From assembly GCA_036172245.1 (NCBI GenBank), contig JAYWIR010000092.1, positions 62,001 through 126,000 on the forward strand: a stretch of 64,000 bases of DNA, read 5' to 3'. Positions 1-64,000 of the stretch are shown in pieces. How positions within the stretch are numbered: the stretch's first letter is position 1; each line of letters starts with the position of its first letter. The DNA is from Raillietiella orientalis (lineage: Eukaryota). A program made the translations under genes and the position numbers. Below the pieces are notes generated by a model, which did no database searches, was not told the origin of the DNA, and saw only the letters and a list, made by a program, of their open reading frames with translations.

Positions 1-1114
1 CGTGATCTAAGAAAAAAGTTGCTCGTTTCTCAACTTGCTAGTGGCCTGGGAGGCAATTGACTTCATATGTAAATTTTACTTGCCTTTGCTAATAAACAAA
101 CAAGGAAAAGAAAAACTCGGTTCTTCCAAACCTTCAAGGTACCATGCAGTGTGGCTGACATCCCTCTTGGCGCACAGTAAGCATGCGAACTTATCAGCTC
201 GAGCGGAGATGTCCGAACGTCTCTATAGGCAATGAAACTACGAAACGCCTGATTTCTATGTTCGCCAATCGCCAACCATCAATGTTTTTCTTCTCGATTT
301 CGCGACCATCGTACCATTTTTGTTATACGATGAAGGCAATCCTACAAACCAGTATCCGTGTTCCTCCCCAGAACTTTTCATTAGCGTCACACAGGGTGTC
401 GTGAATCTGTTCCCCGTGATCTCTCATCTTGGAGAAATCAGCTTTAGCGATCCCTCTTTTACAGTATAAACCAACTTTTCTTTTCCAAACACACATGGAA
501 AAAATAAAATTTAGTTTGTGTTCCCTTATTTGGATCGTTATGAAACCCATGCCGTGCCATAAATTCAGCAGACCTTTATGTCAATGCACACCCTTCCAAT
601 GGAACCAAAGAACAAGCGGTTAATAGCTTCCCTTTAGCAATCATGTGAAAGCGATTGAGCTCTTTAGTTTCGTCACTTTGATCAGGTAGCTTCCTGGAAT
701 TCCAGCCAGCAATTCAAGTTCTTCGGAAAAGTACAATTTGCCACGAATGGTGTCTGCAGTATCAGTTTTTCATTTTCTCTTCCAGGGAGTCTGAAACAAA
801 GCTGCAGTCAAAATAGGCGGCAATGCAATTTGAATTTGGGGATGCATTTGTTTACATGGTCACAATTAAGCATGGAAAACAACTTTTCCGATTCCGATAT
901 TGGAATTTGCGATAAATGTTCACTCGATATTTACGTACGAAAACGTTTTCATACATTCCACCGCACACCCGACAGCTCAGAATTAAACTGCTAATCTCAG
1001 CTGTAAGTCTCATACGAGAAAAGAGTTTCATGGATCACCAACAGTTATTCAACGTTATTGAATTGAATGCTGGAGCAAGGCACTATTTTACCTAAGATTT
1101 GGGTGGAATGTGCA
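1..1114. repeat. Left arm of a >=1.1 kb inverted duplication (partner 12054-13166)
   Basis: Base 1 onward (CGTGATCTAAGAAAAAAGTTGCTCG) is the reverse complement of 13166 backward. The match runs to TGCA at 1111-1114/12054-12057. ORF-track peptides 323..550(-) and 12618..12845(+) are nearly identical. The arm may continue beyond the window start. Confidence 0.95.
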
Positions 1115-3330
1115 GCCACAAGTCTTCTGATCCTCACGGATGACTACAGCCACAGGTTCAGTACTTCCCTGCGGAGACTAAGAAAACTGATTGAAAACCT
1201 TGCAGGGAGCAGTTGAAACTTACTTTCACGAGTACCGAACACGGTGTATCTTCTGCTGGTGGCAAGTTATTTGGTCCCCATCCTTGCTTGCAGAGTGGGT
1301 ATTTGCCTTCACTGACATCATTTGTAGTCTCGAAAACGAACGAGCAGCTTCCCTTTGTTTCGCAAAACTGAAGGGCGAATCCCGTATGATATCGTGAAAA
1401 GAGATCCTCAACTCCCAGGTTGCTTTTGATGAAAAGAGTGACCACCAGCAGCAACCACTGAAACTTGAAATTTTCAAAGCAACCAAAGGTCTATATTGCG
1501 TGGCAGCCTTGCATGAATGACCATCCGAAACTGCTAATGTCAATCACAGTTTATCCTATGAATCTTAGATGGAGGAAGTGTCCATTTCTACTCGTCGATA
1601 ATGCTGCGATGAAAGAACAAAACCATTCCGCATAACGTGTTCAGTTCCTTGTTTCAGAATCTCAAAGTCCCTACGCAATACTGAGGAAATGCTTACGTTC
1701 TCCCAGAAGCTATTCTGTTCGGCAATTGCATTACATGTCCGATCCACACGTCTCGTACCTCAGCCCTCGGCCACTCACTTCGGATTACAGGGAAAGTTTG
1801 TCTAAGCGCAATCTCAATATAGTTGCCATCGTATGATCAGACAACGAGGAAGCGTGGATTTATGAAACTGCACTTCCAAGTTATGCACGTAAACAGAAAT
1901 TAGCATACAATTAGCCGCATAAAGGTCTGTACGTAGTACCTTTCTCTCGGACCAATGTACAAATAGGGAAATCGGTATTTCCATGAGCCAAAGTAGTCAG
2001 TTTCAAGAAAATGCGCAAACCAGAGTGATGATCCTCTGACTACAGAATTATTTTAAAGCTCAATTTGCTGAACGTTCTTCGCCTTTATTATTCGCCACTT
2101 AATTCAGTCGTTAACACCATTGTACCCAACCAATCTTAAGTTCAGTGAAAATCACAAATCCTACATGATGATACCTCCCACATCGCATAATTGTCTTTGA
2201 GCTACCTTCAACACATTTTGCAATTTTGCTGCATTTAAAAAATGTTCAGCTTTTCAATCCTTTCGTAATAAGAAATACGACCACTGTAAAAAGATAGAAA
2301 CCAATCTGGCTTACGCCGATCTGAACTTAAATCTTGTAGAATTTTTAGGCGAACAGACTCATACCGTGAACATCATGCACCTCATAGATCCCTAATTCAA
2401 AATCGAGGTAGCAAAATATCACATCAATTAGAACTCTGCGTAAAAATTACACCGTTATCCCTGAGGTAACTTTTTCTTCATTTTCAGATCTCTTTTACTT
2501 CACATAAAATGTACAAACTATGAAGATAAATTCTTCATCATCCGCACCAGACAAAATCCTTTTATGATCTCATCTTACTACTACTCCTACAATTCCTCTA
2601 AGACACTAGTTATAAATGGTCTTCTCGTCCCTTTAATTCATTATAGATTTTTCACTTATTTGATCGCGACTATTCAAATCCGTCCCTCGACACCATTCCG
2701 GTGTTCCTGCTAAGCAACCATCGGGTTTTCTCTTACAAATTGCTTGATTGATGCTAAGGAAACGGCAGAAATTCTCACCCTACTCATCCTAGGAATTGTC
2801 ATCGCTCGCAGGTTCTCCTTTATTCCTGTTTGCTATTGACTGGAGCCTTCGTCACACCAGGAAACGTTACCTCAACTGCGAAAACCAAACGTGCCTACAA
2901 TTAAAGTTATCCATATTTGCTGGTTTTACAAATGCTGCAAGAAGCGCCGGCAGCAGACCATAAATCCAGAAACCGCGAGATGTTTGCGTCACTTGGATGG
3001 AAGTCTTCGAAAGCAGAACATGCGTGATTTTCGTAGATGGGAACCACATGTTCCCAGTCACGTGCGCTGAGCACGAAAGAATGCTGCAAAAAGGATTTTC
3101 ATTTGTATTAGCATACGCGCTTGTTGGAAGGCTTTTTTTTTTTCGATTTACCGTGCACATGTTGAGCAAATTTGCTATGATAAGGGTCCAGTGAAGCTTG
3201 CTGTTGTTTCAAAAGCGGAGCAGATGATAAAAATTGCTTTCCCGAGCTAAAAATCAGAGTGAAGCTGTTGTGATTGCTGCGTATGCTCTCCGCAGAATTT
3301 GTCAAAATAATCTGTTTTCATCCTTTAAGC
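1040..3330 (-). pseudogene. Probable decayed spliced host gene remnants, product unknown
   Basis: Two canonical short introns on the minus strand: 1223->1169 (GTAAGT...CTCCGCAG, 55 nt) and 3151->3084 (GTAAAT...GCTAAT...TTTTTGCAG, 68 nt). Flanking frames contain stops and I recognise no domain. Confidence 0.3.
2255..2700 (-). rRNA. rrnL: Nuclear copy (NUMT) of the 3' part of mitochondrial large-subunit (16S) rRNA; fragment, presumably non-functional
   Basis: Reverse-complement metazoan mt-16S landmarks occur in the right order: TCCTTTCGTA (2258), AGATAGAAACCAATCTGGCTTACGCCGATCTGAACTTAAATC (about 2292; resembles the 16Sbr primer site), ATTCAAAATCGAGGTAGCAAA (about 2395), GTTATCCCTGAGGTAACT (about 2454), GGTCTTCTCGTC (2618). 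Confidence 0.9.
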
Positions 3331-3349
3331 AATTAAGAAGCAATTGTTT

Positions 3350-3625
3350 TAGGCTCCGAGCAGGCCAGCAAAGCGGCTGCTAGCGGGGCGTCCCGCAACG
3401 AAAGGCGGCGACAACATGTTCTTTCGGTCGCCTACCGGAATGTTAACAATAGACGACAGTCGATCCCACATGGGGCGTAGGGCAACGCATTAGATGAAAA
3501 TGTGGGAAAAACTTTCCCTTCTCCCGCACGCTGCTTAATTGGCATCCACACTCCCTCCTGTGGGTCTTGTACCACAATTGTTCAGTAATTTTTCAATAAA
3601 CGCCTCGCTGTGATCAGATGGTACT
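3350..3625 (+). mobile_element. Degraded 3' end of a Tx1-like element
   Basis: GGGTCTTGTACC (cf. GGGGCCTTGTACC in the B 3' UTR) and AATAAACGCCTCG at 3595, which matches the shared terminal motif. Confidence 0.55.
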
Positions 3626-3634
3626 CCAACCTGT

Positions 3635-5110
3635 CTTTCTTGCGAGCGGACGTGTTTTCGAATCGATCCACAAAGTGGTGGTTGGGAAGGCTTCTTTAAT
3701 TGTGGGTGCTGTGAGGGATCGCCGGTGATTCATGGCGGAGATACGTGAGGTCACTGCGATAGAGACCAGGGAGAGAGGCCAGTTCCTCTCCCCTACCTAC
3801 AGTGGTACAAGCATCCGAACCATCAGAATCGGAGGCAACTGACCCCTCGAGACCCTCTTCGCGGAAGTAGAGAGGCTGGAACAGCGTGATTTTCGCAACA
3901 TCTCCTGAAGCCTTAGTAGGAGCAGCCGCATATAAGGCACAGGACTATAAACCTAGCCTAATATACAAGGTAGATTGCATATTTCAAGAGGATACCTCGC
4001 GTGCGATCACGAGGGAATTCCAGGTACTGAACGTGAAGGAGGCAGACCTTGGAGGACTATCAGTGCTGAGTAGGGGTCAGTGCAACGAGCTGACTTGCAA
4101 AGAAGCAAGTCTGGCACAGCGCTTGTTAAGGACTCCCATGGGGCTAAACCGTTGCAAGGACTTTCCTTTCTTCCAGGATCAATCGACGGTATTCCACCTA
4201 ACGGGCATCACCCAATGAATAGAAAAAAAGGCAGTGCACGAGAGACTGCAAGAATTAAGCACCTTAAACGCGTTATGGGTCAAGTCGAAAGTTCATAAAG
4301 TGTTCCGTGGGTTCTTCATCAGGCTAACTGCCGCGCGCATCACTATTGCGGAAAATAAAGGGCTTCCCTACAAGATCCAGCTCAGAAACGACTCCGTGGA
4401 AGTTTGGTATGTGGGGAAGTCCAAGTACTACGGGTACTGCGATGTTCCGAAACACCTCAAAAAACAGTGTCCGAACTTCTATTGCATTATGTGTAAGAAA
4501 AAAAGCCATATGCGAAGTGCGTGCTCGAAAAGGAAAACCGCAGTATTCGCAGCAGAGAACAAAGAACAAGCAAAACGGGCAGGGGAATTTTGGAAAAGTC
4601 CTGCATGGAAAAGGGGCCGAACCAAAAACGAGATCCTCATCCCAGTCAGTAAACGTCGTCGTCGGACAGAAATGCCGACGACGCTGGTGACAACGACAGT
4701 TGGCAATTGGTGAAGCTCCGAGAAAATATGAAAAAGTCTCCCAAAGCGGAGACAACTGTGGCGCATGAAAAACCACGACGCGAAAAACTTCATAAATGTT
4801 CGGTGACCTTAAAGTGTATGGTGGCAAACGATGCCGCCACTGGGGCAGCAATCCCCTCCATCGTGTACGCCGAAGCCGGGACAAGCGTGGACGAACCATC
4901 TGTGCAAACAGAGGCGGAGCCGTGAGACTCGCTTTACGTGATCGAAGTGGCCGCCTTCCAGAATGCGGCGGAAGAACTCGCAGCCGAACTGCAAGGCCCT
5001 GAGAGCGAAAAGCGGCTATCACAAGGTCCGCAAAGCACCTAGTGATAGCCGACCGCTAGAAAGCCCCCGGAGGCAGACGAGGCTCAATCCCGCCTACGAA
5101 AAGTCCGATT
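3635..5110 (+). pseudogene. Tx1-like 5' end and ORF1 (B-like), degraded
   Basis: GGACGTGTTTT at 3648; YKAQDYKPSLIYKV, similar to B ORF1; WYVGK followed by knuckle remnants (YCDVPKHLKKQC, CIMCKKKSHMRSAC); stops and frameshifts. Confidence 0.85.
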
Positions 5111-5184
5111 GCGCTAAACAAACGTGGCAACACATCAATAGCAGTGCCTCCCTAAGCTATTATGGTTAAAACCAGTTACCAACA

Positions 5185-6738
5185 CAGTTTTCGCAGGACA
5201 CTGCAGTCCACAAGTGGGAAGGAAAAGACTCGATCTCTCCGTACCTCAAGCAGTTTGGCCAGGCAGCTCCCCCAGAAACGATCCCTCTTGCTCATTACGG
5301 TGTAGAACCTAGTGGAAAAACAGCAGCACATCTTTCCATTTCAAGGGAGCACGCAGCTGTCCAAACACACGGGGGATTTGCTATCTCTTTGGGGGGCATA
5401 CTTAAATATTCGTTGCACCGAAGCACCGATTCCGATGTGTGGCGACTTCCACCGACTCTTTTCCCATCCTTGAACCGATGAGCATAGACACTCCTTCAAT
5501 TGTGCAGGAAAAGTCTCATTCCGCCAGTAGGCAACTGTCACTGATTGCCCTGAAGGCAGACAGCACAGCGGCGAACAGTATGTCGAAAAGACGATCCGAC
5601 TTCTTGGACTTCATGAATTCGCCAAGTGAATGGGTGGAGAGAACTCTTAGACGTCGCAGATCTTCCGCGCTCATTCCTCCGCTAGCAACCAGCGATGCAA
5701 AACATTACTATCGCTACGCACTATTGTTTATAGGACGGCAGGAAATCCAACTGAGGGCTTCCAGCAGCGAGGAAAGCTGGCTCAGCGGGAAACCAAACCC
5801 TTTTCTAATGTACCGAAAGTGGGACAGCAACGGAAGCAGTCCCTCGCTACACGTGCAGCGCCTTAGTATAAGGCGTGCGGGTAAGCACCAAGGCGTACAG
5901 CGCAGCTTGGCACAGAGGCGCAGCATACGAAACTGCATCTGCAGCTTGATTCTTTTTATGTCGAGTATGAGAAGCCTTCATCCTGAGGCGGCACCACCAA
6001 GTCTTTAAGTCGTACTCGGGATCTTGCAGCGCTCCACAACGCTTTGCGTAGAAGGCGCTGCGCCCAGGCTATGACTTCCTGGGGGGTGGGTAAACAAAAA
6101 GCAGGGGGCGAGGGAGAAGAGCAACAAAGGTGTTCCATATGCTATCCCGTTCTGGCAAGACCAACTCGTCACCGGACAACGTACGAAGTGCACGCTCTGC
6201 CTACTGAAGGCAGTCTGCCTACTCTTCCCCAAGTCAGAAGAAGCCTAAAGGCATGCAAGATACTTGAAGCACCTGCTCGTGTGGTCCGCAAAAGGATGCA
6301 GTGGGACTGCCCTTTCGCGACGCAAGCACCAGGAAGACCATGCACTTGCAACTGTGGACGCTGACACCCGCTCCACAACGGAACAGATTAAAGAAATTCT
6401 CAAGCGACGCCGCTGAAGTGGACATGGGCAGCAGGAAAAGAAGGTATTCGAAATAGGCCGCGTCTGCCGGCGCATCAGCACAGGAGTTTGGCAGGTTGAT
6501 GAGCGTTAGCATGTAAGCCGGCATCAACAATCGAGAGTAGATACTGAAGAGCAACGCGCTTAAGCAATCGCCTTGAATGATATCGCGTTGTACCGCTACA
6601 CCGCACACGCAGCAGCCACTGAAATCCGTGAATGTTTCCTCAGGGCACCAGCCGGAGCGCAAGTACGACAAGAAAGCTGCCGTAGATGTTCCAAGTTCTC
6701 GATAAGAAACTTTTGATTCCCAGAGTGGAACGCCTTAT
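5185..6738 (-). pseudogene. Tx1-like ORF2 3' half (E-like), broken at the KAFD motif
   Basis: IIQGDCLS, SRVRLKDL and QFRMLRLCAKL..TPWCLPARL, close to 57244-58071. On the minus strand it starts with KAFHSGNQKFLIENLEHL, homologous to KAFDCVNQKFLLELLERL. Confidence 0.9.
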
Positions 6739-7260
6739 GCTTGCTGGGTGGACGTGTATTCTCGATACTCCTCGGTTCCAGGAACTTTCCCTTAGCATTC
6801 GCGCTGTGTGGCTCGGTGGTCGTTCAGGCCGCAAAGTTAGATACGACCAGCAGTGACTGCCAGTGGGAGACGGTGACCTCGTTCTCAGAGGCGAAGGTGG
6901 AGGAAGCAGTCACCCTTACAGAAACGTTACCTGCTGCAGCACGGGTATGGAGCGCGGTTGCAGCGGCGACTATGCTCGCTACCGCGGCGGAATTCAGTGC
7001 CTACGTGAAGTAGTGGTACAAACTCTCGTTACGTGACAAGGTAGGTAACATATACTGCAGAGGTCGCGCGTGACGTTTCCTAGGCGACAGGCGATCTCAA
7101 CCTTTAAGAGGAAGAACTTTGCGCAATGACCGTTCGCAGCGGGGACAGTATGTTCAGGTGATCTGCAAACAGGCAGATCTGTCCTTAGGTATGCTGAAAA
7201 TCCCCGTTTTCACAGAGACAAGCAGGTCTCTTTCCACTACGGTGGACCGCAGTAGTGTGG
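6739..7260 (+). mobile_element. Family C 5' end and start of ORF1, degraded
   Basis: Colinear with 28513-29040, including GGACGTG at 6750 and the VICKQA(D/E)L codons. Confidence 0.85.
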
Positions 7261-9612
7261 TCCAGCTGTAAGGAGTAACAGCACGGATACGGATGGAAAC
7301 CCTAAGGCCCAGGCCGCACACGACACCCCGGCGACCAACGCCGAAATTGTCAACGGAAACGGCAAGAAGCCTGGGCAGCAGGTGGCAGCAGTGAGTCTTG
7401 TAGAAGGGTTGAAGGGGCGTACGTTGAATCTAGAGGTCATCGCATTCATGACTTTGTTGAGGATGTCAATGGTACGCTGCCAATTGTCGTTAGACTGTGG
7501 TTGTGTTAGCAGAGATGTGAGACTCGGGCTGTAAGCACTGAGCACAGAATGTGTGTTTGTGTGTAGTGTATGCTGAAAGTTTGGCAATTCCTGTTGTACT
7601 TCAGAGTCACTCGATATGGGCTCGTTGGATTAGCGCAAAGGATACGGGTGAGTTAGATGTACGAGTGGCACGTTGTGTTGTGAAGTACGGGAAACAGGGG
7701 AATCTGATGGTACTCTTGGATGTTCAGGAGCGGTCAAAACATTTTGCTGTGCGTAAGAGATCCCTCATTTCCAGTTTATTAGGTAAAACGGTTCCGTGTG
7801 TTGCTATTGTAGCAAAACGATTGAATGTGGGTATCGAAGGAGGAGCACGTGGTTTAGGAAGTGGTTCCTTGCGTTGATTTTGCAATCGCATCTGCCATCG
7901 AGTTTGACTGTGTAATCCACTTATTGAGGGAAAGGTGGCTTTACAGTTGGAAATGCTACATTGGGAAGAAAGGAGTGCCACGGGAAGCTGCTGAAGAGCG
8001 ATGTGTTTAAACTATGGGTGGTGATGTGCATGATAGGAGATATCCGAGTTGCATTTCCCGCAGTGCAGCTTGTGCTTGCAAAAAGACCGCTTGTGTGCAG
8101 TGCTTAAGTGGCGTTAGAGAGCGAAGCGTGTTGCTGAAATCGAGATTTTGTGTTTTACAGGAATAAAAAGGTATTCGAATGTCCGTGCGTGGGGGTTAGT
8201 GGGAAAGGAATTGGGTAGTGTGGACGCAGTAGAGGTAGCAAGGACTCGAGCTAGAGGTGGGGTTATAACTCACTGACGAGGAGAGCTTCGGAATCAACGG
8301 TGGTATTTGTTTCTGGTTGTATTTCGGAGAAGGGCCTTTGCGCTATATAGATGAAGGTGACACGGAAGCAGCACTATGTATTGGTTGCCAAGTGGTGGGT
8401 GAAGGGTCATCTCTGTTAAGTATTGGAGCAGAAATTGATTGTGTGATGCTATGCATGGTGTGTGCAGCATTCTCAAAAGGGCATGATGTTTCAGCCGAAC
8501 AGTAATCTTCCCGAGCGATCGCACTCTAACGAGGGATGTTTTGCAACTTATGGTGAAAGAGGTTGGTGTAATGGGAGGGTAGCGTAGAGGGGAAACTTTA
8601 GCGGAGAAAGTTCCTGGGAGCATGACGCGATGCTGATTTTCTACATCAGCAAATGTCAGTGATCAAGGCGACAGCGTGGATTTCATTTGACGTGAATCTA
8701 GAGGCGATTAGGCATTGGGGTCTGCTTGCAGTTGCTCAGTCATATAAGAATCAGTCAGTGAGAGAATTTCGGCAGGTAAAGGTCGGAATACGTCTTTGTG
8801 ATGTTGGAAAATGGCAATTGCTTTTTGTGTTCCAGTAGTCATTACAGGTTGTGGTTCGGGAATCACATTGTTGTCAGGTTCACGTTGAGCAGTCGCATTG
8901 AGCGGTGGTTGGTAGTTGCTTGATAATTCGATGACAGTCGCTGATTGGTCTTCAATGGGGTGTTCGTATGTTGTTATGTAACTAGTGCCAGGTTTTTCGT
9001 CGAAGGCTCCGTGTAGTAACGATTTCTGGGTTTTTGATGTACCGTGTGTTGTCCGCTTGTGAGTACAGAGGTGGCTTTTACAGTCGAAGCTGGATGCACA
9101 GGACGCGCATGAATATTTAAGTTTTTTCAGGAAACGAGGAAGCGCCACATTTCGAATTGAGTAAGTACATTTATGAGTCGGAGGAATAGTGGAACACATC
9201 TGCAGTAAAATCGTATTGGTCACAAAAGCAAGTGGACCTTTGGGGAGTTCCACCATGTATACGTGTCAGATGGTGCTCGAGGTTACGGGAACAATTGTGC
9301 CTTTCTTCGGCAGAGGATGCGATTTCACAGTCAGGAATAAAACATGTGCAAGGACGTGGAAGCGAAATGCAAATATATAACCCACGGTTGGCGTATAAAA
9401 ATGCAATTTGCGAATTTTGTTTTCGAGTTTCCATGGTTCAAAGAGTGGTTTCTCTCATGTGACCGGAGTAAAGGGGAATTTCCCACAAACGATTGCAAAG
9501 GCAGGCACAGCAGTGCATGCGAAGACGGCGTTAGGGGTACAGGCTCAACTTCAGCTACGTTGAACGCGGTAAGAGTCTGTTATATGTGTGGCACGTGGTC
9601 GCTCCGCCATCT
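7260..9612 (-). pseudogene. Decayed multi-C2H2 zinc-finger ORF, possibly the N-terminal part of an unrelated retroelement
   Basis: CFIPDC...HLTRIH (9171..9434), CASCASSFDCKSHLCTHKRTTH (8708..9256) and CSISNCKATFPSISGLHS (7724..7981). Candidate start AAGATGGCGG at about 9610. Many frameshifts; no RT seen. Confidence 0.5.
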
Positions 9613-10099
9613 TTGGAAAATTAGTTTTGCAAATGAAAGAAAAAAGAATTAACTAATTGATCAAAAATTCCGGTTTTCATAATATTCCAAAAAGCACAGA
9701 AAATGCCAATTTTTGGTCGTATTAAGAATGGAAACTCGAAATTAACTGTTGAGACCGTGTGATGCTTTGAGACCGTAACTATTGAGAATCAATTCAAGCT
9801 TGCACTGATAATTTTGATTCCCACTTGGTGTAAGAAAGTTTTCACAAAAATTTAATAGTTCTTTCAAAATATTAAGGTCAAAAGGAAGATTGGGGTAACT
9901 TTTACCTAAGCGAACCAACACCTTTCTAGTTAGACTATCGCAGTTGCAGACGGTCAAAGGAGAGCCCTTTCGTTCACCACAATATTCACTGTATCACTAC
10001 GATTCCTTGTAAACAAGTAAAATAAATCCGTAAGACACATGCAGTTCAATATAAAAGTAAACCCCTTGAGAAAAATTTACTTACTTTACAATCCAGCTG

Positions 10100-10472
10100 T
10101 CACCTTTGGCAGCGACTCGCAGACCTGTCTGCAAATAAAGGCTGACGATGGCTAACCTGCATAGCTCTTGATCAGGTACGCCGTCCGTAGCGCATACGCC
10201 GATGACCTGCTTCCCCTTTTACCCATAATCACTCTGGCTTCCAGTCTCGAGCATTTCCTCGAGCTGATTTGACGTGGAGCGGAACAAGTTTGTTCCGGTT
10301 CCTGTTGGTGCAGTGAAGGAGCGGCAGTCCGACTGGATCCGCTTGGGGATCCCCACCTCTGAGTCTTTGAAGTGCTTAGGCATCCCGATGAAAAAAATCA
10401 GCCCAGTGGAAGCGTGGCCAGACTGCTTTCGGAAGGCTTAGAGTGCTCAAAGCCCGTTACACCTTGGCAGGT
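10100..10472 (+). pseudogene. Tx1-like RT fragment
   Basis: GCATACGCCGATGACCTG (AYADDL) at about 10192, followed by DWIRLGIPT..FKCLG. Confidence 0.85.
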
Positions 10473-11060
10473 TTCTCACGCCGGTTAGCCAGGGCTTTGA
10501 TCACGAAAATTTTACATACAAAATTTCATAATAATCTCTTGTCGTTTTAGTTAATTTTCAGTAAAAACACGAAATTCTGCCTTGACGCACCTGTACTTAC
10601 TGACCCTGAGGCCGGTAATGTTCTCTGCACTGACAATGGGGTCGAGAAACGCAGAAAAAACAGCACATAATAAAAACTCCTGGGGGTACAATGCTTCTGG
10701 GGAGCGGAGGGTATGGAAGGAATCAGGGTACGCCGTGGTGAGGCCTCTTCATCCAGTTTTGGATGCGAAGAAGTTTCGGCAGAAGTTTCCTTAGTCGGTG
10801 CCAACATTAAACTTTCAGGCCAACAGGAAACGGTGGGAACATGCTTTTGCAGCGCCAAATTCCTTCAACGGAACTCTCGTCGATCCTGAACATTCCGGTG
10901 GGCGACTCCAAGAACATTTTTCGACTCCTCCTGATGCGGGAAGCCATGCCAGCTTCCGGATGTGTAGCAGTGCTCTGTTGCATACGCGGAATCCTGTATA
11001 AGTAGACTGCGTCAAAAAGAGTTCGCAGGAGTCGGAACGCCATCGACTTTGCGGTGATCT
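10473..11060 (-). mobile_element. Tx1-like 3' end fragment
   Basis: Homologous to 18648-19285; both 3' hairpins are present in degraded form (about 10603-10620 and 10474-10500). Confidence 0.75.
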
Positions 11061-11419
11061 CAAAGGAGGACACTTCTCGTTAGCGGTGGCTGAGAAAAAT
11101 ACTGCCCGCACTTGATTGCATCCAAAACCGGATGCACAGACCTCTTCTCGGCATTTCGTGGTCTCTTCTCTTCCCTCTCCTGCCCATAAAACATTGTCTT
11201 CCTAGGCGATTGTGTGTGTTTTTGTTTTTCTTCAGGTCTACCCGCCCCCTTCGCCAGTGGAGAGGACCTTACCGGCCTGCGTGTCGGTATGAACAAGTGC
11301 CTCAAGTCAGTCAATGCACATCATTCTGACTGAAAATTAAGTTCATGTGACAATACTCCAGTAAGAAATTTTCATTTGTAAACTTCTAATAATAAAAGCC
11401 TTGGCAAAACTGAGTGAAA
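11060..11419 (+). mobile_element. Tx1-like 3' end fragment, back-to-back with the previous one
   Basis: Hairpin ACCGG-CCTGCGTG-TCGGT at 11271-11288; AATAAAAGCCTTGGCAAAACTGAGTGAAA at 11391-11419. Confidence 0.8.
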
Positions 11420-12053
11420 TACGTTGCTGAACCGCGGAACAGGTGAGGTTTCCGCCTCATTTCGCTCATCAAAGGTGTGCCTTCTACATAAGGAAGATCT
11501 GAGGAACGTGAACAAGTATCGCAATAGTCAATGAGGACACCTTATTGCTGGCTCAGTTGTGACCTTCGCGGCTAGGACAAGTTGCAAACGTTTCCATCCG
11601 CTCGCAGCAGACATATGCTATTACCGGGCGAAGCATTATAGGTTAAACTTTTCCACGCTTCCAAATGACTGGATCTCTAGCATGAAACGGGGTAGATGCG
11701 TGACGGAAATTCCGTTGCGTACGTCGCTAAGGAGGTCGATGGTGAACAGAAAAGAACGCCCTTGCGGTGGCTGTCGACTTGCATGAAAAACATCGATGCA
11801 TGGAAGAGAAAAACGTGTTCGATTTTCTGTAACGCTTGGGCTTCCCAGCCTATCTGAGCTCCAGTTGGTCCGACGCGCTCATCAACGTTTTTTTCGGCAA
11901 GCACACCGTGCACACTGTTCCGATGTTGCGTGGCATACGGCAGGAATATAGACTGAGCCCCTTGCTCTTCAGTACCTTCATCGAGTTGATATTCAGAGCC
12001 TGCAGGCAAACTCAAGCGAACCTGCCTCGCGACTATCCCGGTACGCCTGCGGA
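11420..12053 (+). pseudogene. Tx1-like RT fragment (C/G-like)
   Basis: GFPAYLSSSWSDAL...RGIRQEYRLSPLLFSTF (11836..12171). It fuses directly to the right arm of the inverted repeat. Confidence 0.85.
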
Positions 12054-13166
12054 TGCACATTCCACCCAAATCTCAGGTGAAACAGTGCCTTGCTCCAGCA
12101 TGCAATTCAATAACGCTGAATTATTGCTGGTGATCCATGAAACTCTTTTCTCGTATGAGACTTACAGCTGAGATTAGCAGTTTAATTCTGACCTGTCGGG
12201 TGTGCGGTGGAACGTATGAAAACGTTTTCGTACGTAAATATCGAGTGAACATTTATCGCGAATTCCAATATCGGAATCGGAAAAGTTGTTTTCCATGCTT
12301 AATTGTGACCATGTAAACAAATGCATCCCCAAATTCAAATTGCATTGCCGCCTATTTTGACTGCAGCTTTGTTTCAGACTCCCTGGAAGAGAAAATGAAA
12401 AACTGATACTGCAGACACCATTCGTGGCAAATTGCACTTTTCCGAAGAACTTGAATTGCTGGCTGCAATTCCAGGAAGCAACCTGATCAAAGTGACGAAA
12501 CTATAGTGCTCAATTGCTTTCACATGATTGCTAAAGCGAAGCTATTAACCGCTTGTTCTTTGGTTCCATTGGAAGGGTGTGCATTGACATAAAGGTCTGC
12601 TGACTTTATGGCACGGCATGGGTTTCATAACGATCCAAATAAGGGAACACAAACTAAATTTTATTTTTTCCATGTGTGTTTGGAAAAGAAAAGTTGGTTT
12701 ATACTGTAAAAGAGGGATCGGTAAAGCTGATTTCTCCAAGATGAGAGATCACGGGGAACAGATTCACGACACCCTGTGTGACGCTAATGAAAAGTTCTGG
12801 GGAGGAACACGGATACTGGTTTGTAGGATTGCCTTCATCGTATAACAAAAATGGTACGATGGTCGCGAAATCGAGAAGAAAAACATTGATGGTTGGCGAT
12901 TGCGAACAAAGAAATCAGGCGTTTCGTAGTTTCTTTGCCTATAGAGACGTTCGGACATCTCCGCTCGAGCTGATAAGCTCGCATGCTTACTGTGCGCCAA
13001 GAGGGATGTCGGCCACACTGCATGGTACCTTGAAGGTTTGGAAGAACTGAGTTTTTCTTTTCCTCGTTTGTTTATTAGCAAAGGCAAGTTAAATTTACAT
13101 ATGAAGTCAATTGCCTCCCAGGCCACTAGCAAGTTGAGAAACGAGCAACTTTTTTCTTAGATCACG
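12054..13166. repeat. Right arm of the inverted duplication (partner 1-1114)
   Basis: Reverse complement of 1-1114 with scattered substitutions and small indels. Confidence 0.95.
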
Positions 13167-13679
13167 GGGCTTTCGCTTCCTTTGCACAAACTGCAAGACC
13201 GATAGCTCATGATCTCAGAACGAGGAAGCGCCCACAGCAAATGGAAAACTTTCCTGTGATTAGACAGATTCTTCAAAAGTAGTCCGGTTTAGGTTTCTTA
13301 CTTCTCTGGCGTTTGTTACTTGGTTACTTCGGTACCATCAACGTAAAATGTAATTCATAAATAAAGAGTAGAGGCATATGAAATGAAAATTGATCTATCT
13401 CGGTAAAATCGAAGTCCAACTACATAGAAGCTTTTTTGAACAAGCTTTTTCTGCAACAACATACTTCAGAGAAATCTTTGCAGAAGAAAAAAGGAATAGA
13501 GGCTGCAAAAGAAGTCAAACGACCATATTCTCGTTGTGACAGTCTCGCAAAGTACAGAGGATTGTAGATGCATTGGCAGCGTATGCATTGGCATCATTCG
13601 TTTTCCACACAATGGAAACAGCAATGCATTCTTTTTTCTCTGCATACCCAAGATGTATTTCCTGGAAGAGCCGATCCTG

Positions 13680-13942
13680 ATGTAGCAGCCAGTGCCATTC
13701 TTACAGAGGCGAGCAATTCTGCTCCGTACATGATGATGATCCCTGATCCCTTCTCACTTTCCCACGTTTTGCATTTTTGTGTTTGTTTCCGCTTCTCCCT
13801 GCTGCCGTGGTGGACTGTAGCGCCTTGCGAAACCTTGCCTCAGAGGCTCTGTGTTTCTGCGGGCGTGGCTGGATCACTGGTTTTAAGTGTAGGGGGTTTG
13901 AGTTTGCTTGTAATAAACGCCCTGGCGAAAACCAGGTGAGAA
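13680..13942 (+). mobile_element. Short 5'-truncated family C copy (essentially the 3' UTR)
   Basis: CCCTGCTGCCGTGGTGGACTGTA...GGCTCTGTGTTTCT...GCGTGGCTGGA matches 28347-28425; ends AATAAACGCCCTGGCGAAAACCAGGTGAG. Confidence 0.8.
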
Positions 13943-14039
13943 TCGATTGCTTAATGCACTTCGGGAGCTCATTTTCAGACACATATATCCTGATTAAAGT
14001 AGTCTAAAGGGATTTGATTTTGAAGTGTAAAGCACGGTG

Positions 14040-14720
14040 GGAAGTTGAACTTTTTTGAACCTAGCGTTGAATTTGGGTGTACGGCGGCACTTTGGAAGAC
14101 CGACAGCGAGAAAATGCACGTCATTCAGCGCTTTGTCCTAGCCGGAACACAGCTACGTTCTAAAGATAGATTGAAGAATCTCAATATCAATTTCTTCACA
14201 AGATTATTCACCGTAATCTTCGCAGTAGACTCGGAATGAGTGTACTCAAATGTCTCTCACAAGGAAAACCCAACCGGAAGGAATTGTGCAGCATCGTTTC
14301 TTAAACGGTATGAGCGCCTATCAATATTCTGTTCAGTAGTGCCGAGCAAATGTTTCTGCAGGGTGCCATCGGCCTTTTTATCTGCGTGCATGTACTGAAG
14401 AGGAAAGAATTAGATTCCGTACTTTATCAAATAATGGCGCAAGTCTTCTTCAGACGTATTCCTGGTACTTCTCTTTCCGACACCCAATCAGTCGGCAGCC
14501 TGTTTACCGGTAAGAAAGGCACGTTCATGCGTGGCAAGGAGCTTTCATGGGATACTGAACTGAGCACTCCTTATTTGGAAGAAATCTTCCTTTCTCTCGC
14601 CGTAAGTGTTTAGGATCTTCTCTCGCTCCAGGATTCAGGTTTTTCCGCAAATGTTGCAGGAACTCCTCTCTTGACATATGCACCTTTGGATCTCCGCAGG
14701 CAGCCTACGTTTTCCTTTAG
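14040..14720 (+). pseudogene. Probable spliced host gene remnant, product unknown
   Basis: Two short GT-AG introns (about 14309-14361, GTATGA...TTCTGCAG; about 14602-14659, GTAAGT...TGTTGCAG) flank an open exon of about 80 codons. The upstream frame has a stop. Confidence 0.35.
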
Positions 14721-15774
14721 TTTTTTTGTATAGGTGTTCGTTAATTTTCTTTTGAGAACACTGTGCCAATTTTTGGTCATAATAAGGGACTGTCTATTTG
14801 CATTTCGAATGTGAGACAACTTCATTACCGCAAAGATATCGGTTTCCAACAAAACCACATGGGATAAAGCAATTTTGCAAGCACAAAGACACAAATTTCC
14901 AATCCCATACTATATGCATCAAAACAGGATGCACATACAGTGAAGGAGGAAAAGAATTAATGTATAGTTTGCGTATAATGGACATTCCACTTTCTAGAGA
15001 TTCTTTTAGCTAATAGTTGCTGTATCTATAAACGAATATTTGACAATTTGCCTGCTAGTTCAGTGTGCTAGCAAATGTTCCAAAAATCCTGACTCACTCC
15101 ACATTCTCAGATAAATTTTGACTTCACTGCTGTTTCACCAAGGGATCACCGCAAGGATTTCAACGTGCCTTCCTTTCGCGTCAGGCGGAGTGTCGTTAAT
15201 TGCGTTGATCGCAACGATCTCTTGCATCCGCACCATCCCCGCAGCCCGCCTTCGGTTCGAATCGTAGCCAGTTTAAGGAGAGGCCAACAGTTTAGCCGAT
15301 GATAAGGTGTCCTCATCGGCTCTGTGGCTTCATCTTTCAGAGGACGTTAAGAAGGGGATTCCCGACATTCAACATTGGTTTAAAATTAAGGAAGGACCCA
15401 AGTCAAAGATCCATGTCCACAATGGAGCACATGCAGCGCCGTCTCCTGCCTATCCAAAGGGAGAGTGCTACTGTCCCAACACTTCTGGTGCAACTTCCTT
15501 CGGAGTGCAACCTCCTGGTGCAACTTCCTTTACTTGCTTCGGAGGCATTCCGAGAAGTACGCCCGCAAACAATTCTATTTGGAGGGTCATGTGAGGTAGT
15601 AGCGTCCGCTTGTTCCCGGAACGTGCACGACTTCTTAAGCTGTTTCCTTCCTCTCATGAGACAGGACACTCCATACGATACCTTCTCTTGGCATTCCCTG
15701 GCTTCTCTTAAGGAGGGCGGCACGGCGGCAAGGGGGTGAATGATGTCTACAATTCTCTTTAGGTATCCCAAGGG

Positions 15775-18647
15775 GTGGGTTGAATTTATTTTTCAATTTT
15801 AAACATTCATATCACAATTTCCTTCACACAATATAATGCCACTTCCACTTCACTCGAAGGTCCGTAGTCAAAGTCAAAGTTCTGCATTCAGGGTGGGTTT
15901 AAAGAAGTTTGATTGCGCTTGTCGTCCTCAATCCTCTTCAGGATGAATCCGTAGGTCCAAGCTTGGAGTCGTTCACAGTTCCTGATACCAATCTGCCTGA
16001 GGATTAGTCCTTGTGGGATCTCCATGGGGGTTCCGGTTTTTCTGGCTTTCCTCATATTCCACCACCGCACAAGTATTGCGGCGATTAAGAGTGCAATGGT
16101 CATCCTCACCATAGGATTGTAACAGGGAACATTACCATCTCCCTGAAACATCCCGACGAGAATTTCCATCATACACTTGTTGATTTGTCCTATGATCCTT
16201 TTCAGGATCAGCCAGTCGCGTAGCAAAGTGAGACACGTCAAGATGTGTATTCTCGTAACGATGTCTACACATGCCGTGCAGTCTTCATCTTCCGGTCTTC
16301 CTGTGAAATGCTTGACCCTGGATCCGGTCTAGATTCCAACATGATAGAACATCAGGAGGTAGACCAGAGTGTCCGGCGGAAGGTCACTCCTCCAATCTCC
16401 AGCAGTTTAAAACGGTTTCTCCCGTTTCGATCGGCGGCTTCTGGAAGGGCACTGGTGTCTTGGGTATCCTTATCCTTAATCATTCTTCGAAGGTTCATCT
16501 TGGTTACCCTAGACCACGTGAGGTCACCATGGTTGATCCACACTTCGCGGGTCATATGAGTGAAGCTACCCACCATCATCTCTGTATACCGTAGTATACG
16601 AGTGTGATGTGGATGTTCTTTTCTTCTGAACTCCTGGATGCGTTGTAGGGTAACTCTGGACCGCTGGTAGATCCAACTTCTCGTGTCTTGGTGGACCGAA
16701 AGCATCCATGGGATCACCAGGATGGACTCCTCCTGCCAGAGTTTTCTACTTTTGGGCACGATTTTTATCTTGTGCTTTCGCACTGGCCTTTGTTTTCTTG
16801 TCCAGGTGGGTTCAATGGTTCTCCATTCCCCTATTCGACCTAGCAGCGCAGTCATCAGGCCTTTCGATTTGTTCAACAACAACGCGTAGGCCCTGTGTGC
16901 CGCGTACGGCCAGTCATCTCGGTGAGTAGCGTGCAAGCGACTTCATCTCGGAGCCGCCTTCTACCCTGGGACCACACAGTTGTTTCAGCCGGACTCTTGG
17001 TCGATAGTGTCCGCACAATGTCTTTCTCTGCAGCTTTTCTACTTTTCTGGTGTTTTGTTTGTTGAACTTGGCGAAGGCCGTTCCAAAGAGCATTTTTGGA
17101 AGGAGTACCCCATTTTTTAGATCATGTCAAAACCCAGTTGGGTGTATTTCACTGCTTCCTCAGCCGTTTTCACCAGGATTTTTTTCCACAGTAGCTTCGA
17201 CGCAGAGTCGTCGCCAATATAGACTCCCAGATACTTGTTCGTGTCCGCGGTTCTGAATCCACTCCCCGTGAGAGCAGAGAGATTCAGGATTCCGACGGGC
17301 AAAAGCTGGCTCTTCTGGGAGTTGATCATCAGGCACAGTCCATCTTCCATAAGCGTCACCACATCCAAAAACGCTTGCTGATCCCTCTTTCCTTTGATGA
17401 AGATGGAAAGATCATCCGCGTAGGCGAGATGGGTGAGCTTGTGATTGTCAATTTCCATCCCTTGTAATCTCCCAGTCTTCTCAATGGATGAAGAGAGCGC
17501 CTCCATATAGATAACAAACACCATTGGACTTAACGAGTCGCCTTGCCGGACTCCTCGTTCAGTCCGAATAGCTGCTGTTTCCAAACCGTTGATCTTTATC
17601 CGGAAACGTTAATTCCGGAGGATCATTTCCACGAAGGTACTGAAGTATTCCGGAAGTCCCAGCTTTTCCAGAAATCTTCAGCAGCATCCCATGGTCGATG
17701 GTGTCGAAGGCTTTCTCCATGTCGGTGAACGCCAGCACCAGGTTCTCGCCGACGTATCGGCTAAGTCCCACGGTGGCCTGCGCGCACTTAACATTGTCCG
17801 ACATGAAGCGTCCGGGTACCGCACATGTCTGGACGGGAGAAATCAGCCTCGACATAACTTTGCTTAGGTTGGCTCAGATCTTTGCCAACCACTTGGCATC
17901 CGAGTTAGGGATTGAGATTGGCCTCCATTGGGTGACCTGCGTTAGATCACCTCCTTTCGGCAGCAATCTCGTCCTACTCTCGTAGAAGGACTTCGGCAAT
18001 TGTCCTTCTTGGCGGAAGCAGAAAGTCAACTGATGGAATAACCGCAAGTTGGCGTGCAGGTACCGTTGATAGAAACTGATGGGAACACTGTCAGGTGCCG
18101 CCGCTACATCCTTACGTAATTCATTAAAGGCAGTCTTCACCTCTTCCACTGAAAAATCCTGCTCCAGACTGTTACGCTGGAGCTCGCCAGTCATCCTTTT
18201 CATTTGACTCAAGAAGGTATTCTGTATCGCCTGACACAGATGATCGCCCCGAAAGTGTTTCGTGTAATACCTTTCGAAGGCATCCACAATGTCCTCCGAC
18301 GTGTGTCGGCTATTGTCGTCGTATTAAATCCGAAAGATATCTGTGGCCAGATTCTTCTTCTTTAGTACGCCGACTTCCGCTTTTGTGCTATGGAAAACGT
18401 ACCGACTCTCGTACCTGTCAAAGTACTTTGAGAGGGAACGATCTTGGATGTTCAGCGCCCGGTTCGCCTCCTACCTCAATCTTCTATCTCCGAATTGCAT
18501 ATTTGCAAAGAGATGGATCGTGTGCTTCAGGCTGTCCAAGTCGTGGACTTTTCGGATCGTGGTGGTCTTCAGAATCGTCTCCAGAACTTCCTGATGACAG
18601 GGATGGTTCTCGAAACAAAGTAGAGATGCTGATGAGCGCAGCCCTGG
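15775..18647 (-). mobile_element. Family F L1/Tx1-like element: ORF2 RT, CCHC finger and 3' UTR; pseudogenised
   Basis: LLPKGGD..QWRPISIPNSD, FTDMEKAFD, GVRQGDSLSP, AYADDL, CTACVDIVTRIHILTC; AATAAA at about 15790-15785. Same family as 60631-64000. Confidence 0.92.
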
Positions 18648-19285
18648 TTTTTCACCCGGGTGAGCCAGGGCTTTTATTATTACAATTTCTTCACAATCAT
18701 AAGATAAGAAAAAATTCCACAATAAAGTCTTTTTCGTTCAAAATGTTTGTCTTTTTGGTCATCATATTTGTGTTTGTCGTACTTATGACACTTTTTCTTA
18801 CCGACCCGCAGGACGATTAGGTCCTCCACACTGGCGGAGGGGCGGGAAAAACAAAAATAATACGAAAAAAAAAAACGCCTGGGAAAGCAATGTTCTTTGG
18901 GCAAGAAGAGGGAAAGGAGGGGATCACGGTACGCCGTGACGAGGCCTGAGCATCCGGTTTCGGATGCGATCAAGTGCCGGCAAATGTTTTCGAAGTCGGC
19001 GCCAACGGCAGGCCTTCTCCAAAGTGATGGCTGCCCAGTGAATCGCATTCCTAGTGGTCCACCCTCTTCGTGACGCAGTCCCCGTGTTCAGGATTCCGCG
19101 TATGCAACAGAGAATTGCTGGTGGATGGCCTGAACCTCCCGCTACCTTAAAGCGGAAGCACCCTTCGGCAGGAGACGCTGCGCACAGGAGTTCTCTGGTG
19201 TTCTCCTGTCGTATGGCGAAGAGCAGAAATCCCGCAAAATGCGGTCGCTGGTGGCGGTTGGTGCGACGTGGGCTGGACGGCCTGA
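18648..19285 (-). mobile_element. Tx1-like 3' end abutting the F ORF2 linker
   Basis: The minus strand ends AATAAAAGCCCTGGCTCACCCGGGTGAAA and runs straight into F codons TRAALIS (cf. TKAALIS at about 63254). Confidence 0.8.
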
Positions 19286-20955
19286 ATGGATCCGCTTGGG
19301 GATCCCCAAGGCCAGGTACCTAAAGTAACTTGGCGTCCTTTGAGGGACTTCTGCCCGTCAGAAGCCTGGTCAGGTCGTCTCCAAGAAGTGATGTCGGCGA
19401 TAGGCCCGTTCCTGGAAGGCAAGTTTCACTTGCCAGAACGGGCCGCGGTTTGGAATGCCTTCGCGGTCCCCATCCTCCGCCCCTTGCTTTTTGTTTGTCA
19501 CGCCCCCGTGGAATCTAAAAAGCGGACGAAGGACCTCCTCCGCATAGCCCTTTGGGGCGAGGGGAGGCCCCGAGTCCCTTTGAAGGACTTGTGCGCTCCG
19601 CGTCGGGACAGCGGTCTCAGCATGGTGACGCTGGAACGCGTGGAAATGCAGCTGCGATGGCGAACCCTCGCCATCGCAGCAAAGATGTGGAGCACCGCTT
19701 GGTGCATTCAGGCCCGCCTCCTGGCCAGGCATGTGTCCCGCTGCGAAGGACTCGCATCGTTTCTTCTGTGCTCTGGTCGGAAGATTCGAAGATGCGGTCC
19801 ACTGCTCGGCCGCATGGCAACCCTGGCAAAGGAGAACGACTGGATGGTTTGTGGCCCCACCAATTCCCCCGCTTGGCTGGAGGAGACTGCTCGCACCTGG
19901 GCCAAGCAGAACCAGAGGTGCGAAGACCGGATGAACTACCTGCGAGTCGGCCTTTACGCCCGCTGCACCCTGGGTGAAATTCTTCAATTTCCAGCGAGTT
20001 GCACGTAAGCGGAAGGGACACCCCTTGCTACGGCGATGCCGTTCCTCCAAAGGGCGCTTCATGAAAGCCGGAAGCCGATGTGTCAAGTCTGTTGCTGTAT
20101 CGCAGGCAGAGAGAAGATGATGAGCGGCTGGACCATGGAAGAGCTGACATGTGCTACGACCCCAAGTGTCCAGCCGCGTGGATTAAGAAGATGGAACGAG
20201 CTGCTTGGCATTGGATTGCATGACCTGAAGTGGCCCCCAGTTTCACTTGGATCCAGGATTTTTCTCCTGAAGTAACAAGAATAGGCGCTTCTGTGGCTAC
20301 ATCCGGGTCTCTTCTGCAATATGCTTCCACTGGACCCTAAGAAGAGTAGATCCTGTTTGTGCAAGGTGTGGGGAGTGGAAGTCGCTACTTTCCTCCTAGT
20401 TGCCTGCTGTTCCGTTCGGATTCTTTGGAATCGTCTTGGAACGACCCTCGGGATTCCGGTTGGTGGCAACCCCAGAGACGTTTACAGTCTTCTCTTCGTG
20501 CGGGACGCCCTCAGTCCAGCCGCAGCCTTGGCAGCACTTTGCTGCATCCGTGGTATTGGGGCGGCCATAAGTGATGCCGAAAATGAAGATTGCAGCGTGA
20601 CGGACTTCATCCAGTATGCTGTTCGCTTCATGCAGAGAGCTACCGGATAGCCCCAGCTAGGAGGATTGAGGGAGCACCTAGAGGGTATCCTACTTAGGAT
20701 CGACCCTCCTCCCAGTGGAGTGTAATCGCTATTCTTCCCTCCAAAAACTGTTTTTTTTTTTTTACTGATTTATTTCTCCTTTTGTTTTTTCCCTCATTCC
20801 TTTCCTATGCCGAGGAGAGACACACCGGGCTGCGTACCGGTGTATAGGCAGTTCCGGCATTAGGTGGCCGTTAGTGGGGCCTTGTACTAAAGGTGTCCGT
20901 ACTCTTATCACGAATGAAACGTTTTTTTAATAAGCGTTCCTGAGCAACCGGTTGT
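19286..20955 (+). mobile_element. Family B-like 3' third (thumb, CCHC region, 3' UTR), degraded
   Basis: GPFLEGKFHLPER..RVPLKDLCAPRRD, colinear with 45690-47340; hairpin at 20822-20843; terminal motif at 20929. Confidence 0.9.
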
Positions 20956-21280
20956 CAAAGCCGAAACCTCTAGGAAGTTGATGGAGAAGGAACTGGTAGC
21001 AGAACTCTCATACTGAACGTTTTATTTTGTTCCAGTCAGAGAGAGTCTGCAGTTCGCAACCACGCAGAAATGCACGCAGATGTTCGCGCGCTCCTGCAAG
21101 TCGAAACCAGTCTCCCAGCAGGCGCTACGCTTCGGAGGGTGGACATCTGTCGCGAGGATGGATGTTCAGCACAAGCCGAGGGTGATCGGATAACTCCGAT
21201 GCGAGTAATAGAGGTTAGTGCGTGGCACCAGCAAGCGCTAGTAAAGCAGGAGATCCGTCGAAAATCCAAGGCGTTCCAAA
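20956..21280 (-). pseudogene. Scrambled Tx1-like ORF2 fragments
   Basis: The minus strand reads GDWFRLAGAREHLRAFLRG...KRSV.EFCYQFLLHQLPRGFG and, separately, LERLGF. Confidence 0.7.
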
Positions 21281-24200
21281 TGGCCAAAGAGGCTGTCCGA
21301 TAGGAATTAATTAAATTTGGAACCGTCTACGCGTTGTGGAAAAAGCCGACACCGTTTTGAAACTACGATCTGCTGAGTTGCGGTCTGGCTTCCGTGCAAA
21401 TCACTGTGCGGGAGAGTTGCTCCTTACCAAACAAGCTGGAGGTCAACTCCGAACCCGTTGACATCTGGTATGTTGGTAAGCCGCATTTCTGCGGGCATTG
21501 CAGCACTTCAGGTCACCTGAAAAAAAGGTGCCCCCACTTGCATTGCAAGCAATGCAAGCAACCCGGGCACACTTTTCTGGTGTTCCCGCAAAATGAAGGC
21601 CGCGTCGCATCCGCACTGAATGCGAAGAACCGCGCCGCCAAAAAATTAAGATTTCAGGCAGCCCGACAGAGAGCCGCCGCTAAAAAAGAAACTGTGCATC
21701 AGGTAAAGTTCAGCTAAGAGATCCCGGAAAACTCGGACAAGATCGGAAAGAACGGCCAGGAACCTGTATGGCAGGTAGTAATATCCAAGAGGCAGAAAAG
21801 CCTGAAAGAACCAAAAAAAAATGTCGCGAAACGCAGCGAGAATTTGCCGCGTCGCGAAAAGATCAAACGCTTCTATGTCGTCATCAAGCGCATTCCTGCG
21901 GTCGAACAGAGCGGCGAAATTGCACTCGTCGCTGCCGACTCTCGGCCCTCCTGCACATTAATGCCGGAGGATATCGACCCGGCGGTGGCGTCCGTCGTCG
22001 AACGCATGCTCGACTACGTCGCCTTTGAGCGAGCGGCGGAGGAGCTCGCTGCGTCCTTGCAGCGTCCTCCCAAATCCGCAAAAAATGCTTTAAAGAGTCC
22101 GACCTCGGTCAAGAAGTCGGAGATTCCGAACTTTGACGCAGAGGCGGAAAACACAGCCTGCGGAATCGCGGCCTCCCGCCCGAAGGTCAATCGCACGAAG
22201 AAGGCTACCCGCAAAATTATCCCGTCCGTGGAAAAGGGAAAGATAATCGAGGGAAGCGAGCGTGCGAAGAAAGTAGGGAACTCCAGGATCTCTTCGAGAG
22301 GGAACCCCACGCTGTGACTCCGGAGGAAGAGAAAGGGTGGAGTCTGTGCCCCAGGTTCAAGAAGTGCCTGATATAGCCGCGGTCCCCTTACTCGTCCCTC
22401 TCACCTGTCCCATGACAGGTGCTGCAACGCCACGTTCCCAGCCTGAATGCCGGAATTGCCTCTTGCCGCCCTCTGCGAATTGTCTGTTGGAACGTCAACG
22501 TGCTAAGCGACGACGGCAATAGAGGATACGTGGCGTCCACCCTGGCATAGTTCGACCTGGTGCTGCTGCAAGAGATCCACGTGATCTCCGCAGACCAAGC
22601 AACGGAGATCGAGCGTATTTCGGGTGGACTCATGCTGTGGCGTTGCGGCACCGTTAAATCTTGCGGTGTCGCTTTCCAGCTTCGGCCAGCTGTCGAGGCT
22701 GCAACAAACGGCGCATGGTTCCATAGTGCCGGTCGCGTCGGGCAGTTGTCCATCAGGAGGTCCGACTCCATCGATCCGGCCATTACCAACCTGTACGCCC
22801 CAATTGGCAGCGACGCGCTAAGGGCGAAGGCAAGGAGAGATTTCTTCCTTACCCTGGAGCGCGAATATCTGGACGAAGCGGAAGTGCGCAGAGCGCACCT
22901 AATCGCAAGTGACTTTAACCTGCGCCTGGTGTCAGGTGCGTCCGACACACTTTTGGACCGCGTGAACGAGCTGTGCGCAGAGATGCACACGCACAACTTG
23001 TTCGCGGGAGATTCGGAAATGGCCTACAGCATAGATCACGTGTTTCTTGACCAGCACCTATGCTCATGCGTGGGCAGGCGCGGCAAGTCACCGTCGTAAC
23101 TGTCGGACTATGACCGGATCGTACTTGAAATAGACCAACGCGATAGGGGTCCCCCGTCATCTGCGTGGAGCTTACCGCGGGACTGGCTGAAACTTCCGGA
23201 AGTCGCGGAGCATCTCCGCAAATTGATACTAGGTTTCAGCTTGCAGACGCTTCAGGACTGGTACCGCTTCGAGCGCTCGGTCCGGAATTTTTCCGACTAG
23301 TTTCCTATGAACCTTCTACCTGCAGGGTAATGTGAAACTGTGCGTAACGAAAGATGGTATTTGCAAGCTTGATGTTACGCCTAACACCACACGTAGCCAG
23401 GCTAGCCGAATACCGTGAGGGAACCTAGAGGCAGGCGTGGCAATGAGGTTCGGCCAGCTTACTGGACGACCAGGGCTCGGAGCAATAGGCCCCCGTCGAG
23501 GTAAAAGGCTTCTTAAAAAAATTCTACTCCTCCCTGTACGCGCGCGCTCCACCGAAACGGGATGTCTTGCGACTTCTTTTCCTGGAAGGTGCTCCGGCGA
23601 TCAAGGAGGAAGATAGAAGAACCCTCGACGAGCCTTTCAGGATATGCGAGATCATCTCGTCCATCGGAAAGCTTAAGAGGCGGAAGGCTCAAGGGGAGGA
23701 CGGCCTGCCAGCGGAATTTTTTTAATGTTTCGCGGCAGAGCTCATTCCTCTGGTGAAGAAACTCACCTTGCTGATCCGCGAAACGGGAGACGTCCCCGCC
23801 TCGTTTCGTTCGGCAAAGGTGCGTCTCCTCCCTTAGGGAGGAGACCTTCGGAGCATGAGCAACTGGCGGCCGATTACCGTGATCAACGCGGACCCCAAGT
23901 TGCTGGCGAAATCGTGGGCTGAACGCCTGGGGCGGTTAGCGGAAAGCTTCATTAGCCCGGAGCAGACATATGCTGTTCCCGGGCGGAGCATGGATACTAA
24001 CCTGTTCCTCGCCTGCACCTTTTTCGCGCTCCAACAGGAAAGGGTCAGGATGGGCAACCGGACTTCCGGAATGTCCGCCGCTAGGAAACGGGATGGTTGA
24101 GGGGGGGGAGGGAGCCCTCGCAGTCGCAGTCGATTTGCATAAAGCATTCGACTGTGTCGACCAGAGGCTGCTCATGGAGCTTCTGGAACGCTTGGGCTTC

Positions 24201-26255
24201 CCGGTTTCTATGCTGACCTACCTGCGATCCTGCTGGCGCGACGCGCTCATCCAGATCTTTTTCAGTGGACACACCGTGCACGGCGTACCGGTGCGACGCG
24301 GCATACGGCAGGGAGACTGTCTGAGTCCCTTGCTCTTCAGTACCTACTTCGAGTTGGTACTGAGAGCGTACAGGGAAACACTAGCTCACCTGCCGCGTGA
24401 CTATCCCGGTACGCACGCAATGTCAGCATATGCGGACGACCTTCTGCTGCTTTTCCCTATGTTTACCTTTGCATCGGCGGTCGAGGAGTTCTTCGACCTG
24501 CTAAATAAGGGAACCGGGCTTGACGTGAACAGGGCGAAGTCGTCCGTCATGCCAGTCGGTGCGGCGTGGGCAGGGCAGGCGGACTGTGTCCGTTTGGGGA
24601 TCCCCACGGTACGGTACTTCAAGTACCTCGATGTACTGATGGGTGATTATCTCTCTCGGATGCGTGGTCCAGCTGCCTCCAAAAGGTAGAGACGCCGATC
24701 AGCCCTTTCCAAGGCCGCAGGTTCTTCCAGCCGGAACGGGCCGCGGTGTGCAACGCATTCGCGGCGCCCCTCCTCCGTTCCCTGCTTTTTGTTTGTCCCC
24801 CCACCACAGAAACTAAAAAGCGGACGAAGGACGTCCTACGGATTGCCCTGTTGGGTAATGGGAGGGCCCGAGTCCGGCTTGAGGACTAGAGCGCTCCGCG
24901 TCGGGACAGCGGTCTCGGCCTCCTGACGCTAGAGCGGCTGGAGATCCAGCTCCAGTTTCGGTTACTCGCCCTAGTGGCGAAATATTGGAGTAGCAGTTGG
25001 TGCGAGCCCGCACGTCTCCTCGTCGAGCAGGCTGCAGGCAAGGTGGGACTGTCATCCTTCCTCGCGCTCCGTCGGCTCTGCCAAGTCGGTCACTGCGGGT
25101 TGCAGCTACGGAGAGTGGCTGACCGGATGAGGAAGAACGCAGCATGGCTCTGCTCTCGCCCCTTAACGGACCTCCTTGGCTGCAGGAAACGGTTTAGACG
25201 TAAGCAAGGAGCAACCAGCAACGCACCCAAGAAGGGCAGAGACAATTCCTTGCACGTAGTGACCGCCTGACGCTCAGAGAGGTCCTGGAGAACCTCCGAA
25301 AACGAGCGTGGGCAAGAAAAACTCCCCTCGCTGCAATGCTGTTTCCGCTCGCGGAACATTTAAACGGCAACACGGCTGCGAAATGGGATGTTGACGTAAA
25401 AATCTCCGGTACGGAGAAAAAGTACGGGGAATGGAAAACGGGAATTCTCTGCGATACCGCGGCCCGGACTACCACTCCTATTGGACTTTTGCGTTGGGGC
25501 GAGCTGCTTAATGTTCCGCGGGAACAATTAAAATGGCCCCCGGTGCTGATGAACACCTCCACTTTCCCTTCAAAATGGCAGGAGTCGGCGCTATTGTTGC
25601 TGCATTGGGGACTCCCCTGCAACGCCCGCCGACACCATTGGACCTGGGGAGCGTTGAGCCCTCATTGTGCGAGGTGTGGAGAACGGGACTCCCTCACTCA
25701 CCTCCTTTTGGATTGTGTGGCTCTTCGGGCCCTTTGGAACCGTTTTGCGGCGGCTATCGGTATCCCCTGTGGCAACCCCAGAGACACAATTAGATCCCTC
25801 TTCGTTTGCGACGCCCTTCGGCCCTCGGCCTCGTGAGCAGCTCTGTGCTCCTTTCGCGGGATCGTCGCTGCATGGAGCAAAGCAACGGGAGGACCTCGCG
25901 ATAAGGGTGCCGTCCAGTGCGCAGCCGAACTTATGTGGACGGCGACAGGATGGACCCATCTGGATTCAACCATCCAAAAACAGCTTGCCGGCATCCTGCA
26001 AAGGATGTAACGGCCCCACAGCAGACTGTGATCCCTTCCCGTTTCCCCCAGATCTTGATTTTAAATATTTCTTTTTTTTTTCTTTTATTGTTTGTTTTGT
26101 CCTTGTTTTCTTTGTTATCGTGGTGGACCGTACCAAAATGCGGACCGGTGAAGCGGCAGGCCTTATTTCGTGTACCAGTGCTTGGCAGGACCACCAGGTC
26201 AGCCACCAGCGCTAGTTTTATTCGAAAAAATAAACGCTTCGGAGCAACCGGGAAG
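21280..26255 (+). mobile_element. Family G (C-related) Tx1-like element, 5'-truncated and pseudogenised
   Basis: Knuckles CGHCSTSGHLKKRC and CKQCKQPGH; endonuclease LLQEIH..ASDFN..IDHVF; RT VDLHKAFD, GIRQGDCLSP, AYADDL; CARCGERDSLTHLLLDC; terminal motif at 26229-26252. Confidence 0.93.
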
Positions 26256-26860
26256 AAGATAGTTCTTAAATGGCGAAGCCTCGGAGGTGTTGTCGGAGAT
26301 GCTCCGCAGCCACCGGATGCCTAATTCAATCCTCATGAATCCTCTAGTTTTGCAACGGCGGTCCGGCATGGTTAGTCGAACCGCGGCACTACCGCTGACC
26401 ATGGATGGGAAGTCCTTAAGGGTGCTTCCAAGATTCCACAGAGCATGGACCGTGGCGAATTTCGCTAACACAGTCCTCAATGCGCGGTCGGAAGTTTCCG
26501 GTTCAATGCCGTAAAGCTCCGCCACGAACGACTCATCCATGGTAGACAAGAAGACCTTCTTATCACGGATAACAAAGGGGTGCGCAGCAAGCGTTACACA
26601 ACAGCCGCGTCTTTGCGGCGCACTTTGAAATATCCCAAGCTTTTGATGGTCATAATGGCAAGAAGGTCTTCCTCCCGCACGCCAACAGGGATCAGTTCAT
26701 CGTTGAACTGATTATCGTCGGGAACAGAAAGAAATCCACTGACCTGGTAGCGGAGTGCGGGATTGTAGCCCTGGGCTACGTGAGCCGGAACCTCCGTTTC
26801 TTTGGGTAGTACCCTTTTGACGGCTACCGCGGCAGCAACGCCAGCAAAACTTCTCGCTCA
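26256..26860 (-). pseudogene. A-related ORF1 fragment joined by deletion to the ORF2 linker
   Basis: MDESFVAELYGIEPE...LAKFATVHALW...VRLTMPDRR; 26260-26320 matches the LRGFAIQEL region of A. Confidence 0.85.
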
Positions 26861-28325
26861 AAACACCAGTGAACGAAAAGCAGCACGGCTTGTTTCCAAG
26901 CAAGGGGGAGCAGCGAACTGTCAAAACACTGTAAAGGGACTACAAGTTATTCGGGGGTGACAGCAAGTTCTTCTGGCCACCGGAGGAGTCCCTTTGAAGT
27001 ACTACGAGGAGTGGCAACGTCCGCCAACTCACTCGTCTTCCAGGCGCCAAGGAGTTTGGTTTTTCCCGCTATCCTGCAGGAAACCTCCCACCTCGCCGGT
27101 TGGCAACTGTCGTTTCTTGCACTGAGGGCAGACAGCGCTACGGCAAGAGGCGTGGCAGCCAGGGTAGAAAACTTCACCTCGTCCTGCAGTACTTCCTCCA
27201 AGGATCGTGGAAAAAATTGGCGCAGGGAACGAAGATCTTCAGGGCGTATTCCTTGGAACGCCGCTCAGGATTCAACAGACTCCTGCTGTCAAGCTTCAAA
27301 GTTCATTGGACGGCAGAAAATCCAAGAGTGAACTTCCAGAAGTGCGGTCAACTGCCGCAATGGAAACCCGAAACCCCGCTTCCTGTATTGAGTGCCCGGC
27401 AAAAGCGAGAGAAATCCTCCGCTGCCGGCGCATCTCCGCAGGAGAATGCGGGCTGGCACACACAGGGGGGATGTCCATAGCTGGGCACACAGTGCCAGCA
27501 GTCGGGACTGCAACTGCAGTCCGATTCGCTCCATTGTCAGGATACCCAAACCAGCATCCCAACGCGGAGCTACCAAATCTTTAAGGCGGATCCTGGATCT
27601 CGCCGGACCCCAGAAAGCGCTCCTGAGCAGGCGTTTAGCCCGCTGTTTTGCCCCCTAGGAGGGGTTCAAAACAAAAAACAGGGGACGGAGGAGGGGGGCA
27701 ACAAAGGTGCTTCAAATAGTCCTCCGTTCCTGCAAGGTAAACTTGCCGTTGATGAACTGGCTGACGGCCAACTCTGCTTTCTGAAGGCAGTCCTACCACG
27801 CTATGGCTGCGCCGAGAGCGGCCAACGGAACGCCAAGGTACTTAAAGTACTCGCCCGTGAAGATCCCCAGGCGGATCCAGTCTGACTGCCCCTCCCACGA
27901 CGCACCCTCTGGAACGATTACGCTCTTCTCTCTGTTCACGCTCACGCCCGCTCATCGACGAACCAGGTCGAAGGAATCTTCAACACTGGACGCCGGGGAG
28001 GACATGGGGTGCAGAAGAAGCAGGTAATCAGAGTAGACGGCCACGGCAGGCGTTCCCGGGCAGGAGCATAGCAAGTGACACAGCGCCAGCCTGTAAGCTC
28101 TAAGCACCAACTCAAAGAAGATGCTAAAGAGTAACGGGCTTAAGCTATCACCTTGCCGAATGCCCCTGCGCACGGCAATACCGTACACGCGGAAGCCGCT
28201 GGAAGTAATACACGTAAGCTCGTGGAGCCAGCAAAAGCGCAAGTAAAGCAGGAGATGCGCTGGAAATCTAAGGCGTTTTAGAAGCTCTAAGAGAAGCCCC
28301 TGGTTTACACAGTCAAGCGTCTTGT
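26860..28325 (-). pseudogene. Family A ORF2 RT/thumb fragment, broken at KAFD
   Basis: Close nucleotide match to 35880-37335. On the minus strand it begins KTLDCVNQGLLLEL; contains RGIRQGDSLSP and YSDY (decayed YADD). Confidence 0.92.
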
Positions 28326-28497
28326 TTTTTTGTATTTACCCCTTCACCCTGCTGCCTTGGTGGACCGTACCGGTCTGCGAACCGGTGACCCGGCAGGCTC
28401 TGTGTTTCTTGGTGCGTGGCTGGAGCAATGAACCAGCAAATGCAGGTATTTGTAAATGCTTATTTTAGAACAAACGCGCCGGCGAAATCCGGGTAAA
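28326..28497 (+). mobile_element. Family C 3'-UTR-only copy (about 170 bp)
   Basis: Similar to 51345-51522, with both hairpins (28369-28386 and 28479-28492). Confidence 0.85.
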
Positions 28498-28607
28498 AAT
28501 CGAACGCCTTGTGTGCTCCAGGGTGGACGTGTTTTCTCGGTGCTCCTCGTGCCAGGAAGTCTCCCCCAGTGCGAGCGTCGTGTGGTTCGGTGATCGATCA
28601 GGCAGCA

Positions 28608-29868
28608 ATGCCTGACGCGACCACCAGGGATGGACAGGGGGCAGCGAAAGCGCCACCTCCAGAGGCGAAGGAGGTGGGGGCATCCGCCCCAACAGAATCG
28701 ATCACCGCTGCAGCGCGGGCGTGAAGCGCCGTCGTGTCGGCGCTATCGCCTCCAGCCGCGGCGGAATTATCGGCCTATGTAGAAGAGGGGTACCACCCCT
28801 TATTGTTCTACAAGGTAGGCAATCTTTATTCTTTAGAGAGTGCGCGCGCCTTTTCGAAGGGCATGCGCGCTCTCGATGTGAAAGAGGAGGAGCTCAGAGT
28901 TATGACCATCCGCAGCGGGGTCAGTACGTAGAGGTCATCTGCAAACAAGCAGAGCTGGCGCAACGACTGCTTGAAACTTTCGTTGTGATGGATACGCGCA
29001 GGCTCCTCCCCACTACGGCAAACCGCAGCATGGTGGTCCGCCTGTAAAGTGTTACCGCGCGGAAGCGCAAGGAACAGTTACGCGCCGCGTTGGGAAAAGA
29101 TGGCACGGTCCATGCAGTATGGAACAAGCCTAGTCCTCTCGAGCACTATACCACAGTTTAGTGCGGCCTCACGGCTGCCCGTGTAACCGTTCGAGAGGGC
29201 TTTACCCTTCCCCACAAACTGGTGGTCAGCGGAGAAAGCGTCGACCTCTGGTACGTGGAGAAGCCCAAATACTGTGGCTTCTGCAACACGTGGGGACACC
29301 TCGAAAGGAGGTGCCCCAACGTACACTGCCTGGTATGCGGGACAATGGGCCACACGAGGGAAGTGTGTCCACAATCCGCTGTGCGCGTGGTTTCTGCGAG
29401 GAACCTGAAAAAACGCGCGCGGCTGCTACAGAAAAGGCTGGCGGCGAAGGCTGCCGCTCGAGCTGTGCCACCCACTCCCGTGGTCCAGGCCTCAGCCGAC
29501 ACCCCGGAAACGAATGCCGAAAAGATCGACAAAAGCGGTCAGGTGTCGAAATGGCAAAAAGCCACAGCGAAAAAGGAAAAAAAGTCGAAGAAAGAACGAC
29601 CAATTGAAAAAAAGCTCACCTACCAAAATAAAAAACAGCAGGTTAGCGAGAATTTAAAAGAATGCAGCGTCGTCGTGAAACGCGTCCCCGCCGAACGCCG
29701 CAAGGTACAAATCGCTGCTACCGATGAGCAACCCACTATTAAAAATGTCAACAGCGTGGAAAGCGAACTGGCGGAAGCGTCCGTCATCGAGACCGTGATC
29801 GATGATGCCGCCGTCGAGCTTGCGGCGGAGGAGCTGGCTGCATCGTTGCAGCCAGAACCCTCCAAGGC
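28608..29868 (+). pseudogene. C ORF1, 5' part (zinc-knuckle nucleic acid-binding protein)
   Basis: CGFCNTWGHLERRC and CLVCGTMGHTREVC knuckles; frameshifts upstream. Confidence 0.88.
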
Positions 29869-29960
29869 CAGTTGGAGGACGTGTTTTCCCTTCACTCCTC
29901 AAAGAGTAGTAGGAAAGCGCTTTCTTGTGGGTGGTGTTTTGTGTACATCGTCGGTGTCCA

Positions 29961-31708
29961 ATGGCCACGACGCCAGAGGACACCGCGATGGAGGTGGGAG
30001 TGGGAAAGGCTAGTTCGCCCCCACAGCCTACTGGAGCAGGGGCAGCCGCCCCGGAATCATCCCCGCCCACGCCGAGGACATGGAGCGCCATGGTGGCCGC
30101 GCCCAGCGCAGAAGCCATGGCGGAGATGGCCCCATACAAGGCCTCCGGGTACAAGTCATCGCTTGTCTACCAGGTAGGCAACTTGTTCGACGGCCGGACA
30201 GCGCGCGCCTTCAGCAAAGCGTTGATGGACGCGAATGTCACTGAGAAGGATCTGGACAGCCTCTCCGTCCTCAGCGGCGAGCAGCGGGTCGAGGTGGTCT
30301 GCAAAGATGTCACCTTGGCTCACCGCCTAATCCATGCGCCGCTGAACGTAGACGGCCGAAAGATCCTGCCAGTATCAATGGACCGCTGCGTGGTGGTCCA
30401 CATGACTGGCATCACCAGCCGCATGACGCGGTCAGCGGTTGCTAAAGAACTGCGAAAGTACGGTGAGGTGCAAGCACTGTGGCCGAAACCCTCCATTTTC
30501 GACGGCTTCGATAGCCTTTTTGGTGGGCAGGCTGCAGCGCGGGTCAACGTAAGGGAGAATTGTGGGCTTCCCCACAAACTACAGGTGCCGCAAGAAAACG
30601 TCGACCTGTGGTATGTAGGGAAGCCCCGGTATTGCGGGCATTGTGATACCGTGGGACACCTACGTAAAAGGTGTCACAATATACAATGCATTTGTGCGGG
30701 GAGCGGGGCCACGTTTGGCGCGTGTGCCCCAAACGCCCCACCGCGGTTCCCCCTGCCGCGAAAAAAGCTCAGGGGAAACGCGCTTCAAAGGTCTCTAGAC
30801 CTAAAGTGGAAAAGGGCCAGCACAAGCTGCCAACACCTCAACCTCCGGCGCGTAACCCGGAGGATAAACCTTCTGAACCGGTGGAAGGCGAAGAGGGATG
30901 GCAGCTTGTAGAGGCCAGAAAGCCAGAGAAACTCCCACCCGCGGAGAGCAAAGAGCGCAAGACGGCCGGTAAGCCGCAAAAACCCGGTCCGCGCTCGAAA
31001 ACTCTGCGCGAGTGCACGGTGGCACTGGAACGAATCGTCGTTCCCGAGGTTGCCACCCGGAGCGACGATCCTACCCTTGCCGCTTCCTCTACGCCCGATG
31101 CTCGCGACGGCGAACCCTCTGTTTATACAGAGGGTGAGCCTCGCGACATAGCGGCGTTCGAAGCCGCGGACGCCGCGTTCGCGCAGGCGGCGGAGGAGCT
31201 CGCGGTCACGCTGGCCGAGCGTGAGAACCCCTCGCGCAAGGCCGTGCGAAGGCCGGCTCCAACGAATAAGGCCCCCACAGGAGAGTTAGACCTGGGAGCC
31301 GGAAGTACATCCTCCTCCTCGGAGGCACCCCCTAGGAAGTCGGGACGCAAGTCCCAGAAGCCCAGGATGCGCCTCCCCTCCACCAGCGAGGAGAAGACGG
31401 AAGCCGTCGCCAGCGTGGGAAATTCGGAGGAGGAATTCCCACGCTCGGAAGCTGTCGATCCGGCCACCCCCATGGAGGAGGGTGAACAGGGGGGTGAAGT
31501 CCCCCCTGCAGGCGCCGACCCTGAACAGCCCGCCCCCATGGAGGAGGGCGAACAGGTAGGCGCGACTCCACCTACGGGTGATCCGGCCGACGCGCCGGCA
31601 CCGATGTAGGAGGGGGACCAGGTGCCTTCAGCACCTGACCCCCCTCCTCCACCTAGCGTCCCGCCCCAGCAGGTGGCGGACGCCGCACTGCCATCTTCCC
31701 AGGAGTAA
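29961..31708 (+). pseudogene. B ORF1
   Basis: MATTPEDT...WYVGKPRYCGHCDTVGHLRKRC; frameshift in the second knuckle (about 30690); stop at 31607-31609. Confidence 0.88.
31465..31640 (+). repeat. Three imperfect repeats of about 66 bp in B ORF1
   Basis: PMEEGEQGGEVPP / PMEEGEQVGATPP / PM*EGDQVPSAP. Confidence 0.8.
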
Positions 31709-32176
31709 CACCTGGGCTCGCCAGTCGCCGTCGGATTCGCTCGGCCTGTTGGAATGTCAACGGGCTGCGCGACGATGGTAACAGGCGAGATTCAGCCGAC
31801 ACCCTGCGGGAGTTCGACCTGGCCCTGTTGCAGGAGATCCACGTGATCACCGCGGCAGACGTTCAGGAGATCGAGACGATCGCGGGGGGTCGGCTGTACT
31901 GGCAATGCGGCATCCGCAACACCTGTGGGGTCGCGTTCTTCATGAAGCCTGCCATCGACGCTGAGGTGAAGGGCGTGCGCTTCGATGACGACGGTCGGGT
32001 CGGTCAGCTGACTCTCGGCTGGTCCGACTCGATCGATTTGATCGTCACGAATGTGTACGCCCCAACCGGTCAAAAGGGATACAGCAACCGTATCAGGCTG
32101 CTTGACTCCCTAAAGCGCGACTGGCTGGCGAACACGAGCGTGCGGAAGGCTCACCTGATAGCGGGAGATTTCAATC
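31708..32176 (+). pseudogene. B ORF2 endonuclease N-half, cut at GDFN
   Basis: CWNVNGL, LLQEIH, VTNVYAP, HLIAGDFN; continues at 44009 as LRLLTGE...IDHVF...SDH. Confidence 0.92.
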
Positions 32177-32254
32177 GAGTGCGGACGTGCTTTTCTTCGC
32201 TCTCGTCTCCGTGCTTTCATCCGCTTCATCTTGGCGTCGTACATTTTGACGACG

Positions 32255-34176
32255 ATGTCGACCCAACTTGAAGCTACTGAAGTTGGAGGAACAGCATCCG
32301 GATCTGCAATCGCGGAACCGACGGCCGCCTCCACTTCGTATTTCTCGCCAATGGAGAGGAGTTTTGCTGACGTTGCTGCCACAGCAGCCGTCAAAGGGAA
32401 ACCACTCGACGAGTCGGAGTTGCAGGCATACGTAGCCCAAGGCTATAGACCTGCTCCCCGATATAAGGTGAGTGGTTTTCTTTCTGCGCGCGACGGGAAT
32501 CAGTTCAACGATGAACTGACCCGTGTTGGCGTGCGGGAGGAGGACCTTCTCGCCATTATGCCCGTAAAAGACATGGGCTATTTCAAGGTGCGTTGCAAAG
32601 ACGCTGCACTTGTGCAACGCTTGCTGCGCACCCCGTTGTCGATCCGTGGCCAGAAGGTCTTCCCGGCCGACATGGACGACTCATTTGTGGTGGAGATTTT
32701 CGACATCGAGGCGGAAATCTCCGATACTGATATTCGGAACGCGTTGGCGAAATTCGCCACGGTCCATGCGCTGTATAGGGTGCGTAGCAACCTCAAGGAC
32801 TTCCCGTCCATACACAGCGGAGTCGCTGGAGTCCGGCTTACAATGCCGGACCGCCGGCTGCTGCCTACCAAACTACAGGTGAATGACACGGTCGTTCACC
32901 TGTGGTTCGTGGGCAAAGTAAAAACGTGCGAGCAATGCGGGAAGGAGGTGCATTGTTTGGATAAATGCCCCTCTGGAAAATGCAATTATTGCAAACTATC
33001 CGGGCACCAATTGAAAAATTGCCCGGATCTTTTGCGAAAAAAGGCAGCCGCGGAGCTCCATTTTAAAAAACAAAGCGCGGATAAAAAGAAAAAATCTGCG
33101 AAAAACCTGGAGACCCCACGGCAGAAATTCGGTAAAAACGCGAGGCGGAATGTCGCCCCAAAGCAGCAGGAAACCTCGCACGCGAAGCCCTGCGCACCCC
33201 CTCTCGCGGCAGGGGAGCAGCAAAAGAAAGGGTGCGGGGAATCCGGGGCAATGGCAAGTCCCCCTAGGCGCAATAGCTGTCCTTCCCAAGCTCGCCCGGC
33301 TCTCTCGGAGTTCGAGCAACCGGCGGGGACGTCAATGGACAACAGCGGTAAGGACACTTCCAGTACCGTCAGATCCATTCCTTCACCTCCTGCAGTGGCT
33401 GAGAAGCCCAAATCGGGTAAGAAGGGTTGTGCCGTGTCGACTTCGAAAGTCGGCAAAAAAAATCCGCGTCGCGATCCAACACCGCGAAAGCGGAGAAAAA
33501 TCTCACGCCGTCGCAGTCGGAGAGCAAGCTCTCGACTGGCGCGGATGCCATGCCAACGAAAGGATTAAAAGCCCTTCCGAAAGCAGCGTCCATGACGAGC
33601 GTGTCGGAGCCATCGAAACTGCTCCCGTCCAAAGACGCGGATGGCTTCAAAGATGGCCATGGAGCACAATCTCCATTTACGGCGACACGCAAAGTGAGGA
33701 ACCGTAATGAAGTAAAGAAGACTTCAGCACAGGTCCCTCGTGCAACTGCGCGTGAGCACGCTGAAAACGCGCGCGCCGGGAAAGCAGCCGTCACCAAAAG
33801 CGATGCTCTGGTGACGGAAAACGAAAACAGGACAGCTGTCAATCCAGCAGAACCTGTCACTGCTTCGCGGAAGGCCGAAATCCGATCGAACATGCGCCGG
33901 TCGGACTCCGAAATGGATGCCGTTCCGATCACCGAGACGAGGACAACTCGTTCGAAAGCGTGTGCGCGCCGATCAAAAGTAGGCAGCCAGGCAACGCTCG
34001 CCGCGAAGCAACGCGAAGTCTCCACGAAACCCGACGGGGTTCAGCCTGGCGTGGAGGCATTACATGCATGCAGCACGACAGAGGAAGGTGGCGACCGTCC
34101 CCTCCAGCCAGTCGTGCTGCTCGCCGTCTGCTCGCCGGATAAAGCGAGCAAAAAGCCGCCACCTTCCCAGCAGTAA
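32255..34176 (+). pseudogene. A1 ORF1 (zinc knuckles plus long low-complexity tail); one -1 frame break near 33460
   Basis: CEQCGKEVHCLDKC and CNYCKLSGHQLKNC; TAA at 34174-34176 overlaps the ORF2 ATG. Confidence 0.9.
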
Positions 34177-37100
34177 TGCGGGGAATCGCGTCTTCTCGTC
34201 GTCTGTCCGTAACGTGTTGGAACGTGAACGGACTGCAGAACGACGAGAAGAGGCGATTAGTAGCCAACGCCCTGCGCCCTTTCGACCTCGCGCTCCTGCA
34301 GGAGATTCACGTAATCTCCGACGAGCAGGCAGCCGAAATCGAGGAGCGCGCAGGCGGAACGCTACATTGGCGGTGCGGCGGCGCACACACGTGCGGTGTC
34401 GCGTTCCTCGTGAAAGGAAAAATGGCGGAAGCGGTGCGTAGTGTTCGTTTCGATGACGACGGACGGATAGGCCAGCTTGTCATCAAGTGGTCCGAGTCCA
34501 TCGATCTCGTCGTTACGAACGTCCACGCGCCGAGTGGCTCTCGCTTCCTCGAAGAAAGAGTAGCTTTCTTTGGTGAGGTGCAGAGCCACTGGCTCAACAA
34601 CTCCGGTTTCCAAGTGGCGCACCTCGTCGCTGGGGACTTCAACGGCCGCCTGCTCTGCGACGATTGGAGCCGCCCGAGGGAGCGCGCGCTGCCCATCGAG
34701 ATGTGCGCGTCCGTACACGCCGCCAACTTGATGGTCAGCGAACCTGGAATGGAAAGATCGCTCGATTACGTTTTCCTCGATGAAAACCTGCATTCGCGTG
34801 TGGGTAGGAGAGCAAGATTGTTGACTAGGCTTTCTGACCACCACAGGTTGGAGTTTGAGATCCTTCCGCCAGGCAGGGGGCCTCCGTTGCAAAACTAAAG
34901 GATGCAGGCGGATTGGCTTAGCCAACCAGGGGCTGCGGAGCATCTACGTGGATACCTCCGAGGCTTTGCCATTCAAGAACTTGCGGACTGGGACGATCTC
35001 AAAAGATCTGTCCTCGAGTTCTGCTGCCAATTCCCCTTGCACAGGCTTCCACGCGGTTTCGGAGAGGGCGTGGCCAACAGTAGAGACTTTCTGCAGGCCC
35101 GCACGTTTTCGAGACGCGCGGATGTCGGGCGTCTCGCAGAGTACAAGGCGAGGGCCGAGCGCCAGGTCTGGCAGTCCGGAGCAGCATGCCTGTTGGACGA
35201 CAAAGGCCAGGAATGTTCGGCCCCAGCCGAAGTACGCCGCATTGTGAGACGCTACTACTCCTCGCTGTACGCGGAATCCCCGACGGAGGATATTCTTTCT
35301 GAGATACTCCTGTCTCAGGATGCTCGTGTTGTCGGCGAGGAGGAACGCGAACGTCTCGACGAGCCCTTCACGGCGGATGAATTTTCGTCCGCCATCGCTG
35401 GGCTGAAGAGACGAAAGGCGCCAGGCGAGGATGGGCTCCCTGCAGAGTTTTATCAGTGCTTTGCAGTGGAGCTCATTCCTTTGATGCTGAAACTCGCGAC
35501 GCTGATGAGTGAATACGGAAATGTCCCTGATTCCTTCCGCTCAGCGAAGGTGCGTCTCCTGCCGAAAGGCGGAGACTTGCGTTAACTTGACAACTGGCGT
35601 CCGATCACCTTGGTGAACTCGGACGTCAAGTTGTTTTCCAAGCTGTGGGTCGCGCGGTTAGGAAGTATCGCGGAATCTGTGGTGAGCCGGGAACAAAACT
35701 ACGCGGTTCCGGGACGATCCATGGAGGCGAACATCCTTTTCGCGCTTACATGGATGCAGATGCAGGAAGTTGTGGCGCAGCAAAGCCAGGCTGCTGCGAA
35801 AGTCACTGCCGCAGGCAAGAAGAACAGGCGCCGACGGCAGGAGGGAACGCCAGGTGCCTTGCGGTCGCGGTCGATCTCCACAAGGCGTTCGACTGCGTAA
35901 ACCAGAAGCTCCTTTTGGAGCTTATGGAACGCCTTGGGTTCCCGGCGCAACTCCTGCTGTATTTGCGCGCGTGCTGGCGCCACGCGCTAACCTGCATTAC
36001 TTTCAGCGGCTGCCGCGTGTATGGTATTCCCGTTCGTAGGGGCATCCGACAGGGCGACAGCTTAAGCCCGTTGCTCTTCAGCATCTTCTTTGAGTTGGTG
36101 CTAAGAGCATACAGGCTGACGCTGTCTCACTTGCCAAGCTGCTGCCCGGGAACGTCTGCCGTGGCCGCCTACGCTGATGACCTGCTTCTTCTGCTCCCCA
36201 TGTCCACCCCGGCGTCCAGTGTCGAGGATTTCTTCGACCTGATTCGTCGGGGAGCGGGCATGAGCGTGAACAGAGAGAAGAGCGTGGTCGTTCCTGTGGG
36301 TACGTGGTGGGAGGGGCAGTCCGACTGGATCCCCCTGGGGATACCCACGGGCGGGTACTTTAAGTACCTTGGCGTTCCGTTGGGCGCTTTCGGCGCAGCC
36401 GAAGCGTGGGCGGACTGTCTTCAGAAAGCAGAGTTGGCCATCAGCCCGTTCTTTAACGGCAAGTTTACCTTGCAGGAACGGGCGACTATTTGGAACACCT
36501 TTGTGGCCTCCCTCCTCCGTCCCCTGTTTTTTGTTTTGGACCCCCCGTATGCGGCTAAACAGCGGGCTAAACGCCTGCTCAGGAACGCTCTCTGGGGTCC
36601 GGCGAGATCCAGAATCCGCCTCAAAGATTTGTTTGCTCCGCGTCGGGATGCTGGTTTAGGTATCTTAGCAATGGAGCGAATCGGACTGCAGGTGCAGTTC
36701 CGACTGCTGGCACTGTGTGCCCAGCTATGGACATCCACCCTGTGTGTGCCAGCTCGCATTCTCCTGCGGAGATGCGTCGGCAGCGGAGGATTTCTCTCGC
36801 TTTTGCCGGGCACTCAATACAGAAAGCGGGGTTTCGGGTTTCCATTGCGGCATTTGACCGCACTTCTGGAAGCACACTCTTGGATCTCCTGCCGCCCAAT
36901 GAACTTTGAAGCTTGGCGGCAGGAGTCTGTTGAATCCTGGGCGGCCTTCCAAGGAATACGCCCTCAAGATCTTCGCCCCCTGCGCCAATTTTTTCCACGA
37001 TCCTTGGAAGAAGTACTGCAGGACGAGGTGAAGTTTTCTACCCTGGCTGCCACGCCTCTTGCCGCAGCGCTGTCTGCCCTCAGGGCAAGAAACGACAGTT

Positions 37101-37768
37101 ACCAACCGGCGAGGTGGGAGGTTTCCTGCACGATAGCAGGAAGAACCAAACTCCTTGGCACCTGGAAGACAAGTGAGTTGGCGGACGCCGCCACTCCTCG
37201 TGTTACTGCAAAGGGACTCCTCCGGTGGGCAGAAGAACTTGCTGTCACCCCCGAAGAACTTGTAGTCCCTCCACAGTGTATGGACAGTTCGCTGCTCCCC
37301 CTTGCTGGAAAACAAGCCGTGCTGCTTTTCGTTCACTGGGGTTTTCAGTGCAACGAGCGTTGGCATCGTGACTCCGGGGGACTTGCGTCTGCGAACTGCG
37401 TTCGGTGCGGATCGACGGAGTCGATTCCGCTCCTACTTCTGGACTGCGGTGTCCTACAAGGACTGTGGCGTAGGCTGGCAACAGCACTATTGCATCCCGT
37501 GGACACCGCAAGAGACTTGCTGCGACGATTCTTCACGCCGAGCGGGCTTTCAGTAAGCGCAAGGATTGCAACCATCGGTTGCATACGCGCGATAGTTTCC
37601 GTCCGCCAGGCGTTGGTAATCAACGGACAGTACCAAGAGGTAATCAGCAAAGCATCCTTCTACATGGGAGCATCCGCTAGATGGCCTCATTTGACAGAGG
37701 AGACAAAGAGGAATCTCGCCGCAATACACCGCCGGTTTACACACCCTCATCAGCGGCCAACCCGGTGA
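34176..37768 (+). pseudogene. A1 ORF2: APE endonuclease, RT, CCHC finger (about 1197 codons; two stops, one frameshift)
   Basis: WNVNG, LQEIH, GDFN, DYVF, SDH; PGEDG, WRPITL, DLHKAFD, GIRQGDSLSP, YADD, KYLG; CVRCGSTES. Confidence 0.95.
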
Positions 37769-38167
37769 TCATTGCCCTACCCTCCATAAACTAAATTTGT
37801 ATTTTCTTTTACACCCGCGTCCCCATAGGCTCCGGAACATTTGAGGTGCTCATCGTTTAAATCCCCGTGAGTACGGAGCCTAACCAAAAACCCTTTTCCC
37901 TTCCCTCCAGTTTTTGATTTTTGTTTGTTTCCCCTCATTCCCCCCACGCTGCGAGCGGTTTGTTTACCAGGCCTGCGTGGCGGTAATTTTTCTATGTTCT
38001 CTGTCGTTCTGTTGGTTGGGGACATTGTCCCTGACCAGTTTATTATTATTAATAAACGCCCCGGCGTGACCGGGTGATAAATTTCAATCGAGTGCGGACG
38101 TGTTTTTCTTCGCTCTCGTCTCCGTGCTTTCATCCGCTTCATCTTGGCGTCGTGCATTTTGACGACG

Positions 38168-40088
38168 ATGTCGACCCAACTTGAAGCTACTGAAGTTGGA
38201 GGAACAGCATCCGGATCTGCAATCGCGGAACCGACGGCCGCCTCCACTTCGTCTTTCTCGCCAATGGAGAGGAATTTTGCTGACGTTGCTGCCACAGCAG
38301 CCGTCAAAGGGAAACCACTCGACGAGTCGGAGTTGTGGGCATACGTAGTCCAAGGCTATAGACCTGCCCTCCGATATAAGGTGAGTGGTTTTCTTTCTGC
38401 GCGCGACGGGAATCAGTTCAACGATGAACTGACCCGTGTTGGCGTGCGGGAGGAGGACCTTCTCGGCATTATGCCCGTGAAAGACATGGGCTATTTCAAG
38501 GTGCGTTGCAAAGACGCTGCACTTGTGCAACGCTTGCTGCGCACCCCGTTGTCGATCCGTGGCCAGAAGGTCTTCCCGGCCGCCATGGACGACTCATTTC
38601 TGGCGGAGATTTTCGACATCGAGTCGGAAATCTCCGATACTGAGATTCGGAACGCGTTGGCGAAATTCGCCACGGTCCATGCGCTGTGGAGGGTGCGTAG
38701 CAACCTCAAGGACTTCCCGTCCATACACAGCGCAGTCGCTGGAGTCCGGCTTACAATGCCGGACCGCCGTCTGCTGCCCACCAAACTACAGGTGAAAGAC
38801 ACGGTCGTTCACCTGTGGTTCGTGGGCAAAGTGAGAACGTGCGAGCAATGCGGGAAGGAGGGGCATTGTTTGGATAAATGCCACTCTGGAAAATGCCGAT
38901 ATTGCAAAATATCCGGGCATCAATTGAAAAATTGCCCGGATCTTTTGCGAAAAAAGGCAGCCGAATAGCTTCATCTTAAGAAACAAAGCGCGGATAAAAA
39001 GAAAAAATCTGCGAAAAACCTGGAGACCACACGGCAGAAATTCCGAAAAAACGCGAGGCGGAATGTCGCTCCAAAGCAGCTGGAAACCTCGCACGCGAAG
39101 CCCTGCGCGCCTCCTCTCGCGGCTGGGGAGCCCAAAAGAAAGGGTGCGGGGAATCCGGGGCAATGATAAGTCCCCCTAGGCGCAATAGCTGTCCTTCCCA
39201 AGCACGACCGGCTCTCTCGGAGTTCGAGCAACCGGCGGGGACGTCAATGGACAACGGCGGTAAGGACACTTCCAGTACCTTCAGATCCATTCCTTCACCT
39301 GGTGCAGGGGCTGAGAAGCCCAAATCGGGTAAGAAGGGTTGTGCCGTGTCGACTACGAAAGTCGGAAAAAAGAAATTGCGTCGCGATCCAACACCGCGAA
39401 AGCGGAGAAAAATCTTACGCAATCGCAGTCGGAGAGCAAGCTGCCGACTGGCGCGGATGCCATGCCAACGAAGGGAGTAAAAGCCCTTGCGAAGGCAGCG
39501 TCCATGACGAGCGTGTCGGAGCCATCGAAACTGCTCCCGTTTAAAGAAGCGCATGGCTTCAAAGATGGCAATGGAGCACAATCTCCATTTATGGCGCCAC
39601 GCGAAGTTAGGAACCGTAATGAAGTAAAGAAGACTTCAGCAAAGGTCCCTCGTGCAACTGCGCGTGAGCACGCTGAAAACGCGCACGCCGGGAAAGCAGC
39701 CGTCACCAACAGCGATGCTCTGGAGACGGAAAAACACAACAGGACAGCTGTCAATTTAGCAGAACCTGTCACTACTTCGCGGAAGGCCGAAACTCAATCG
39801 AACATGCGCCGATCGGACTCCGAGATGGATGCCGTTCCGATCCCCGAAACGAGGACAACTCGTTCGAAAGCGTGTGCGCGCCGATCAAAAGTTGGCAGCC
39901 AGGCAACGCTAGCCGGGAAGCAGCGCGAAGTCTCCACGAAACCCGACGGGGTTCAGCCTGGCGTGGAGGCATTACATGCATGCAGCACGACAGAGGACGG
40001 TGGCGACCGTCCCCTCCAGCCAGTAGTGCTGCTCGCCGTCTGCTCGCCGGATAAAGCGAGCAAAAAGCCGCCACCTTCCCAGCAGTAA
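38168..40088 (+). pseudogene. A2 ORF1
   Basis: Near-identical to A1 ORF1; stop at 38966-38968 and frameshifts. Confidence 0.9.
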
Positions 40089-43000
40089 TGCGGGGAATCG
40101 CGTCTTCTCGTCGTCTGTCCGTAACGTGTTGGAACGTGAACGGACTACAGAACGACGAGAAGAGGCGATTAGTAGCCAACGCCCTGCGCCCCTTCGACCT
40201 CGCGCTGCTGCAGGAGATTCACGTAATCTCCGACGAGCAGGCAGCCGAAATCGAGGAGCGCGCAGGCGGAACGCTACATTGGCGGTGCGGCGGCGCACAC
40301 ACGTGCGGTGTCGCGTTCCTCGTAAAAGGAAAAATGGCGGAAGCAGTGCGTAGTGTTCGTTTCGATGACGACGGACGGATAGGCCAGCTTGTCATCAAGT
40401 GGTCCGAGTCCATCGATCTCGTCGTTACGAACGTCCACGCGCCGAGTGGCTCTCGCTTCCTCGAAGAAAGAGTAGCTTTCTTTGGTGAGGTGCAGAGCCA
40501 CTGGCTCAACAACTCCGGTTTCCAAGTGGCGCACCTCGTCGCTGGGGACTTCAACGGCCGCCTGCTCTGCGACGATTGGAGCCGCCCGAGGGAGCGCGCG
40601 CTGCCCATCGAGATGTGCGCGTCCGTACACGCCGCCAACTTGATGGTCAGCGAACCTGGAATGGAAAGATCGCTCGATTACGTTTTCCTTGATGAAAACC
40701 TGCCTTCGCGAGTGGGTAGGAGAGGAAGATTGTTGACTAGGCTTTCTGACCACCACAGGTTGGAGTTTGAGATCCTTCCGCCAGGCAGGGGGCCTCCGTT
40801 GCAAAACTGGAGGATGCAGGCGGATTGGCTTAGCCAACCGGAGGCTGCGGAGCTTCTACGTGGATACCTCCGAGGCTTTGCCATTCAAGAACTTGCGGAC
40901 TGGGACGATCTCAAAAGATCTGTCCGCGAGTTCTGCTGCCAATTCCCCTTGCACCGGCTTCCACGCGGTTACGGAGAGGGTGTGGCCAACAGTGGAGACT
41001 TTCTGCAGGCCCGCACGTTTTTGAGACGCGCGGATGTCGGGCGTCTCGCAGAGTACAAGGCGAGGGCTGAGCGCCAGGTGTGGCAGTCCGGAGCAGCATG
41101 CCTGTTGGACGACAAGGGCCAGGAATGTTCGGCCCCAGCCGAAGTACGCCGCATTGTGAGACGCTACTACTCCTCGCTGTACGCCGAATCCCTGACGGAG
41201 GATATTCTTTCTGAGATACTCTTGTCTCAGGATGCTCGTGTTGTCGGCGAGGAGGAACGCGAACGTCTCAACGAGCCCTTCACGGCGGATGATTTTCGTC
41301 CGCAGTCGCTGGGCTGAAGAGACGAAAGGCGCCAGGCGAGGATGGGCTCCCTGCAGAGCTTTATCAGTGCTTTGCAGTGGAGCTCATTCCATTGATGCTG
41401 AAACTCGCGACGCTGATGAGTGAATCCGGGAATGTCCCGGATTCCTTCCGCTCAGCGAAGGTGCGTCTCCTGCCGAAAGGCGGAGACTTGCGTCAACTTA
41501 ACAACTGGCGTCCGATCACCTTGGTGAACTCGGACGTCAAGTTGTTTTCCAAGCTGTGGCTCGCGCGGTTAGGAAGTATCGCGGAATCTGTGGTGAGCCC
41601 GGAACAAACCTACGCGGTTCCGGGACGATCCATGGAGGCGAACATTTTTTTCGCGCGTACATGGATGCAGCTGCAGGAAGTTGTGGCGCAGCAAAGCTAG
41701 GCTGCTGCGAAACTCACTGCCGCAGGGAAGTAGAACAGGCGCCGACGGCAGGAGGGAACGCCAGGTGCCTTGGCGGTCGCGGTCGATCTCCACAAGGCGG
41801 TCGACTACGTAAACCAGAAGCTCCTCTTGTAGCTTCTGGAACCCTTTGGATTTCCGGCGCATCTCCTGCTTAACTTGCGCGCTAGCGGACGCCACCTGCT
41901 CACCTGTATTTCTTTCATCGGCTGCCGCGTGTACGGTGTACTTGTGGGCACAGGCATTCGACAAGGTGAAACCTTAAGCCCCTTCCTCTTCAGCACCTTC
42001 TTTTTGTTGGTGCTTGGAGCATACAGGCTGACGCTGCCTCACTTGCCAAGCTCCTGCCCGGGAACGCCTGCTGTGGCCGCCTAAGCTGATGACCTGCTTC
42101 TTCTGCTCCTTATGTCCACCCTGGCGTCCAGTTTAGAGGATTTCTTCGACCTGATTCGTCGGGGAGCGGGCGTGAGCGTGAACAGAGAGAAGAGCGTGGT
42201 CGTTCCTGTGGATACGTCGTGGGAGGGGCAGTCCGAGTGGATCCGCCTGGGGATCCCGTCGGACTGCTTTAAGGTACCTTAAGTACCTTGGCGTTCCGTT
42301 ATGCGCTTTCGGCGCAGCCGAAGCGTGGGCGGACTGTCTTCAGAAAGCAGCGTTGGCCATCAGCCCGTTCTTTAACAGCAAGTTTACCTTGCAGGAACGG
42401 GCGACTATTTGGAACACCTTTGTGGCCCCCCTCCTTTGTCCCCTGTTTTTTGTTTTGGACCCCCCCTATGCGGCAAAACAGCGGGCTAAACGCCTGCTCA
42501 GGAACGCTCTCTGGGGTCCGGCGAGATCCAGGATCCGCCTTAAAGATTTGTTAGCTCCGCGTCGGGATGCTGGTTTGGGTATCTTGACAATGGAGCGAAT
42601 CGGACTGCAGGTGCAGTTCCGACTGCTGGCACTGTGTGCCCAGCTATGGACATCCCCCCTGTGTGTGCCAGCTCGCATTCTCCTGCGGAGATGCGTCGGC
42701 AGCGGAGGATTTCTCTCGCTTTTGCCGGGCACTCAATACAGAAAGCGGGGTTTCGGGTTTCCATTGCGGCATTTGACCGCACTTCTGGAAGCACACTCTT
42801 GGATCTCCTGCCGCCCAATGAACTTTGAAGCTCGGCGGCAGGAGTCTGTTGAATCCTGGGCGGCGTTCCAAGGAATACGTTCTCAAGATCTTCGCCCCCT
42901 GCGCCAATTTTTTCCACGATCCTTGGAAGAAGTACTGCAGGACGAGGTGAAGTTTTCTACCCTGGCTGCCACGCCTCTTGCCGCAGCGCTGCCTGCCCTC

Positions 43001-43687
43001 AGGGCAAGAAACGACAGTTACCAACCGGCGAGGTGGGAGATTTCCTGCACAATAGCGGGAAAAACCAAAATCGTTGGCGCCTGGAAGACGAGTGAGTTGG
43101 CGGACGCCGCCACTTCTCGTGTTACTGTAAAGGGACTCCTCCGGTGTCCAGAAGAACTTGCTGTCACCCCCGGAGAACTTGTAGTCCCTCCACAGTGTAT
43201 TGACAGTTCGCTGCTCCCCCTTGCTTGGAAACAAGCCGTGCTGCTTTTCGTTCACTGGGGTTTTCAGTGCAACGAGCGTTGGCATCGTGACTCCGGGGGA
43301 CTTGCGTCTGCGAACTGCGTTCGGTGCGGATCGACGGAGTTGATTCCGCACCTACTTGTAAACTGCGGTGTCCTACAAGGACTGTGGCGTAGGCTGGCAA
43401 CAGCACTAATGCATCCCGTGGACACCGCAAGAGACTTGCTGCGACGATTCTTCACGCCGAGCGGGCTGTCACTAAGCGCAAGGATTGCAACCATCGGTTG
43501 CATACGCGCGATAGTTTCCGTCCGCCAGGCGTTGGTAATCGACGGACAGCACCAAGTGGTTATCAGCAAAGCATCCTTCTACATGGGAGCATCCGCTAGA
43601 TGGCCTCATTTGACAGAGGAGACAAAAAGGAATCTCGCCGCAATACACCACCGGTTTACACACCCTCAGCAGCGCCCAACCCGGTGA
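40088..43687 (+). pseudogene. A2 ORF2
   Basis: Same motifs as A1; YADD has become *ADD at about 42082; CVRCGSTELIPHLLVNC is intact. Confidence 0.93.
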
Positions 43688-44008
43688 TCATTGCCCTACC
43701 CTCCATAAACTAATTTTGTATTTTCTTTTTACACCCGCGTCCCCATAGGTTCCAGAACATTTTAGGTGCTCATCGTTTAAATCCCCGTGAGTACGGAGAG
43801 TAACCAAAAACCCTCATCCATTCCCTCCAGTTTTTGATTTTTGTTTGTTTCCCCTCATTCCCCCACGCTGCGAGCAATTTGTTTACCAGGCCTGCGTGCC
43901 GGTAATTTTTCTATGTTCTCTGTCGTTCTGTTGGTTGGGGACATTGTCCCTGACCAGTTTATTATTATTAATAAACACCGCGGCGTGACCGGGTGATAAA
44001 TTTCAATC

Positions 44009-47000
44009 TCCGTCTGCTAACAGGTGAGCCCGAAACACAAGTGAAAGCGATGAACGAGTTGTGCGCCGATATGCGTGCGGGCAACTTGTTCGCGGGTGAG
44101 AGGGGAATGGTCCGTAGCATCGACCACGTCTTCCTCGACGCTGACCTGTGTTCACGGGACGGCAAACGGGAGAGGGTTGCGTCAACGTTGTCGGACCATT
44201 CCCGGTTAATTTTCGAGATGCGGCCTCGCAACAAAGGACCGCCATCCAGGGACTGTCGTCTACCCGGTGACTGGACGCGACTCTCAGGTGCGAAGGAACA
44301 CCTTCTCGAATACCTGAGAGGCGTCACGCTCCGGAATCTCCAGGACTGGTACCTTTTTGGGTAATCTGTCCGGCAGTTCTGCGAGCAGTTCCCCCTGGAC
44401 CGCCTGCCCTCCGGATTCGGCGAGGGTCCTTGCAACCATCATGCCTATTTACAGGCCTGTAGGTACGAGCGAACGTCTAATGTCCGTCGCCCGGCCCAGT
44501 ACCGCGCCGGGGCCGAACGCCAAGCCTGGCAATCCCGGTCGGCCAGCTTGCTGGACGACTAGGGCCGGGAATGTTCGTCCCTGGCGTCGTTACGGCATCT
44601 CGTGCGGAGTTATTATTCCTCCCTTTACGCCAGGGCGCCCCCGAATCAAGAGGCCTCTCGGCTTTTGCTTCCGGATGGTGCCGCGTCAATAGGGGAGGAG
44701 GAGTCGTTAAGCCTCGATGAGCCTTTTACCACCGGCGAAATTCTCGCCGGTATCAAAAGGCTCAAGAAGCCGAAAGCTCCAGGGGAAGACGGCTTGCCCG
44801 CGGAGTTCTATCAGAGCTTCGCGGAAGAGCTGGCACTCCTGCTGCTTCAGCTGACAAGACTGATCCGAGACGAAGCCGATGTTCCCGCCTCGTTTCGGTC
44901 AGCCAGAGTGAGGCTCCTTCCGAAAGGGGGAGACCTTAGGAATTTGAACAACTGGCGTCCTATCACGATTGTGGATACGGACGCCAAGTTGGTTGCCGGG
45001 CTATGGGCTTCGCGTATGGGGCAGGTGGCAGAATCCATAATTAGCCAGTAGCAGAAATATGCTGTTCCCGGGCGAAGTATGGATGCCAACCTCTTCTTCG
45101 CGAGCACATGGATGCACGCGCAGAGGTGTCAAAAGGAAGGGAAAGGAAAAATCGGCAACCCCACTTTGCGGCCGCCAGCAGGGCAGGAAATGGACTCACA
45201 GGCGGGGAAGGGGGCCTTAGCACTCGCAGTTGATCACCATAAGGCGTTCGACTGTGTTGACCAGGAGATTTTGGAGGAGCTCCTGGTTCGCATGGGCTTC
45301 CTACCCTCCTTGATTACCTACCTGCGCTCTTGCTGGCGGAAAGCGATTATCTCCATCTCTTTCAGTAGTCAGAAGGTGAATGGCGTGCCAATGCGGCGGG
45401 GCATCAGGCAGGGAGATAGCCTGTGTCCCTTGCTCTTCAGCACCTACTTTGAGTTGGTGCTGAGAGCCTACTGCTTGACTTTGACCTCCTTGCCTTGCTC
45501 GAGTCCCGGCACGCCCGCCGTAGGAGCCTATGCCGACGACCTTCTGCACCTGTTACCTATGCCCTCCCTGGCAAAGGCGGTCGGAGACTTCTTCGATCTG
45601 CTCAGCCTTTTGATCGGACTGCAGGTCAACAGGGCGAAGTCGCCGGTGGTGCCAGTAGTTGCGGCGTGGGCCAAGTAGCAGGACTGGGTCCGTCTGGAGA
45701 TCCCCACGGCGAGGTGCCTCAAGTACCTTGGTGTGCCGTTGGGTGACTACTCCCCTGCGGAAGCGTGGTCCAGTGTCTTCAAAAAGTTGATAGAGCGATC
45801 GGCCGGTTCCTGGAAGGCAAGTTTCACTTGCAGGAACAGACCGCGGTTTGGAATGCTTTTGCGGCCCCCATCCTCCGCTTCTTGCTTTTTGTTTGCCCAT
45901 CCACCGTGGAATCGAAGAAGAGGAAGAAGGACCTCCTCCGTATCGCCCTTCGGGGCAAGAGAAGGCCCCGAGTCCCTCTGAAGGACTTGTGCGCTCCGCG
46001 TCGGGATGGCGGCCTTGGCCTCCTGACGCTGGAGCGCGTGGAAATCCAGCTGCGGTTTCGAACCCTCGCCATCCCAGCGAAAATCTGGAGCACCCCTTGG
46101 TGCGTTCCGGCCCGCCTTCTTGCCAGGCGTGTGTCCCGATGAGAAGGACTCGCGTCGTTTCTTCTGTGCCCTGGCCGGAAGATCCGAAGATGCGGCCTTA
46201 TGCTTGGACGCATAGCAACCCTGGCGAAGACGGACGGTCGCATGGTTTGTGGTCCCGCCAACTTCTCCGCCTGGTTGCAGGAGTCTGCTGGCACATGGGC
46301 CAAGCAGAACCGGAGGAGTGAAAACAATATGGACTGCCTGCGAATCGGCCCATACGCCAACCGCACCCTGCGGGAAATACTGGAATTTCCCCGGAGTCGC
46401 AGGTGGGCGTTGACGACCCCTCTTGCAACGGCGATGCCCTACCTCCTGAGGGCGCTTCAGGATCGCCGGAAGCCGAGGTGGTAAGTCACCTGCCAGATCG
46501 CAGGCAGGGAGAAGATGTTAAGCGGCTGGACCACAGGAGAACTGGCGAACGCCACGACCTTGAGCGTCCAGCCGCGTGGATTAATGAGATGGGGCGAGCT
46601 GCTCGCCATCCCTACGGATGTGCTGAAGTGGCCACCGGTACTAAAGGAATCCAGGATCCTGCCCCTTAAGTGGCAAGAGTCGGCGTTGCTACTGCTGCAC
46701 TCGAGTTTACCCTGCAACGCACGCTGCTTCGACTGGACAAGGGGAGCTGTGGATCCTGAGTGTGTCAGGTGCGGAGAGCGCGAATCGCTCTCCCACCTCA
46801 TTGTGGACTGTGCTGCCATGCGAACCCTCTGGGAACGGTTCGGGGCGACCCTCGGGCTCCCTACGGGCAGCACCCCCAGAGACGTTCTTCGGCCCCTTTT
46901 TGTGAAGGGCGCACTGCAGCCAGCCGCAGCCAACGCAGCCTCGTGCTGTGTCCGTGGCATTGTGGCGGCATGGAGCGACGCCAATAACGAAGGAGTGGGT

Positions 47001-47140
47001 CCACACGCGATGGATGTCATCCCATACGCCCAACGCTTGATGCGGAGAGCTGCCGGATGGCCCCAACTGGGGAATATACGGACAGACATGAGGGCTTCCT
47101 TCAACGGATGGGCCCTGCTTACAGCGTTTAGTGATCTCTT
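44009..47140 (+). pseudogene. B ORF2 remainder (endonuclease C-half, RT, CCHC finger)
   Basis: IDHVF, SDH, PGEDG, VDHHKAFD, GIRQGDSL, AYADDL, CVRCGERESLSHLIVDC; several stops. Confidence 0.93.
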
Positions 47141-47725
47141 CCCTGCCCTTCAACTTCTCTTTGTCTGTTTATTTTTTATTTTTCTTTTTGTTTTATCCTC
47201 ATCCCCCTTCGCTGCTGAGGAACGCTACGCTGGGCTGCGTGCCGGCGTCCTGGCAAGTCCAGTGTATATGGCCGTGAGCGGGGCCTTGTACCGCGGATGT
47301 AGAGTTTTAACAATAAACGCCCCGGGCGTACCCGGGAGTATACCTCCAAGGCTGGCAAAAAGCGGTGAGGCGTCCGGCCTCCACCGAGGAGTCGGTTAAT
47401 TCCGACCCCGAAGCGCAGGCCGGAAACCAAGTTACCATCTCCGCGGCACCCCGCCCGAAGGCTGGAAGGAAGTCCAGCAAACCCCGGAAAGCCCCTCTCC
47501 AGGTCGAAGGCGTGGAGATTTCTTCCGACTGCGAGGGTGCCATGAGCGTGGGAGAATACCGGGAATCGAATCACCCGAGAGACCACCACGCACAGACACG
47601 GAGGAGATGGAGGATGTTGAAGCTGGAAAGGTACTCAAGGTGCCTGAAGAGGCTGAAACCCTAATGGTCATCTCACCCGCCTCGGAAGAGGCGGTTTCCC
47701 CCACACCGTCATCTTTCAGGCAGTA

Positions 47726-50700
47726 ATGCCGGAAATCTCCTCCCGCCGTCGTCTGCGCATCGCCGTTTGGAACGTGAACGTGATGACAGACGCCGGCATG
47801 AGACGAGACATGGCCGCCATTCTAGGATCGTTCGACCTTGTGCTGCTGCAGGAGATCCATGTGATCTCTGCAGAACAAGCGCAGGAGATCGAACGCATCT
47901 ACGGAAGGCGGCTGTGGTATCGGTGTGGAACATCGAGAAGTTGTGGTGTCGCTTACCTGCTTCGGCCCGCCATCGAGGCCGCCGCTCGTGGAGTTCGGTT
48001 GGACGATCACGGTCGTGTCGGCCAGCTGACTCTCAGCTGGTCCGACTCGATCGACCTGATCGTTACGAACGTTTACGCCCCGAGCGGAGCGGACCTGACG
48101 AACAGGAGGGCCAGGAAAGAATTTTTCCTTGCCCTCCATCGCGACTGGTTGAACGAGGCAGGCGTGCGGAATGCCCATCTGGTTGCAGGGGATTCTAACG
48201 ATCGTTTGAAACCGGATGGGCCGAATCACGAGCGTGACCTGGTCAACGAGGTGTGCGCGGCGGTGCACACTTGTAATTTGTTGGTCAGTATACCAGGGAT
48301 GGAGGACAACATCGATCACGTGTTCCTTGACGAGCACCTGTGCACTCGTGTGGGCAGGCGCTGCAAGTTGCCGTGCGAGTTGTCCGACCATCGACCAATC
48401 GTGATTGAAATCCATCCGCGCGACAGGGGCCCCCCCTTGTCAGCGTGGCGTTTGCCAGGGGACTAGCTGAAGCTCCCGGACGCGACGGAATATCTCCGCA
48501 CGTTTATACGGAGCTTTAGGATGCAGACATTTCAGGATTGGGACCGCTTCAAGCGGTCGGTCCAGGAGTTCTGCGACCAGTTCCCACGGCACCGCCTACC
48601 TTCGGAATTTGGGGACGGGATACGTAACAAACGAGCCTATCTGCAGGCTCGCCGTTTCGCTAACACCCCCGACATACGCAGGCTGGCGGAATACATAGAG
48701 GGACCCGAGAGGCAAGCCTGGCAGTCAGGATCTGCCAGCTTGCTGGACGATCTGGGCCAGGAGCACTCGGCACCTGCCAAAATCCGCGGCCTGCTGCAGA
48801 GTTACTAATCCTCCCTGTATGCCAGGGCACCTCCGGAGAGGAACGTCTCACGACTCCTGCTTCCGGAAGGCGCTCCAGCGATCGGGGAGGAGCAGAGAAA
48901 GACCCTCGACGAGCCTTTCACGATGGGCTAGATCATCTCGGCCATCTTAAAGCTCAAGAGGCGAAAGGCTCCAGGGGAGGACGGCCTGCACGCGGAGTTT
49001 TATCAAACTTTCGCGGCTGAGCTAACCCCCCTGGTACATCAACTCACCTTGCTGATACGCGAGACAGGTGACGTTTCCGCCTCGTTTCGTTCGGCAAAGG
49101 TGCGGCTTCTCCCTAAGGGAGGAGATCTGAGGAGCATGAACAACTGGCGTCCCATCACAATAGTGAATGCGGATGCCAAGTTGATAGCTAAGGTTTGGGC
49201 TGAGCGCTTGGGACGGGTTGCAAACGCCTTCATCAGCCCGGAACAGACGTATGCTGTTCCTGGGCGAAGCATGGAGGCGAAGCTGTTCCACGCTTCCACC
49301 TGGCTAGAGCTCCAACACGAATGGGGCTTGATGCGCACCGGGAATTCCGGTGAGTCCGTCAGTCATGCGACGGATGTTCGGATGGGGGAGGGAGCACTTG
49401 CGGTCGATGTCGACTTGCGTAAAGCATTCGACAGCGTCGACCAGAATCTCCTGCTGGAGCTTTTGGTACGCTTGGGCTTCCCGGCCTCATTTTTGGCCTA
49501 TCTGCGCTCTAGCTGGCGCGATTCGCAAATGAATGTAACTTTCAGCGGGCATACTGTTCACGGCGTGCCGGTGCGACGTGGGATCCGGCAAGGAGAAAGC
49601 CTGAGCCCATTGCCCTTCAGTACCTACTTTGAGTTGGTACTGAGAGCGTACAGGGAAACTCCGGCGCACCTGCCGCATCAATGCGCCGGAACGCCTGCGG
49701 TTTCAGCATATGCGGACGACCTCCTGCTACTGCTACTTATGTCCACCCCGGCTTCGGCGGTCGAGAAGTTCTTCGACCTGCTGAATCGAGGAACCGGGCT
49801 TACGATGAACAGGGCGAAGTCGTCCGTGATGCCAGTTGGTGCGGCGTGAGCAGGGCAGCAGGACTGGGTCCGTTTAAGAATCCCCACGTTGAGGTACTTC
49901 AAGTACCTTGGTGTGTTGTTGGGGGACTACTCCCCTGCGAAAGCGTCGTCCGGCTGTCTTCAAAAAGGAGAGACGGCTATCGGCCCGTTCCGAGGCGGCA
50001 GGTTTTTCCTGCTTGAACGGGCCGCGGTTTGGAACATGTTCGCTGCTCCTCTCCTCCGTTCCCTGCTTTTTGTTTGCCCCCCCACAGAGAGGATCAAAAA
50101 GCGGACGAAGGACCTCATCCGTATCGCCCTTTGGGGCAACGGGAGGGCCCGAGTCCGCTGAAAGGACTTCTGCACTCCGCGTCTAAACGGTGGACTCGGC
50201 CTCCTGACATTGGAGCGGCTGGAGCTGCAGCTCGAGTTCCGGATTTTGGCACTTGTGCCGGAGTGGTGGTGCACCTGTTGTTGCGTCCCTGCACGTCTCC
50301 TCCTTCAGCAAGCCACCGGCAAGACGGGACTTACGTCGTTTCTTGCACTCCATCGAAGCCGCATCAGCCGATGTGGGCTTCAGCTACGGAGGGTGGCTGC
50401 GCTTGCAAGGAAAAATCATCGATGGATCACCTGTCTCCCCGCGAACGGTAGTGCCTGGTTGCAGGAAACCGTTCGCACGTGGGGACAATTCGGCATGCAA
50501 CCCTCCCATCAGGAACGAAGGTTCCTGTTTGGGTGTTACAGAAGTTGCACGTTCCGTGAGATCCTGTAGGATCATAAGAAGAGAGCGTGGTCAGGAATAA
50601 CCCCCCTCGCTGCTGCGCTGGACTCCCTAGTGGAACATCAGGACAGCGATGTTGCGGCGAAGTGGGAGGTTACAATAAAAATCTAAGGGAAGGAGGAGCA

Positions 50701-51308
50701 GAGAGAGTGATAGACGGGCCAGCTAACTGATGCTGCGACCCCGAGTACGCCTCCTAATGGACTTCTGCGCTGGGGAGCGCTGCTGGATGTTCCGATTGAA
50801 CATCTTAAGTGGCCCCCGATTCTTATGAACACTTCCATCCTCCCCCTAAAATGGCAAGAGTCGGTATTCCTGTTGTAGCACTGGGGACTCCCCTGCAACG
50901 CCCGTCGACACCACTGGACCTGGGGAGCGGTGGATCTTAATTGTGTAAGGTGCGGGGAACGGGAGTCCCTCCCCCACCTCCTAGTGGATTGTGTTGCCCT
51001 TCGGCCCCTTTGGTTCCGCTTCGCCGCGGCCATCGGTATCCCACGCGGCAACCCCAGGGACGCACTAAAAGCCTTCTTCGTTGACGACCCATTGCGGCCA
51101 GCGTCCTCGATAGCAGCCTTGTGCTGCCTTCGTTGGATCGTCGCCACCTGGAGCACGGCCACGGGAGGACCTAGCGATATGGACGCCATCCAGTGCGCCT
51201 CCCATTTCCTGAGGAGGGCGTCGCGATGATCCCACCTGGATGTTCATAACAAACAAGAGCTTGTCAGCATCCTGAGAGGGATGATGCGGCCCCAGCAGCA
51301 TCAGTGAT
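47726..51308 (+). pseudogene. C ORF2 (endonuclease, RT, CCHC finger)
   Basis: WNVN, LQEIH, GDSN, IDHVF, SDH; DLRKAFD, GIRQGESLSP, AYADDL; CVRCGERESLPHLLVDC; many stops. Confidence 0.93.
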
Positions 51309-51522
51309 CCCTTCCCGTTTCCTCCCACTTTTTGTTTCTTTTTGTTTAGTTTTTCTGTTTTTCCTTTTTCCCATGCTGCCTTAGTGGACCGTACCGGTCT
51401 AGAAACCGGTGAATTGGCAGGCTCCGTGGTTCTTAGCTTCTGGCTGGAGCATTGCCACAGCCATTAATTATTACTTTATAAAGTTCATTTTATAATAAAC
51501 GACCCGGAGAAATCCGGGTGAA

Positions 51523-54500
51523 AATCGAACGCTTTGTAGAGATCGACGGCGACAGCTAAGGCTCCCGGCGTTCCATCGTGCCTTGAACACCGCCGCTTAC
51601 CTTTGGCAGCGGCGATTTCGGCTGCCTGGCTCTGCTGCGCCACGCGCTCCAGCAACTCCAACTATGTTCGCGCGAAGAAGAGATTCGCGTCCAAGGACCG
51701 CCCCGAAACAGCATACGTCTGCTCCGGACTTACCAAGGACTCCGCGATTCTCCCCAAGCGAGCAAACCATAGCATGTAGAACAATTTGACGTCCGAATGC
51801 ACCAAGGTTATCGGACGGCAGTTGCTGAGGTGGCGCAAATCACCGCCATTCGGCAGGAGCCGCACCATTGCTGAGCGGAAAGAAGCGGGAACCTCTCCCG
51901 TCTCACACATCAGCGAGGAAAGACTTAGCACCAGGGGGACGAGCTCCGCCGCGAAGCACTAAAAGTACTCCGCGGACAGGCCATCCTCCCCAGGCGCCGT
52001 ACGCCTCTTTAGGCCCGCTATGGCGGGAGATACTTCTACCGCCGTGAAGGGCCAATCCAATCTGGCGCGTTCCCTTTCGTCGATAGCAGGGTTACCCGTC
52101 TGAAGAAGCAGCTCGGAGAGACTGCGTTCCGTGGGCTCCTTCGCGTACGAAGAAGAGTAGTAGCGCTTGACTACGCGGTGTACTCCTGCTGCAGCCGAGC
52201 ATTCCTGGCCAGCGTCATCGAGCAGACAAGCCGCTCCAGACTGCCAAACCTGGCGCTCGGCCCTCGCCTTGTACTCCGCCAAACGCTGGACGACCGGGCA
52301 TCGGGAGAAGGTACGCGCCTGCAGATAGGATCTGCTGTTCGCGACACTTTCCACGAAGCCGCGGGGAAGCAGGTGCAAGGGGAACCGTCAGGATTACTCC
52401 CGGACCGATCTTCTCAAATCGTCCCAGTTCTCGAGTTCACGGATGGCAAAGCCCCGGCGGTGTTGTCAAAGATGCTCCACCGCCTCCGAATTGCTAAGCC
52501 AGTCGGCCGCCAACCTCCAGACATCCATCGGAGGCCCTTTGCCAGGCGGGAGGAGCTCGAACTCCAGTCACCGATGATCCGAAATCGCGGACAGCAGGCG
52601 CCCTCTCCGACCTACTCGTGAGAGCAGGTGTTCATCGAGGAACGCATGGTCCGGCGAGCTCTCCATCCCGAGCTCACCAGCAAGCAAGTTTTGCACGCGA
52701 ACGGACGCGCATACCTGGCTCACCAGTTGCTTCTCCCTCAAGCGGCATCTCTCCTCTGTTAGCAGGTGGACGTTGAAGTCTCCTGCAAGGAGGTGCGCCA
52801 CGTTAGGGCCGGAGACAGCGAGCCAGCGGCTGCGCAGGCCACCCAGGAATGCAAGTCGCTGGGCGAAATGCCGGCCGCCGCTCGGCGCGTAGATATTCGT
52901 AACGACCAGGGCGATCGATTCGGACCACTTGAGGACAAGTTGGCCCACACGACCTTCCTCGTCGAAACAAACGTTCCGCACCGCCTCCGCCACCCTGCCT
53001 CGGACGAGGAACGCGACTCCGCACGTGTGCGCGGAGCCTTGCCGCCAGTGTAGCGTCCCGCCCGCGCGCTCTTCCAGATCCGATGCCTGCCGTACGGAGA
53101 TGCTGTGTATCTCCTGCAGCAGCACCAGATCGAACGCGCGCAAAGCGTTGGCAACCTTCCGCCTTTTGTCAGCATCACATAGCCCGTTGACATTCCAACA
53201 GGCCACGCTGACGCGACGAGCGGACGCGAGTCCACGCATCACTGCTGCTGAAATGACGGCGTGCTCCTCGCCGTGTCCGGCGAGAAGTCATCTGGTAAGA
53301 GAGCGGATTGGGAAGCGGAATCGCTCCCGTTCGCCGCCACATCGCACCCAGCTGAGTCCTGGGAGCCGAGGATGATCGCCTCGGTCTCCGTGCAGGAGCC
53401 GGAACCGCCTCCGGCAACAGGCTCTTGCTTCCGCAGTTAAGCCCGGCGCGCTTGCTGGTTATCCCGAGATGCGCGCACTCTTTGGTTGCAATCGGACTCC
53501 ACCTCGGATTCCGAGTGCCTGGCGCGAGACTGGCGTTTTGCCTGTCTGTTTTTCTTTCGGCAGGTGGAGGCTTGCCCTGCCCTCGCGGGGTTCGTCGCAG
53601 TCGCCAGCGGAGCGTCCGGAGCTTTGAGTTCCGCAGCCGCCCTCTCGCGCGAAGCGACGCAGACAGAGCACGCAGCCGTAGTGCTTACCTGGGTACGCAC
53701 CTTCTTCGGCGTGCTTCTCTTTTGCCTCCCACCTACCTTAAGGATGGGGAATATTGAAGGGTCAACCTTCTTCTTCTCCTTTGTGGGCGTTCTGGAGACT
53801 CGAGTCCAGCCCGCGTCGGGGACGCCCTCCTGGGAGGCCGACGCTTCCCTCAATTGTTTGGCCGGAGATGCCGGCTCACGTTTCGCGCTCGCGGCGGGAG
53901 ACGGCTCGGTCCCCGTTACGCACTGCACCTGCTCCTTAGCCGATGCGGGCGAAACGGCGGTCATTGCAGTCGTCCCGCGAGGCGCTATTGCAGCCTTCGC
54001 TGCTCGTGCCTTCGGCGAGGAAGACGTGATCTCCACCGCCGTAGGAGACTGCCGTTCAGAGGCAGCTCTGAGGGTACCCGCGCACGGTTTCCCGTGTGCT
54101 CCGCTGGACGCGCAAGCGGACGCGGACGGTTCAGCAGCCTTGATTGAGTGCGTGCCCGCACTCTTAAGCTGCTTCGAAGGGGGCGATTTGCCCCCAGGGC
54201 GACGTGGCATCTTACCCGTCTGCGCGGTTCTCTAGGATGGTGGCTTTCCTGAAGCAACCGCGGCCTTTTTCGCGGTACCGCCACTCAAAGATGCCCCGCC
54301 CTTCGCGCCCGATTTCTACCGTGGCACAACGGAAGATCTTTTCGGCGCGGACGGGGTGGATTGTTGGCGGCTTTTCGCCTGCCTCTTTCTCTTGAGCTCG
54401 GCGCACTCTTTGATGGAGTGGCCGAGCTGTTTACAATAGCGGCAGTTGCGTGAAGGGCACGTCCACGGACGGTGGCCTTCCGCACCGCAAATGCCGCAAG

Positions 54501-55260
54501 CCGGTGGCTGACCGGCAAATTTAAGGTGGACGATCGCATCGCCCACCTGCAAGTGAGGAGACATTTGCCTCCTATCCGCCATGGTGACACGCGCCATGGC
54601 AAGTCCGCTGTGGAGAGATGCAATGCTTTTGATCGGATTATCTGCTCTCCACAGCGCGTGCACCGTGGCGAATGCACTTAGTGCACCGACGAGCACGCGA
54701 TCGGGCGTGTCCACCTGGACGGCGGATAATCTTACCACGAACGACTGGTATATGGCCTACGGGACGACCTCCTTCCCGCGGATATTTAGCGGGGTGCGGA
54801 GAAGGCGCTCGACTAGGGATGCCTCTTTGCAGTGCACCTCCCAGTGTCCGAGCGCGTTAACCGGCATGATGGGCAGGAGGTCGTCCTGTCGGACCCCGAC
54901 GAGCAAAAGCTCGTCCCACAAATTTTCTCCGACCCCGTCGGAGATAGAAGCACTCAGCGGATAGCAGAGCGCAGGCTTGTAGCCATGGGCTGCATATGCC
55001 TGCAGCTCTGCTTCGTCGGGCGGTGCTCCGTTGGCTGCCGCCGCCTTGACGACGGCGGCAAAGCTTCTCGCCGGTGGCGAGACACAAGAATAAGAGGCGG
55101 ACCGGACAGCTGGAGTAGAGTCTCCACTGCCAGTAACAGCCTCCACATCCATCTTTTGCTGCAGAAGCTCCGTGGACATCCCAGTAGACGCACTGGGGCA
55201 CACCACACACAAGAACACGGAAAGGAATCACGCTCGAGGAGCAACACAGAACACGTCAGT
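51523..55260 (-). mobile_element. Family D (sister of A): 5' end, ORF1, endonuclease and start of RT; broken at KAFD
   Basis: TGACGTGTT near the 5' end; CGICGAEGHRPWTC and CRYCKQLGHSIKEC; endonuclease 53239->52568; ends PGALAVAVDLYKAFD at the C 3' junction. Confidence 0.92.
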
Positions 55261-55999
55261 GCACCGTTATCGTCGAGCGTATTCCCGACCGCTGCGGAAA
55301 AGAACTCGCCGCTGCGGACGACAACCCCTCTGTTGACTCTGTTAACAGCGAGGGGAGCGAGCCAACGGCGGCGTCCGTCATCGACACCACCATCGATGAC
55401 GTAGCCTTAGCGCGAGCCGCGGAGGAGCTGGCAGCCTCGTTGCAGCCAGAACCCTCCATGGCTGGCAAGAAGGCCGTAAGGCGTCCGGCCTACCCTCAGG
55501 GGTCCCCCACTTCCGACTCCGAGGTGAAGACCGGAAGCTCAGCCTCCGTTTCCACGGCACCGCGCAAGAAGTCTGGACGTAAGTCCACAAAGCCGAGGAA
55601 GCTCGTCTCCCCCGTCAAAGGGGAAGAGATGGCTTGCGCAAGTGAGGGTGCCATAAGCGTAGAAAACTCGCGGGACCCTTCGCCTGAGAGACTCCCACGC
55701 GCGGAAACGGAGGGGATGGAGGGTATGGAGGCCGTACAAGGGCCTCAAGTGCCTGGAAAGGCCGAAACCCCCATGGATAACCCGCCTGCCTCGCAAGAGG
55801 TGGGCTCCCCAAAACCTTAATCTTCCCAGCAGTAATGCCGGGAATCTCCTCCCTCCGTCGTCTGCGCATTGCCGGTTGGTAGGTGAACGGCATGACAGAC
55901 GACGGAAAAAGAAGAGACATGGCCGCCCTTCTCGAGTCCTACGACCTTGCGCTGCTGCAGGAGATCCACGTGATCTCTGCAGAACAAGCGCAAGAGATT
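55258..55999 (+). pseudogene. Family C fragment: ORF1 C-terminus and start of the endonuclease
   Basis: CTVIVERIP...LQPEPSMAGKKAVRRP; TAATG at 55833; LLQEIHVISAEQAQEI, cut by E. Confidence 0.88.
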
Positions 56000-58900
56000 T
56001 CTCACCCGGTCACGCCGAGGCGTTTATTCCATATAACATAAACAAAAAACAATTATACAAAATAAACCAGTTGAGAACCAAACTCCTAAACGACGACTGA
56101 GCAAGAATGAAGAGAATACTGCTGGCACGCAGGCCAGAGTAACTGTTTTGCGAACGGTGTGGGTGAGCGGGGAACACAAAGAAACCAAAATGAAATAAAA
56201 ACAATCAATAAGGAGGACGGGAAAAGGGTCTTTGTGATCGTTCTGGAAGACACGGGGATGAAAGCATGTGCACTGGAAATTTTACTGAGCGAACGGGGAC
56301 GGGGTATAATGAGCGAGAGGACGCAGGGTTCACCGGATTACGCCGTTCTCAGAGGTCTGTAAATTGACGATGTATGCCGGTGATGTCCTCTTTCACCTTG
56401 TCACGAAGATGAGCACCTTGAAGCCTCCTCCATCAATTGAGCTGCAAGCAGTTGAGCCTCTTTTTGCTGCGCCAACAACTCCAGGGCGATGCGGGCCTTC
56501 ACGATGGCGCGAACGCAACACATGGTGGCGACAATCGCGCCAAACGAAAGTCCATTTCTGCTGAAGAATCGAAGCCACACATCAATGGCACTGCCTCCTT
56601 GTGGCATGATGGCCGATGTGAGCCTTGGCCATAGTTCCCGAAAGTCACCGCAGTTTAGCAAATGGTACGGAAAAGACTCGATCTCTCCGCACCTTGAACA
56701 GTTTGGCAAAGCAGCTCCCCCGGAAACGTTGCTTCGTTGCCTTTTACAGTAAAATGCACAGTGTAAAATGAGAAACACATCTTGTTTCCTCTTTAAGGGG
56801 AACACGGAGCATTCGAAACAAACGAGGAGAACCAATACCTCTTCGGGAGGCACACATAAATGTTCGTTCCACCGAAGAAGGCCCTTCGCCCCATTCCGAG
56901 GAGTGGCGGCTTGCACCAGTTCCTTCGTCGTCCAGCTGCCGAGGAGCTTACTGACTCCCGCTATTTTCCAGGAGAACTCCCATTCCGCCGGTAGGGAAAC
57001 GTCGTTGCTTGCACTGAGGGCGAACAGCGCTGCGGCGAGTGGTGTGGCGGCCAGACGATCCGACATCTTCTAGTCATGCATTACTTCGTCCATTTGATGA
57101 CTGAGGAGAAGTCGCAGAAGACGAAGATATTTTCGGCGCGTTCCTTCGGAAGCTGCCCAAGATGAAAAGGATTTCTGCCGCCATGCATTATTGTTAATAG
57201 GGAGGCAGGAGATCCAACATTGGGCATCCAGCAGTGAGTAAAGCTACCTTAGTGGGAAGCCAAACTCTATTCTGGTGTGCCGAAAGTGGGGTAGCAACAA
57301 AAGCAGTCCGTCGCTTCCCGTGCAGCGCCTCAGTATAAGGCGTGCGGGTAAGCACCACGGCGTACACCACAGCTTGGCACAGAGCCGCAGCATGCGAAAC
57401 TGCACATGCAGTACGATGCTGTTTAAGTCGAGGATGCCCAAGCCTGCATCCTGACGCGGCGCCACCAAGTCTTTAAGTCTAACACGGGATCTTGCAGCAC
57501 CCCACAACACTTTGCGTAGAAAGCGCTGAGCCCAGACTTTGACTTCCTGTGGAAGTGGACGAACAAAAAACCGTAGCCGGAGGAGGAGGGCAACGAAAGT
57601 GTTCCAGATGCAGGCCCGTTCGGGCAAGACAAATTCGCCCCCTGAAAACGGGCCAATTGCACGCTCTGCCTTCCGAAGGCAGTCCGACCACGCTTGTGAG
57701 ATGCAGAAGTCGCCCAAGGGCACGCCAAGCTACCTGAGGTACCTGCCCGTGGGGATCCCCAGGCCCATCTAGTCGGACTTCCCCTCCCACGTCGCATTCA
57801 CCGGAACAACCATACACTTACTCCTGTTAACGCACACGCCCGCACCGCGACGAATCAACTCAAAGAAGTCTTCAAGCGATGTCGCCAGGGTGGACATGGG
57901 CAACAGGAAAAGCAGGTTGTCGGCATAGGCTGCCATGTCCGGCGTACGTTGACAGGAGCACGGCAGGTTGGATAGCGTCAGCCTGTAAGCCTCAAGCACC
58001 AATTCAAAATAGATGATGAAGAGAAGCGGGCTTAATCTTTCACCTTGTCTAATTCCTCGTCGTACCGGCACGCCTTCACGCGACAGCCACTGAAAACAAA
58101 AGATGTAATCGCGTGACGTCAGCAGAAGCGCAAGTACGCCAACAGGGTTGCCGGAAGACCCAGACGTTCCAAAAGCTCAAGAAGAAACTTTTGGTTCACG
58201 CAATCGAAAGCTTTGTGCAAATCGACTGCAGCCGCCAAGGCTCCCGGTGTCTCCCTTTGCGTCCCGCTCCTCAGTTGGTGAGAGATCGAAGGCGTCGCTT
58301 CCGCACGACGATCCACCGTCACACGATGCTGCAATTGCAGCCATGTGCGCATGAACAAGAGATTGGCGTCCATGGACCGTTCAGGAACAGCGTACGTCTG
58401 ATCCGGACTTAACAAGGATTCCGCGATCCTACCCATCCGCGCCACCCGAAGTTTCGACAACAACTTCACGTCCGAATTCACTAATGTGATCGGACGCGAG
58501 TTGTTCAGTTGGCGCAAATCTCCGCCCTTCGGCAGTAGACGCACCTTCGCTGAGCGAAACGAGGCGTGTACATCGCCCGAGTCTCGCATCAGCGACGAGA
58601 GTTGGAGCACCAGGGGGATGAGCTCCGCCGCAAAACACTGAAAGAATTCCGCGGGGAGCCCATCTTCGCCTTGCGATTTTCGTCTCTTGTGCCCCAAGAT
58701 CGCCGAGGAAATTCCCTCTGCCGTGAAGGGCTCAGCAAGATGCGCGCGTTCCTCCTCGTCTCCAACAAGTGCATCAATCGGCAGGAGCAGCCAGGAAAGG
58801 CTGCGTTCCGTTGGTGCCTCTGCATACAGAGAAGAGTAATAGCTCCTGACTATTCATCGCACGTCGGCTGGAGCCGATCATTCCCGGTACTGATCGTCGA

Positions 58901-60630
58901 GCAGAACTGTCGCCCCTGACTGCCAGACCTGGCGCTCGGCCTTGGCCTTGTACTCGGATAATCGACCAACGTCCGAGCGACTGCAAAAGGAGCGGGACTG
59001 CAGAAAATCTCTACGGTTAAGTACGCCCTCTCCGAAGCCGCGCCGAAGCTGGTGCAAGTGAAACCTTCAGCAGAACTCGCGAACCGATCTTTTCAGATCC
59101 TCCCGGTCCTCGCGCTTAATTATGGCAAAGCCAAGGAGGTACTGGCGAAGACGCTCAGACGCCTCCAAATGGCTTAGCCAGTCTGCCGGCATCCTTCAAA
59201 AACAGTTTGGAGGCCTCTTGCCTAGCGGGAGCAACTGGAACTCCAGCCTGTTGTGGTCTGAAAGCACGGACAGCACGGGACCTCTCCGACCCACTCTAGA
59301 GAGCAAGTGTTCATCAAGGTGTACGTGGCCCGGCGTTGCTGCCATAACCGGGTCGCAAGCAAACATGTTTCACGCGTGCACGGACGCGCACATCTCTTCC
59401 GCTAGCAACTTTCCCTTCTTGTGGGAGCTAATCTCGGAAAGCAGGTGGACCTTTAGGTCCCCCACAATGAGATGGGCTACAGTAGAGTGAGATCGAGTGA
59501 GCCACTGGCTTTGAACGGTACCGAAGAACTCAATCCTTCGGGCTCATCGTCCAGCACCGCTTGGCGCGTACACGTTGGTTACGACAAGGTCGATCGAGTC
59601 AGACCACTTGAGTACAAGCTGTCCCACTCGAACTTCCGTGTAGAAACGAACGCTGCGCTCCGCTCCCGCCAAGGTTCCTCGCACGAGGGAACCAACGTCG
59701 CATGTAGACGCAACGCCGCACCTATGAAGTAGCGTTCCTCCCGCGCGCCGTTCGATTTCGGCAGCCTGCTCATTGGAGATGCTGTGAATCTCCTGCAGGA
59801 GCGTCAGATCGGAGGCACGCAAAGCGTGAGCTACTAGTTGCCTTTTCTTCTCGTGTTGGAGCCCGTTGACGTACCAAGAGGTCACGGCAACACGACGAGA
59901 AGACGCAATTACCCTCATCACGGCTGGGAAAGCGAGGCCGTGGTGCTCGCCTCACGCAGCGAGCGGGCAGTAAGCAACACGACAGGCTGGAGGGCGCGGT
60001 CGCCAACGGCCTCATCTGTGCTGCACGTAATCGAGTGCTCCTCCCCGGGTGCAGAACCTGTGGGTTCCGGGGTGAGCACTCGCCGTTCCGCGGCGAGTGT
60101 GTCACGCCTCAGGGCTTCATTCCAGCGGGCGCTCCCTCTCGCCCGAGTAACGCATCGTTCAACATCGCTATCGGGCTCCTTTGCTGAGTCTGAAGCTCGC
60201 ACGATCGATTTGCGCTTCCATCCGTCCGATCGAACCGTAATGGTCTTTTCAAAGGTGACAGAAGCGGACTTGCACGCGTTGAAGGCGCTGGATTTTCCCG
60301 GGGAAGAGGCTCAATTCGCGCGTGTTTTCATATTCGCGCCTCTGCTTTTTCCATTGGAAGAGCTCAGGGATGGATGTTGCGTAGCTTTTTTTGGAGATTT
60401 TTGTTTCCTCCTCTCCACAACCTTTTATTCGCCTTCGCGATTTCCGGATTCTTCCGCAACAGCAGTAGCGAAAAACTCCGGGATTTTCGCTGCGTTCTTT
60501 GGGGGCGTTGCTTTCGCTACGCCTTTAAAAGGCGGCAACGAACTCACCTTCTTGACAGTCGAGAGATTGCTCCTCTCCTGACGAGTCGGTGAACCTGCTC
60601 CGCGGCTCAAAGTATTGTGCGCTTGACAAC
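56000..60630 (-). mobile_element. Family E element: ORF1 tail, ORF2 (59918 to about 56290) and 3' UTR; pseudogenised
   Basis: LLQEIH, VTNVYAP, VDLHKAFD, GIRQGERLSP, AYADNL, CSRCGEIESFPYHLLNC; ends AATAAACGCCTCGGCGTGACCGGGTGAGAA. Confidence 0.93.
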
Positions 60631-63600
60631 TTAATCAGTTCATTGTGCTCGTGTGTGCCCGGAGAGGGGAAGTTTTCCAAACGAAACTAGAAAAGAAGCG
60701 CCGAGGAGATCGCGGCGGAAGACCTGCAGTGGTCCAGTGCAGCAAGACCAGCTGCCAGGATGCAGGCACCTAGAATAGGAGTGGAGAGACCGTCGTCCCC
60801 CATGGAAGCCATGTAGGTAACGTGCGGCAACGGCGAGGCGGTGGCAGGCATGCCGAGGATCGCGCCCGCGGCGGGCTTTGCTGCGCCGGCGGCGGCGATG
60901 CCAAGGGTCGTGCCCGCGGCGACGACGGCGGAGGTCGTGCCCGCGGCGGCGACGCCGAGGATCGTGCCCGCGGCGGGGAAGGTCGCGCCTGCGGCGGCGA
61001 TGCCGAGGGTGCCGCCCGCAGCGGCAACGGTGGCGACGTCGAGGGCTGCGCTCGGAGCGGCGGCGTCCCAGGCAGGACCCGCGGGCGTCCAGGCGGTTCA
61101 GGGCGAGACGCCATCTTGTTCGGCTGCGGCGGCGCAGCCCTTTTCCTATGCGTCGGTGGCGGCTGGACAAGCGAGTGTCCACCCACCAAGAAAATTCGGG
61201 AAGCCGCTATGCGGTAAAGTCCAAAAGGTGGATCGACCGATCGTGGAGTTAGGGCCGAATGTGAAGCCCATCATTTTCAAGACTGGGCTGATCAAGTTCA
61301 ATAATATCAGAAAGGTGTATCTGTCCCTCGATTAAATGGACATGAATTTTGATCGCATACAGGCGATCATACCAGCAAACAACGGGTTCACAGTCTTCAC
61401 AGACTGTGAAGAGATTAGAGAGCGATTGATCCAGAAGGGGATCAATATACAAGGGAGGATGGTTTGTGGTGTTGGCGAGATGCCATACACAACCGTCTTT
61501 CTGAACGGCATCTCCATCCTCACACCGCAACTAACGGTGTGGAACTTTTTGGAGCAGTATGGGGAAGTTCTGGACCTTGAATTCCAGAACTTCTCTGAAA
61601 AAATATTTTCTGGCGACATGATCGCCAAAATGAAGTTGCAAGAGGGAGCTGTGATCCCTGGATCAGCCGTTCTTGACGAACAATCCCAGGGAGTGAACAT
61701 GCGTTACCGGCAACAACCGATATTCTGCACCGGGTGCAAGCAGTTTGGCCATAGAACCGGCGCTTGCCCAACGTGTCGTTGTTTCCGCTGCGGCAAAGTA
61801 GGACATCAAGTCCGAAACTGCCCGCAGCCGGAGGTGTGCTCCTTCTGCAAGAAACACGGACATGCCAAATGGAGCTGTCCGGAGTTTGCAAACTGCAGAA
61901 GCATTCGAGGTCTCTCTCCCGTAAGAAAGAGAAACCCCAAGGAGGCGTAACAGCCTTAGACGGCAGGAAGGCCGAAGAAGGTGAAAGAAGCCGTCGCGGT
62001 ATCGGAAGACGGCTTCATACAGGTAGGGAAGAAAGGAAAGGGGAGGATGCTCGACAAGGATCAATAAACCACTCTTATCCTGGAAGGTGAGAATTCACAA
62101 GGCGAGAAGATGGAGGTAGCGCAGGAACGCGCGGAAGAAGAAATAGCCGAAGCCACTCCGGTGTCTTAGGAGGCCCTGCAATCTACGGAGGAGCTGGCAT
62201 CACTGGCTAATAAAGTCCTAGAGGTGATGAGCGGTCCCCACCAAGAAAGAATTTTGCAAAAGAGCTGCAATGCACAGGAGAAGGTCAACCAGGTTGTGGA
62301 GGTCTTCGAGCGCGAGTAGCTAGAGGAACAGCTTCTCGACGTAAAGGCGAACTTCTGCACCAATGTCGAGATAGAAACGCTATCTCGAAAATTGATCGCG
62401 CGGGCCGAAAACTCGACTGAGGAGGCGGAAGTAACCGACCTCTCCGGAACAGAGAGTGACGCCGGCAGCGAGAAGCCCGCTGCTTCTTTATTGTCTGGAA
62501 GAGCACGCTCTCTCAGACAGAAGAAGCTCAGGAAGGGCAAGAAATCGGTCTTACCCTTTTATGGCCTCTTCCCTATCGACCGCCAGAGGGCTGAACATCG
62601 CCTCCTGGAATGTAAACGGTGTGGTGGACCAGGGAAAAAGAAAAAGGATTGTGCGGACCATCGCACAACAAGACATAGTCTGCCTGCAGGAGACCAACAA
62701 GGTGGGTCTCAAGATTAGTCAGCAAATGGAACGGCGATTCAAAGGGCAGATCTTCGTCAGCGAGGAAGAGCGGAACACGCAGTTTGTGGCGGTCCTAATC
62801 AATAACAAATTGGCTCCCACTATTCTCAAAGTGTTCTGTCCCCTACCGGGACGAATCATCGGCGTGCGACTGGCCTGGTCCGCCACTGTTCACCCTATCC
62901 TGGTGAACCTGCACTGGCCGTACAGGCTAAAACATCGTTGAACGGAGGCGCTGCATGAAGCACTTCGTGAAAAGGTTGCTTCCAAGGACGTCGTGATTGT
63001 TGCTGGCAATCTCAACATATTGGATGAGATCACTCACTCCGAAGACGCCAGAAGAAGGACGGCGTATCGGCGGTTATCCGAAGAGTTCAGACTGGTGTGT
63101 CGAACTGCAAGTCACAAGCCGATCGATCACCTCCTGCACAGCACCAAACTCGGGAATCGCATCGATGGTTTTCCAGACATTATGACCACGGTGTTCGATC
63201 ACCACCTGGTGCGGTTTTTTCTGAAAACGGAGAATCCTCGGCGTTGGCAAGGCACCAAGGCGGCGCTCATCAGCATGCCCGCCTGGTTCGAAACCCATCC
63301 CGTACATCAGGCTGTCCTGCAGACGATTCTGAAGACAACAACAATTCGAGGAATCGCCATATGATACAGCCTAAAACACAGGATACACTTGTTTGCAAAC
63401 ATGCAGTTCGGGGAGAGGCGCTTGAGGCAGGAGGAGTACCGGGAGCTGAACATGCAAGATCGCTCACTCTGAAAGTACTTCGATCAGTACGAGAGTCGGT
63501 ACGTCTTCAAGAACATAAAAGGGGAAGTCGGCGTGCTGGAGAAGAGAAATCTAGCAACAGATATCTTCTGCATCCAGTACGACGGCCAAAAGCGACAGTC

Positions 63601-64000
63601 GTCTGAGGACATCGTGGATGCCTTTCACAGGCATTACACAGAACACTTCAGGCGACAACAGCTGTGTCGCTCTAGTCAACAGGCCTTCTTGAGCTATCTC
63701 GAGAAGAGGACCGACGACCTCCAGCGGAACAGACTGGAGGAGGAGTTCTCCGAAGAAGAGGTGAAGACTGCGTTTGGGCAACTTCGCAAGGACGTGGCAG
63801 CGGGCCCTGACAGTGTACCCATCACGCACTATCAGCGGTACCTGCACGCCTACCTGAGCTTGTTCCACCAGTTGACCCTCTGCATCCGGGAAGAAGGCAG
63901 ACTACCTCAGTCCTTCTACGAGAGTCGGATGAGATTGCTGCCGAAAGGAGGCGACTCTACCCAGATCGCCCAATGGAGGCCAATCTCGATCCTAAACTCC
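60631..64000 (+). mobile_element. Family F element: 5' end, ORF1 with three knuckles, ORF2 endonuclease (ATG 62561) and start of RT; runs off the window
   Basis: CTGCKQFGHRTGAC, CFRCGKVGHQVRNC, CSFCKKHGHAKWSC; WNVNG, CLQET, AGNLN, IDH, FDHH; LLPKGGD..WRPISILNS; stops and frameshifts. Confidence 0.93.
60849..61030 (+). repeat. Imperfect GC-rich minisatellite (about 27-bp unit) in F ORF1
   Basis: Units like GATGCCGAGGGTCGTGCCCGCGGCGGC encode MPRIAPAA / MPRVVPAA / TPRIVPAA / MPRVPPAA. Confidence 0.85.

Follow-up and report, generated by a model that had tools for sequence, protein, structure and literature searches.

A hairpin cassette at the exact, poly(A)-less 3' ends of L1-like LINE copies in Raillietiella orientalis

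Results

LINE copies of the window and their terminal cassettes

The window analysed is a stretch of 64,000 nt (positions 62,001 to 126,000 of contig JAYWIR010000092.1) from Raillietiella orientalis, in which a site-by-site check of this 64-kb sequence found the motif AATAAA-hairpin-short tail at 13 sites (Table 1). The sites are the 3' ends of L1-like LINE copies of at least five diverged lineages. A Pfam scan of 12 ORFs identified Exo_endo_phos in two (1.5e-11 and 1.6e-10) and RVT_1 in two (7.5e-16 and 3.5e-20); a zf-RVT match scored 25.2 bits, under its cut-off of 27.5, and the C..CxxC..C columns were invariant in five lineages. By domains alone, the elements belong with the L1 clade, ORF2 comprising an APE endonuclease, an RT and a C-terminal Cys-rich domain, and the nearest named database protein is a plant L1-like protein with 30% identity. 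As candidates for a partner SINE, the window showed only 5'-truncated LINE copies, and no SINE with the tail. For family F, the 3' end was not located within the window.

Table 1. Terminal cassettes and the second 3' UTR hairpin, in window coordinates (CM, covariance model). Minus-strand sites are named in the text by their higher coordinate
Position (strand)	Copy	Start	Stem	Loop	Tail	Folding and CM search
3595..3613 (+)	shortened	AATAAACG	5' arm, no 3' arm		TGTGA, then flank	no hairpin on folding; E 5.2, non-training
10472..10500 (-)	decayed, sub-lineage of 18678-	TCAAAG replacing AATAAAAG	pairs only with bulge			E 3.1, non-training
11391..11421 (+)			CUUGG/CUGAG (C-G, U-A, U.G, G.U, G-C)	CAAAA	TGAAATA	-1.6 kcal/mol (weak), z +0.34
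13912..13941 (+)			CCTGG/CCAGG (U-A replacing C-G)	CGAAAA	TGAGA	z -2.57; E 6.6e-4, non-training
18648..18678 (-)	truncated	AATAAAAG	CCUGG/CCGGG (one U.G)		TGAAAAA
20929..20951 (+)	decayed	AATAAG	broken	AGCAA	stops directly after 3' arm	terminal hairpin absent from MFE fold
26229..26262 (+)			UUCGG/CCGGG (two U.G)	AGCAA	AAGAAGATAG, 10 nt, purine-rich, replacing GTGA
28469..28498 (+)	truncated to ~175 nt of 3' UTR	AACAAA	4 bp left		GTAA replacing GTGA	E 0.36, non-training
38051..38080 (+)	youngest element, copy 1 (32177-38080)	AATAAACG	CCCGG/CCGGG	CGTGA	TGATAA	46.2 bits, training row
43970..43999 (+)	tandem copy 2 (38090-43999)	as 38051, linker CA not CG	as 38051, one G.G mismatch	as 38051	as 38051
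47312..47342 (+)	host element of tandem pair (29869-32176 + 44009-47342)		CCCGGG/CCCGGG, 6 bp	CGTA	AGTATA, without GTGA	z -2.46; E 8.7e-3, non-training
51494..51523 (+)	outer full-length element (28513-29868 + 47353-51523)		ACCCGGA/UCCGGGU, 7 bp	GAAA tetraloop	GAAA	z -4.14, 0/200 shuffles as good; E 1.1e-3, non-training
55998..56028 (-)	element with ORF2 at 56347-59948		CUCGG/CCGGG (one U.G)	CGTGA	TGAGAAA
51392..51411 (+)	second hairpin, ~100 nt upstream of cassette		ACCGG/CCGGU	8 nt, near YCUGCGWR

The string AATAAACG occurs exactly seven times against 1.06 expected, a count reached in none of 100 shuffles. A covariance-model search, proposed as a check in the first-pass annotation, was run across the window with filters off and E<=10, using a model trained on seven of the 13 sites. 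It returned 15 matches including the seven training rows; all six non-training sites were recovered, 28469, 10500- and 3595 more weakly than 13912, 51494 and 47312, and the two extra matches, 13294- and 50674+, were marginal (E ~5) and lie at no LINE end. No confident match was found away from LINE 3' ends within the window, and all seven ORF2 C-termini seen by tblastn have the motif 196-319 nt downstream. Since 38051 and 43970 form a near-identical tandem pair (95.1% alike), the copies number at most 12 independent ones.

The 13 copies listed by the first-pass annotation were thus all confirmed, and its description of their parts holds with qualifications. The hexamer is intact in ten, differs by one letter in two (AATAAG, AACAAA) and is more decayed in 10500-. 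A GTGA follows the stem in nine of the 13, the other four having GTAA, AGTA, AAGA or no tail, and only the GAAA of 51494 is a true closed GNRA tetraloop, the remaining loops that had been described as GNRA just containing GNRA-like letters. The hairpin, claimed as common to all, lacks its 3' arm in 3595, is mismatched in 43970, 28469 and 20929 and is bulged in 10500-.

Exact 3' ends and target sites

Three insertion sites, holding four copies, are fixed by TSDs: ATTTCAATC (32168-32176 and 38081-38089, with a third copy at 44000-44008) brackets the tandem pair, CCTCCAAGGC (29859-29868 and 47343-47352) the 47312 element and ATCGAACGCYTTGT (28499-28512 and 51524-51537) the 51494 element. At these sites the element ends 5-6 nt past the stem and 24-25 nt past AATAAA, with TGATAA, AGTATA and TGAAA as the last bases and no A tail. 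Likeness among the sibling copies 18678-, 10500- and 11391, whose flanks differ, stops 7 nt past the stem, and for 26229 the end is given by an alignment of its flank against the 20929 flank. Six A/T runs of at least 8 occur in the window and none lies at any of the 13 termini, so that the reported presence of only about 1-4 A residues before the target DNA is borne out. LINE copies of several diverged lineages thus have the cassette at their very 3' end, and these ends are precise and poly(A)-less.

The elements are nested, the tandem pair lying inside the 47312 element and this in turn inside the 51494 element. Repeated insertion at one specific target sequence, a feature of the Tx1 group, was found on comparing sites within the window: three copies occupy the antisense KAFD site TCGAACGC/TCGATTGC, two (20929 and 26229) share one antisense APE target and two lie in tandem at ATTTCAATC. 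The KAFD copies are 51494, 28469, which is of the same lineage (28324-28512 matches 51349-51537 at 77%), and 13912, whose flank is a decayed copy of the site.

Cleavage usually falls 10-30 nt after a poly(A) signal, and the three TSD-defined ends, if taken as the ends of the RNA, lie within this window. The cassette could accordingly be read as mainly an mRNA 3'-end signal, in which AAUAAA is ordinary, the hairpin only places or strengthens cleavage, and the RT chooses its template by cis preference, an upstream UTR domain or the like. The hexamer is indeed the most invariant part of the cassette; against this, a polyadenylated template without a fixed start predicts variable A tails, of which the 13 copies have none, and the stem and the bases that follow it show about the same degree of conservation as the hexamer. 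We regard this reading as possible but rather doubtful.

Conservation of the 3' UTR

The cassette is the best-conserved block of a 3' UTR that is homologous along its whole length. Measured on 31 model columns in 11 copies, pairwise identity within it is 0.71; for the hexamer and 5' arm it is 0.78, compared with 0.27-0.51 for most other UTR blocks and 0.60 for a second hairpin (11 UTRs). This second hairpin (Table 1) was predicted by RNAalifold in the 3' UTR alignment A5 and has homologues at 47228-47247, 28368-28387, 20823-20842, 11270-11289 and 56120-56139(-), and likewise in the five remaining UTRs of the alignment. Conservation of the 3' terminus in excess of the rest of the UTR among diverged lineages is characteristic of stringent-type tails.

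All copies are dead and related, and where their DNA can be aligned, coding DNA included, the lineages share 70-80% identity, a level close to that of the cassette; common ancestry with a chance hairpin and no function might thus account for it. This is, however, very unlikely, as the surrounding non-coding UTR falls to the values given above and leaves only the cassette and the second hairpin standing out, as the cassette is kept across lineages whose ORF2 proteins (RT/C-terminal region) are only 37-67% alike, and as the ends are exact within a base or two.

Pairing, covariation and folding

Covariation was assessed on an alignment fitted to the structure by the model and including two non-member rows, in which 93.7% of cells pair. 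Double changes occur in two of the five pairs and three cells, one of them in a non-member row, and the result was not significant (score 0.221 against 0.183, equalled or exceeded in 42 of 500 shuffles; two double-change pairs, a count matched in 108 of 500). The first-pass statement that the stems covary is therefore not upheld, only two compensatory cells being present among members. The stem is mostly just conserved, with C-G or G-C in 8-12 model-aligned rows at each of the five pairs.

Among the 12 full hairpins, 56 of 60 cells pair (the four exceptions being G.G, G.G, U.U and U.C), and the changes consist of seven G.U/U.G wobbles, two U-A double changes and no C.A/A.C. Contigs of a DNA run show C>T and G>A changes at similar frequency (145 vs 135), so that the excess of wobbles over C.A mismatches gives a weak hint of constraint on pairing in the sense RNA strand. 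With a CpG observed/expected ratio of 1.00, decay of CpG sites does not account for the replacement of C-G by U-A. Wobbles also arise neutrally, since that of 56028- is private to this dead copy, which has T at position 56018 where three contigs of a DNA run have C. On folding, three of the 13 hairpins clearly beat their shuffles (z -4.1, -2.6 and -2.5) and the other ten gave z values of -1.7 to +0.9.

Given the nearly invariant letters of the stem, recognition may be of sequence instead of shape: the ORF2 (or ORF1) protein would recognise these letters by their primary sequence, and the hairpin would be an incidental product of a palindromic CCGG core. The non-significant covariation is in keeping with this; the differing stems nevertheless still pair (CCUGG/CCAGG, CUUGG/CUGAG, ACCCGGA/UCCGGGU and CCCGGG/CCCGGG) and their wobbles are unaccompanied by C.A mismatches, and we consider such a site unlikely. 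A GC palindrome could form in DNA too, and the signal might act there: a hairpin in the cDNA might prime the second strand, for instance, or a nuclease of the host or the element might have its site here. Direct evidence for this was not found, each of the seven wobbles would become a C.A mismatch when read on the opposite strand, and the same cassette is used across lineages at differing target sites, making a DNA-level signal extremely unlikely.

In permissive scans of two whole 3' UTRs against Rfam, the histone mRNA 3' stem-loop was absent from the matches listed at E<=10, all of which were far under their gathering scores.

Discussion

Proposed function

The cassette probably serves as a 3' tag of the stringent LINE type, by which reverse transcription would begin at a precise point independently of poly(A), and the end of the RNA is probably formed through AAUAAA. 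In this proposal, in which the RNA fold, its binding by protein and the role of AAUAAA are read from sequence, L1-like LINE lineages that are related to one another and target-specific would share a tag composed of AAUAAA, a linker of 2-3 nt, a GC stem of 5-7 bp, a loop of 4-6 nt and about six mostly purine bases. AAUAAA would direct RNA 3'-end formation ~24-25 nt downstream, at the element end, and the element's own ORF2 protein would bind the terminal stem-loop, to which the conserved upstream hairpin of the same UTR may contribute. Target-primed reverse transcription would then begin at a fixed place, 5-7 nt beyond the stem, without priming on poly(A), as in 'stringent' recognition, the start being set by the AAUAAA-defined RNA end together with the ORF2-bound stem-loop. 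The position at exact ends, the highest conservation within the UTR and the poly(A)-less termini fit the original suggestion of a signal in the RNA that acts in forming its 3' end and/or in loading the RT; the covariation result and the folds of ten of the 13 sites lend it no support.

A more elaborate version, which we put forward tentatively and hold to be improbable as it stands, is that the cassette is a two-part identity code of sibling LINEs nested in one another, combining a shared AAUAAA and stem as a handle with a lineage-specific loop (CGUGA, GAAA, AGCAA, CGUA and CUCA are seen across lineages). The handle would load the RT of any sibling, the loop would let each ORF2 protein choose its own RNA among co-expressed siblings, and copying would begin exactly six bases beyond the stem, on an RNA lacking poly(A). 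If true, the RT would be one of the L1 clade that needs no poly(A) at all, and the elements would offer a natural setting in which to study the L1 shift from stringent to relaxed template choice.

Comparison with known LINEs

Conserved 3' hairpins and poly(A)-less ends have already been described in L1-clade LINEs, and many LINEs mark the end of their RNA for their own enzyme in this manner. In the monocot 1a L1 (LINE1-1_ZM group; Ohshima 2012, PMC3472496), divergence is 0.144 in the last 45 nt compared with 0.570 overall, and this conserved terminus folds into a hairpin that was interpreted as a tag recognised by the RT of the element itself; compensatory changes were reported for the hairpin. 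It is thus likewise an L1-clade LINE whose end is far more conserved than the rest; it differs in its conserved letters (CGAG 3' of the stem, UCU in the loop) and in those compensatory changes, which are too few for significance here, whereas in the present copies AATAAA abuts the hairpin, a terminal repeat is absent and no tail-sharing SINE was seen in the window. The 15 green-algal L1-clade families of Table 1 in PMC3472496 (two ending in (A)n, eight in other short repeats and five in none) include L1-like elements without a poly(A) end as well, but the available text of that paper describes no hairpin cassette for them. In another L1-clade system, too, a 3' UTR stem-loop is conserved at a specific position and has been proposed to be recognised by the RT; its consensus stem differs in being 8-10 bp long with a bulge.

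Binding of the 3' stem-loop by the ORF2 protein is documented for the L2-clade LINEs UnaL2 and ZfL2-1/ZfL2-2 (Hayashi et al. 2014, PMC4176376), the model there being that recognition is general for the stem and specific for the loop. The present elements, with one stem in common and loops that vary by lineage, match this model; the stringent L2 elements belong to another clade, and binding is shown there whereas it is only inferred here. UnaL2 furthermore ends in TGTAA repeats (PMC3747384), and the present copies have no terminal repeats. For the retroposition of human L1 its terminal poly(A) is critical (PMC3747384); the present copies have no such tail. The Tx1-clade target-specific LINEs are similarly APE-type elements at fixed sites inside other transposons. 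For the crocodilian Tx1-Mar, Kojima 2015 (PMC4494074) states that the SINEU elements, said to be mobilised by it, all have poly(A) tails and that no LINE sharing the SINEU 3' end was found, which points to poly(A)-based recognition by Tx1-Mar.

Significance

For annotation, the cassette reliably marks where these nested elements truly end on their 3' side, and the same tag across several co-resident target-specific lineages with TSD-defined ends constitutes a compact natural set of variant stems, loops and tails. Most of the studied L1-clade elements (mammals, flowering plants) use poly(A) for priming, and as a result cellular mRNAs and SINEs are copied as well. Strict template recognition has been proposed as the ancestral state of the L1 clade (Ohshima 2012, PMC3472496), and L1 relatives with a structured end and no A tail, such as those described here, bear on this question.

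Distribution of the terminal cassette

The first-pass annotation had listed 13 sites at which an AATAAA hexamer, a GC hairpin and a short tail close the 3' end of L1-like LINE copies, and the motif was found at all 13 when they were checked in the window. The sequence AATAAACG occurred 7 times against 1.06 expected, a count reached by none of 100 shuffles. A covariance model (CM) trained on the seven sites with 5-nt loops was run unfiltered over both strands of the window and yielded 15 matches at E≤10, seven of which were its own training rows; the six listed sites outside the training set were regained independently, on both strands (see table). The CM added only two marginal matches away from LINE ends (13294, minus strand, and 50674, plus strand), indicating that no clear copy had been missed. 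Scanning the cassettes and two UTRs against Rfam identified nothing resembling the cassette, with no cassette match at the gathering score, and a histone-type stem-loop was dropped as a candidate since the two UTRs gave only sub-threshold chance matches.

LINE fragments and their strands were mapped by tblastn using the ORF1, APE and RT/C-terminal pieces of the most intact element as queries. Seven matches extended into the ORF2 C-terminus, to query residue 701 or further, and each was followed on its own strand by the motif at a distance of 196-319 nt. The copies at the other six sites were truncated to the 3' UTR or slightly more; five of these align with the UTRs of full copies, 3595 being left out of the alignment. 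The cassette at 3595-3613 is a shortened variant without a 3' arm, its sequence breaking off at the loop copy of GTGA, the first of the two; a deletion joining the two GTGA repeats could account for this, as could reverse transcription that began internally.

The material is a single window containing dead copies only. A Pfam scan of 12 long ORFs identified Exo_endo_phos in two and RVT_1 in two, together with a sub-threshold zf-RVT match in one (25.2 bits against a cut-off of 27.5). In a self-comparison of the window, the tandem pair of 5.9-kb elements ending at cassettes 38051 and 43970 (32168-38089 and 38081-44008) was 95.1% alike and the remaining inter-copy matches were 70-80% alike, except that 26860-28325 matched the RT of the tandem pair twice on the reverse strand (89-90%) and that an unrelated inverted repeat reached 97%; several old lineages are therefore present. 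The RT/C-terminal proteins of the lineages were 37-67% alike by tblastn, and protein searches returned one protein at 58% identity and other relatives all at or below 31%. Alignment of the ORF2 C-terminal domain against metagenome contigs gave 186 pattern matches, none confirmed, and a degenerate DNA pattern for the cassette retrieved two near-identical metagenome contigs without a LINE protein match, which were judged to be chance. The C-terminus and 3' end of family F, a much more divergent LINE lineage, were sought in the window and not found; the minus-strand copy 18678 sits inserted in this lineage. The left part of the window is flanked by this inverted repeat, and a match to a large-subunit rRNA model lies in its low-GC sequence, near the decayed cassette 3595.

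Coordinates of cassettes, nested elements, UTR hairpins and other features of the window
Feature	Coordinates	Strand	Detail
Cassette regained by CM	13912	+	E = 6.6e-4
Cassette regained by CM	51494	+	E = 1.1e-3
Cassette regained by CM	47312	+	E = 8.7e-3
Cassette regained by CM	28469	+	E = 0.36
Cassette regained by CM	10500	-	E = 3.1
Cassette regained by CM	3595	+	E = 5.2
Outer element	28513-29868 and 47353-51523	+	TSD ATCGAACGCYTTGT at 28499-28512 and 51524-51537
Element inside the outer one	29869-32176 and 44009-47342	+	TSD CCTCCAAGGC at 29859-29868 and 47343-47352
Tandem copies, inside the 29869-47342 element	32177-38080 and 38090-43999	+	Separated and flanked by three ATTTCAATC copies
5' start motif GGACGTGYTTTY	3648, 28525, 29877, 32183, 38096	+	Common to full-length copies
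Upstream hairpin	51392-51411, 47228-47247, 28368-28387, 20823-20842, 11270-11289	+	
Upstream hairpin	56120-56139	-	Homologous stretches also in the other five aligned UTRs
Middle UTR hairpin (approximate)	3540-3575, 20880-20905, 47265-47290		Three copies
AAUAAAC/upstream UUUAUU-type pairing above shuffles	38039-38057, 26217-26235	+	
AAUAAAC/upstream UUUAUU-type pairing above shuffles	18679-18725, 56029-56070	-	
Family F RT	17135-18305	-	
Family F RT	63587-64000	+	
Divergent LINE lineage	17135-18305	-	24-36% identity to database L1-like proteins
Divergent LINE lineage	62573-64000	+	24-36% identity to database L1-like proteins
Inverted repeat, 1120 nt	1-1120 and 12048-13166		97.3% alike
Large-subunit rRNA-like fragment, 253 nt	2295-2547	-	54.3 bits; gathering score 50

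Defined 3' ends and nested insertions

The right half of the window (GC 0.55-0.61) is a four-level nest of LINE copies with target-site duplications (TSDs; 28469-51537), in which ATTTCAATC corresponds to the DFN codons of the host element's endonuclease. The last base set by the TSDs falls 5-6 nt past the stem and 24-25 nt past the hexamer, with tails of TGAAA in the outer element, AGTATA in the 29869-47342 element and TGATAA in the tandem copies, the boundary being uncertain by one base where tail and duplication have a letter in common. Among the siblings 18678 and 10500 (both minus strand) and 11391, which have unrelated flanks, likeness ceases 7 nt beyond the stem. The flanking sequences of 26229 and 20929 can be aligned, so that both were inserted at one site; a 10-nt purine-rich tail (AAGAAGATAG) is present in one of the two, whose partner is tail-less. 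Six A or T runs of at least 8 were found in the window, none at a terminus and several representing the T-rich tract within the 3' UTR. Together with the TSD-fixed ends, this bears out the earlier description of the termini as poly(A)-less, and the few terminal A's belong to a fixed terminal hexamer and are not the remnant of a tail. The short, fragmentary contigs of three DNA runs over 38085-56100 gave no loose end or joint, among those listed, by which a terminus could be defined, and only one of the contig differences listed (56018) fell at a cassette.

Same-lineage tandems were observed at two regenerated targets, 28469 followed by 51494 at antisense KAFD codons and 38051 followed by 43970 at GDFN codons, as would be expected of repeated site-specific insertion. 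The start motif GGACGTGYTTTY gave five exact and two one-mismatch matches (7 in total, with 1.45 expected); the exact sites all precede an ORF1 match by a few hundred bases at most, and several directly follow the 3' cassette and TSD of another copy.

Pairing of the terminal hairpin

In the MAFFT alignments (A1, A2 and A5) the 3' arm fell out of register where loop lengths vary, and the terminal hairpin was consequently not called by RNAalifold. A CM-fitted alignment, which favours the structure and includes two non-member rows, was used instead, and 93.7% of its cells pair. The stems had been described as covarying; in this alignment the covariation was weak, with a score of 0.221 against 0.183 that was reached by 42/500 shuffles and a double change in two pairs that was equalled by 108/500. 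Fold energy clearly beat shuffles in three of the 13 hairpins (z of -4.14 for 51494, -2.57 for 13912 and -2.46 for 47312), the remaining ten ranging from -1.74 to +0.87.

When the 12 full hairpins were considered alone, 56/60 cells paired, including seven wobbles and two U-A double changes (13912 and 11391) with no C.A or A.C; the four non-pairs (G.G, G.G, U.U and U.C) all lie within visibly decayed copies. As C>T and G>A differences were about equally frequent in the DNA-run contigs (145 and 135), seven wobbles against no C.A are unlikely as chance, the probability being about 1 in 128 and rising to 1 in 64 when the wobble common to 18678 and 10500 is counted once. Small as these numbers are, the asymmetry speaks for pairing in the sense RNA. 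At least one wobble, that of the minus-strand copy 56028, is confined to this dead copy, since C is read at 56018 in three contigs. CpG decay, by which two deaminations would turn CCCGG/CCGGG into CCTGG/CCAGG and so C-G into U-A, was judged a weak explanation and set aside, the CpG observed/expected ratio of the window being 1.00. A helix masking AAUAAA with an upstream UUUAUU was inconsistent: in only 4/11 copies did the pairing probability surpass that of at least some 88% of shuffled upstream sequences, and such pairing beyond shuffles was absent in the other seven.

Conservation of the 3' UTR

The 3' UTR (200-310 nt) is homologous end to end across lineages in MAFFT alignment A5 of 11 copies. 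Mean pairwise identity was 0.78 for the hexamer and 5' arm, 0.60 for an upstream hairpin, 0.51 for the T-rich tract and 0.27-0.44 for all remaining blocks, and the cassette reached 0.71 over 31 model columns (11 copies, duplicate omitted); values of an end-gap-free pairwise identity matrix were erratic and were discarded. The cassette is thus the best-conserved part of the UTR, in lineages diverged as far in their RT/C-terminal proteins as noted for the tblastn comparison.

The upstream hairpin (ACCGG, an 8-nt loop near YCUGCGWR, CCGGU) lies about 100 nt 5' of the terminal cassette and fares somewhat better than the terminal stem in shuffle tests, with 77.9% pairing matched by 2/500 shuffles and a covariation score of 0.306 against 0.207 matched by 11/500; a wobble excess was absent (9 G.U against 6 C.A). 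The middle UTR hairpin has a common loop, G(G)GYCTTGTA, on differing stems (TGTGG/CCACA, GCGG/CCGC and TAGT/ACTA), and other lineages carry a different hairpin at this place.

Proposed mechanism

The constant end point, the absence of A tails and the conserved terminal stem-loop fit 'stringent' template recognition. Poly(A) signals place cleavage at about the distance seen here, with the hexamer 24-25 nt from the end, and the RNA end is probably formed by AAUAAA. Once ORF2p had bound the 3' tag, target-primed reverse transcription would start a fixed distance away, and any tail added to the RNA would not be copied. Each functional step of this mechanism is one that we infer.

Comparison with known systems

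Loops of the cassette vary by lineage (CGUGA, GAAA-type, AGCAA, CGUA and CUCA-type) and stems are common across lineages, a pattern like that described for zebrafish L2 elements, in which stem/loop recognition is bipartite (PMC4176376). The lineage-specific loops on shared stems would echo such recognition, and descent alone may explain them. In a monocot L1 lineage, the last 45 nt are described as conserved, with a hairpin showing compensatory changes (Ohshima, PMC3472496; PMC3747384) and a divergence of 0.144 against 0.570 overall (PMC3472496); the same report gives only 2/15 green-algal L1 families as ending in (A)n. For human L1, a conserved stem-loop in the 3' UTR has been proposed (PMC5135761), and the SINEs apparently mobilised by crocodilian Tx1-Mar carry poly(A) tails (PMC4494074). 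Given these conserved hairpin ends and poly(A)-less L1 relatives, the cassette is a new sequence example of an already known strategy, distinguished by a hexamer that abuts the hairpin, by a tag common to several target-specific sibling lineages and by TSD-defined ends.

What the first reader, a model, noticed from the sequence alone, without database searches (positions are those of the whole stretch)
6724..51537. Family C appears to be a site-specific retrotransposon that targets the RT 'KAFD' codons of related retrotransposons
Seen: four C junctions fall at the same 15-mer, the antisense strand of the (H/Y)-K-A-F-D codons. They are AGTGGAACGCCTTAT at 6724-6738 (host E-like, followed by a C 5' end), AGTCAAGCGTCTTGT at 28311-28325 (host A, followed by a C 3' stub), AATCGAACGCCTTGT at 28498-28512 (followed by the C 5' end) and AATCGAACGCTTTGT at 51523-51537 (after the C 3' end; host D). 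Three different host families are cut at the same motif, always antisense. A fifth C end (13940) abuts AATCGATTGCTTAAT, a similar sequence in non-RT DNA. Known: Tx1-clade elements often have sequence-specific APE endonucleases (Tx1L into Tx1D; Keno into U2 snRNA), and DxxKAFD holds the first catalytic Asp of LINE RTs. Inference: C uses a constrained, multicopy, host-neutral target and inactivates competing LINEs when it inserts. I do not know of this being described. Caveat: the C-related G copy ends at a different site (26255).
Basis: partly seen in the sequence, partly recalled or inferred. Interest (0 to 1): 0.92.

Follow-up and report, generated by a model that had tools for sequence, protein, structure and literature searches.

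The report
LINE that lands in rivals' RT motif
In this pile of nested LINE retrotransposons, one lineage has landed at least three separate times, always backwards, on the same 15 bases that encode the catalytic K-A-F-D motif of other LINEs' reverse transcriptases, so it looks like a site-specific element that uses rival elements as its landing pad.

Summary
All four 15-mers are at the stated coordinates. Each is the antisense strand of the (H/Y)KAFD codons of a LINE reverse transcriptase, and each abuts a C-type end.

Aligning six uninterrupted paralogous sites shows the 15-mer belongs to the host on both the 5' and the 3' side of C. It is therefore a 15-bp target-site duplication, not C's own terminus.

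Codon-position patterns show that the hosts, and the C copies, diverged as active lineages. That gives at least three independent insertions.

New points:
- The C 5' part (28513-29868) and 3' part (47343-51522) are one full-length element flanked by a 14/15 repeat.
- That element is split by a nested element B, and B is split by a tandem pair of A elements at the GDFN codons of its endonuclease.
- The fifth flank (13941) still resembles an RT KAFD region over 25 nt.

Weak points:
- Only one window was available, and no genome-wide flanks could be obtained.
- Every copy is old.
- Relative G sits at a different site.
- The hosts left and right of C belong to different families.

Best reading, confidence 0.65: a sequence-specific APE-type LINE lineage that targets the KAFD codons. 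This is a new variant of a known kind.

The parts
5085..6738 (-). Host 1 (E-like LINE): the 3' part of its RT, residues about 97-590, ending at the KAFD codons
   Evidence: blastn 5085-6740 against E 56532-58218, 71.5%; tblastn to A RT residues 97-590
6724..6738 (+). 15-mer AGTGGAACGCCTTAT, the antisense strand of (H)KAFH; left target copy before the C-like 5' end
6739..7362 (+). C-like element, 5' part (5' motif GGGTGGACGTGTATTCT)
   Evidence: 66.8% to C 28521-29074, then 7306-7362 to C 29482-29538
11421..12057 (+). C-like RT piece, colinear with the 5' part; probably the same element
   Evidence: 68.4% to C 49046-49705; differences per codon position 0.244/0.186/0.365, p=1.2e-4
13776..13940 (+). 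C-like 3' end with AATAAACG, hairpin and GGTGAG
13941..13965 (+). Flank AATCGATTGCTTAATGCACTTCGGG, which resembles an RT KAFD region; no LINE homology follows
   Evidence: 17/25 to E's site and 18/25 to G's. It is the only one of the 8 window 25-mers with 17 or more matches that is not in a recognisable RT. No LINE homology up to about 15170
26857..28325 (-). Host 2 (A-copy): RT residues 94-586, ending at the KAFD codons
   Evidence: 89.9% to A 35880-37348; tblastn 82% amino-acid identity
28311..28325 (+). 15-mer AGTCAAGCGTCTTGT (now reads KTLD); left target copy of the stub
28326..28497 (+). 5'-truncated C-type 3' stub
   Evidence: 74.6-76% to C 51349-51522
28498..28512 (+). 15-mer AATCGAACGCCTTGT between the stub and the full-length C; left target copy of C
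28513..29868 (+). Full-length C, 5' part (5' UTR and ORF1)
   Evidence: 5' motif; ORF1 homology; contiguous with 47343 onward in the uninterrupted relative 55285-55998
29869..47342 (+). Nested full-length element B, which carries A1 and A2; flanked by CCTCCAAGGC at 29859-29868 and 47343-47352
32168..44007 (+). Tandem pair A1 (32176-38080) and A2 (38089-43999) inside the GDFN codons of B's endonuclease, with ATTTCAAT at 32168, 38081 and 44000
   Evidence: (95.0% over 5.9 kb)
47343..51522 (+). Full-length C, 3' part (EN, RT, zf-RVT, 3' UTR with hairpin)
   Evidence: Pfam, tblastn, 3' motif
51523..51537 (+). 15-mer AATCGAACGCTTTGT, the right target copy of C; antisense strand of host D's YKAFD
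51523..55265 (-). Host 3 (D): its 5' part, comprising 5' end, ORF1, EN, linker and RT residues 1-101
21277..26256 (+). G, a relative of C (72.7%). Its 3' end lies against the antisense EN-RT linker of another LINE, not at KAFD

Best explanation
C-type elements are APE-type LINEs (ORF1; ORF2 with endonuclease, RT and zf-RVT) that integrate by target-primed reverse transcription at one defined sequence. That sequence is the antisense strand of the codons (H/Y)-K-A-F-D-(C) of other LINE reverse transcriptases.

Inferred from the junctions: the host sense strand is nicked at 5'-TTCGAYT^GY and primes the cDNA. The other strand is nicked 15 nt away, after ..CTTGT^. The 15-mer ARTCGAACGCYTTRT is therefore duplicated on both sides.

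Each copy of the duplication restores the whole site, so it can be hit again. This produces the head-to-tail arrangement stub, 15-mer, C.

The site is multicopy and held constant by selection on the host elements' catalytic Asp. An insertion splits the host RT.

Shown: the anatomy, the duplication and the independent recurrence. Inferred: that the element's own endonuclease reads the site, as in other site-specific APE LINEs, and that the specificity holds genome-wide.
For: 1. Position. Three host RTs of three families are broken at the same nucleotide, all antisense to the C-type insert.

2. The 15-mer is host sequence on both sides. Left-hand hosts (E-like, A-copy) align with six intact sites up to ..CTTRT and then diverge into C. 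Right-hand host D aligns from A(A)TCG onward (blastn ends at 6740/58218, 28325/35880 and 51525/35892).

3. The full-length C (28513-29868 plus 47343-51522) is flanked by AATCGAACGCCTTGT and AATCGAACGCTTTGT, 14 of 15 identical.

4. Independence. Host A-copy against host E-like differ at 0.359/0.294/0.480 of codon positions 1/2/3 (p=1.4e-8). C-like against C differ at 0.244/0.186/0.365 (p=1.2e-4). They therefore diverged under coding selection before they were inserted.

5. Family restriction. 3 of 3 C-type 3' ends (C, stub, C-like) are followed by the motif, against 0 of 6 other 3' ends (A1, A2, B, B-like, E, G). Fisher p=0.012, or 0.048 if G is counted as C-type.

6. Chance. 19 matches against 8.48 expected. 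The flank at 13941 is the only KAFD-like 25-mer outside a recognisable RT.

7. Domains. PF03372 in 6, PF00078 in 7 and PF13966 in 2 of the 59 ORFs scanned. The endonuclease of A is closest to human L1 endonuclease chains in the PDB (E 7e-6 to 1e-3).
Against: - G is as similar to C (72.7%) as the stub (about 75%) or the C-like copy (about 67%), yet it ends at another site.
- The host left of C is 90% A-like and the host right of C (D) is only 71% A-like. The 14/15 pair therefore cannot simply be one insertion into one host. Recombination between two occupied sites, or some other rearrangement, must be assumed.
- The flank at 13941 loses all LINE homology after about 25 nt.
- Perfect or near-perfect sites in A1, A2 and B are unoccupied, though these elements are nested inside C and so are younger.
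- All copies are decayed: 8 stops in C 48932-51300. There are only 3-4 events, all from one 64-kb window.
- No genome-wide data could be obtained.
Confidence: 0.65

Rival explanations
1. Targeting by RNA-DNA pairing rather than by the endonuclease. C transcripts made from copies already sitting in KAFD sites read through into the downstream 15-mer. This 3' tail anneals to the sense strand of another RT gene, which then serves as primer. The specificity would be inherited with the flank rather than encoded in the protein.
For: AATAAA lies only about 23 nt before the element's end, so cleavage beyond the end is plausible. All three C-type 3' ends carry the 15-mer, including the one at 13941, where host homology stops after about 25 nt. 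A role for read-through 3' flanks is recalled from work on R1Bm; I did not read that work here.
Against: At the 5' junctions the 15-mer continues into host RT sequence, so a staggered cut at this site is needed in any case. No complementarity between C's UTRs and the target flanks exceeds chance 7-9-mers. The two mechanisms are not exclusive.
Confidence: 0.15
2. The junctions are not independent. One or two old insertions at a KAFD site were spread through the array by segmental duplication, gene conversion or unequal exchange between LINE copies, and no site preference exists.
For: The region is heavily rearranged: scrambled A-like pieces at 26224-26856, different hosts on the two sides of C, and a 97% inverted repeat 1-1120 / 12048-13166.
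Against: Hosts and inserts differ by about 30%, with an excess of third-position changes. That marks divergence as active elements, not as dead duplicates. The junctions also differ in structure: with a stub, without a stub, and a 3' junction. Gene conversion would need tracts that end exactly at a 15-mer.
Confidence: 0.1
3. Regional, Zepp-like nesting. LINEs of this genome insert preferentially into existing LINE clusters, and the KAFD coincidence reflects a short nick preference shared by the whole superfamily (flanks begin with AT after ..GGGTGAnAA) together with luck.
For: Nearly every insertion in the window lies inside another LINE. A, C and E share the 3' end ..GGGTGAnAA followed by AT... 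Nested self-targeting LINE clusters are described for Zepp/ZeppL (PMC8226300, passages).
Against: A 2-nt preference cannot place three events at one nucleotide and one orientation of a roughly 6-kb host. The non-C families use other sites: GDFN, CCTCCAAGGC, EN residue 66, and linker residues 30 and 58.
Confidence: 0.1

Closest known systems
Tx1L / Tx2L of Xenopus laevis (Tx1 clade, APE-type LINEs that insert into the DNA transposons Tx1D / Tx2D)
   Same: An APE-type LINE whose target lies inside another transposable element. A review states that Tx1 retrotransposons target Tx1d (PMC6719617, passage read).
   Different: Here the target is a protein-coding catalytic motif of related LINEs, hit antisense, and shared by several host families. 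Clade membership was not tested. Details of the Tx1L site are recalled, not read.
Other sequence-specific APE LINEs: Tx1-clade Keno (U2 snRNA gene) and R1-clade elements (28S rDNA, telomeric repeats)
   Same: A precise 3' junction in a conserved multicopy sequence; occasional tandem insertion; target-specific families concentrated in the Tx1 and R1 clades (PMC4640811, passages read). R1Bm EN cuts both strands of its site (PMC1919474, abstract in a search listing only).
   Different: Their targets are host RNA genes or simple repeats, not another retrotransposon's RT gene. A 15-bp duplication at an RT motif was not described in anything I read.
Zepp / ZeppL L1-type LINEs of green algae
   Same: LINEs that build clusters by nested insertion into existing copies, giving arrays rich in 3' ends (PMC8226300, passages read).
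   Different: The texts I read describe no defined target sequence. Higashiyama 1997 is not held. Here several families are interleaved and each junction is at a defined site. No relationship to Zepp was tested.
R2 (RLE-type LINE in 28S rDNA)
   Same: The same logic: a conserved, multicopy target that the host tolerates losing.
   Different: A different endonuclease type (restriction-like). The elements here carry PF03372 APE domains.

Membership tests
APE-type non-LTR retrotransposon (LINE) | ORF2 with an N-terminal AP-endonuclease domain followed by a reverse transcriptase | tested here: met
   C: PF03372 at 47657-48463 (E 1.6e-10) and PF00078 at 48932-49846 (E 3.5e-20). The same order is seen in A, B, D, E and G by tblastn.
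APE-type non-LTR retrotransposon (LINE) | Target-site duplications, 5' truncation, no LTRs | tested here: met
   15-bp repeat around C (14/15); 10-bp repeat around B; 8-bp repeat in three copies around A1/A2; a 172-bp 5'-truncated stub. No terminal direct repeats of the elements appear in the self-comparison.
Sequence-specific LINE | Most copies in the genome lie in one target sequence at one position and in one orientation | tested here: inconclusive
   In the window, 3 of 3 C-type 3' ends and 3 of 3 C-type 5' junctions lie at the 15-mer, and G is elsewhere. Genome-wide this is not testable: no genome is held, and the run X1 output was cut (6 of 300 loose ends shown, none at 51522-51537).
Sequence-specific LINE | Head-to-tail arrays with the target repeated between units | tested here: met
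   Stub, 15-mer, C at 28326-28513. The same is seen for A1, ATTTCAAT, A2.
Sequence-specific LINE | The endonuclease (or another element protein) cleaves the target specifically | not testable with these tools
   Needs biochemistry.
Tx1 clade | Placement within the Tx1 clade in an RT phylogeny that includes reference elements | not tested
   No named reference LINE sequences were available. The RT of A has only 2 hits below 1e-30 among 1.84e9 representatives. The named distant hits (28-30% identity) come from an alga, a fish and a tick.
Zepp-like (ZeppL) L1 elements | Phylogenetic grouping with Zepp; poly(A) tail (recalled) | not tested
   No Zepp sequence was at hand. The 3' ends here finish in a hairpin plus GGGTGAnAA, without a long A run.

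The most novel reading that the evidence does not exclude
The LINE lineages of this genome parasitise each other through motif-directed homing. C-type elements home to the KAFD (RT catalytic Asp) codons of A/D/E-type elements. A-type elements home to the GDFN (endonuclease catalytic Asp/Asn) codons of B/C-type elements. Synonymous codon choice at the motif (Ala GCG in every occupied site, against GCA/GCT/GCC in unoccupied older ones, including C's own) acts as immunity. The nested array would then be the record of an arms race between retrotransposons, not of passive accumulation.
Probability: 0.15. Interest if true: 0.9.

Novelty: new variant of a known kind. Interest (0 to 1): 0.66.

Why it matters
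Site-specific LINEs are known to use rRNA, snRNA or tRNA genes, telomeric and simple repeats, and in one case a DNA transposon. A LINE whose landing site is the catalytic-motif codons of other LINEs' reverse transcriptases would be a clear case of one retrotransposon parasitising and disabling its competitors. Selection on the victims themselves keeps such a target constant.

It would make conflict between transposable elements directly testable, through occupied versus empty sites, synonymous escape variants and endonuclease assays. It would also add a natural APE endonuclease with a long (about 15 nt) recognition site.

My six literature searches, and the passages I read from them, turned up no description of such a target. 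The library lacks most subscription papers and Repbase notes, so this is not proof of novelty.

Tried and rejected
- Whole genome: none is held.
- Earlier notes of this scan: none by place, sequence or words.
- Metagenome scan with the 3'-end pattern: 7 loci, none with LINE context, about the number expected by chance.
- Genome contigs with the RT of A: 59 pattern matches, 0 confirmed.
- Sequencing run X1 (the only run listed, word share 0.12): 481 short contigs laid, 261 of them under 90% alike. Only 6 of 300 loose ends and 8 of 515 pieces were shown, and none was at the C/D junction. The 'opposite strands' joints are explained by one RT contig matching B(+) and D(-) piecewise. This gives no support either way.
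- Protein search with the 58-aa ORF that spans the D|C junction (..KAFDFHPDFSGSF..): no candidate of 31-102 aa; longer lengths were not searched.
- The RT of A in the two protein collections: 7 hits and 10,648 hits. Only P0001 (57-58%) and P0008 (74%) are close, and both pass through KAFD uninterrupted.
- Protein Atlas: generic RVT_1 clusters only.
- RNA-guide idea: no complementarity between C UTRs and target flanks beyond 7-9-mers, with single 11- and 13-mers in one copy only.
- 5' transduction as an explanation of the A-copy + stub left of C: no 15-mer at the 26856 boundary.
- RNAalifold on eight 3' ends gave only 3 pairs, because loop lengths shift the register. Single folds were used instead.
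- Pfam on 35 ORFs of the non-LINE stretches: only a sub-threshold c-SKI_SMAD_bind hit.
Full report
WHAT THE WINDOW IS.
Bases 3.6-64 kb are a pile of nested APE-type LINEs. Of 59 long ORFs scanned against Pfam, 7 carry RVT_1, 6 carry Exo_endo_phos, 2 carry zf-RVT and 1 carries zf-CCHC. tblastn with the ORFs of the best-preserved element, A, maps ORF1, endonuclease (EN), linker and RT segments on both strands. A self-comparison shows several families that are only 65-77% identical to each other. No whole genome is held for the window.

THE OBSERVATION.
- On the opposite strand they encode (H/Y)KAFD in register with the RT genes.
- I aligned the five junctions with six uninterrupted paralogous sites: A1, A2, B, G, C's own site and E.
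- The two left-hand hosts, E-like at 6694-6738 and A-copy at 28281-28325, follow the intact sites up to ..CTTAT/..CTTGT and then switch to C-type sequence.
- The right-hand host D follows the intact sites from A(A)TCGAACGC.. onward (..TTTGTAGAGATCGACGGCGAC).
- The 15-mer is therefore host sequence on both sides of the insert. It is a 15-bp target-site duplication, not part of C's terminus.
- The pattern ARTCGAACGCYTTRT (up to 3 mismatches) has 19 matches against 8.48 expected (0 of 100 shuffles reach 19). Of these, 13 are RT KAFD sites or C flanks, 5 of the 13 touch a C-type end and 8 are uninterrupted.

REVISED ANATOMY.
- A second full-length 5' end (GAGGACGTGTTTTCC) lies at 29875. A LINE 3' end (AATAAACGCCCCGGGCGTACCCGGGAGTATA) ends at 47342.
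- Both are bordered by CCTCCAAGGC, at 29859-29868 and at 47343-47352.
- A related fragment at 55285-55998 runs uninterrupted across this site. It aligns to 29691-29868 and then directly to 47343-47889.
- So 28513-29868 and 47343-51522 are the two halves of one full-length C, split by element B (29869-47342).
- B is in turn split, in the codons G-D-F-N of its endonuclease, by two head-to-tail A elements (95.0% identical over 5.9 kb). The 8-mer ATTTCAAT occurs before, between and after them (32168, 38081, 44000).
- The full-length C is flanked by AATCGAACGCCTTGT and AATCGAACGCTTTGT, identical at 14 of 15 positions.
- Directly to its left lie a 172-bp C-type 3' stub and another copy of the 15-mer belonging to the A-copy host. 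This is a head-to-tail arrangement with the target repeated, as expected when a duplicated target is hit again.
- The C-like element that starts at 6739 has colinear pieces at 6746-7298, 7306-7362, 11421-12057 and 13776-13879. It is probably the same element that ends at 13940.
- Its right flank (13941-13965) matches E's KAFD region at 17 of 25 positions and G's at 18 of 25. It is the only one of the 8 such 25-mers in the window that does not lie in a recognisable RT. After it, no LINE homology is found up to about 15170.

INDEPENDENCE.
- If the junctions were copies of one dead junction, host and insert would have diverged neutrally.
- Instead, differences between the A-copy and E-like hosts fall at 0.359/0.294/0.480 of codon positions 1/2/3 (p=1.4e-8).
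- Differences between E-like and E fall at 0.263/0.242/0.366 (p=9e-6).
- Differences between the C-like RT piece and C fall at 0.244/0.186/0.365 (p=1.2e-4).
- Hosts and inserts were therefore separate, selected lineages before they were inserted.
- I count at least three events: C-like into E-like, the stub into A-copy, and the full C into D or into the stub's duplicated site.
- For a host of about 6 kb with two orientations, two further hits on the same nucleotide by chance have a probability of the order of 1e-8 (my arithmetic).

FAMILY RESTRICTION.
The other 3' ends whose flanks can be read lie elsewhere:
- A1 and A2 at GDFN codons, in the sense orientation.
- B at CCTCCAAGGC in C's ORF1 end.
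- E, antisense, at EN residue about 66 of a C-related fragment (56002).
- A B-like copy, antisense, at linker residue about 58 (about 20950).
- G, antisense, at linker residue about 30 (26256).

That is 3 of 3 C-type ends against 0 of 6 others (Fisher p=0.012), or 3 of 4 against 0 of 5 if G is counted as C-type (p=0.048). A1 and A2 may not be independent of each other.

MECHANISM.
- Shown: the staggered geometry.
- Inferred from standard target-primed reverse transcription: the strand that primes C's cDNA is the host sense strand ending ..AAR GCG TTC GAY T-3'. The opposite strand is cut after ..CTTGT, 15 nt away.
- All families end in AATAAACG, a 5-7-bp GC hairpin and GGGTGAnAA. All eight 3' ends fold into that hairpin (-3.6 to -13.4 kcal/mol; z-scores 0.0 to -3.5). 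One copy carries a double change, CCTGG..CCAGG. There is no long A tail.
- By analogy with other site-specific APE LINEs, I take the endonuclease to be the reader of the site. This was not tested.
- A pairing role for a read-through 3' flank cannot be excluded. A guide-like complementarity in the UTRs was looked for and not found.

WHAT SPEAKS AGAINST THE READING.
- G is as close to C as the other C-type copies, yet it sits elsewhere.
- The host left of the array is 89.9% identical to A. The host on the right (D) is only 71.2% identical to A. The two sides are therefore not one host element. Exchange between two occupied sites, or another rearrangement, has to be assumed.
- Perfect sites in A1 and B, and a one-mismatch site in A2, are empty. 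They lie inside C and are therefore younger.
- Every copy is decayed.
- Everything rests on one window.
- I could not get genome-wide flanks. Run X1 yielded 481 short contigs and truncated tables. The metagenome, genome-collection and protein searches found no further copies. The RT of A has only two close relatives among 1.84e9 representatives, and both are uninterrupted.

A PATTERN WORTH TESTING.
- The three occupied sites have the Ala codon GCG (now ACG in the A-copy).
- The unoccupied sites outside the C nest have GCT (E), GCA (G, and C's own site) or GCC (the distant family at 17702).
- The numbers are too small for a claim.

COMPARISON WITH WHAT IS KNOWN.
- Target-specific LINEs cluster in the early-branching, Tx1 and R1 groups. 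Tandem insertion at the target occurs (PMC4640811, passages).
- Tx1 elements target the DNA transposon Tx1d (PMC6719617, passage).
- Zepp/ZeppL LINEs build clusters by nested insertion into existing copies (PMC8226300, passages).
- The present case works like these. It differs in that the target is the catalytic-motif coding sequence of related LINEs, shared across families and hit antisense.
- Clade membership (Tx1, L1 or Zepp-like) was not tested, for lack of reference sequences.
- Six searches and the passages I read gave no description of such a target. Higashiyama 1997 is not held, and Repbase notes and most subscription papers could not be searched.

VERDICT.
The best explanation is a KAFD-codon-specific APE LINE lineage, with confidence 0.65. 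It is a new variant of a known kind. Interest is 0.66, limited by the single window and the age of the copies.

Noticed in passing
32168-44007: Two A elements (95.0% identical) lie head to tail inside the G-D-F-N codons (GGAGATTTCAAT) of element B's endonuclease, in the sense orientation. ATTTCAAT is present three times on the + strand, only at these junctions. The other GDFN sites in the window read GACTTCAAC, GACTTTAAC or GATTCTAAC and are uninterrupted. This is a second case of a catalytic-motif codon used as a landing site.
   Followed up: partly
29859-29868 and 47343-47352; 55453-55462: Full-length element B (29869-47342) is inserted in C's ORF1 end with the duplication CCTCCAAGGC. The same site is intact in a related fragment at 55285-55998. 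A B-like copy ending near 20950 uses a different site.
   Followed up: yes
55969-56300: E's 3' end (56002, minus strand) abuts the antisense strand of a C-related endonuclease at residue about 66. One contig of run X1 (383 nt, 21 differences plus 6 gaps) spans this junction with 31 nt on the left side. That suggests either a second copy or a diverged allele carrying the same junction.
   Followed up: no
13913-13940, 26230-26256, 28470-28497, 38052-38080, 43971-43999, 47314-47342, 51495-51522, 56002-56028(-): All families share a 3' end made of AATAAACG, a short GC hairpin and GGGTGAnAA, without a long poly(A). One copy keeps the stem through a double change (CCTGG..CCAGG). This is possibly the RT recognition element.
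   Followed up: partly
3646, 6748, 28523, 29875, 32181, 38094: Full-length elements of different families share a 5' motif, G(T/C)GGACGTGT(T/A)TTC(T/C). One more full-length 5' end lies at 3646, in sequence with no detected LINE homology upstream.
   Followed up: no
26857-28325 versus 51523-55265: The RT halves left and right of the C array belong to different families (89.9% and 71.2% identical to A). The cause is unexplained; recombination between two occupied KAFD sites is one possibility. Scrambled A-like pieces (RT 586 | ORF1 66-232 | linker 1-41) lie at 26224-26856.
   Followed up: partly
1-1120 and 12048-13166: A 97.3% inverted repeat of 1.1 kb with no recognised domains. One arm interrupts the C-like element.
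   Followed up: no
8711-9265 (-): A 185-aa ORF with a sub-threshold match to c-SKI_SMAD_bind (E 7.8e-4, 20 bits against a cut-off of 25). It lies between the pieces of the C-like element and may hint at an animal genome, but the evidence is weak.
   Followed up: no
KAFD sites 6724, 28311, 51523 versus 17702, 24139, 49419, 58202: Occupied sites have Ala = GCG (one is now ACG). Unoccupied sites outside the C nest have GCC, GCA, GCA and GCT. This could reflect sequence discrimination or escape, but the numbers are very small.
   Followed up: partly

What the first reader, a model, noticed from the sequence alone, without database searches (positions are those of the whole stretch)
28311..55260. 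Four-level Russian-doll nest resolved by TSDs
Seen: a host RT (A on the left, D on the right) contains C (15-bp TSD). C contains B (TSD CCTCCAAGGC at 29859 and 47343). B contains A1-A2 (TSD ATTTCAATC at 32168, 38081 and 44000). Removing each insert restores the interrupted protein motif (QPEPSK|AGKK; HLIAGDFN|LRLL). Inference: insertion is cyclic (C into A/D/E, B into C, A into B, D and E into C), so the families were active together and keep landing in one another.
Basis: partly seen in the sequence, partly recalled or inferred. Interest (0 to 1): 0.75.

Follow-up and report, generated by a model that had tools for sequence, protein, structure and literature searches.

The report
LINEs that target each other cyclically
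Several related jumping-gene (LINE) families in this genome each land mostly at their own fixed base inside the protein-coding motifs of sister families, and the preferences close into a loop (A into B, B into C, C into A), so the nest is built by aimed insertion rather than by chance pile-up.

Summary
The inner nest is real: A1-A2 sits in B (ATTTCAATC, three copies) and B sits in C (CCTCCAAGGC, two copies), and excision restores both motifs. The outer level is misread. 'C' is a recombinant of two subfamilies, and the exact partner of its left target copy lies 40 kb away, beyond the window, where host A resumes. The nest therefore reads A > C2 > D > C > B > A1/A2.

Genome-wide the nesting is site- and strand-specific. 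86 of 94 A-type 3' ends sit on GDFN codons, mostly B's. 41 of 45 B ends sit on one C-ORF1 site. 77 of 100 listed C ends sit antisense on RT KAFD codons of A, B, C, D and others. Empty sites occur in this genome and in an independent run. The best explanation is target-primed insertion by an L1-group LINE radiation with family-specific target sites. Endonuclease-driven specificity is inferred, and Tx1 membership is not shown.

This scan already noted GDFN and KAFD targeting on other DNA of this genome. The counts, the closed loop and the recombination reading are added here.

The parts
26857..28324 (-). 3' half of an older family-A LINE (RT from the KAFD motif onward); true outermost host. Its 5' half lies beyond the window at window-coordinate 68216-69468 (L151). 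A degraded left target copy is at 28311-28324.
   Evidence: 90.9% to A copy L001; 5' half 93.9%; frame reads ...VVFH|KTLDCVNQ across the gap
28325..28499 (+).
   Evidence: 84-91% to C-b loci, 72-84% to C-a loci; 89% to L071
28500..28513 (+). Target copy TCGAACGCCTTGTG (antisense of host A's KAFD codons); exact partner at window-coordinate 68216
   Evidence: 18/18 match 28496 vs 68212
28514..29868 (+). 5' part of 'C' (ORF1), a recombinant: first ~500 nt C-b-like, from ~600 nt C-a-like; crossover near 29010-29110. Ends in B's left target copy (29859-29868).
   Evidence: 100-nt window identities
29869..32176 (+). B, 5' part: ORF1 and N-terminal endonuclease, ending in A's left target copy (32168-32176)
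32177..38080 (+). A1, full-length 5904-bp LINE (ORF1, APE-RT ORF2, broken by stops and frameshifts); the younger tandem copy
   Evidence: 96.7-97.9% to 12 other full copies; distance to others 0.028; Pfam PF03372 and PF00078
38081..38089 (+). Middle target copy ATTTCAATC
38090..43999 (+). A2, full-length 5910-bp LINE, 95% identical to A1; the older tandem copy
   Evidence: distance to others 0.049
44000..47342 (+). A's right target copy (44000-44008) and B 3' part (rest of ORF2, 3' end AATAAA-hairpin, no poly(A))
47343..51524 (+). B's right target copy (47343-47352) and C-a 3' part (end of ORF1, ORF2, 3' end)
51525..55262 (-). 5' half of D (5' end to KAFD), host of C-a; begins on the + strand with target copy TCGAACGCTTTG. 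D's 3' half is absent.
   Evidence: 93% to D copy L096; 14 of 16 full D copies are empty at this site
55263..55998 (+). Middle part of C2 (C-b type): D's target motif CTVIVERI at its left, an empty B site at 55453, E's target motif EQAQEI at its right
55999..60724 (-). E, antisense in C2's endonuclease region; itself split in ORF1 by a distant LINE (K) with 10-bp target copies at 60725 and window-coordinate 66642

Best explanation
[quoted passage not shown] Each family prefers its own short DNA site, and those sites lie in conserved coding motifs of sister families. A inserts sense into the endonuclease GDFN codons, mostly of B. B inserts sense into the QPEPS codons of C's ORF1. C inserts antisense into the RT KAFD codons of A, B, C, D and others. 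D inserts antisense into C-type ORF1 CxVVVER codons. E inserts antisense into endonuclease EQAQEI-type codons. Every new copy brings new sites for other families, so nests and tandems grow, and the preferences close into loops (A into B into C into A). Shown: fixed base and strand per family, target duplications, empty sites, 5' truncation, several host families for C. Inferred: (i) the family's endonuclease reads the site, possibly helped by pairing with flank sequence carried on the RNA, since there is no poly(A); (ii) this locus was A > C2 > D > C-a > B > A2 then A1, and recombination between the 5' parts of C2 and C-a then removed D's 3' half, which gives the A-left/D-right junction.
For: A: 12 of 12 full copies carry the same 9-bp TSD at the GDFN site. 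Of 94 exact A-type 3' ends, 91 were shown with flank: 71 exact, 15 GDFN-like variants, 5 unrelated (counted by eye). Six of the 8 others were fetched; 4 are other families sharing the last ~45 nt. The GDFN site was filled in 15 of 30 B copies picked by their 5' part and in 0 of 87 A, C and D sites. B: 30 of 30 5' ends and 41 of 45 exact 3' ends. C: 77 of 100 listed ends antisense on KAFD-like codons, with hosts A, B, C and D. D: 30 of 30 5' flanks and 27 of 39 3' ends. E: 28 of 30 and 34 of 45 among the first 100 rows. Of 12 off-target C copies fetched, 11 are 5'-truncated with a left copy of the downstream flank (about 14-16 bp in 10), and that left copy itself starts TCG or TCTA, so the core is target-derived. 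Filled and empty B copies are intermixed on the tree (11 changes; shuffled 10.2-10.4). Run X1 has contigs joining 29858 to 47343 and 32167 to 44000 (empty sites), and joining C's 5' end antisense to B's KAFD site. The C mosaic and the 18-bp match at 68212 support the deletion.
Against: Specificity is graded, not absolute. 21 of 100 C ends, 12 of 39 D ends and 11 of 45 E-type ends are off the main site, and family G has only 1 of 16 listed ends on its D site. Some matches are segmental duplicates (minimum pair distance 0.000-0.001 in C and D; identical triplets on C11 and C13), so counts exceed independent events. The independence tests are weak: the B tree has 1 starred branch of 27, and the Mantel test (r=0.05, p=0.30) has a positive control of only r=0.18, p=0.04. 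None of 3 full B copies fetched has an unbroken ORF2. Loci were picked by similarity, which favours uninterrupted copies. The flank-display patterns hide matches with T at the last position; this was quantified only for A. No read or contig bridges the 28.3-29.9 kb junctions as assembled. No biochemical test exists.
Confidence: 0.83

Rival explanations
1. Hitch-hiking: each nested junction arose once or a few times by chance and was multiplied by segmental duplication or by co-mobilisation of composite elements.
For: Near-identical duplicates exist. Nests are clustered, and recombination among copies is evident.
Against: C sits at the homologous base in at least four host families. A occurs at GDFN in non-B hosts (L012). 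Filled and empty B copies are intermixed. A and host-B distances are uncorrelated, though with weak power. Tandem re-insertions and truncated copies share the same 3' junction. Off-target C copies keep the same core.
Confidence: 0.07
2. Chromatin-directed clustering (for example centromeric, as proposed for Zepp) plus only a weak endonuclease preference; fixed sites reflect the few good cut sites in a repeat-dense compartment, or selection against other insertions.
For: On-target copies lie in LINE-dense blocks (83-100% LINE cover in most blocks examined, 49% in one). Off-target C copies are short. G is loosely targeted.
Against: The same blocks offer GDFN sites in A, C and D, yet 0 of 87 were filled, against 15 of 30 in B. 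Strand and base are fixed per family. Chromatin could still add to sequence targeting.
Confidence: 0.08
3. Assembly artefact: collapsed or chimeric repeats create the nest.
For: The A/D outer junction is chimeric and is not bridged in run X1. Many nests lie on short contigs or near contig ends.
Against: TSDs and restored motifs; the same junction types on dozens of contigs; X1 shows both empty sites and an independent C-into-B junction. The crossover lies inside C homology and both outer halves are present in order.
Confidence: 0.02

Closest known systems
Tx1-clade target-specific LINEs (Xenopus Tx1 into Tx1D; crocodilian Tx1-Mar into Mariner-N4_AMi; Tx1-9_AMi into Harbinger; Tx1-8_Crp and Tx1-4_AMi into LTR retrotransposons). 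Passages of PMC4494074
   Same: Non-LTR elements with a fixed site inside another mobile element, fixed orientation per site, tandem copies sandwiching a TSD; the paper attributes target choice mainly to the endonuclease.
   Different: The targets here are protein-coding motifs of sister LINE families, and the relations close into loops. The RT tree does not join these families to the best named hit, Danio BAC82609.1, whose Tx1 identity I could not confirm.
Zepp (Coccomyxa/Chlorella) and ZeppL (Chlamydomonas) L1 LINEs. Passages of PMC3446292 and PMC8226300
   Same: L1-type LINEs that insert into existing copies and build nested clusters.
   Different: Zepp targets itself, leaves mostly 3' ends and forms one cluster per chromosome. 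Here at least five families target one another at distinct sites, many copies are full-length, and one contig can hold several blocks.
Nested group II introns of Methanosarcina acetivorans. Passage of PMC4424553
   Same: Repeated site-specific homing of retroelements into other retroelements, balanced by deletion through homologous recombination, giving a perpetual landing site.
   Different: Those are self-splicing introns in an archaeon. These are eukaryotic APE-RT LINEs with TSDs, and an insert breaks the host's reading frame.
Human LINE-1 (L1 ORF2p, PDB 8sxt and others)
   Same: Best solved-structure match (E 4.6e-45, against 6.9e-16 for R2); APE, RT and Cys-rich C-terminus in the same order.
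   Different: No poly(A) tail here, ORF1 has CCHC knuckles, and targeting is far stricter than L1's loose T-rich preference (L1 preference recalled).

Membership tests
L1 group of non-LTR retrotransposons | ORF2 with N-terminal APE endonuclease, RT and Cys-rich C-terminal region | tested here: met
   Intact A ORF2: PF03372 2.8e-12, PF00078 3.3e-21, zf-RVT weak (E 0.021; C-a 0.00039, both under the cut-off)
L1 group of non-LTR retrotransposons | RT closest to L1 among labelled references | tested here: met
   L1 ORF2p 4.6e-45 against R2 6.9e-16; tree places the six families in the group with plant and animal L1-like proteins, SH-aLRT 89, long branch
L1 group of non-LTR retrotransposons | TSDs and 5' truncation from target-primed reverse transcription | tested here: met
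   9-16 bp duplications; 11 of 12 off-target C copies 5'-truncated
L1 group of non-LTR retrotransposons | 3' poly(A) tail (typical of mammalian L1; recalled) | tested here: not met
   3' ends are AATAAA, a short GC-rich inverted repeat and 2-4 A
Tx1 clade | RT groups with named Tx1 elements | tested here: inconclusive
   No verified Tx1 reference in hand; the families form their own clade with P0001 (100*), not with BAC82609.1
Tx1 clade | Target-sequence preference (more than 20% of flanks in one repeat type, the criterion in PMC4494074) | tested here: met
   A 86/94, B 41/45, C 77/100, D 27/39, E 34/45
Tx1 clade | Host is an animal | tested here: inconclusive
   The 18S rRNA (L148) looks arthropod-like by my recall only; no database comparison was available
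Tx1 clade | Isolated endonuclease cuts the target site | not testable with these tools
   Needs biochemistry
Zepp / ZeppL | Insertion into own family | tested here: inconclusive
   C into C 3 of 30; A into the body of A 0 of 16; tandems are common (22 of 91 for A)
Zepp / ZeppL | One cluster per chromosome, putatively centromeric | tested here: inconclusive
   Copies lie at several distant places on C5, C13 and C26; the assembly has 491 contigs and there are no centromere data
Zepp / ZeppL | RT phylogeny with Zepp | not tested
   No Zepp sequence was available from a tool

The most novel reading that the evidence does not exclude
A self-sustaining, non-transitive guild of LINEs. Each family has evolved to aim at codons that rivals cannot easily change (catalytic GDFN, RT KAFD), which gives a renewable safe landing site and disables the rival copy, while families such as A differ from the target at their own homologous site. 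Endonuclease specificity and target-codon usage would then coevolve and drive the radiation.
Probability: 0.3. Interest if true: 0.9.

Novelty: new variant of a known kind. Interest (0 to 1): 0.72.

Why it matters
Site-specific LINEs are known to use multicopy RNA genes, microsatellites, DNA transposons, LTR elements or themselves as targets. A set of sister LINE families that supply each other's targets in a closed loop would be a landing niche made only of LINEs, and would explain how such repeat islands build and shrink. It also offers closely related ORF2 proteins (54-71% identical to A) with at least five different DNA targets. That is a direct test system for how APE endonucleases gain sequence specificity, and for whether conflict between elements drives their diversification. 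My literature searches found no report of such a loop, but the library lacks most subscription papers and Repbase.

Tried and rejected

2. A donor-carried leader alone as the cause of the A/D mismatch: rejected, because the host differs over 1.4 kb and C is mosaic.

3. Random nesting in TE-dense DNA: rejected by the fixed base and strand.

4. The E-site rows of the occupancy matrix: dropped, because anchors cross-matched between families. The 'not-empty' G-site rows for B and C are not insertions. Clusters 3 and 4 are false 3'-end matches.

5. Folding of 3' ends: a 4-7 bp hairpin forms in all 5, but only C is clearly beyond shuffles (z -2.69; others -1.54 to 0.21). It is not counted as evidence of a conserved RNA structure.

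6. Direction of tandem growth in A: the upstream copy is closer to other copies in 6 of 8 pairs, the other two tie within 0.001, and differences are small. Suggestive only.

7. No RNA holder was listed. A2's interior had little cover in X1 because reads map to A1.

8. The first homolog search with a frameshift-chimeric ORF gave only 7 hits. The Atlas search gave generic APE clusters.

9. Literature searches with nothing on a mutual-targeting loop, judged from listings: 0 papers; one paper held 'target each other', unrelated; 0; 1; passages read, not relevant; 9, unrelated; 1, unrelated. One search did not identify BAC82609.

10. No structure prediction was run.
Full report
OBSERVATION. The window is G000:C92:62001-126000, in a 210-Mb, 491-contig genome. 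From about 19 kb onward it is almost wholly non-LTR retrotransposon sequence. ATTTCAATC occurs at 32168, 38081 and 44000, and CCTCCAAGGC at 29859 and 47343; shuffles give 0.29 and 0.10 per window. All five copies sit between a host and an element end. Element 5' ends carry a GGACGTG-like word; 3' ends carry AATAAA, a short inverted repeat and 2-4 A, without poly(A). Excision restores HLIAGDFN|LRLL and QPEPSK|AGKK.

THE OUTER LEVEL. A 5'-truncated C-b 3' end lies at 28325-28499. The 18 bases at 28496 recur exactly at window-coordinate 68212, after a C-b 3' end and before the 5' half of an antisense A (93.9%), which continues the A half at 26857-28324. The 5' part of the window's C is C-b-like for about 500 nt and C-a-like from about 600 nt. 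C2 at 55263-55998 and the pieces at 67448-68213 are C-b. The simplest history (inferred) is A(-) containing C2; C2 containing D(-) and E(-); D containing C-a; C-a containing B; and B containing A2 and then A1. Recombination between the 5' parts of C2 and C-a then deleted D's 3' half. Family A is thus both outermost and innermost. No contig of run X1 bridges this crossover, so a local misassembly is not excluded. Left and right hosts also looked discordant in L076 and L077, and concordant in L071 and L083.

WHAT THE ELEMENTS ARE. Intact ORF2s of 1208-1217 aa exist for A (L001), C-a (L061) and C-b (L071). They carry APE endonuclease motifs, RT and a weak zf-RVT-like end; ORF1s have CCHC knuckles. 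The best solved relative is human L1 ORF2p (4.6e-45; R2 6.9e-16). In a quick RT tree of 57 rows (6 families plus 51 of 96 database hits), the families and one metagenomic protein form a long-branch clade within an L1-like group, apart from Danio BAC82609.1. They are L1-group LINEs; Tx1 membership is not shown.

GENOME-WIDE TARGETING (flank classes from pattern searches were counted by eye). A: 12 of 12 full copies have the same TSD at the GDFN site. Of 94 exact ends, 91 were shown: 71 exact, 15 GDFN-like, 5 unrelated, and 22 are tandem. Six of the 8 non-target ends were fetched: 4 belong to other families, 1 is a 74% relative, and 1 is an 88% A copy elsewhere in a sister LINE. B: 30 of 30 5' ends follow C's QPEPS site (28 direct, 2 tandem), and 41 of 45 3' ends are on it. 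C: 24 of 25 intact ends in fetched loci are antisense on KAFD or tandem to it. Of 112 exact ends, 100 were listed: 77 on KAFD-like codons, 2 sense in the same motif, 21 elsewhere. D: 30 of 30 5' flanks and 27 of 39 3' ends. E: 24 direct, 4 tandem and 2 other of 30; 34 of 45 E-type rows among the first 100 of 155. In the fetched loci, the GDFN site was filled in B (19 of 34, inflated by A-selected loci; 15 of 30 when B was picked by its 5' part) and in 0 of 16 A, 0 of 43 C and 0 of 28 D sites. KAFD was filled by C in 3 of 18 A, 4 of 25 B, 3 of 30 C-a and 2 of 16 D sites (anchors may include close relatives). So A into B, B into C and C into A all occur, as do C into B, C into C, and D into C with C into D. 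Against a strict picture: family G fills one D site in 9 of 29 D copies but shows that flank in only 1 of 16 listed ends.

INDEPENDENCE. Filled and empty B copies are not clustered on the tree (11 changes, 410 of 500 shuffles as low; only 1 of 27 branches starred). A distances do not track host-B distances (r=0.05, p=0.30), but the positive control is weak (r=0.18, p=0.04). Stronger evidence is C's use of the same base in four or more host families and the off-target copies. Of 21 off-target C ends, 12 were fetched; 11 are 5'-truncated and show a left copy of the downstream flank that starts TCG or TCTA. Some duplicates inflate the counts. Run X1 (one study, 0.21 of words) holds contigs that skip B exactly (29858 to 47343) and A1-A2 exactly (32167 to 44000), and one that joins C's 5' end antisense to B's KAFD site. 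These are single contigs laid at 88% likeness.

MECHANISM. Shown: TSDs, truncation, fixed sites. From established knowledge: target-primed reverse transcription, with target choice set mainly by the endonuclease (passage of PMC4494074). Inferred: each family's endonuclease reads its site (about 0.7), perhaps aided by flank carried on the RNA. In 4 of 9 full-length B copies with both ends known, the left target copy has a recurrent variant that the right copy lacks (2 of 3 confirmed directly). Mean pairwise divergences of top-scoring copies overlap: A 0.034, B 0.029, E 0.030, D 0.056, C 0.107 across two subfamilies. This fits concurrent activity, though none of 3 full B copies fetched has an unbroken ORF2.

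COMPARISON. Tx1-clade elements target DNA transposons and some LTR retrotransposons (PMC4494074, passages). Zepp and ZeppL nest in themselves (PMC3446292 and PMC8226300, passages). Methanosarcina group II introns home repeatedly into other introns and are pruned by recombination (PMC4424553, passage). The primary papers cited there were not read, and no supplements were read; those of PMC4494074 list further Tx1 targets and could bear on novelty. Ten searches showed no listing that describes sister LINE families targeting each other's coding motifs in a loop. Most subscription journals and Repbase were not searched. This scan had already noted GDFN and KAFD targeting and fixed sites on other pieces of this genome; those are unchecked AI notes and not independent support.

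VERDICT. The nest is real, with the outer level corrected. The system is a new variant of a known kind (target-specific L1-group LINEs), unusual in being mutual and cyclic. Interest 0.72.

Noticed in passing
window 21600-26260 (+): Family F (related to C and B) ends at 26260, antisense at the FAI(Q/K)EL codons of an A/D-like host. A further family fills the equivalent site in 2 of 31 B copies.
   Followed up: partly
window 60735 to L151:2641 (+); second copy 17902-18648 (-): A distant LINE (K, about 25% amino-acid identity to A ORF2) splits E's ORF1 with 10-bp target copies TGCAGTGGTC; its ORF1 start holds a GC-rich 27/48-bp tandem repeat at 60850-61061.
   Followed up: partly
window 5085-7298: An old E-like copy (-) is interrupted at KAFD by an old C-like 5' part (+), about 70% identical to the young copies, which suggests the same targeting in older relatives.
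   Followed up: no
window 1-1120 and 12048-13166: A 1.1-kb inverted duplication at 97.3% identity, unrelated to the LINE library.
   Followed up: no
D copies L104, L106, L107-L117, L158: Two more families insert antisense at fixed sites in D's ORF2: G (9 of 29 sites) and H. G is loosely targeted genome-wide.
   Followed up: partly
G000 C36:1955683, C48:232287, C50:516533, C60:289147, C17:2586024, C17:3625967: Related 3' ends are followed by a recurring flank of the type CTCCC..TCCAGTGG, a possible further target of unknown nature.
   Followed up: no
G000 C11:4629717-4642200 and C13:2461203-2473686: Three C junctions recur with identical spacing and flanks, inverted, on two contigs: a duplicated block.
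   Followed up: no
L061 (C1:11508063) and C8:425512: C inserted in sense orientation at a TCGA a few bases upstream in the same RT motif.
   Followed up: partly
L148 (C360:594-2426): A full 18S rRNA gene, with several partial copies on large contigs; arthropod-like by recall only.
   Followed up: partly
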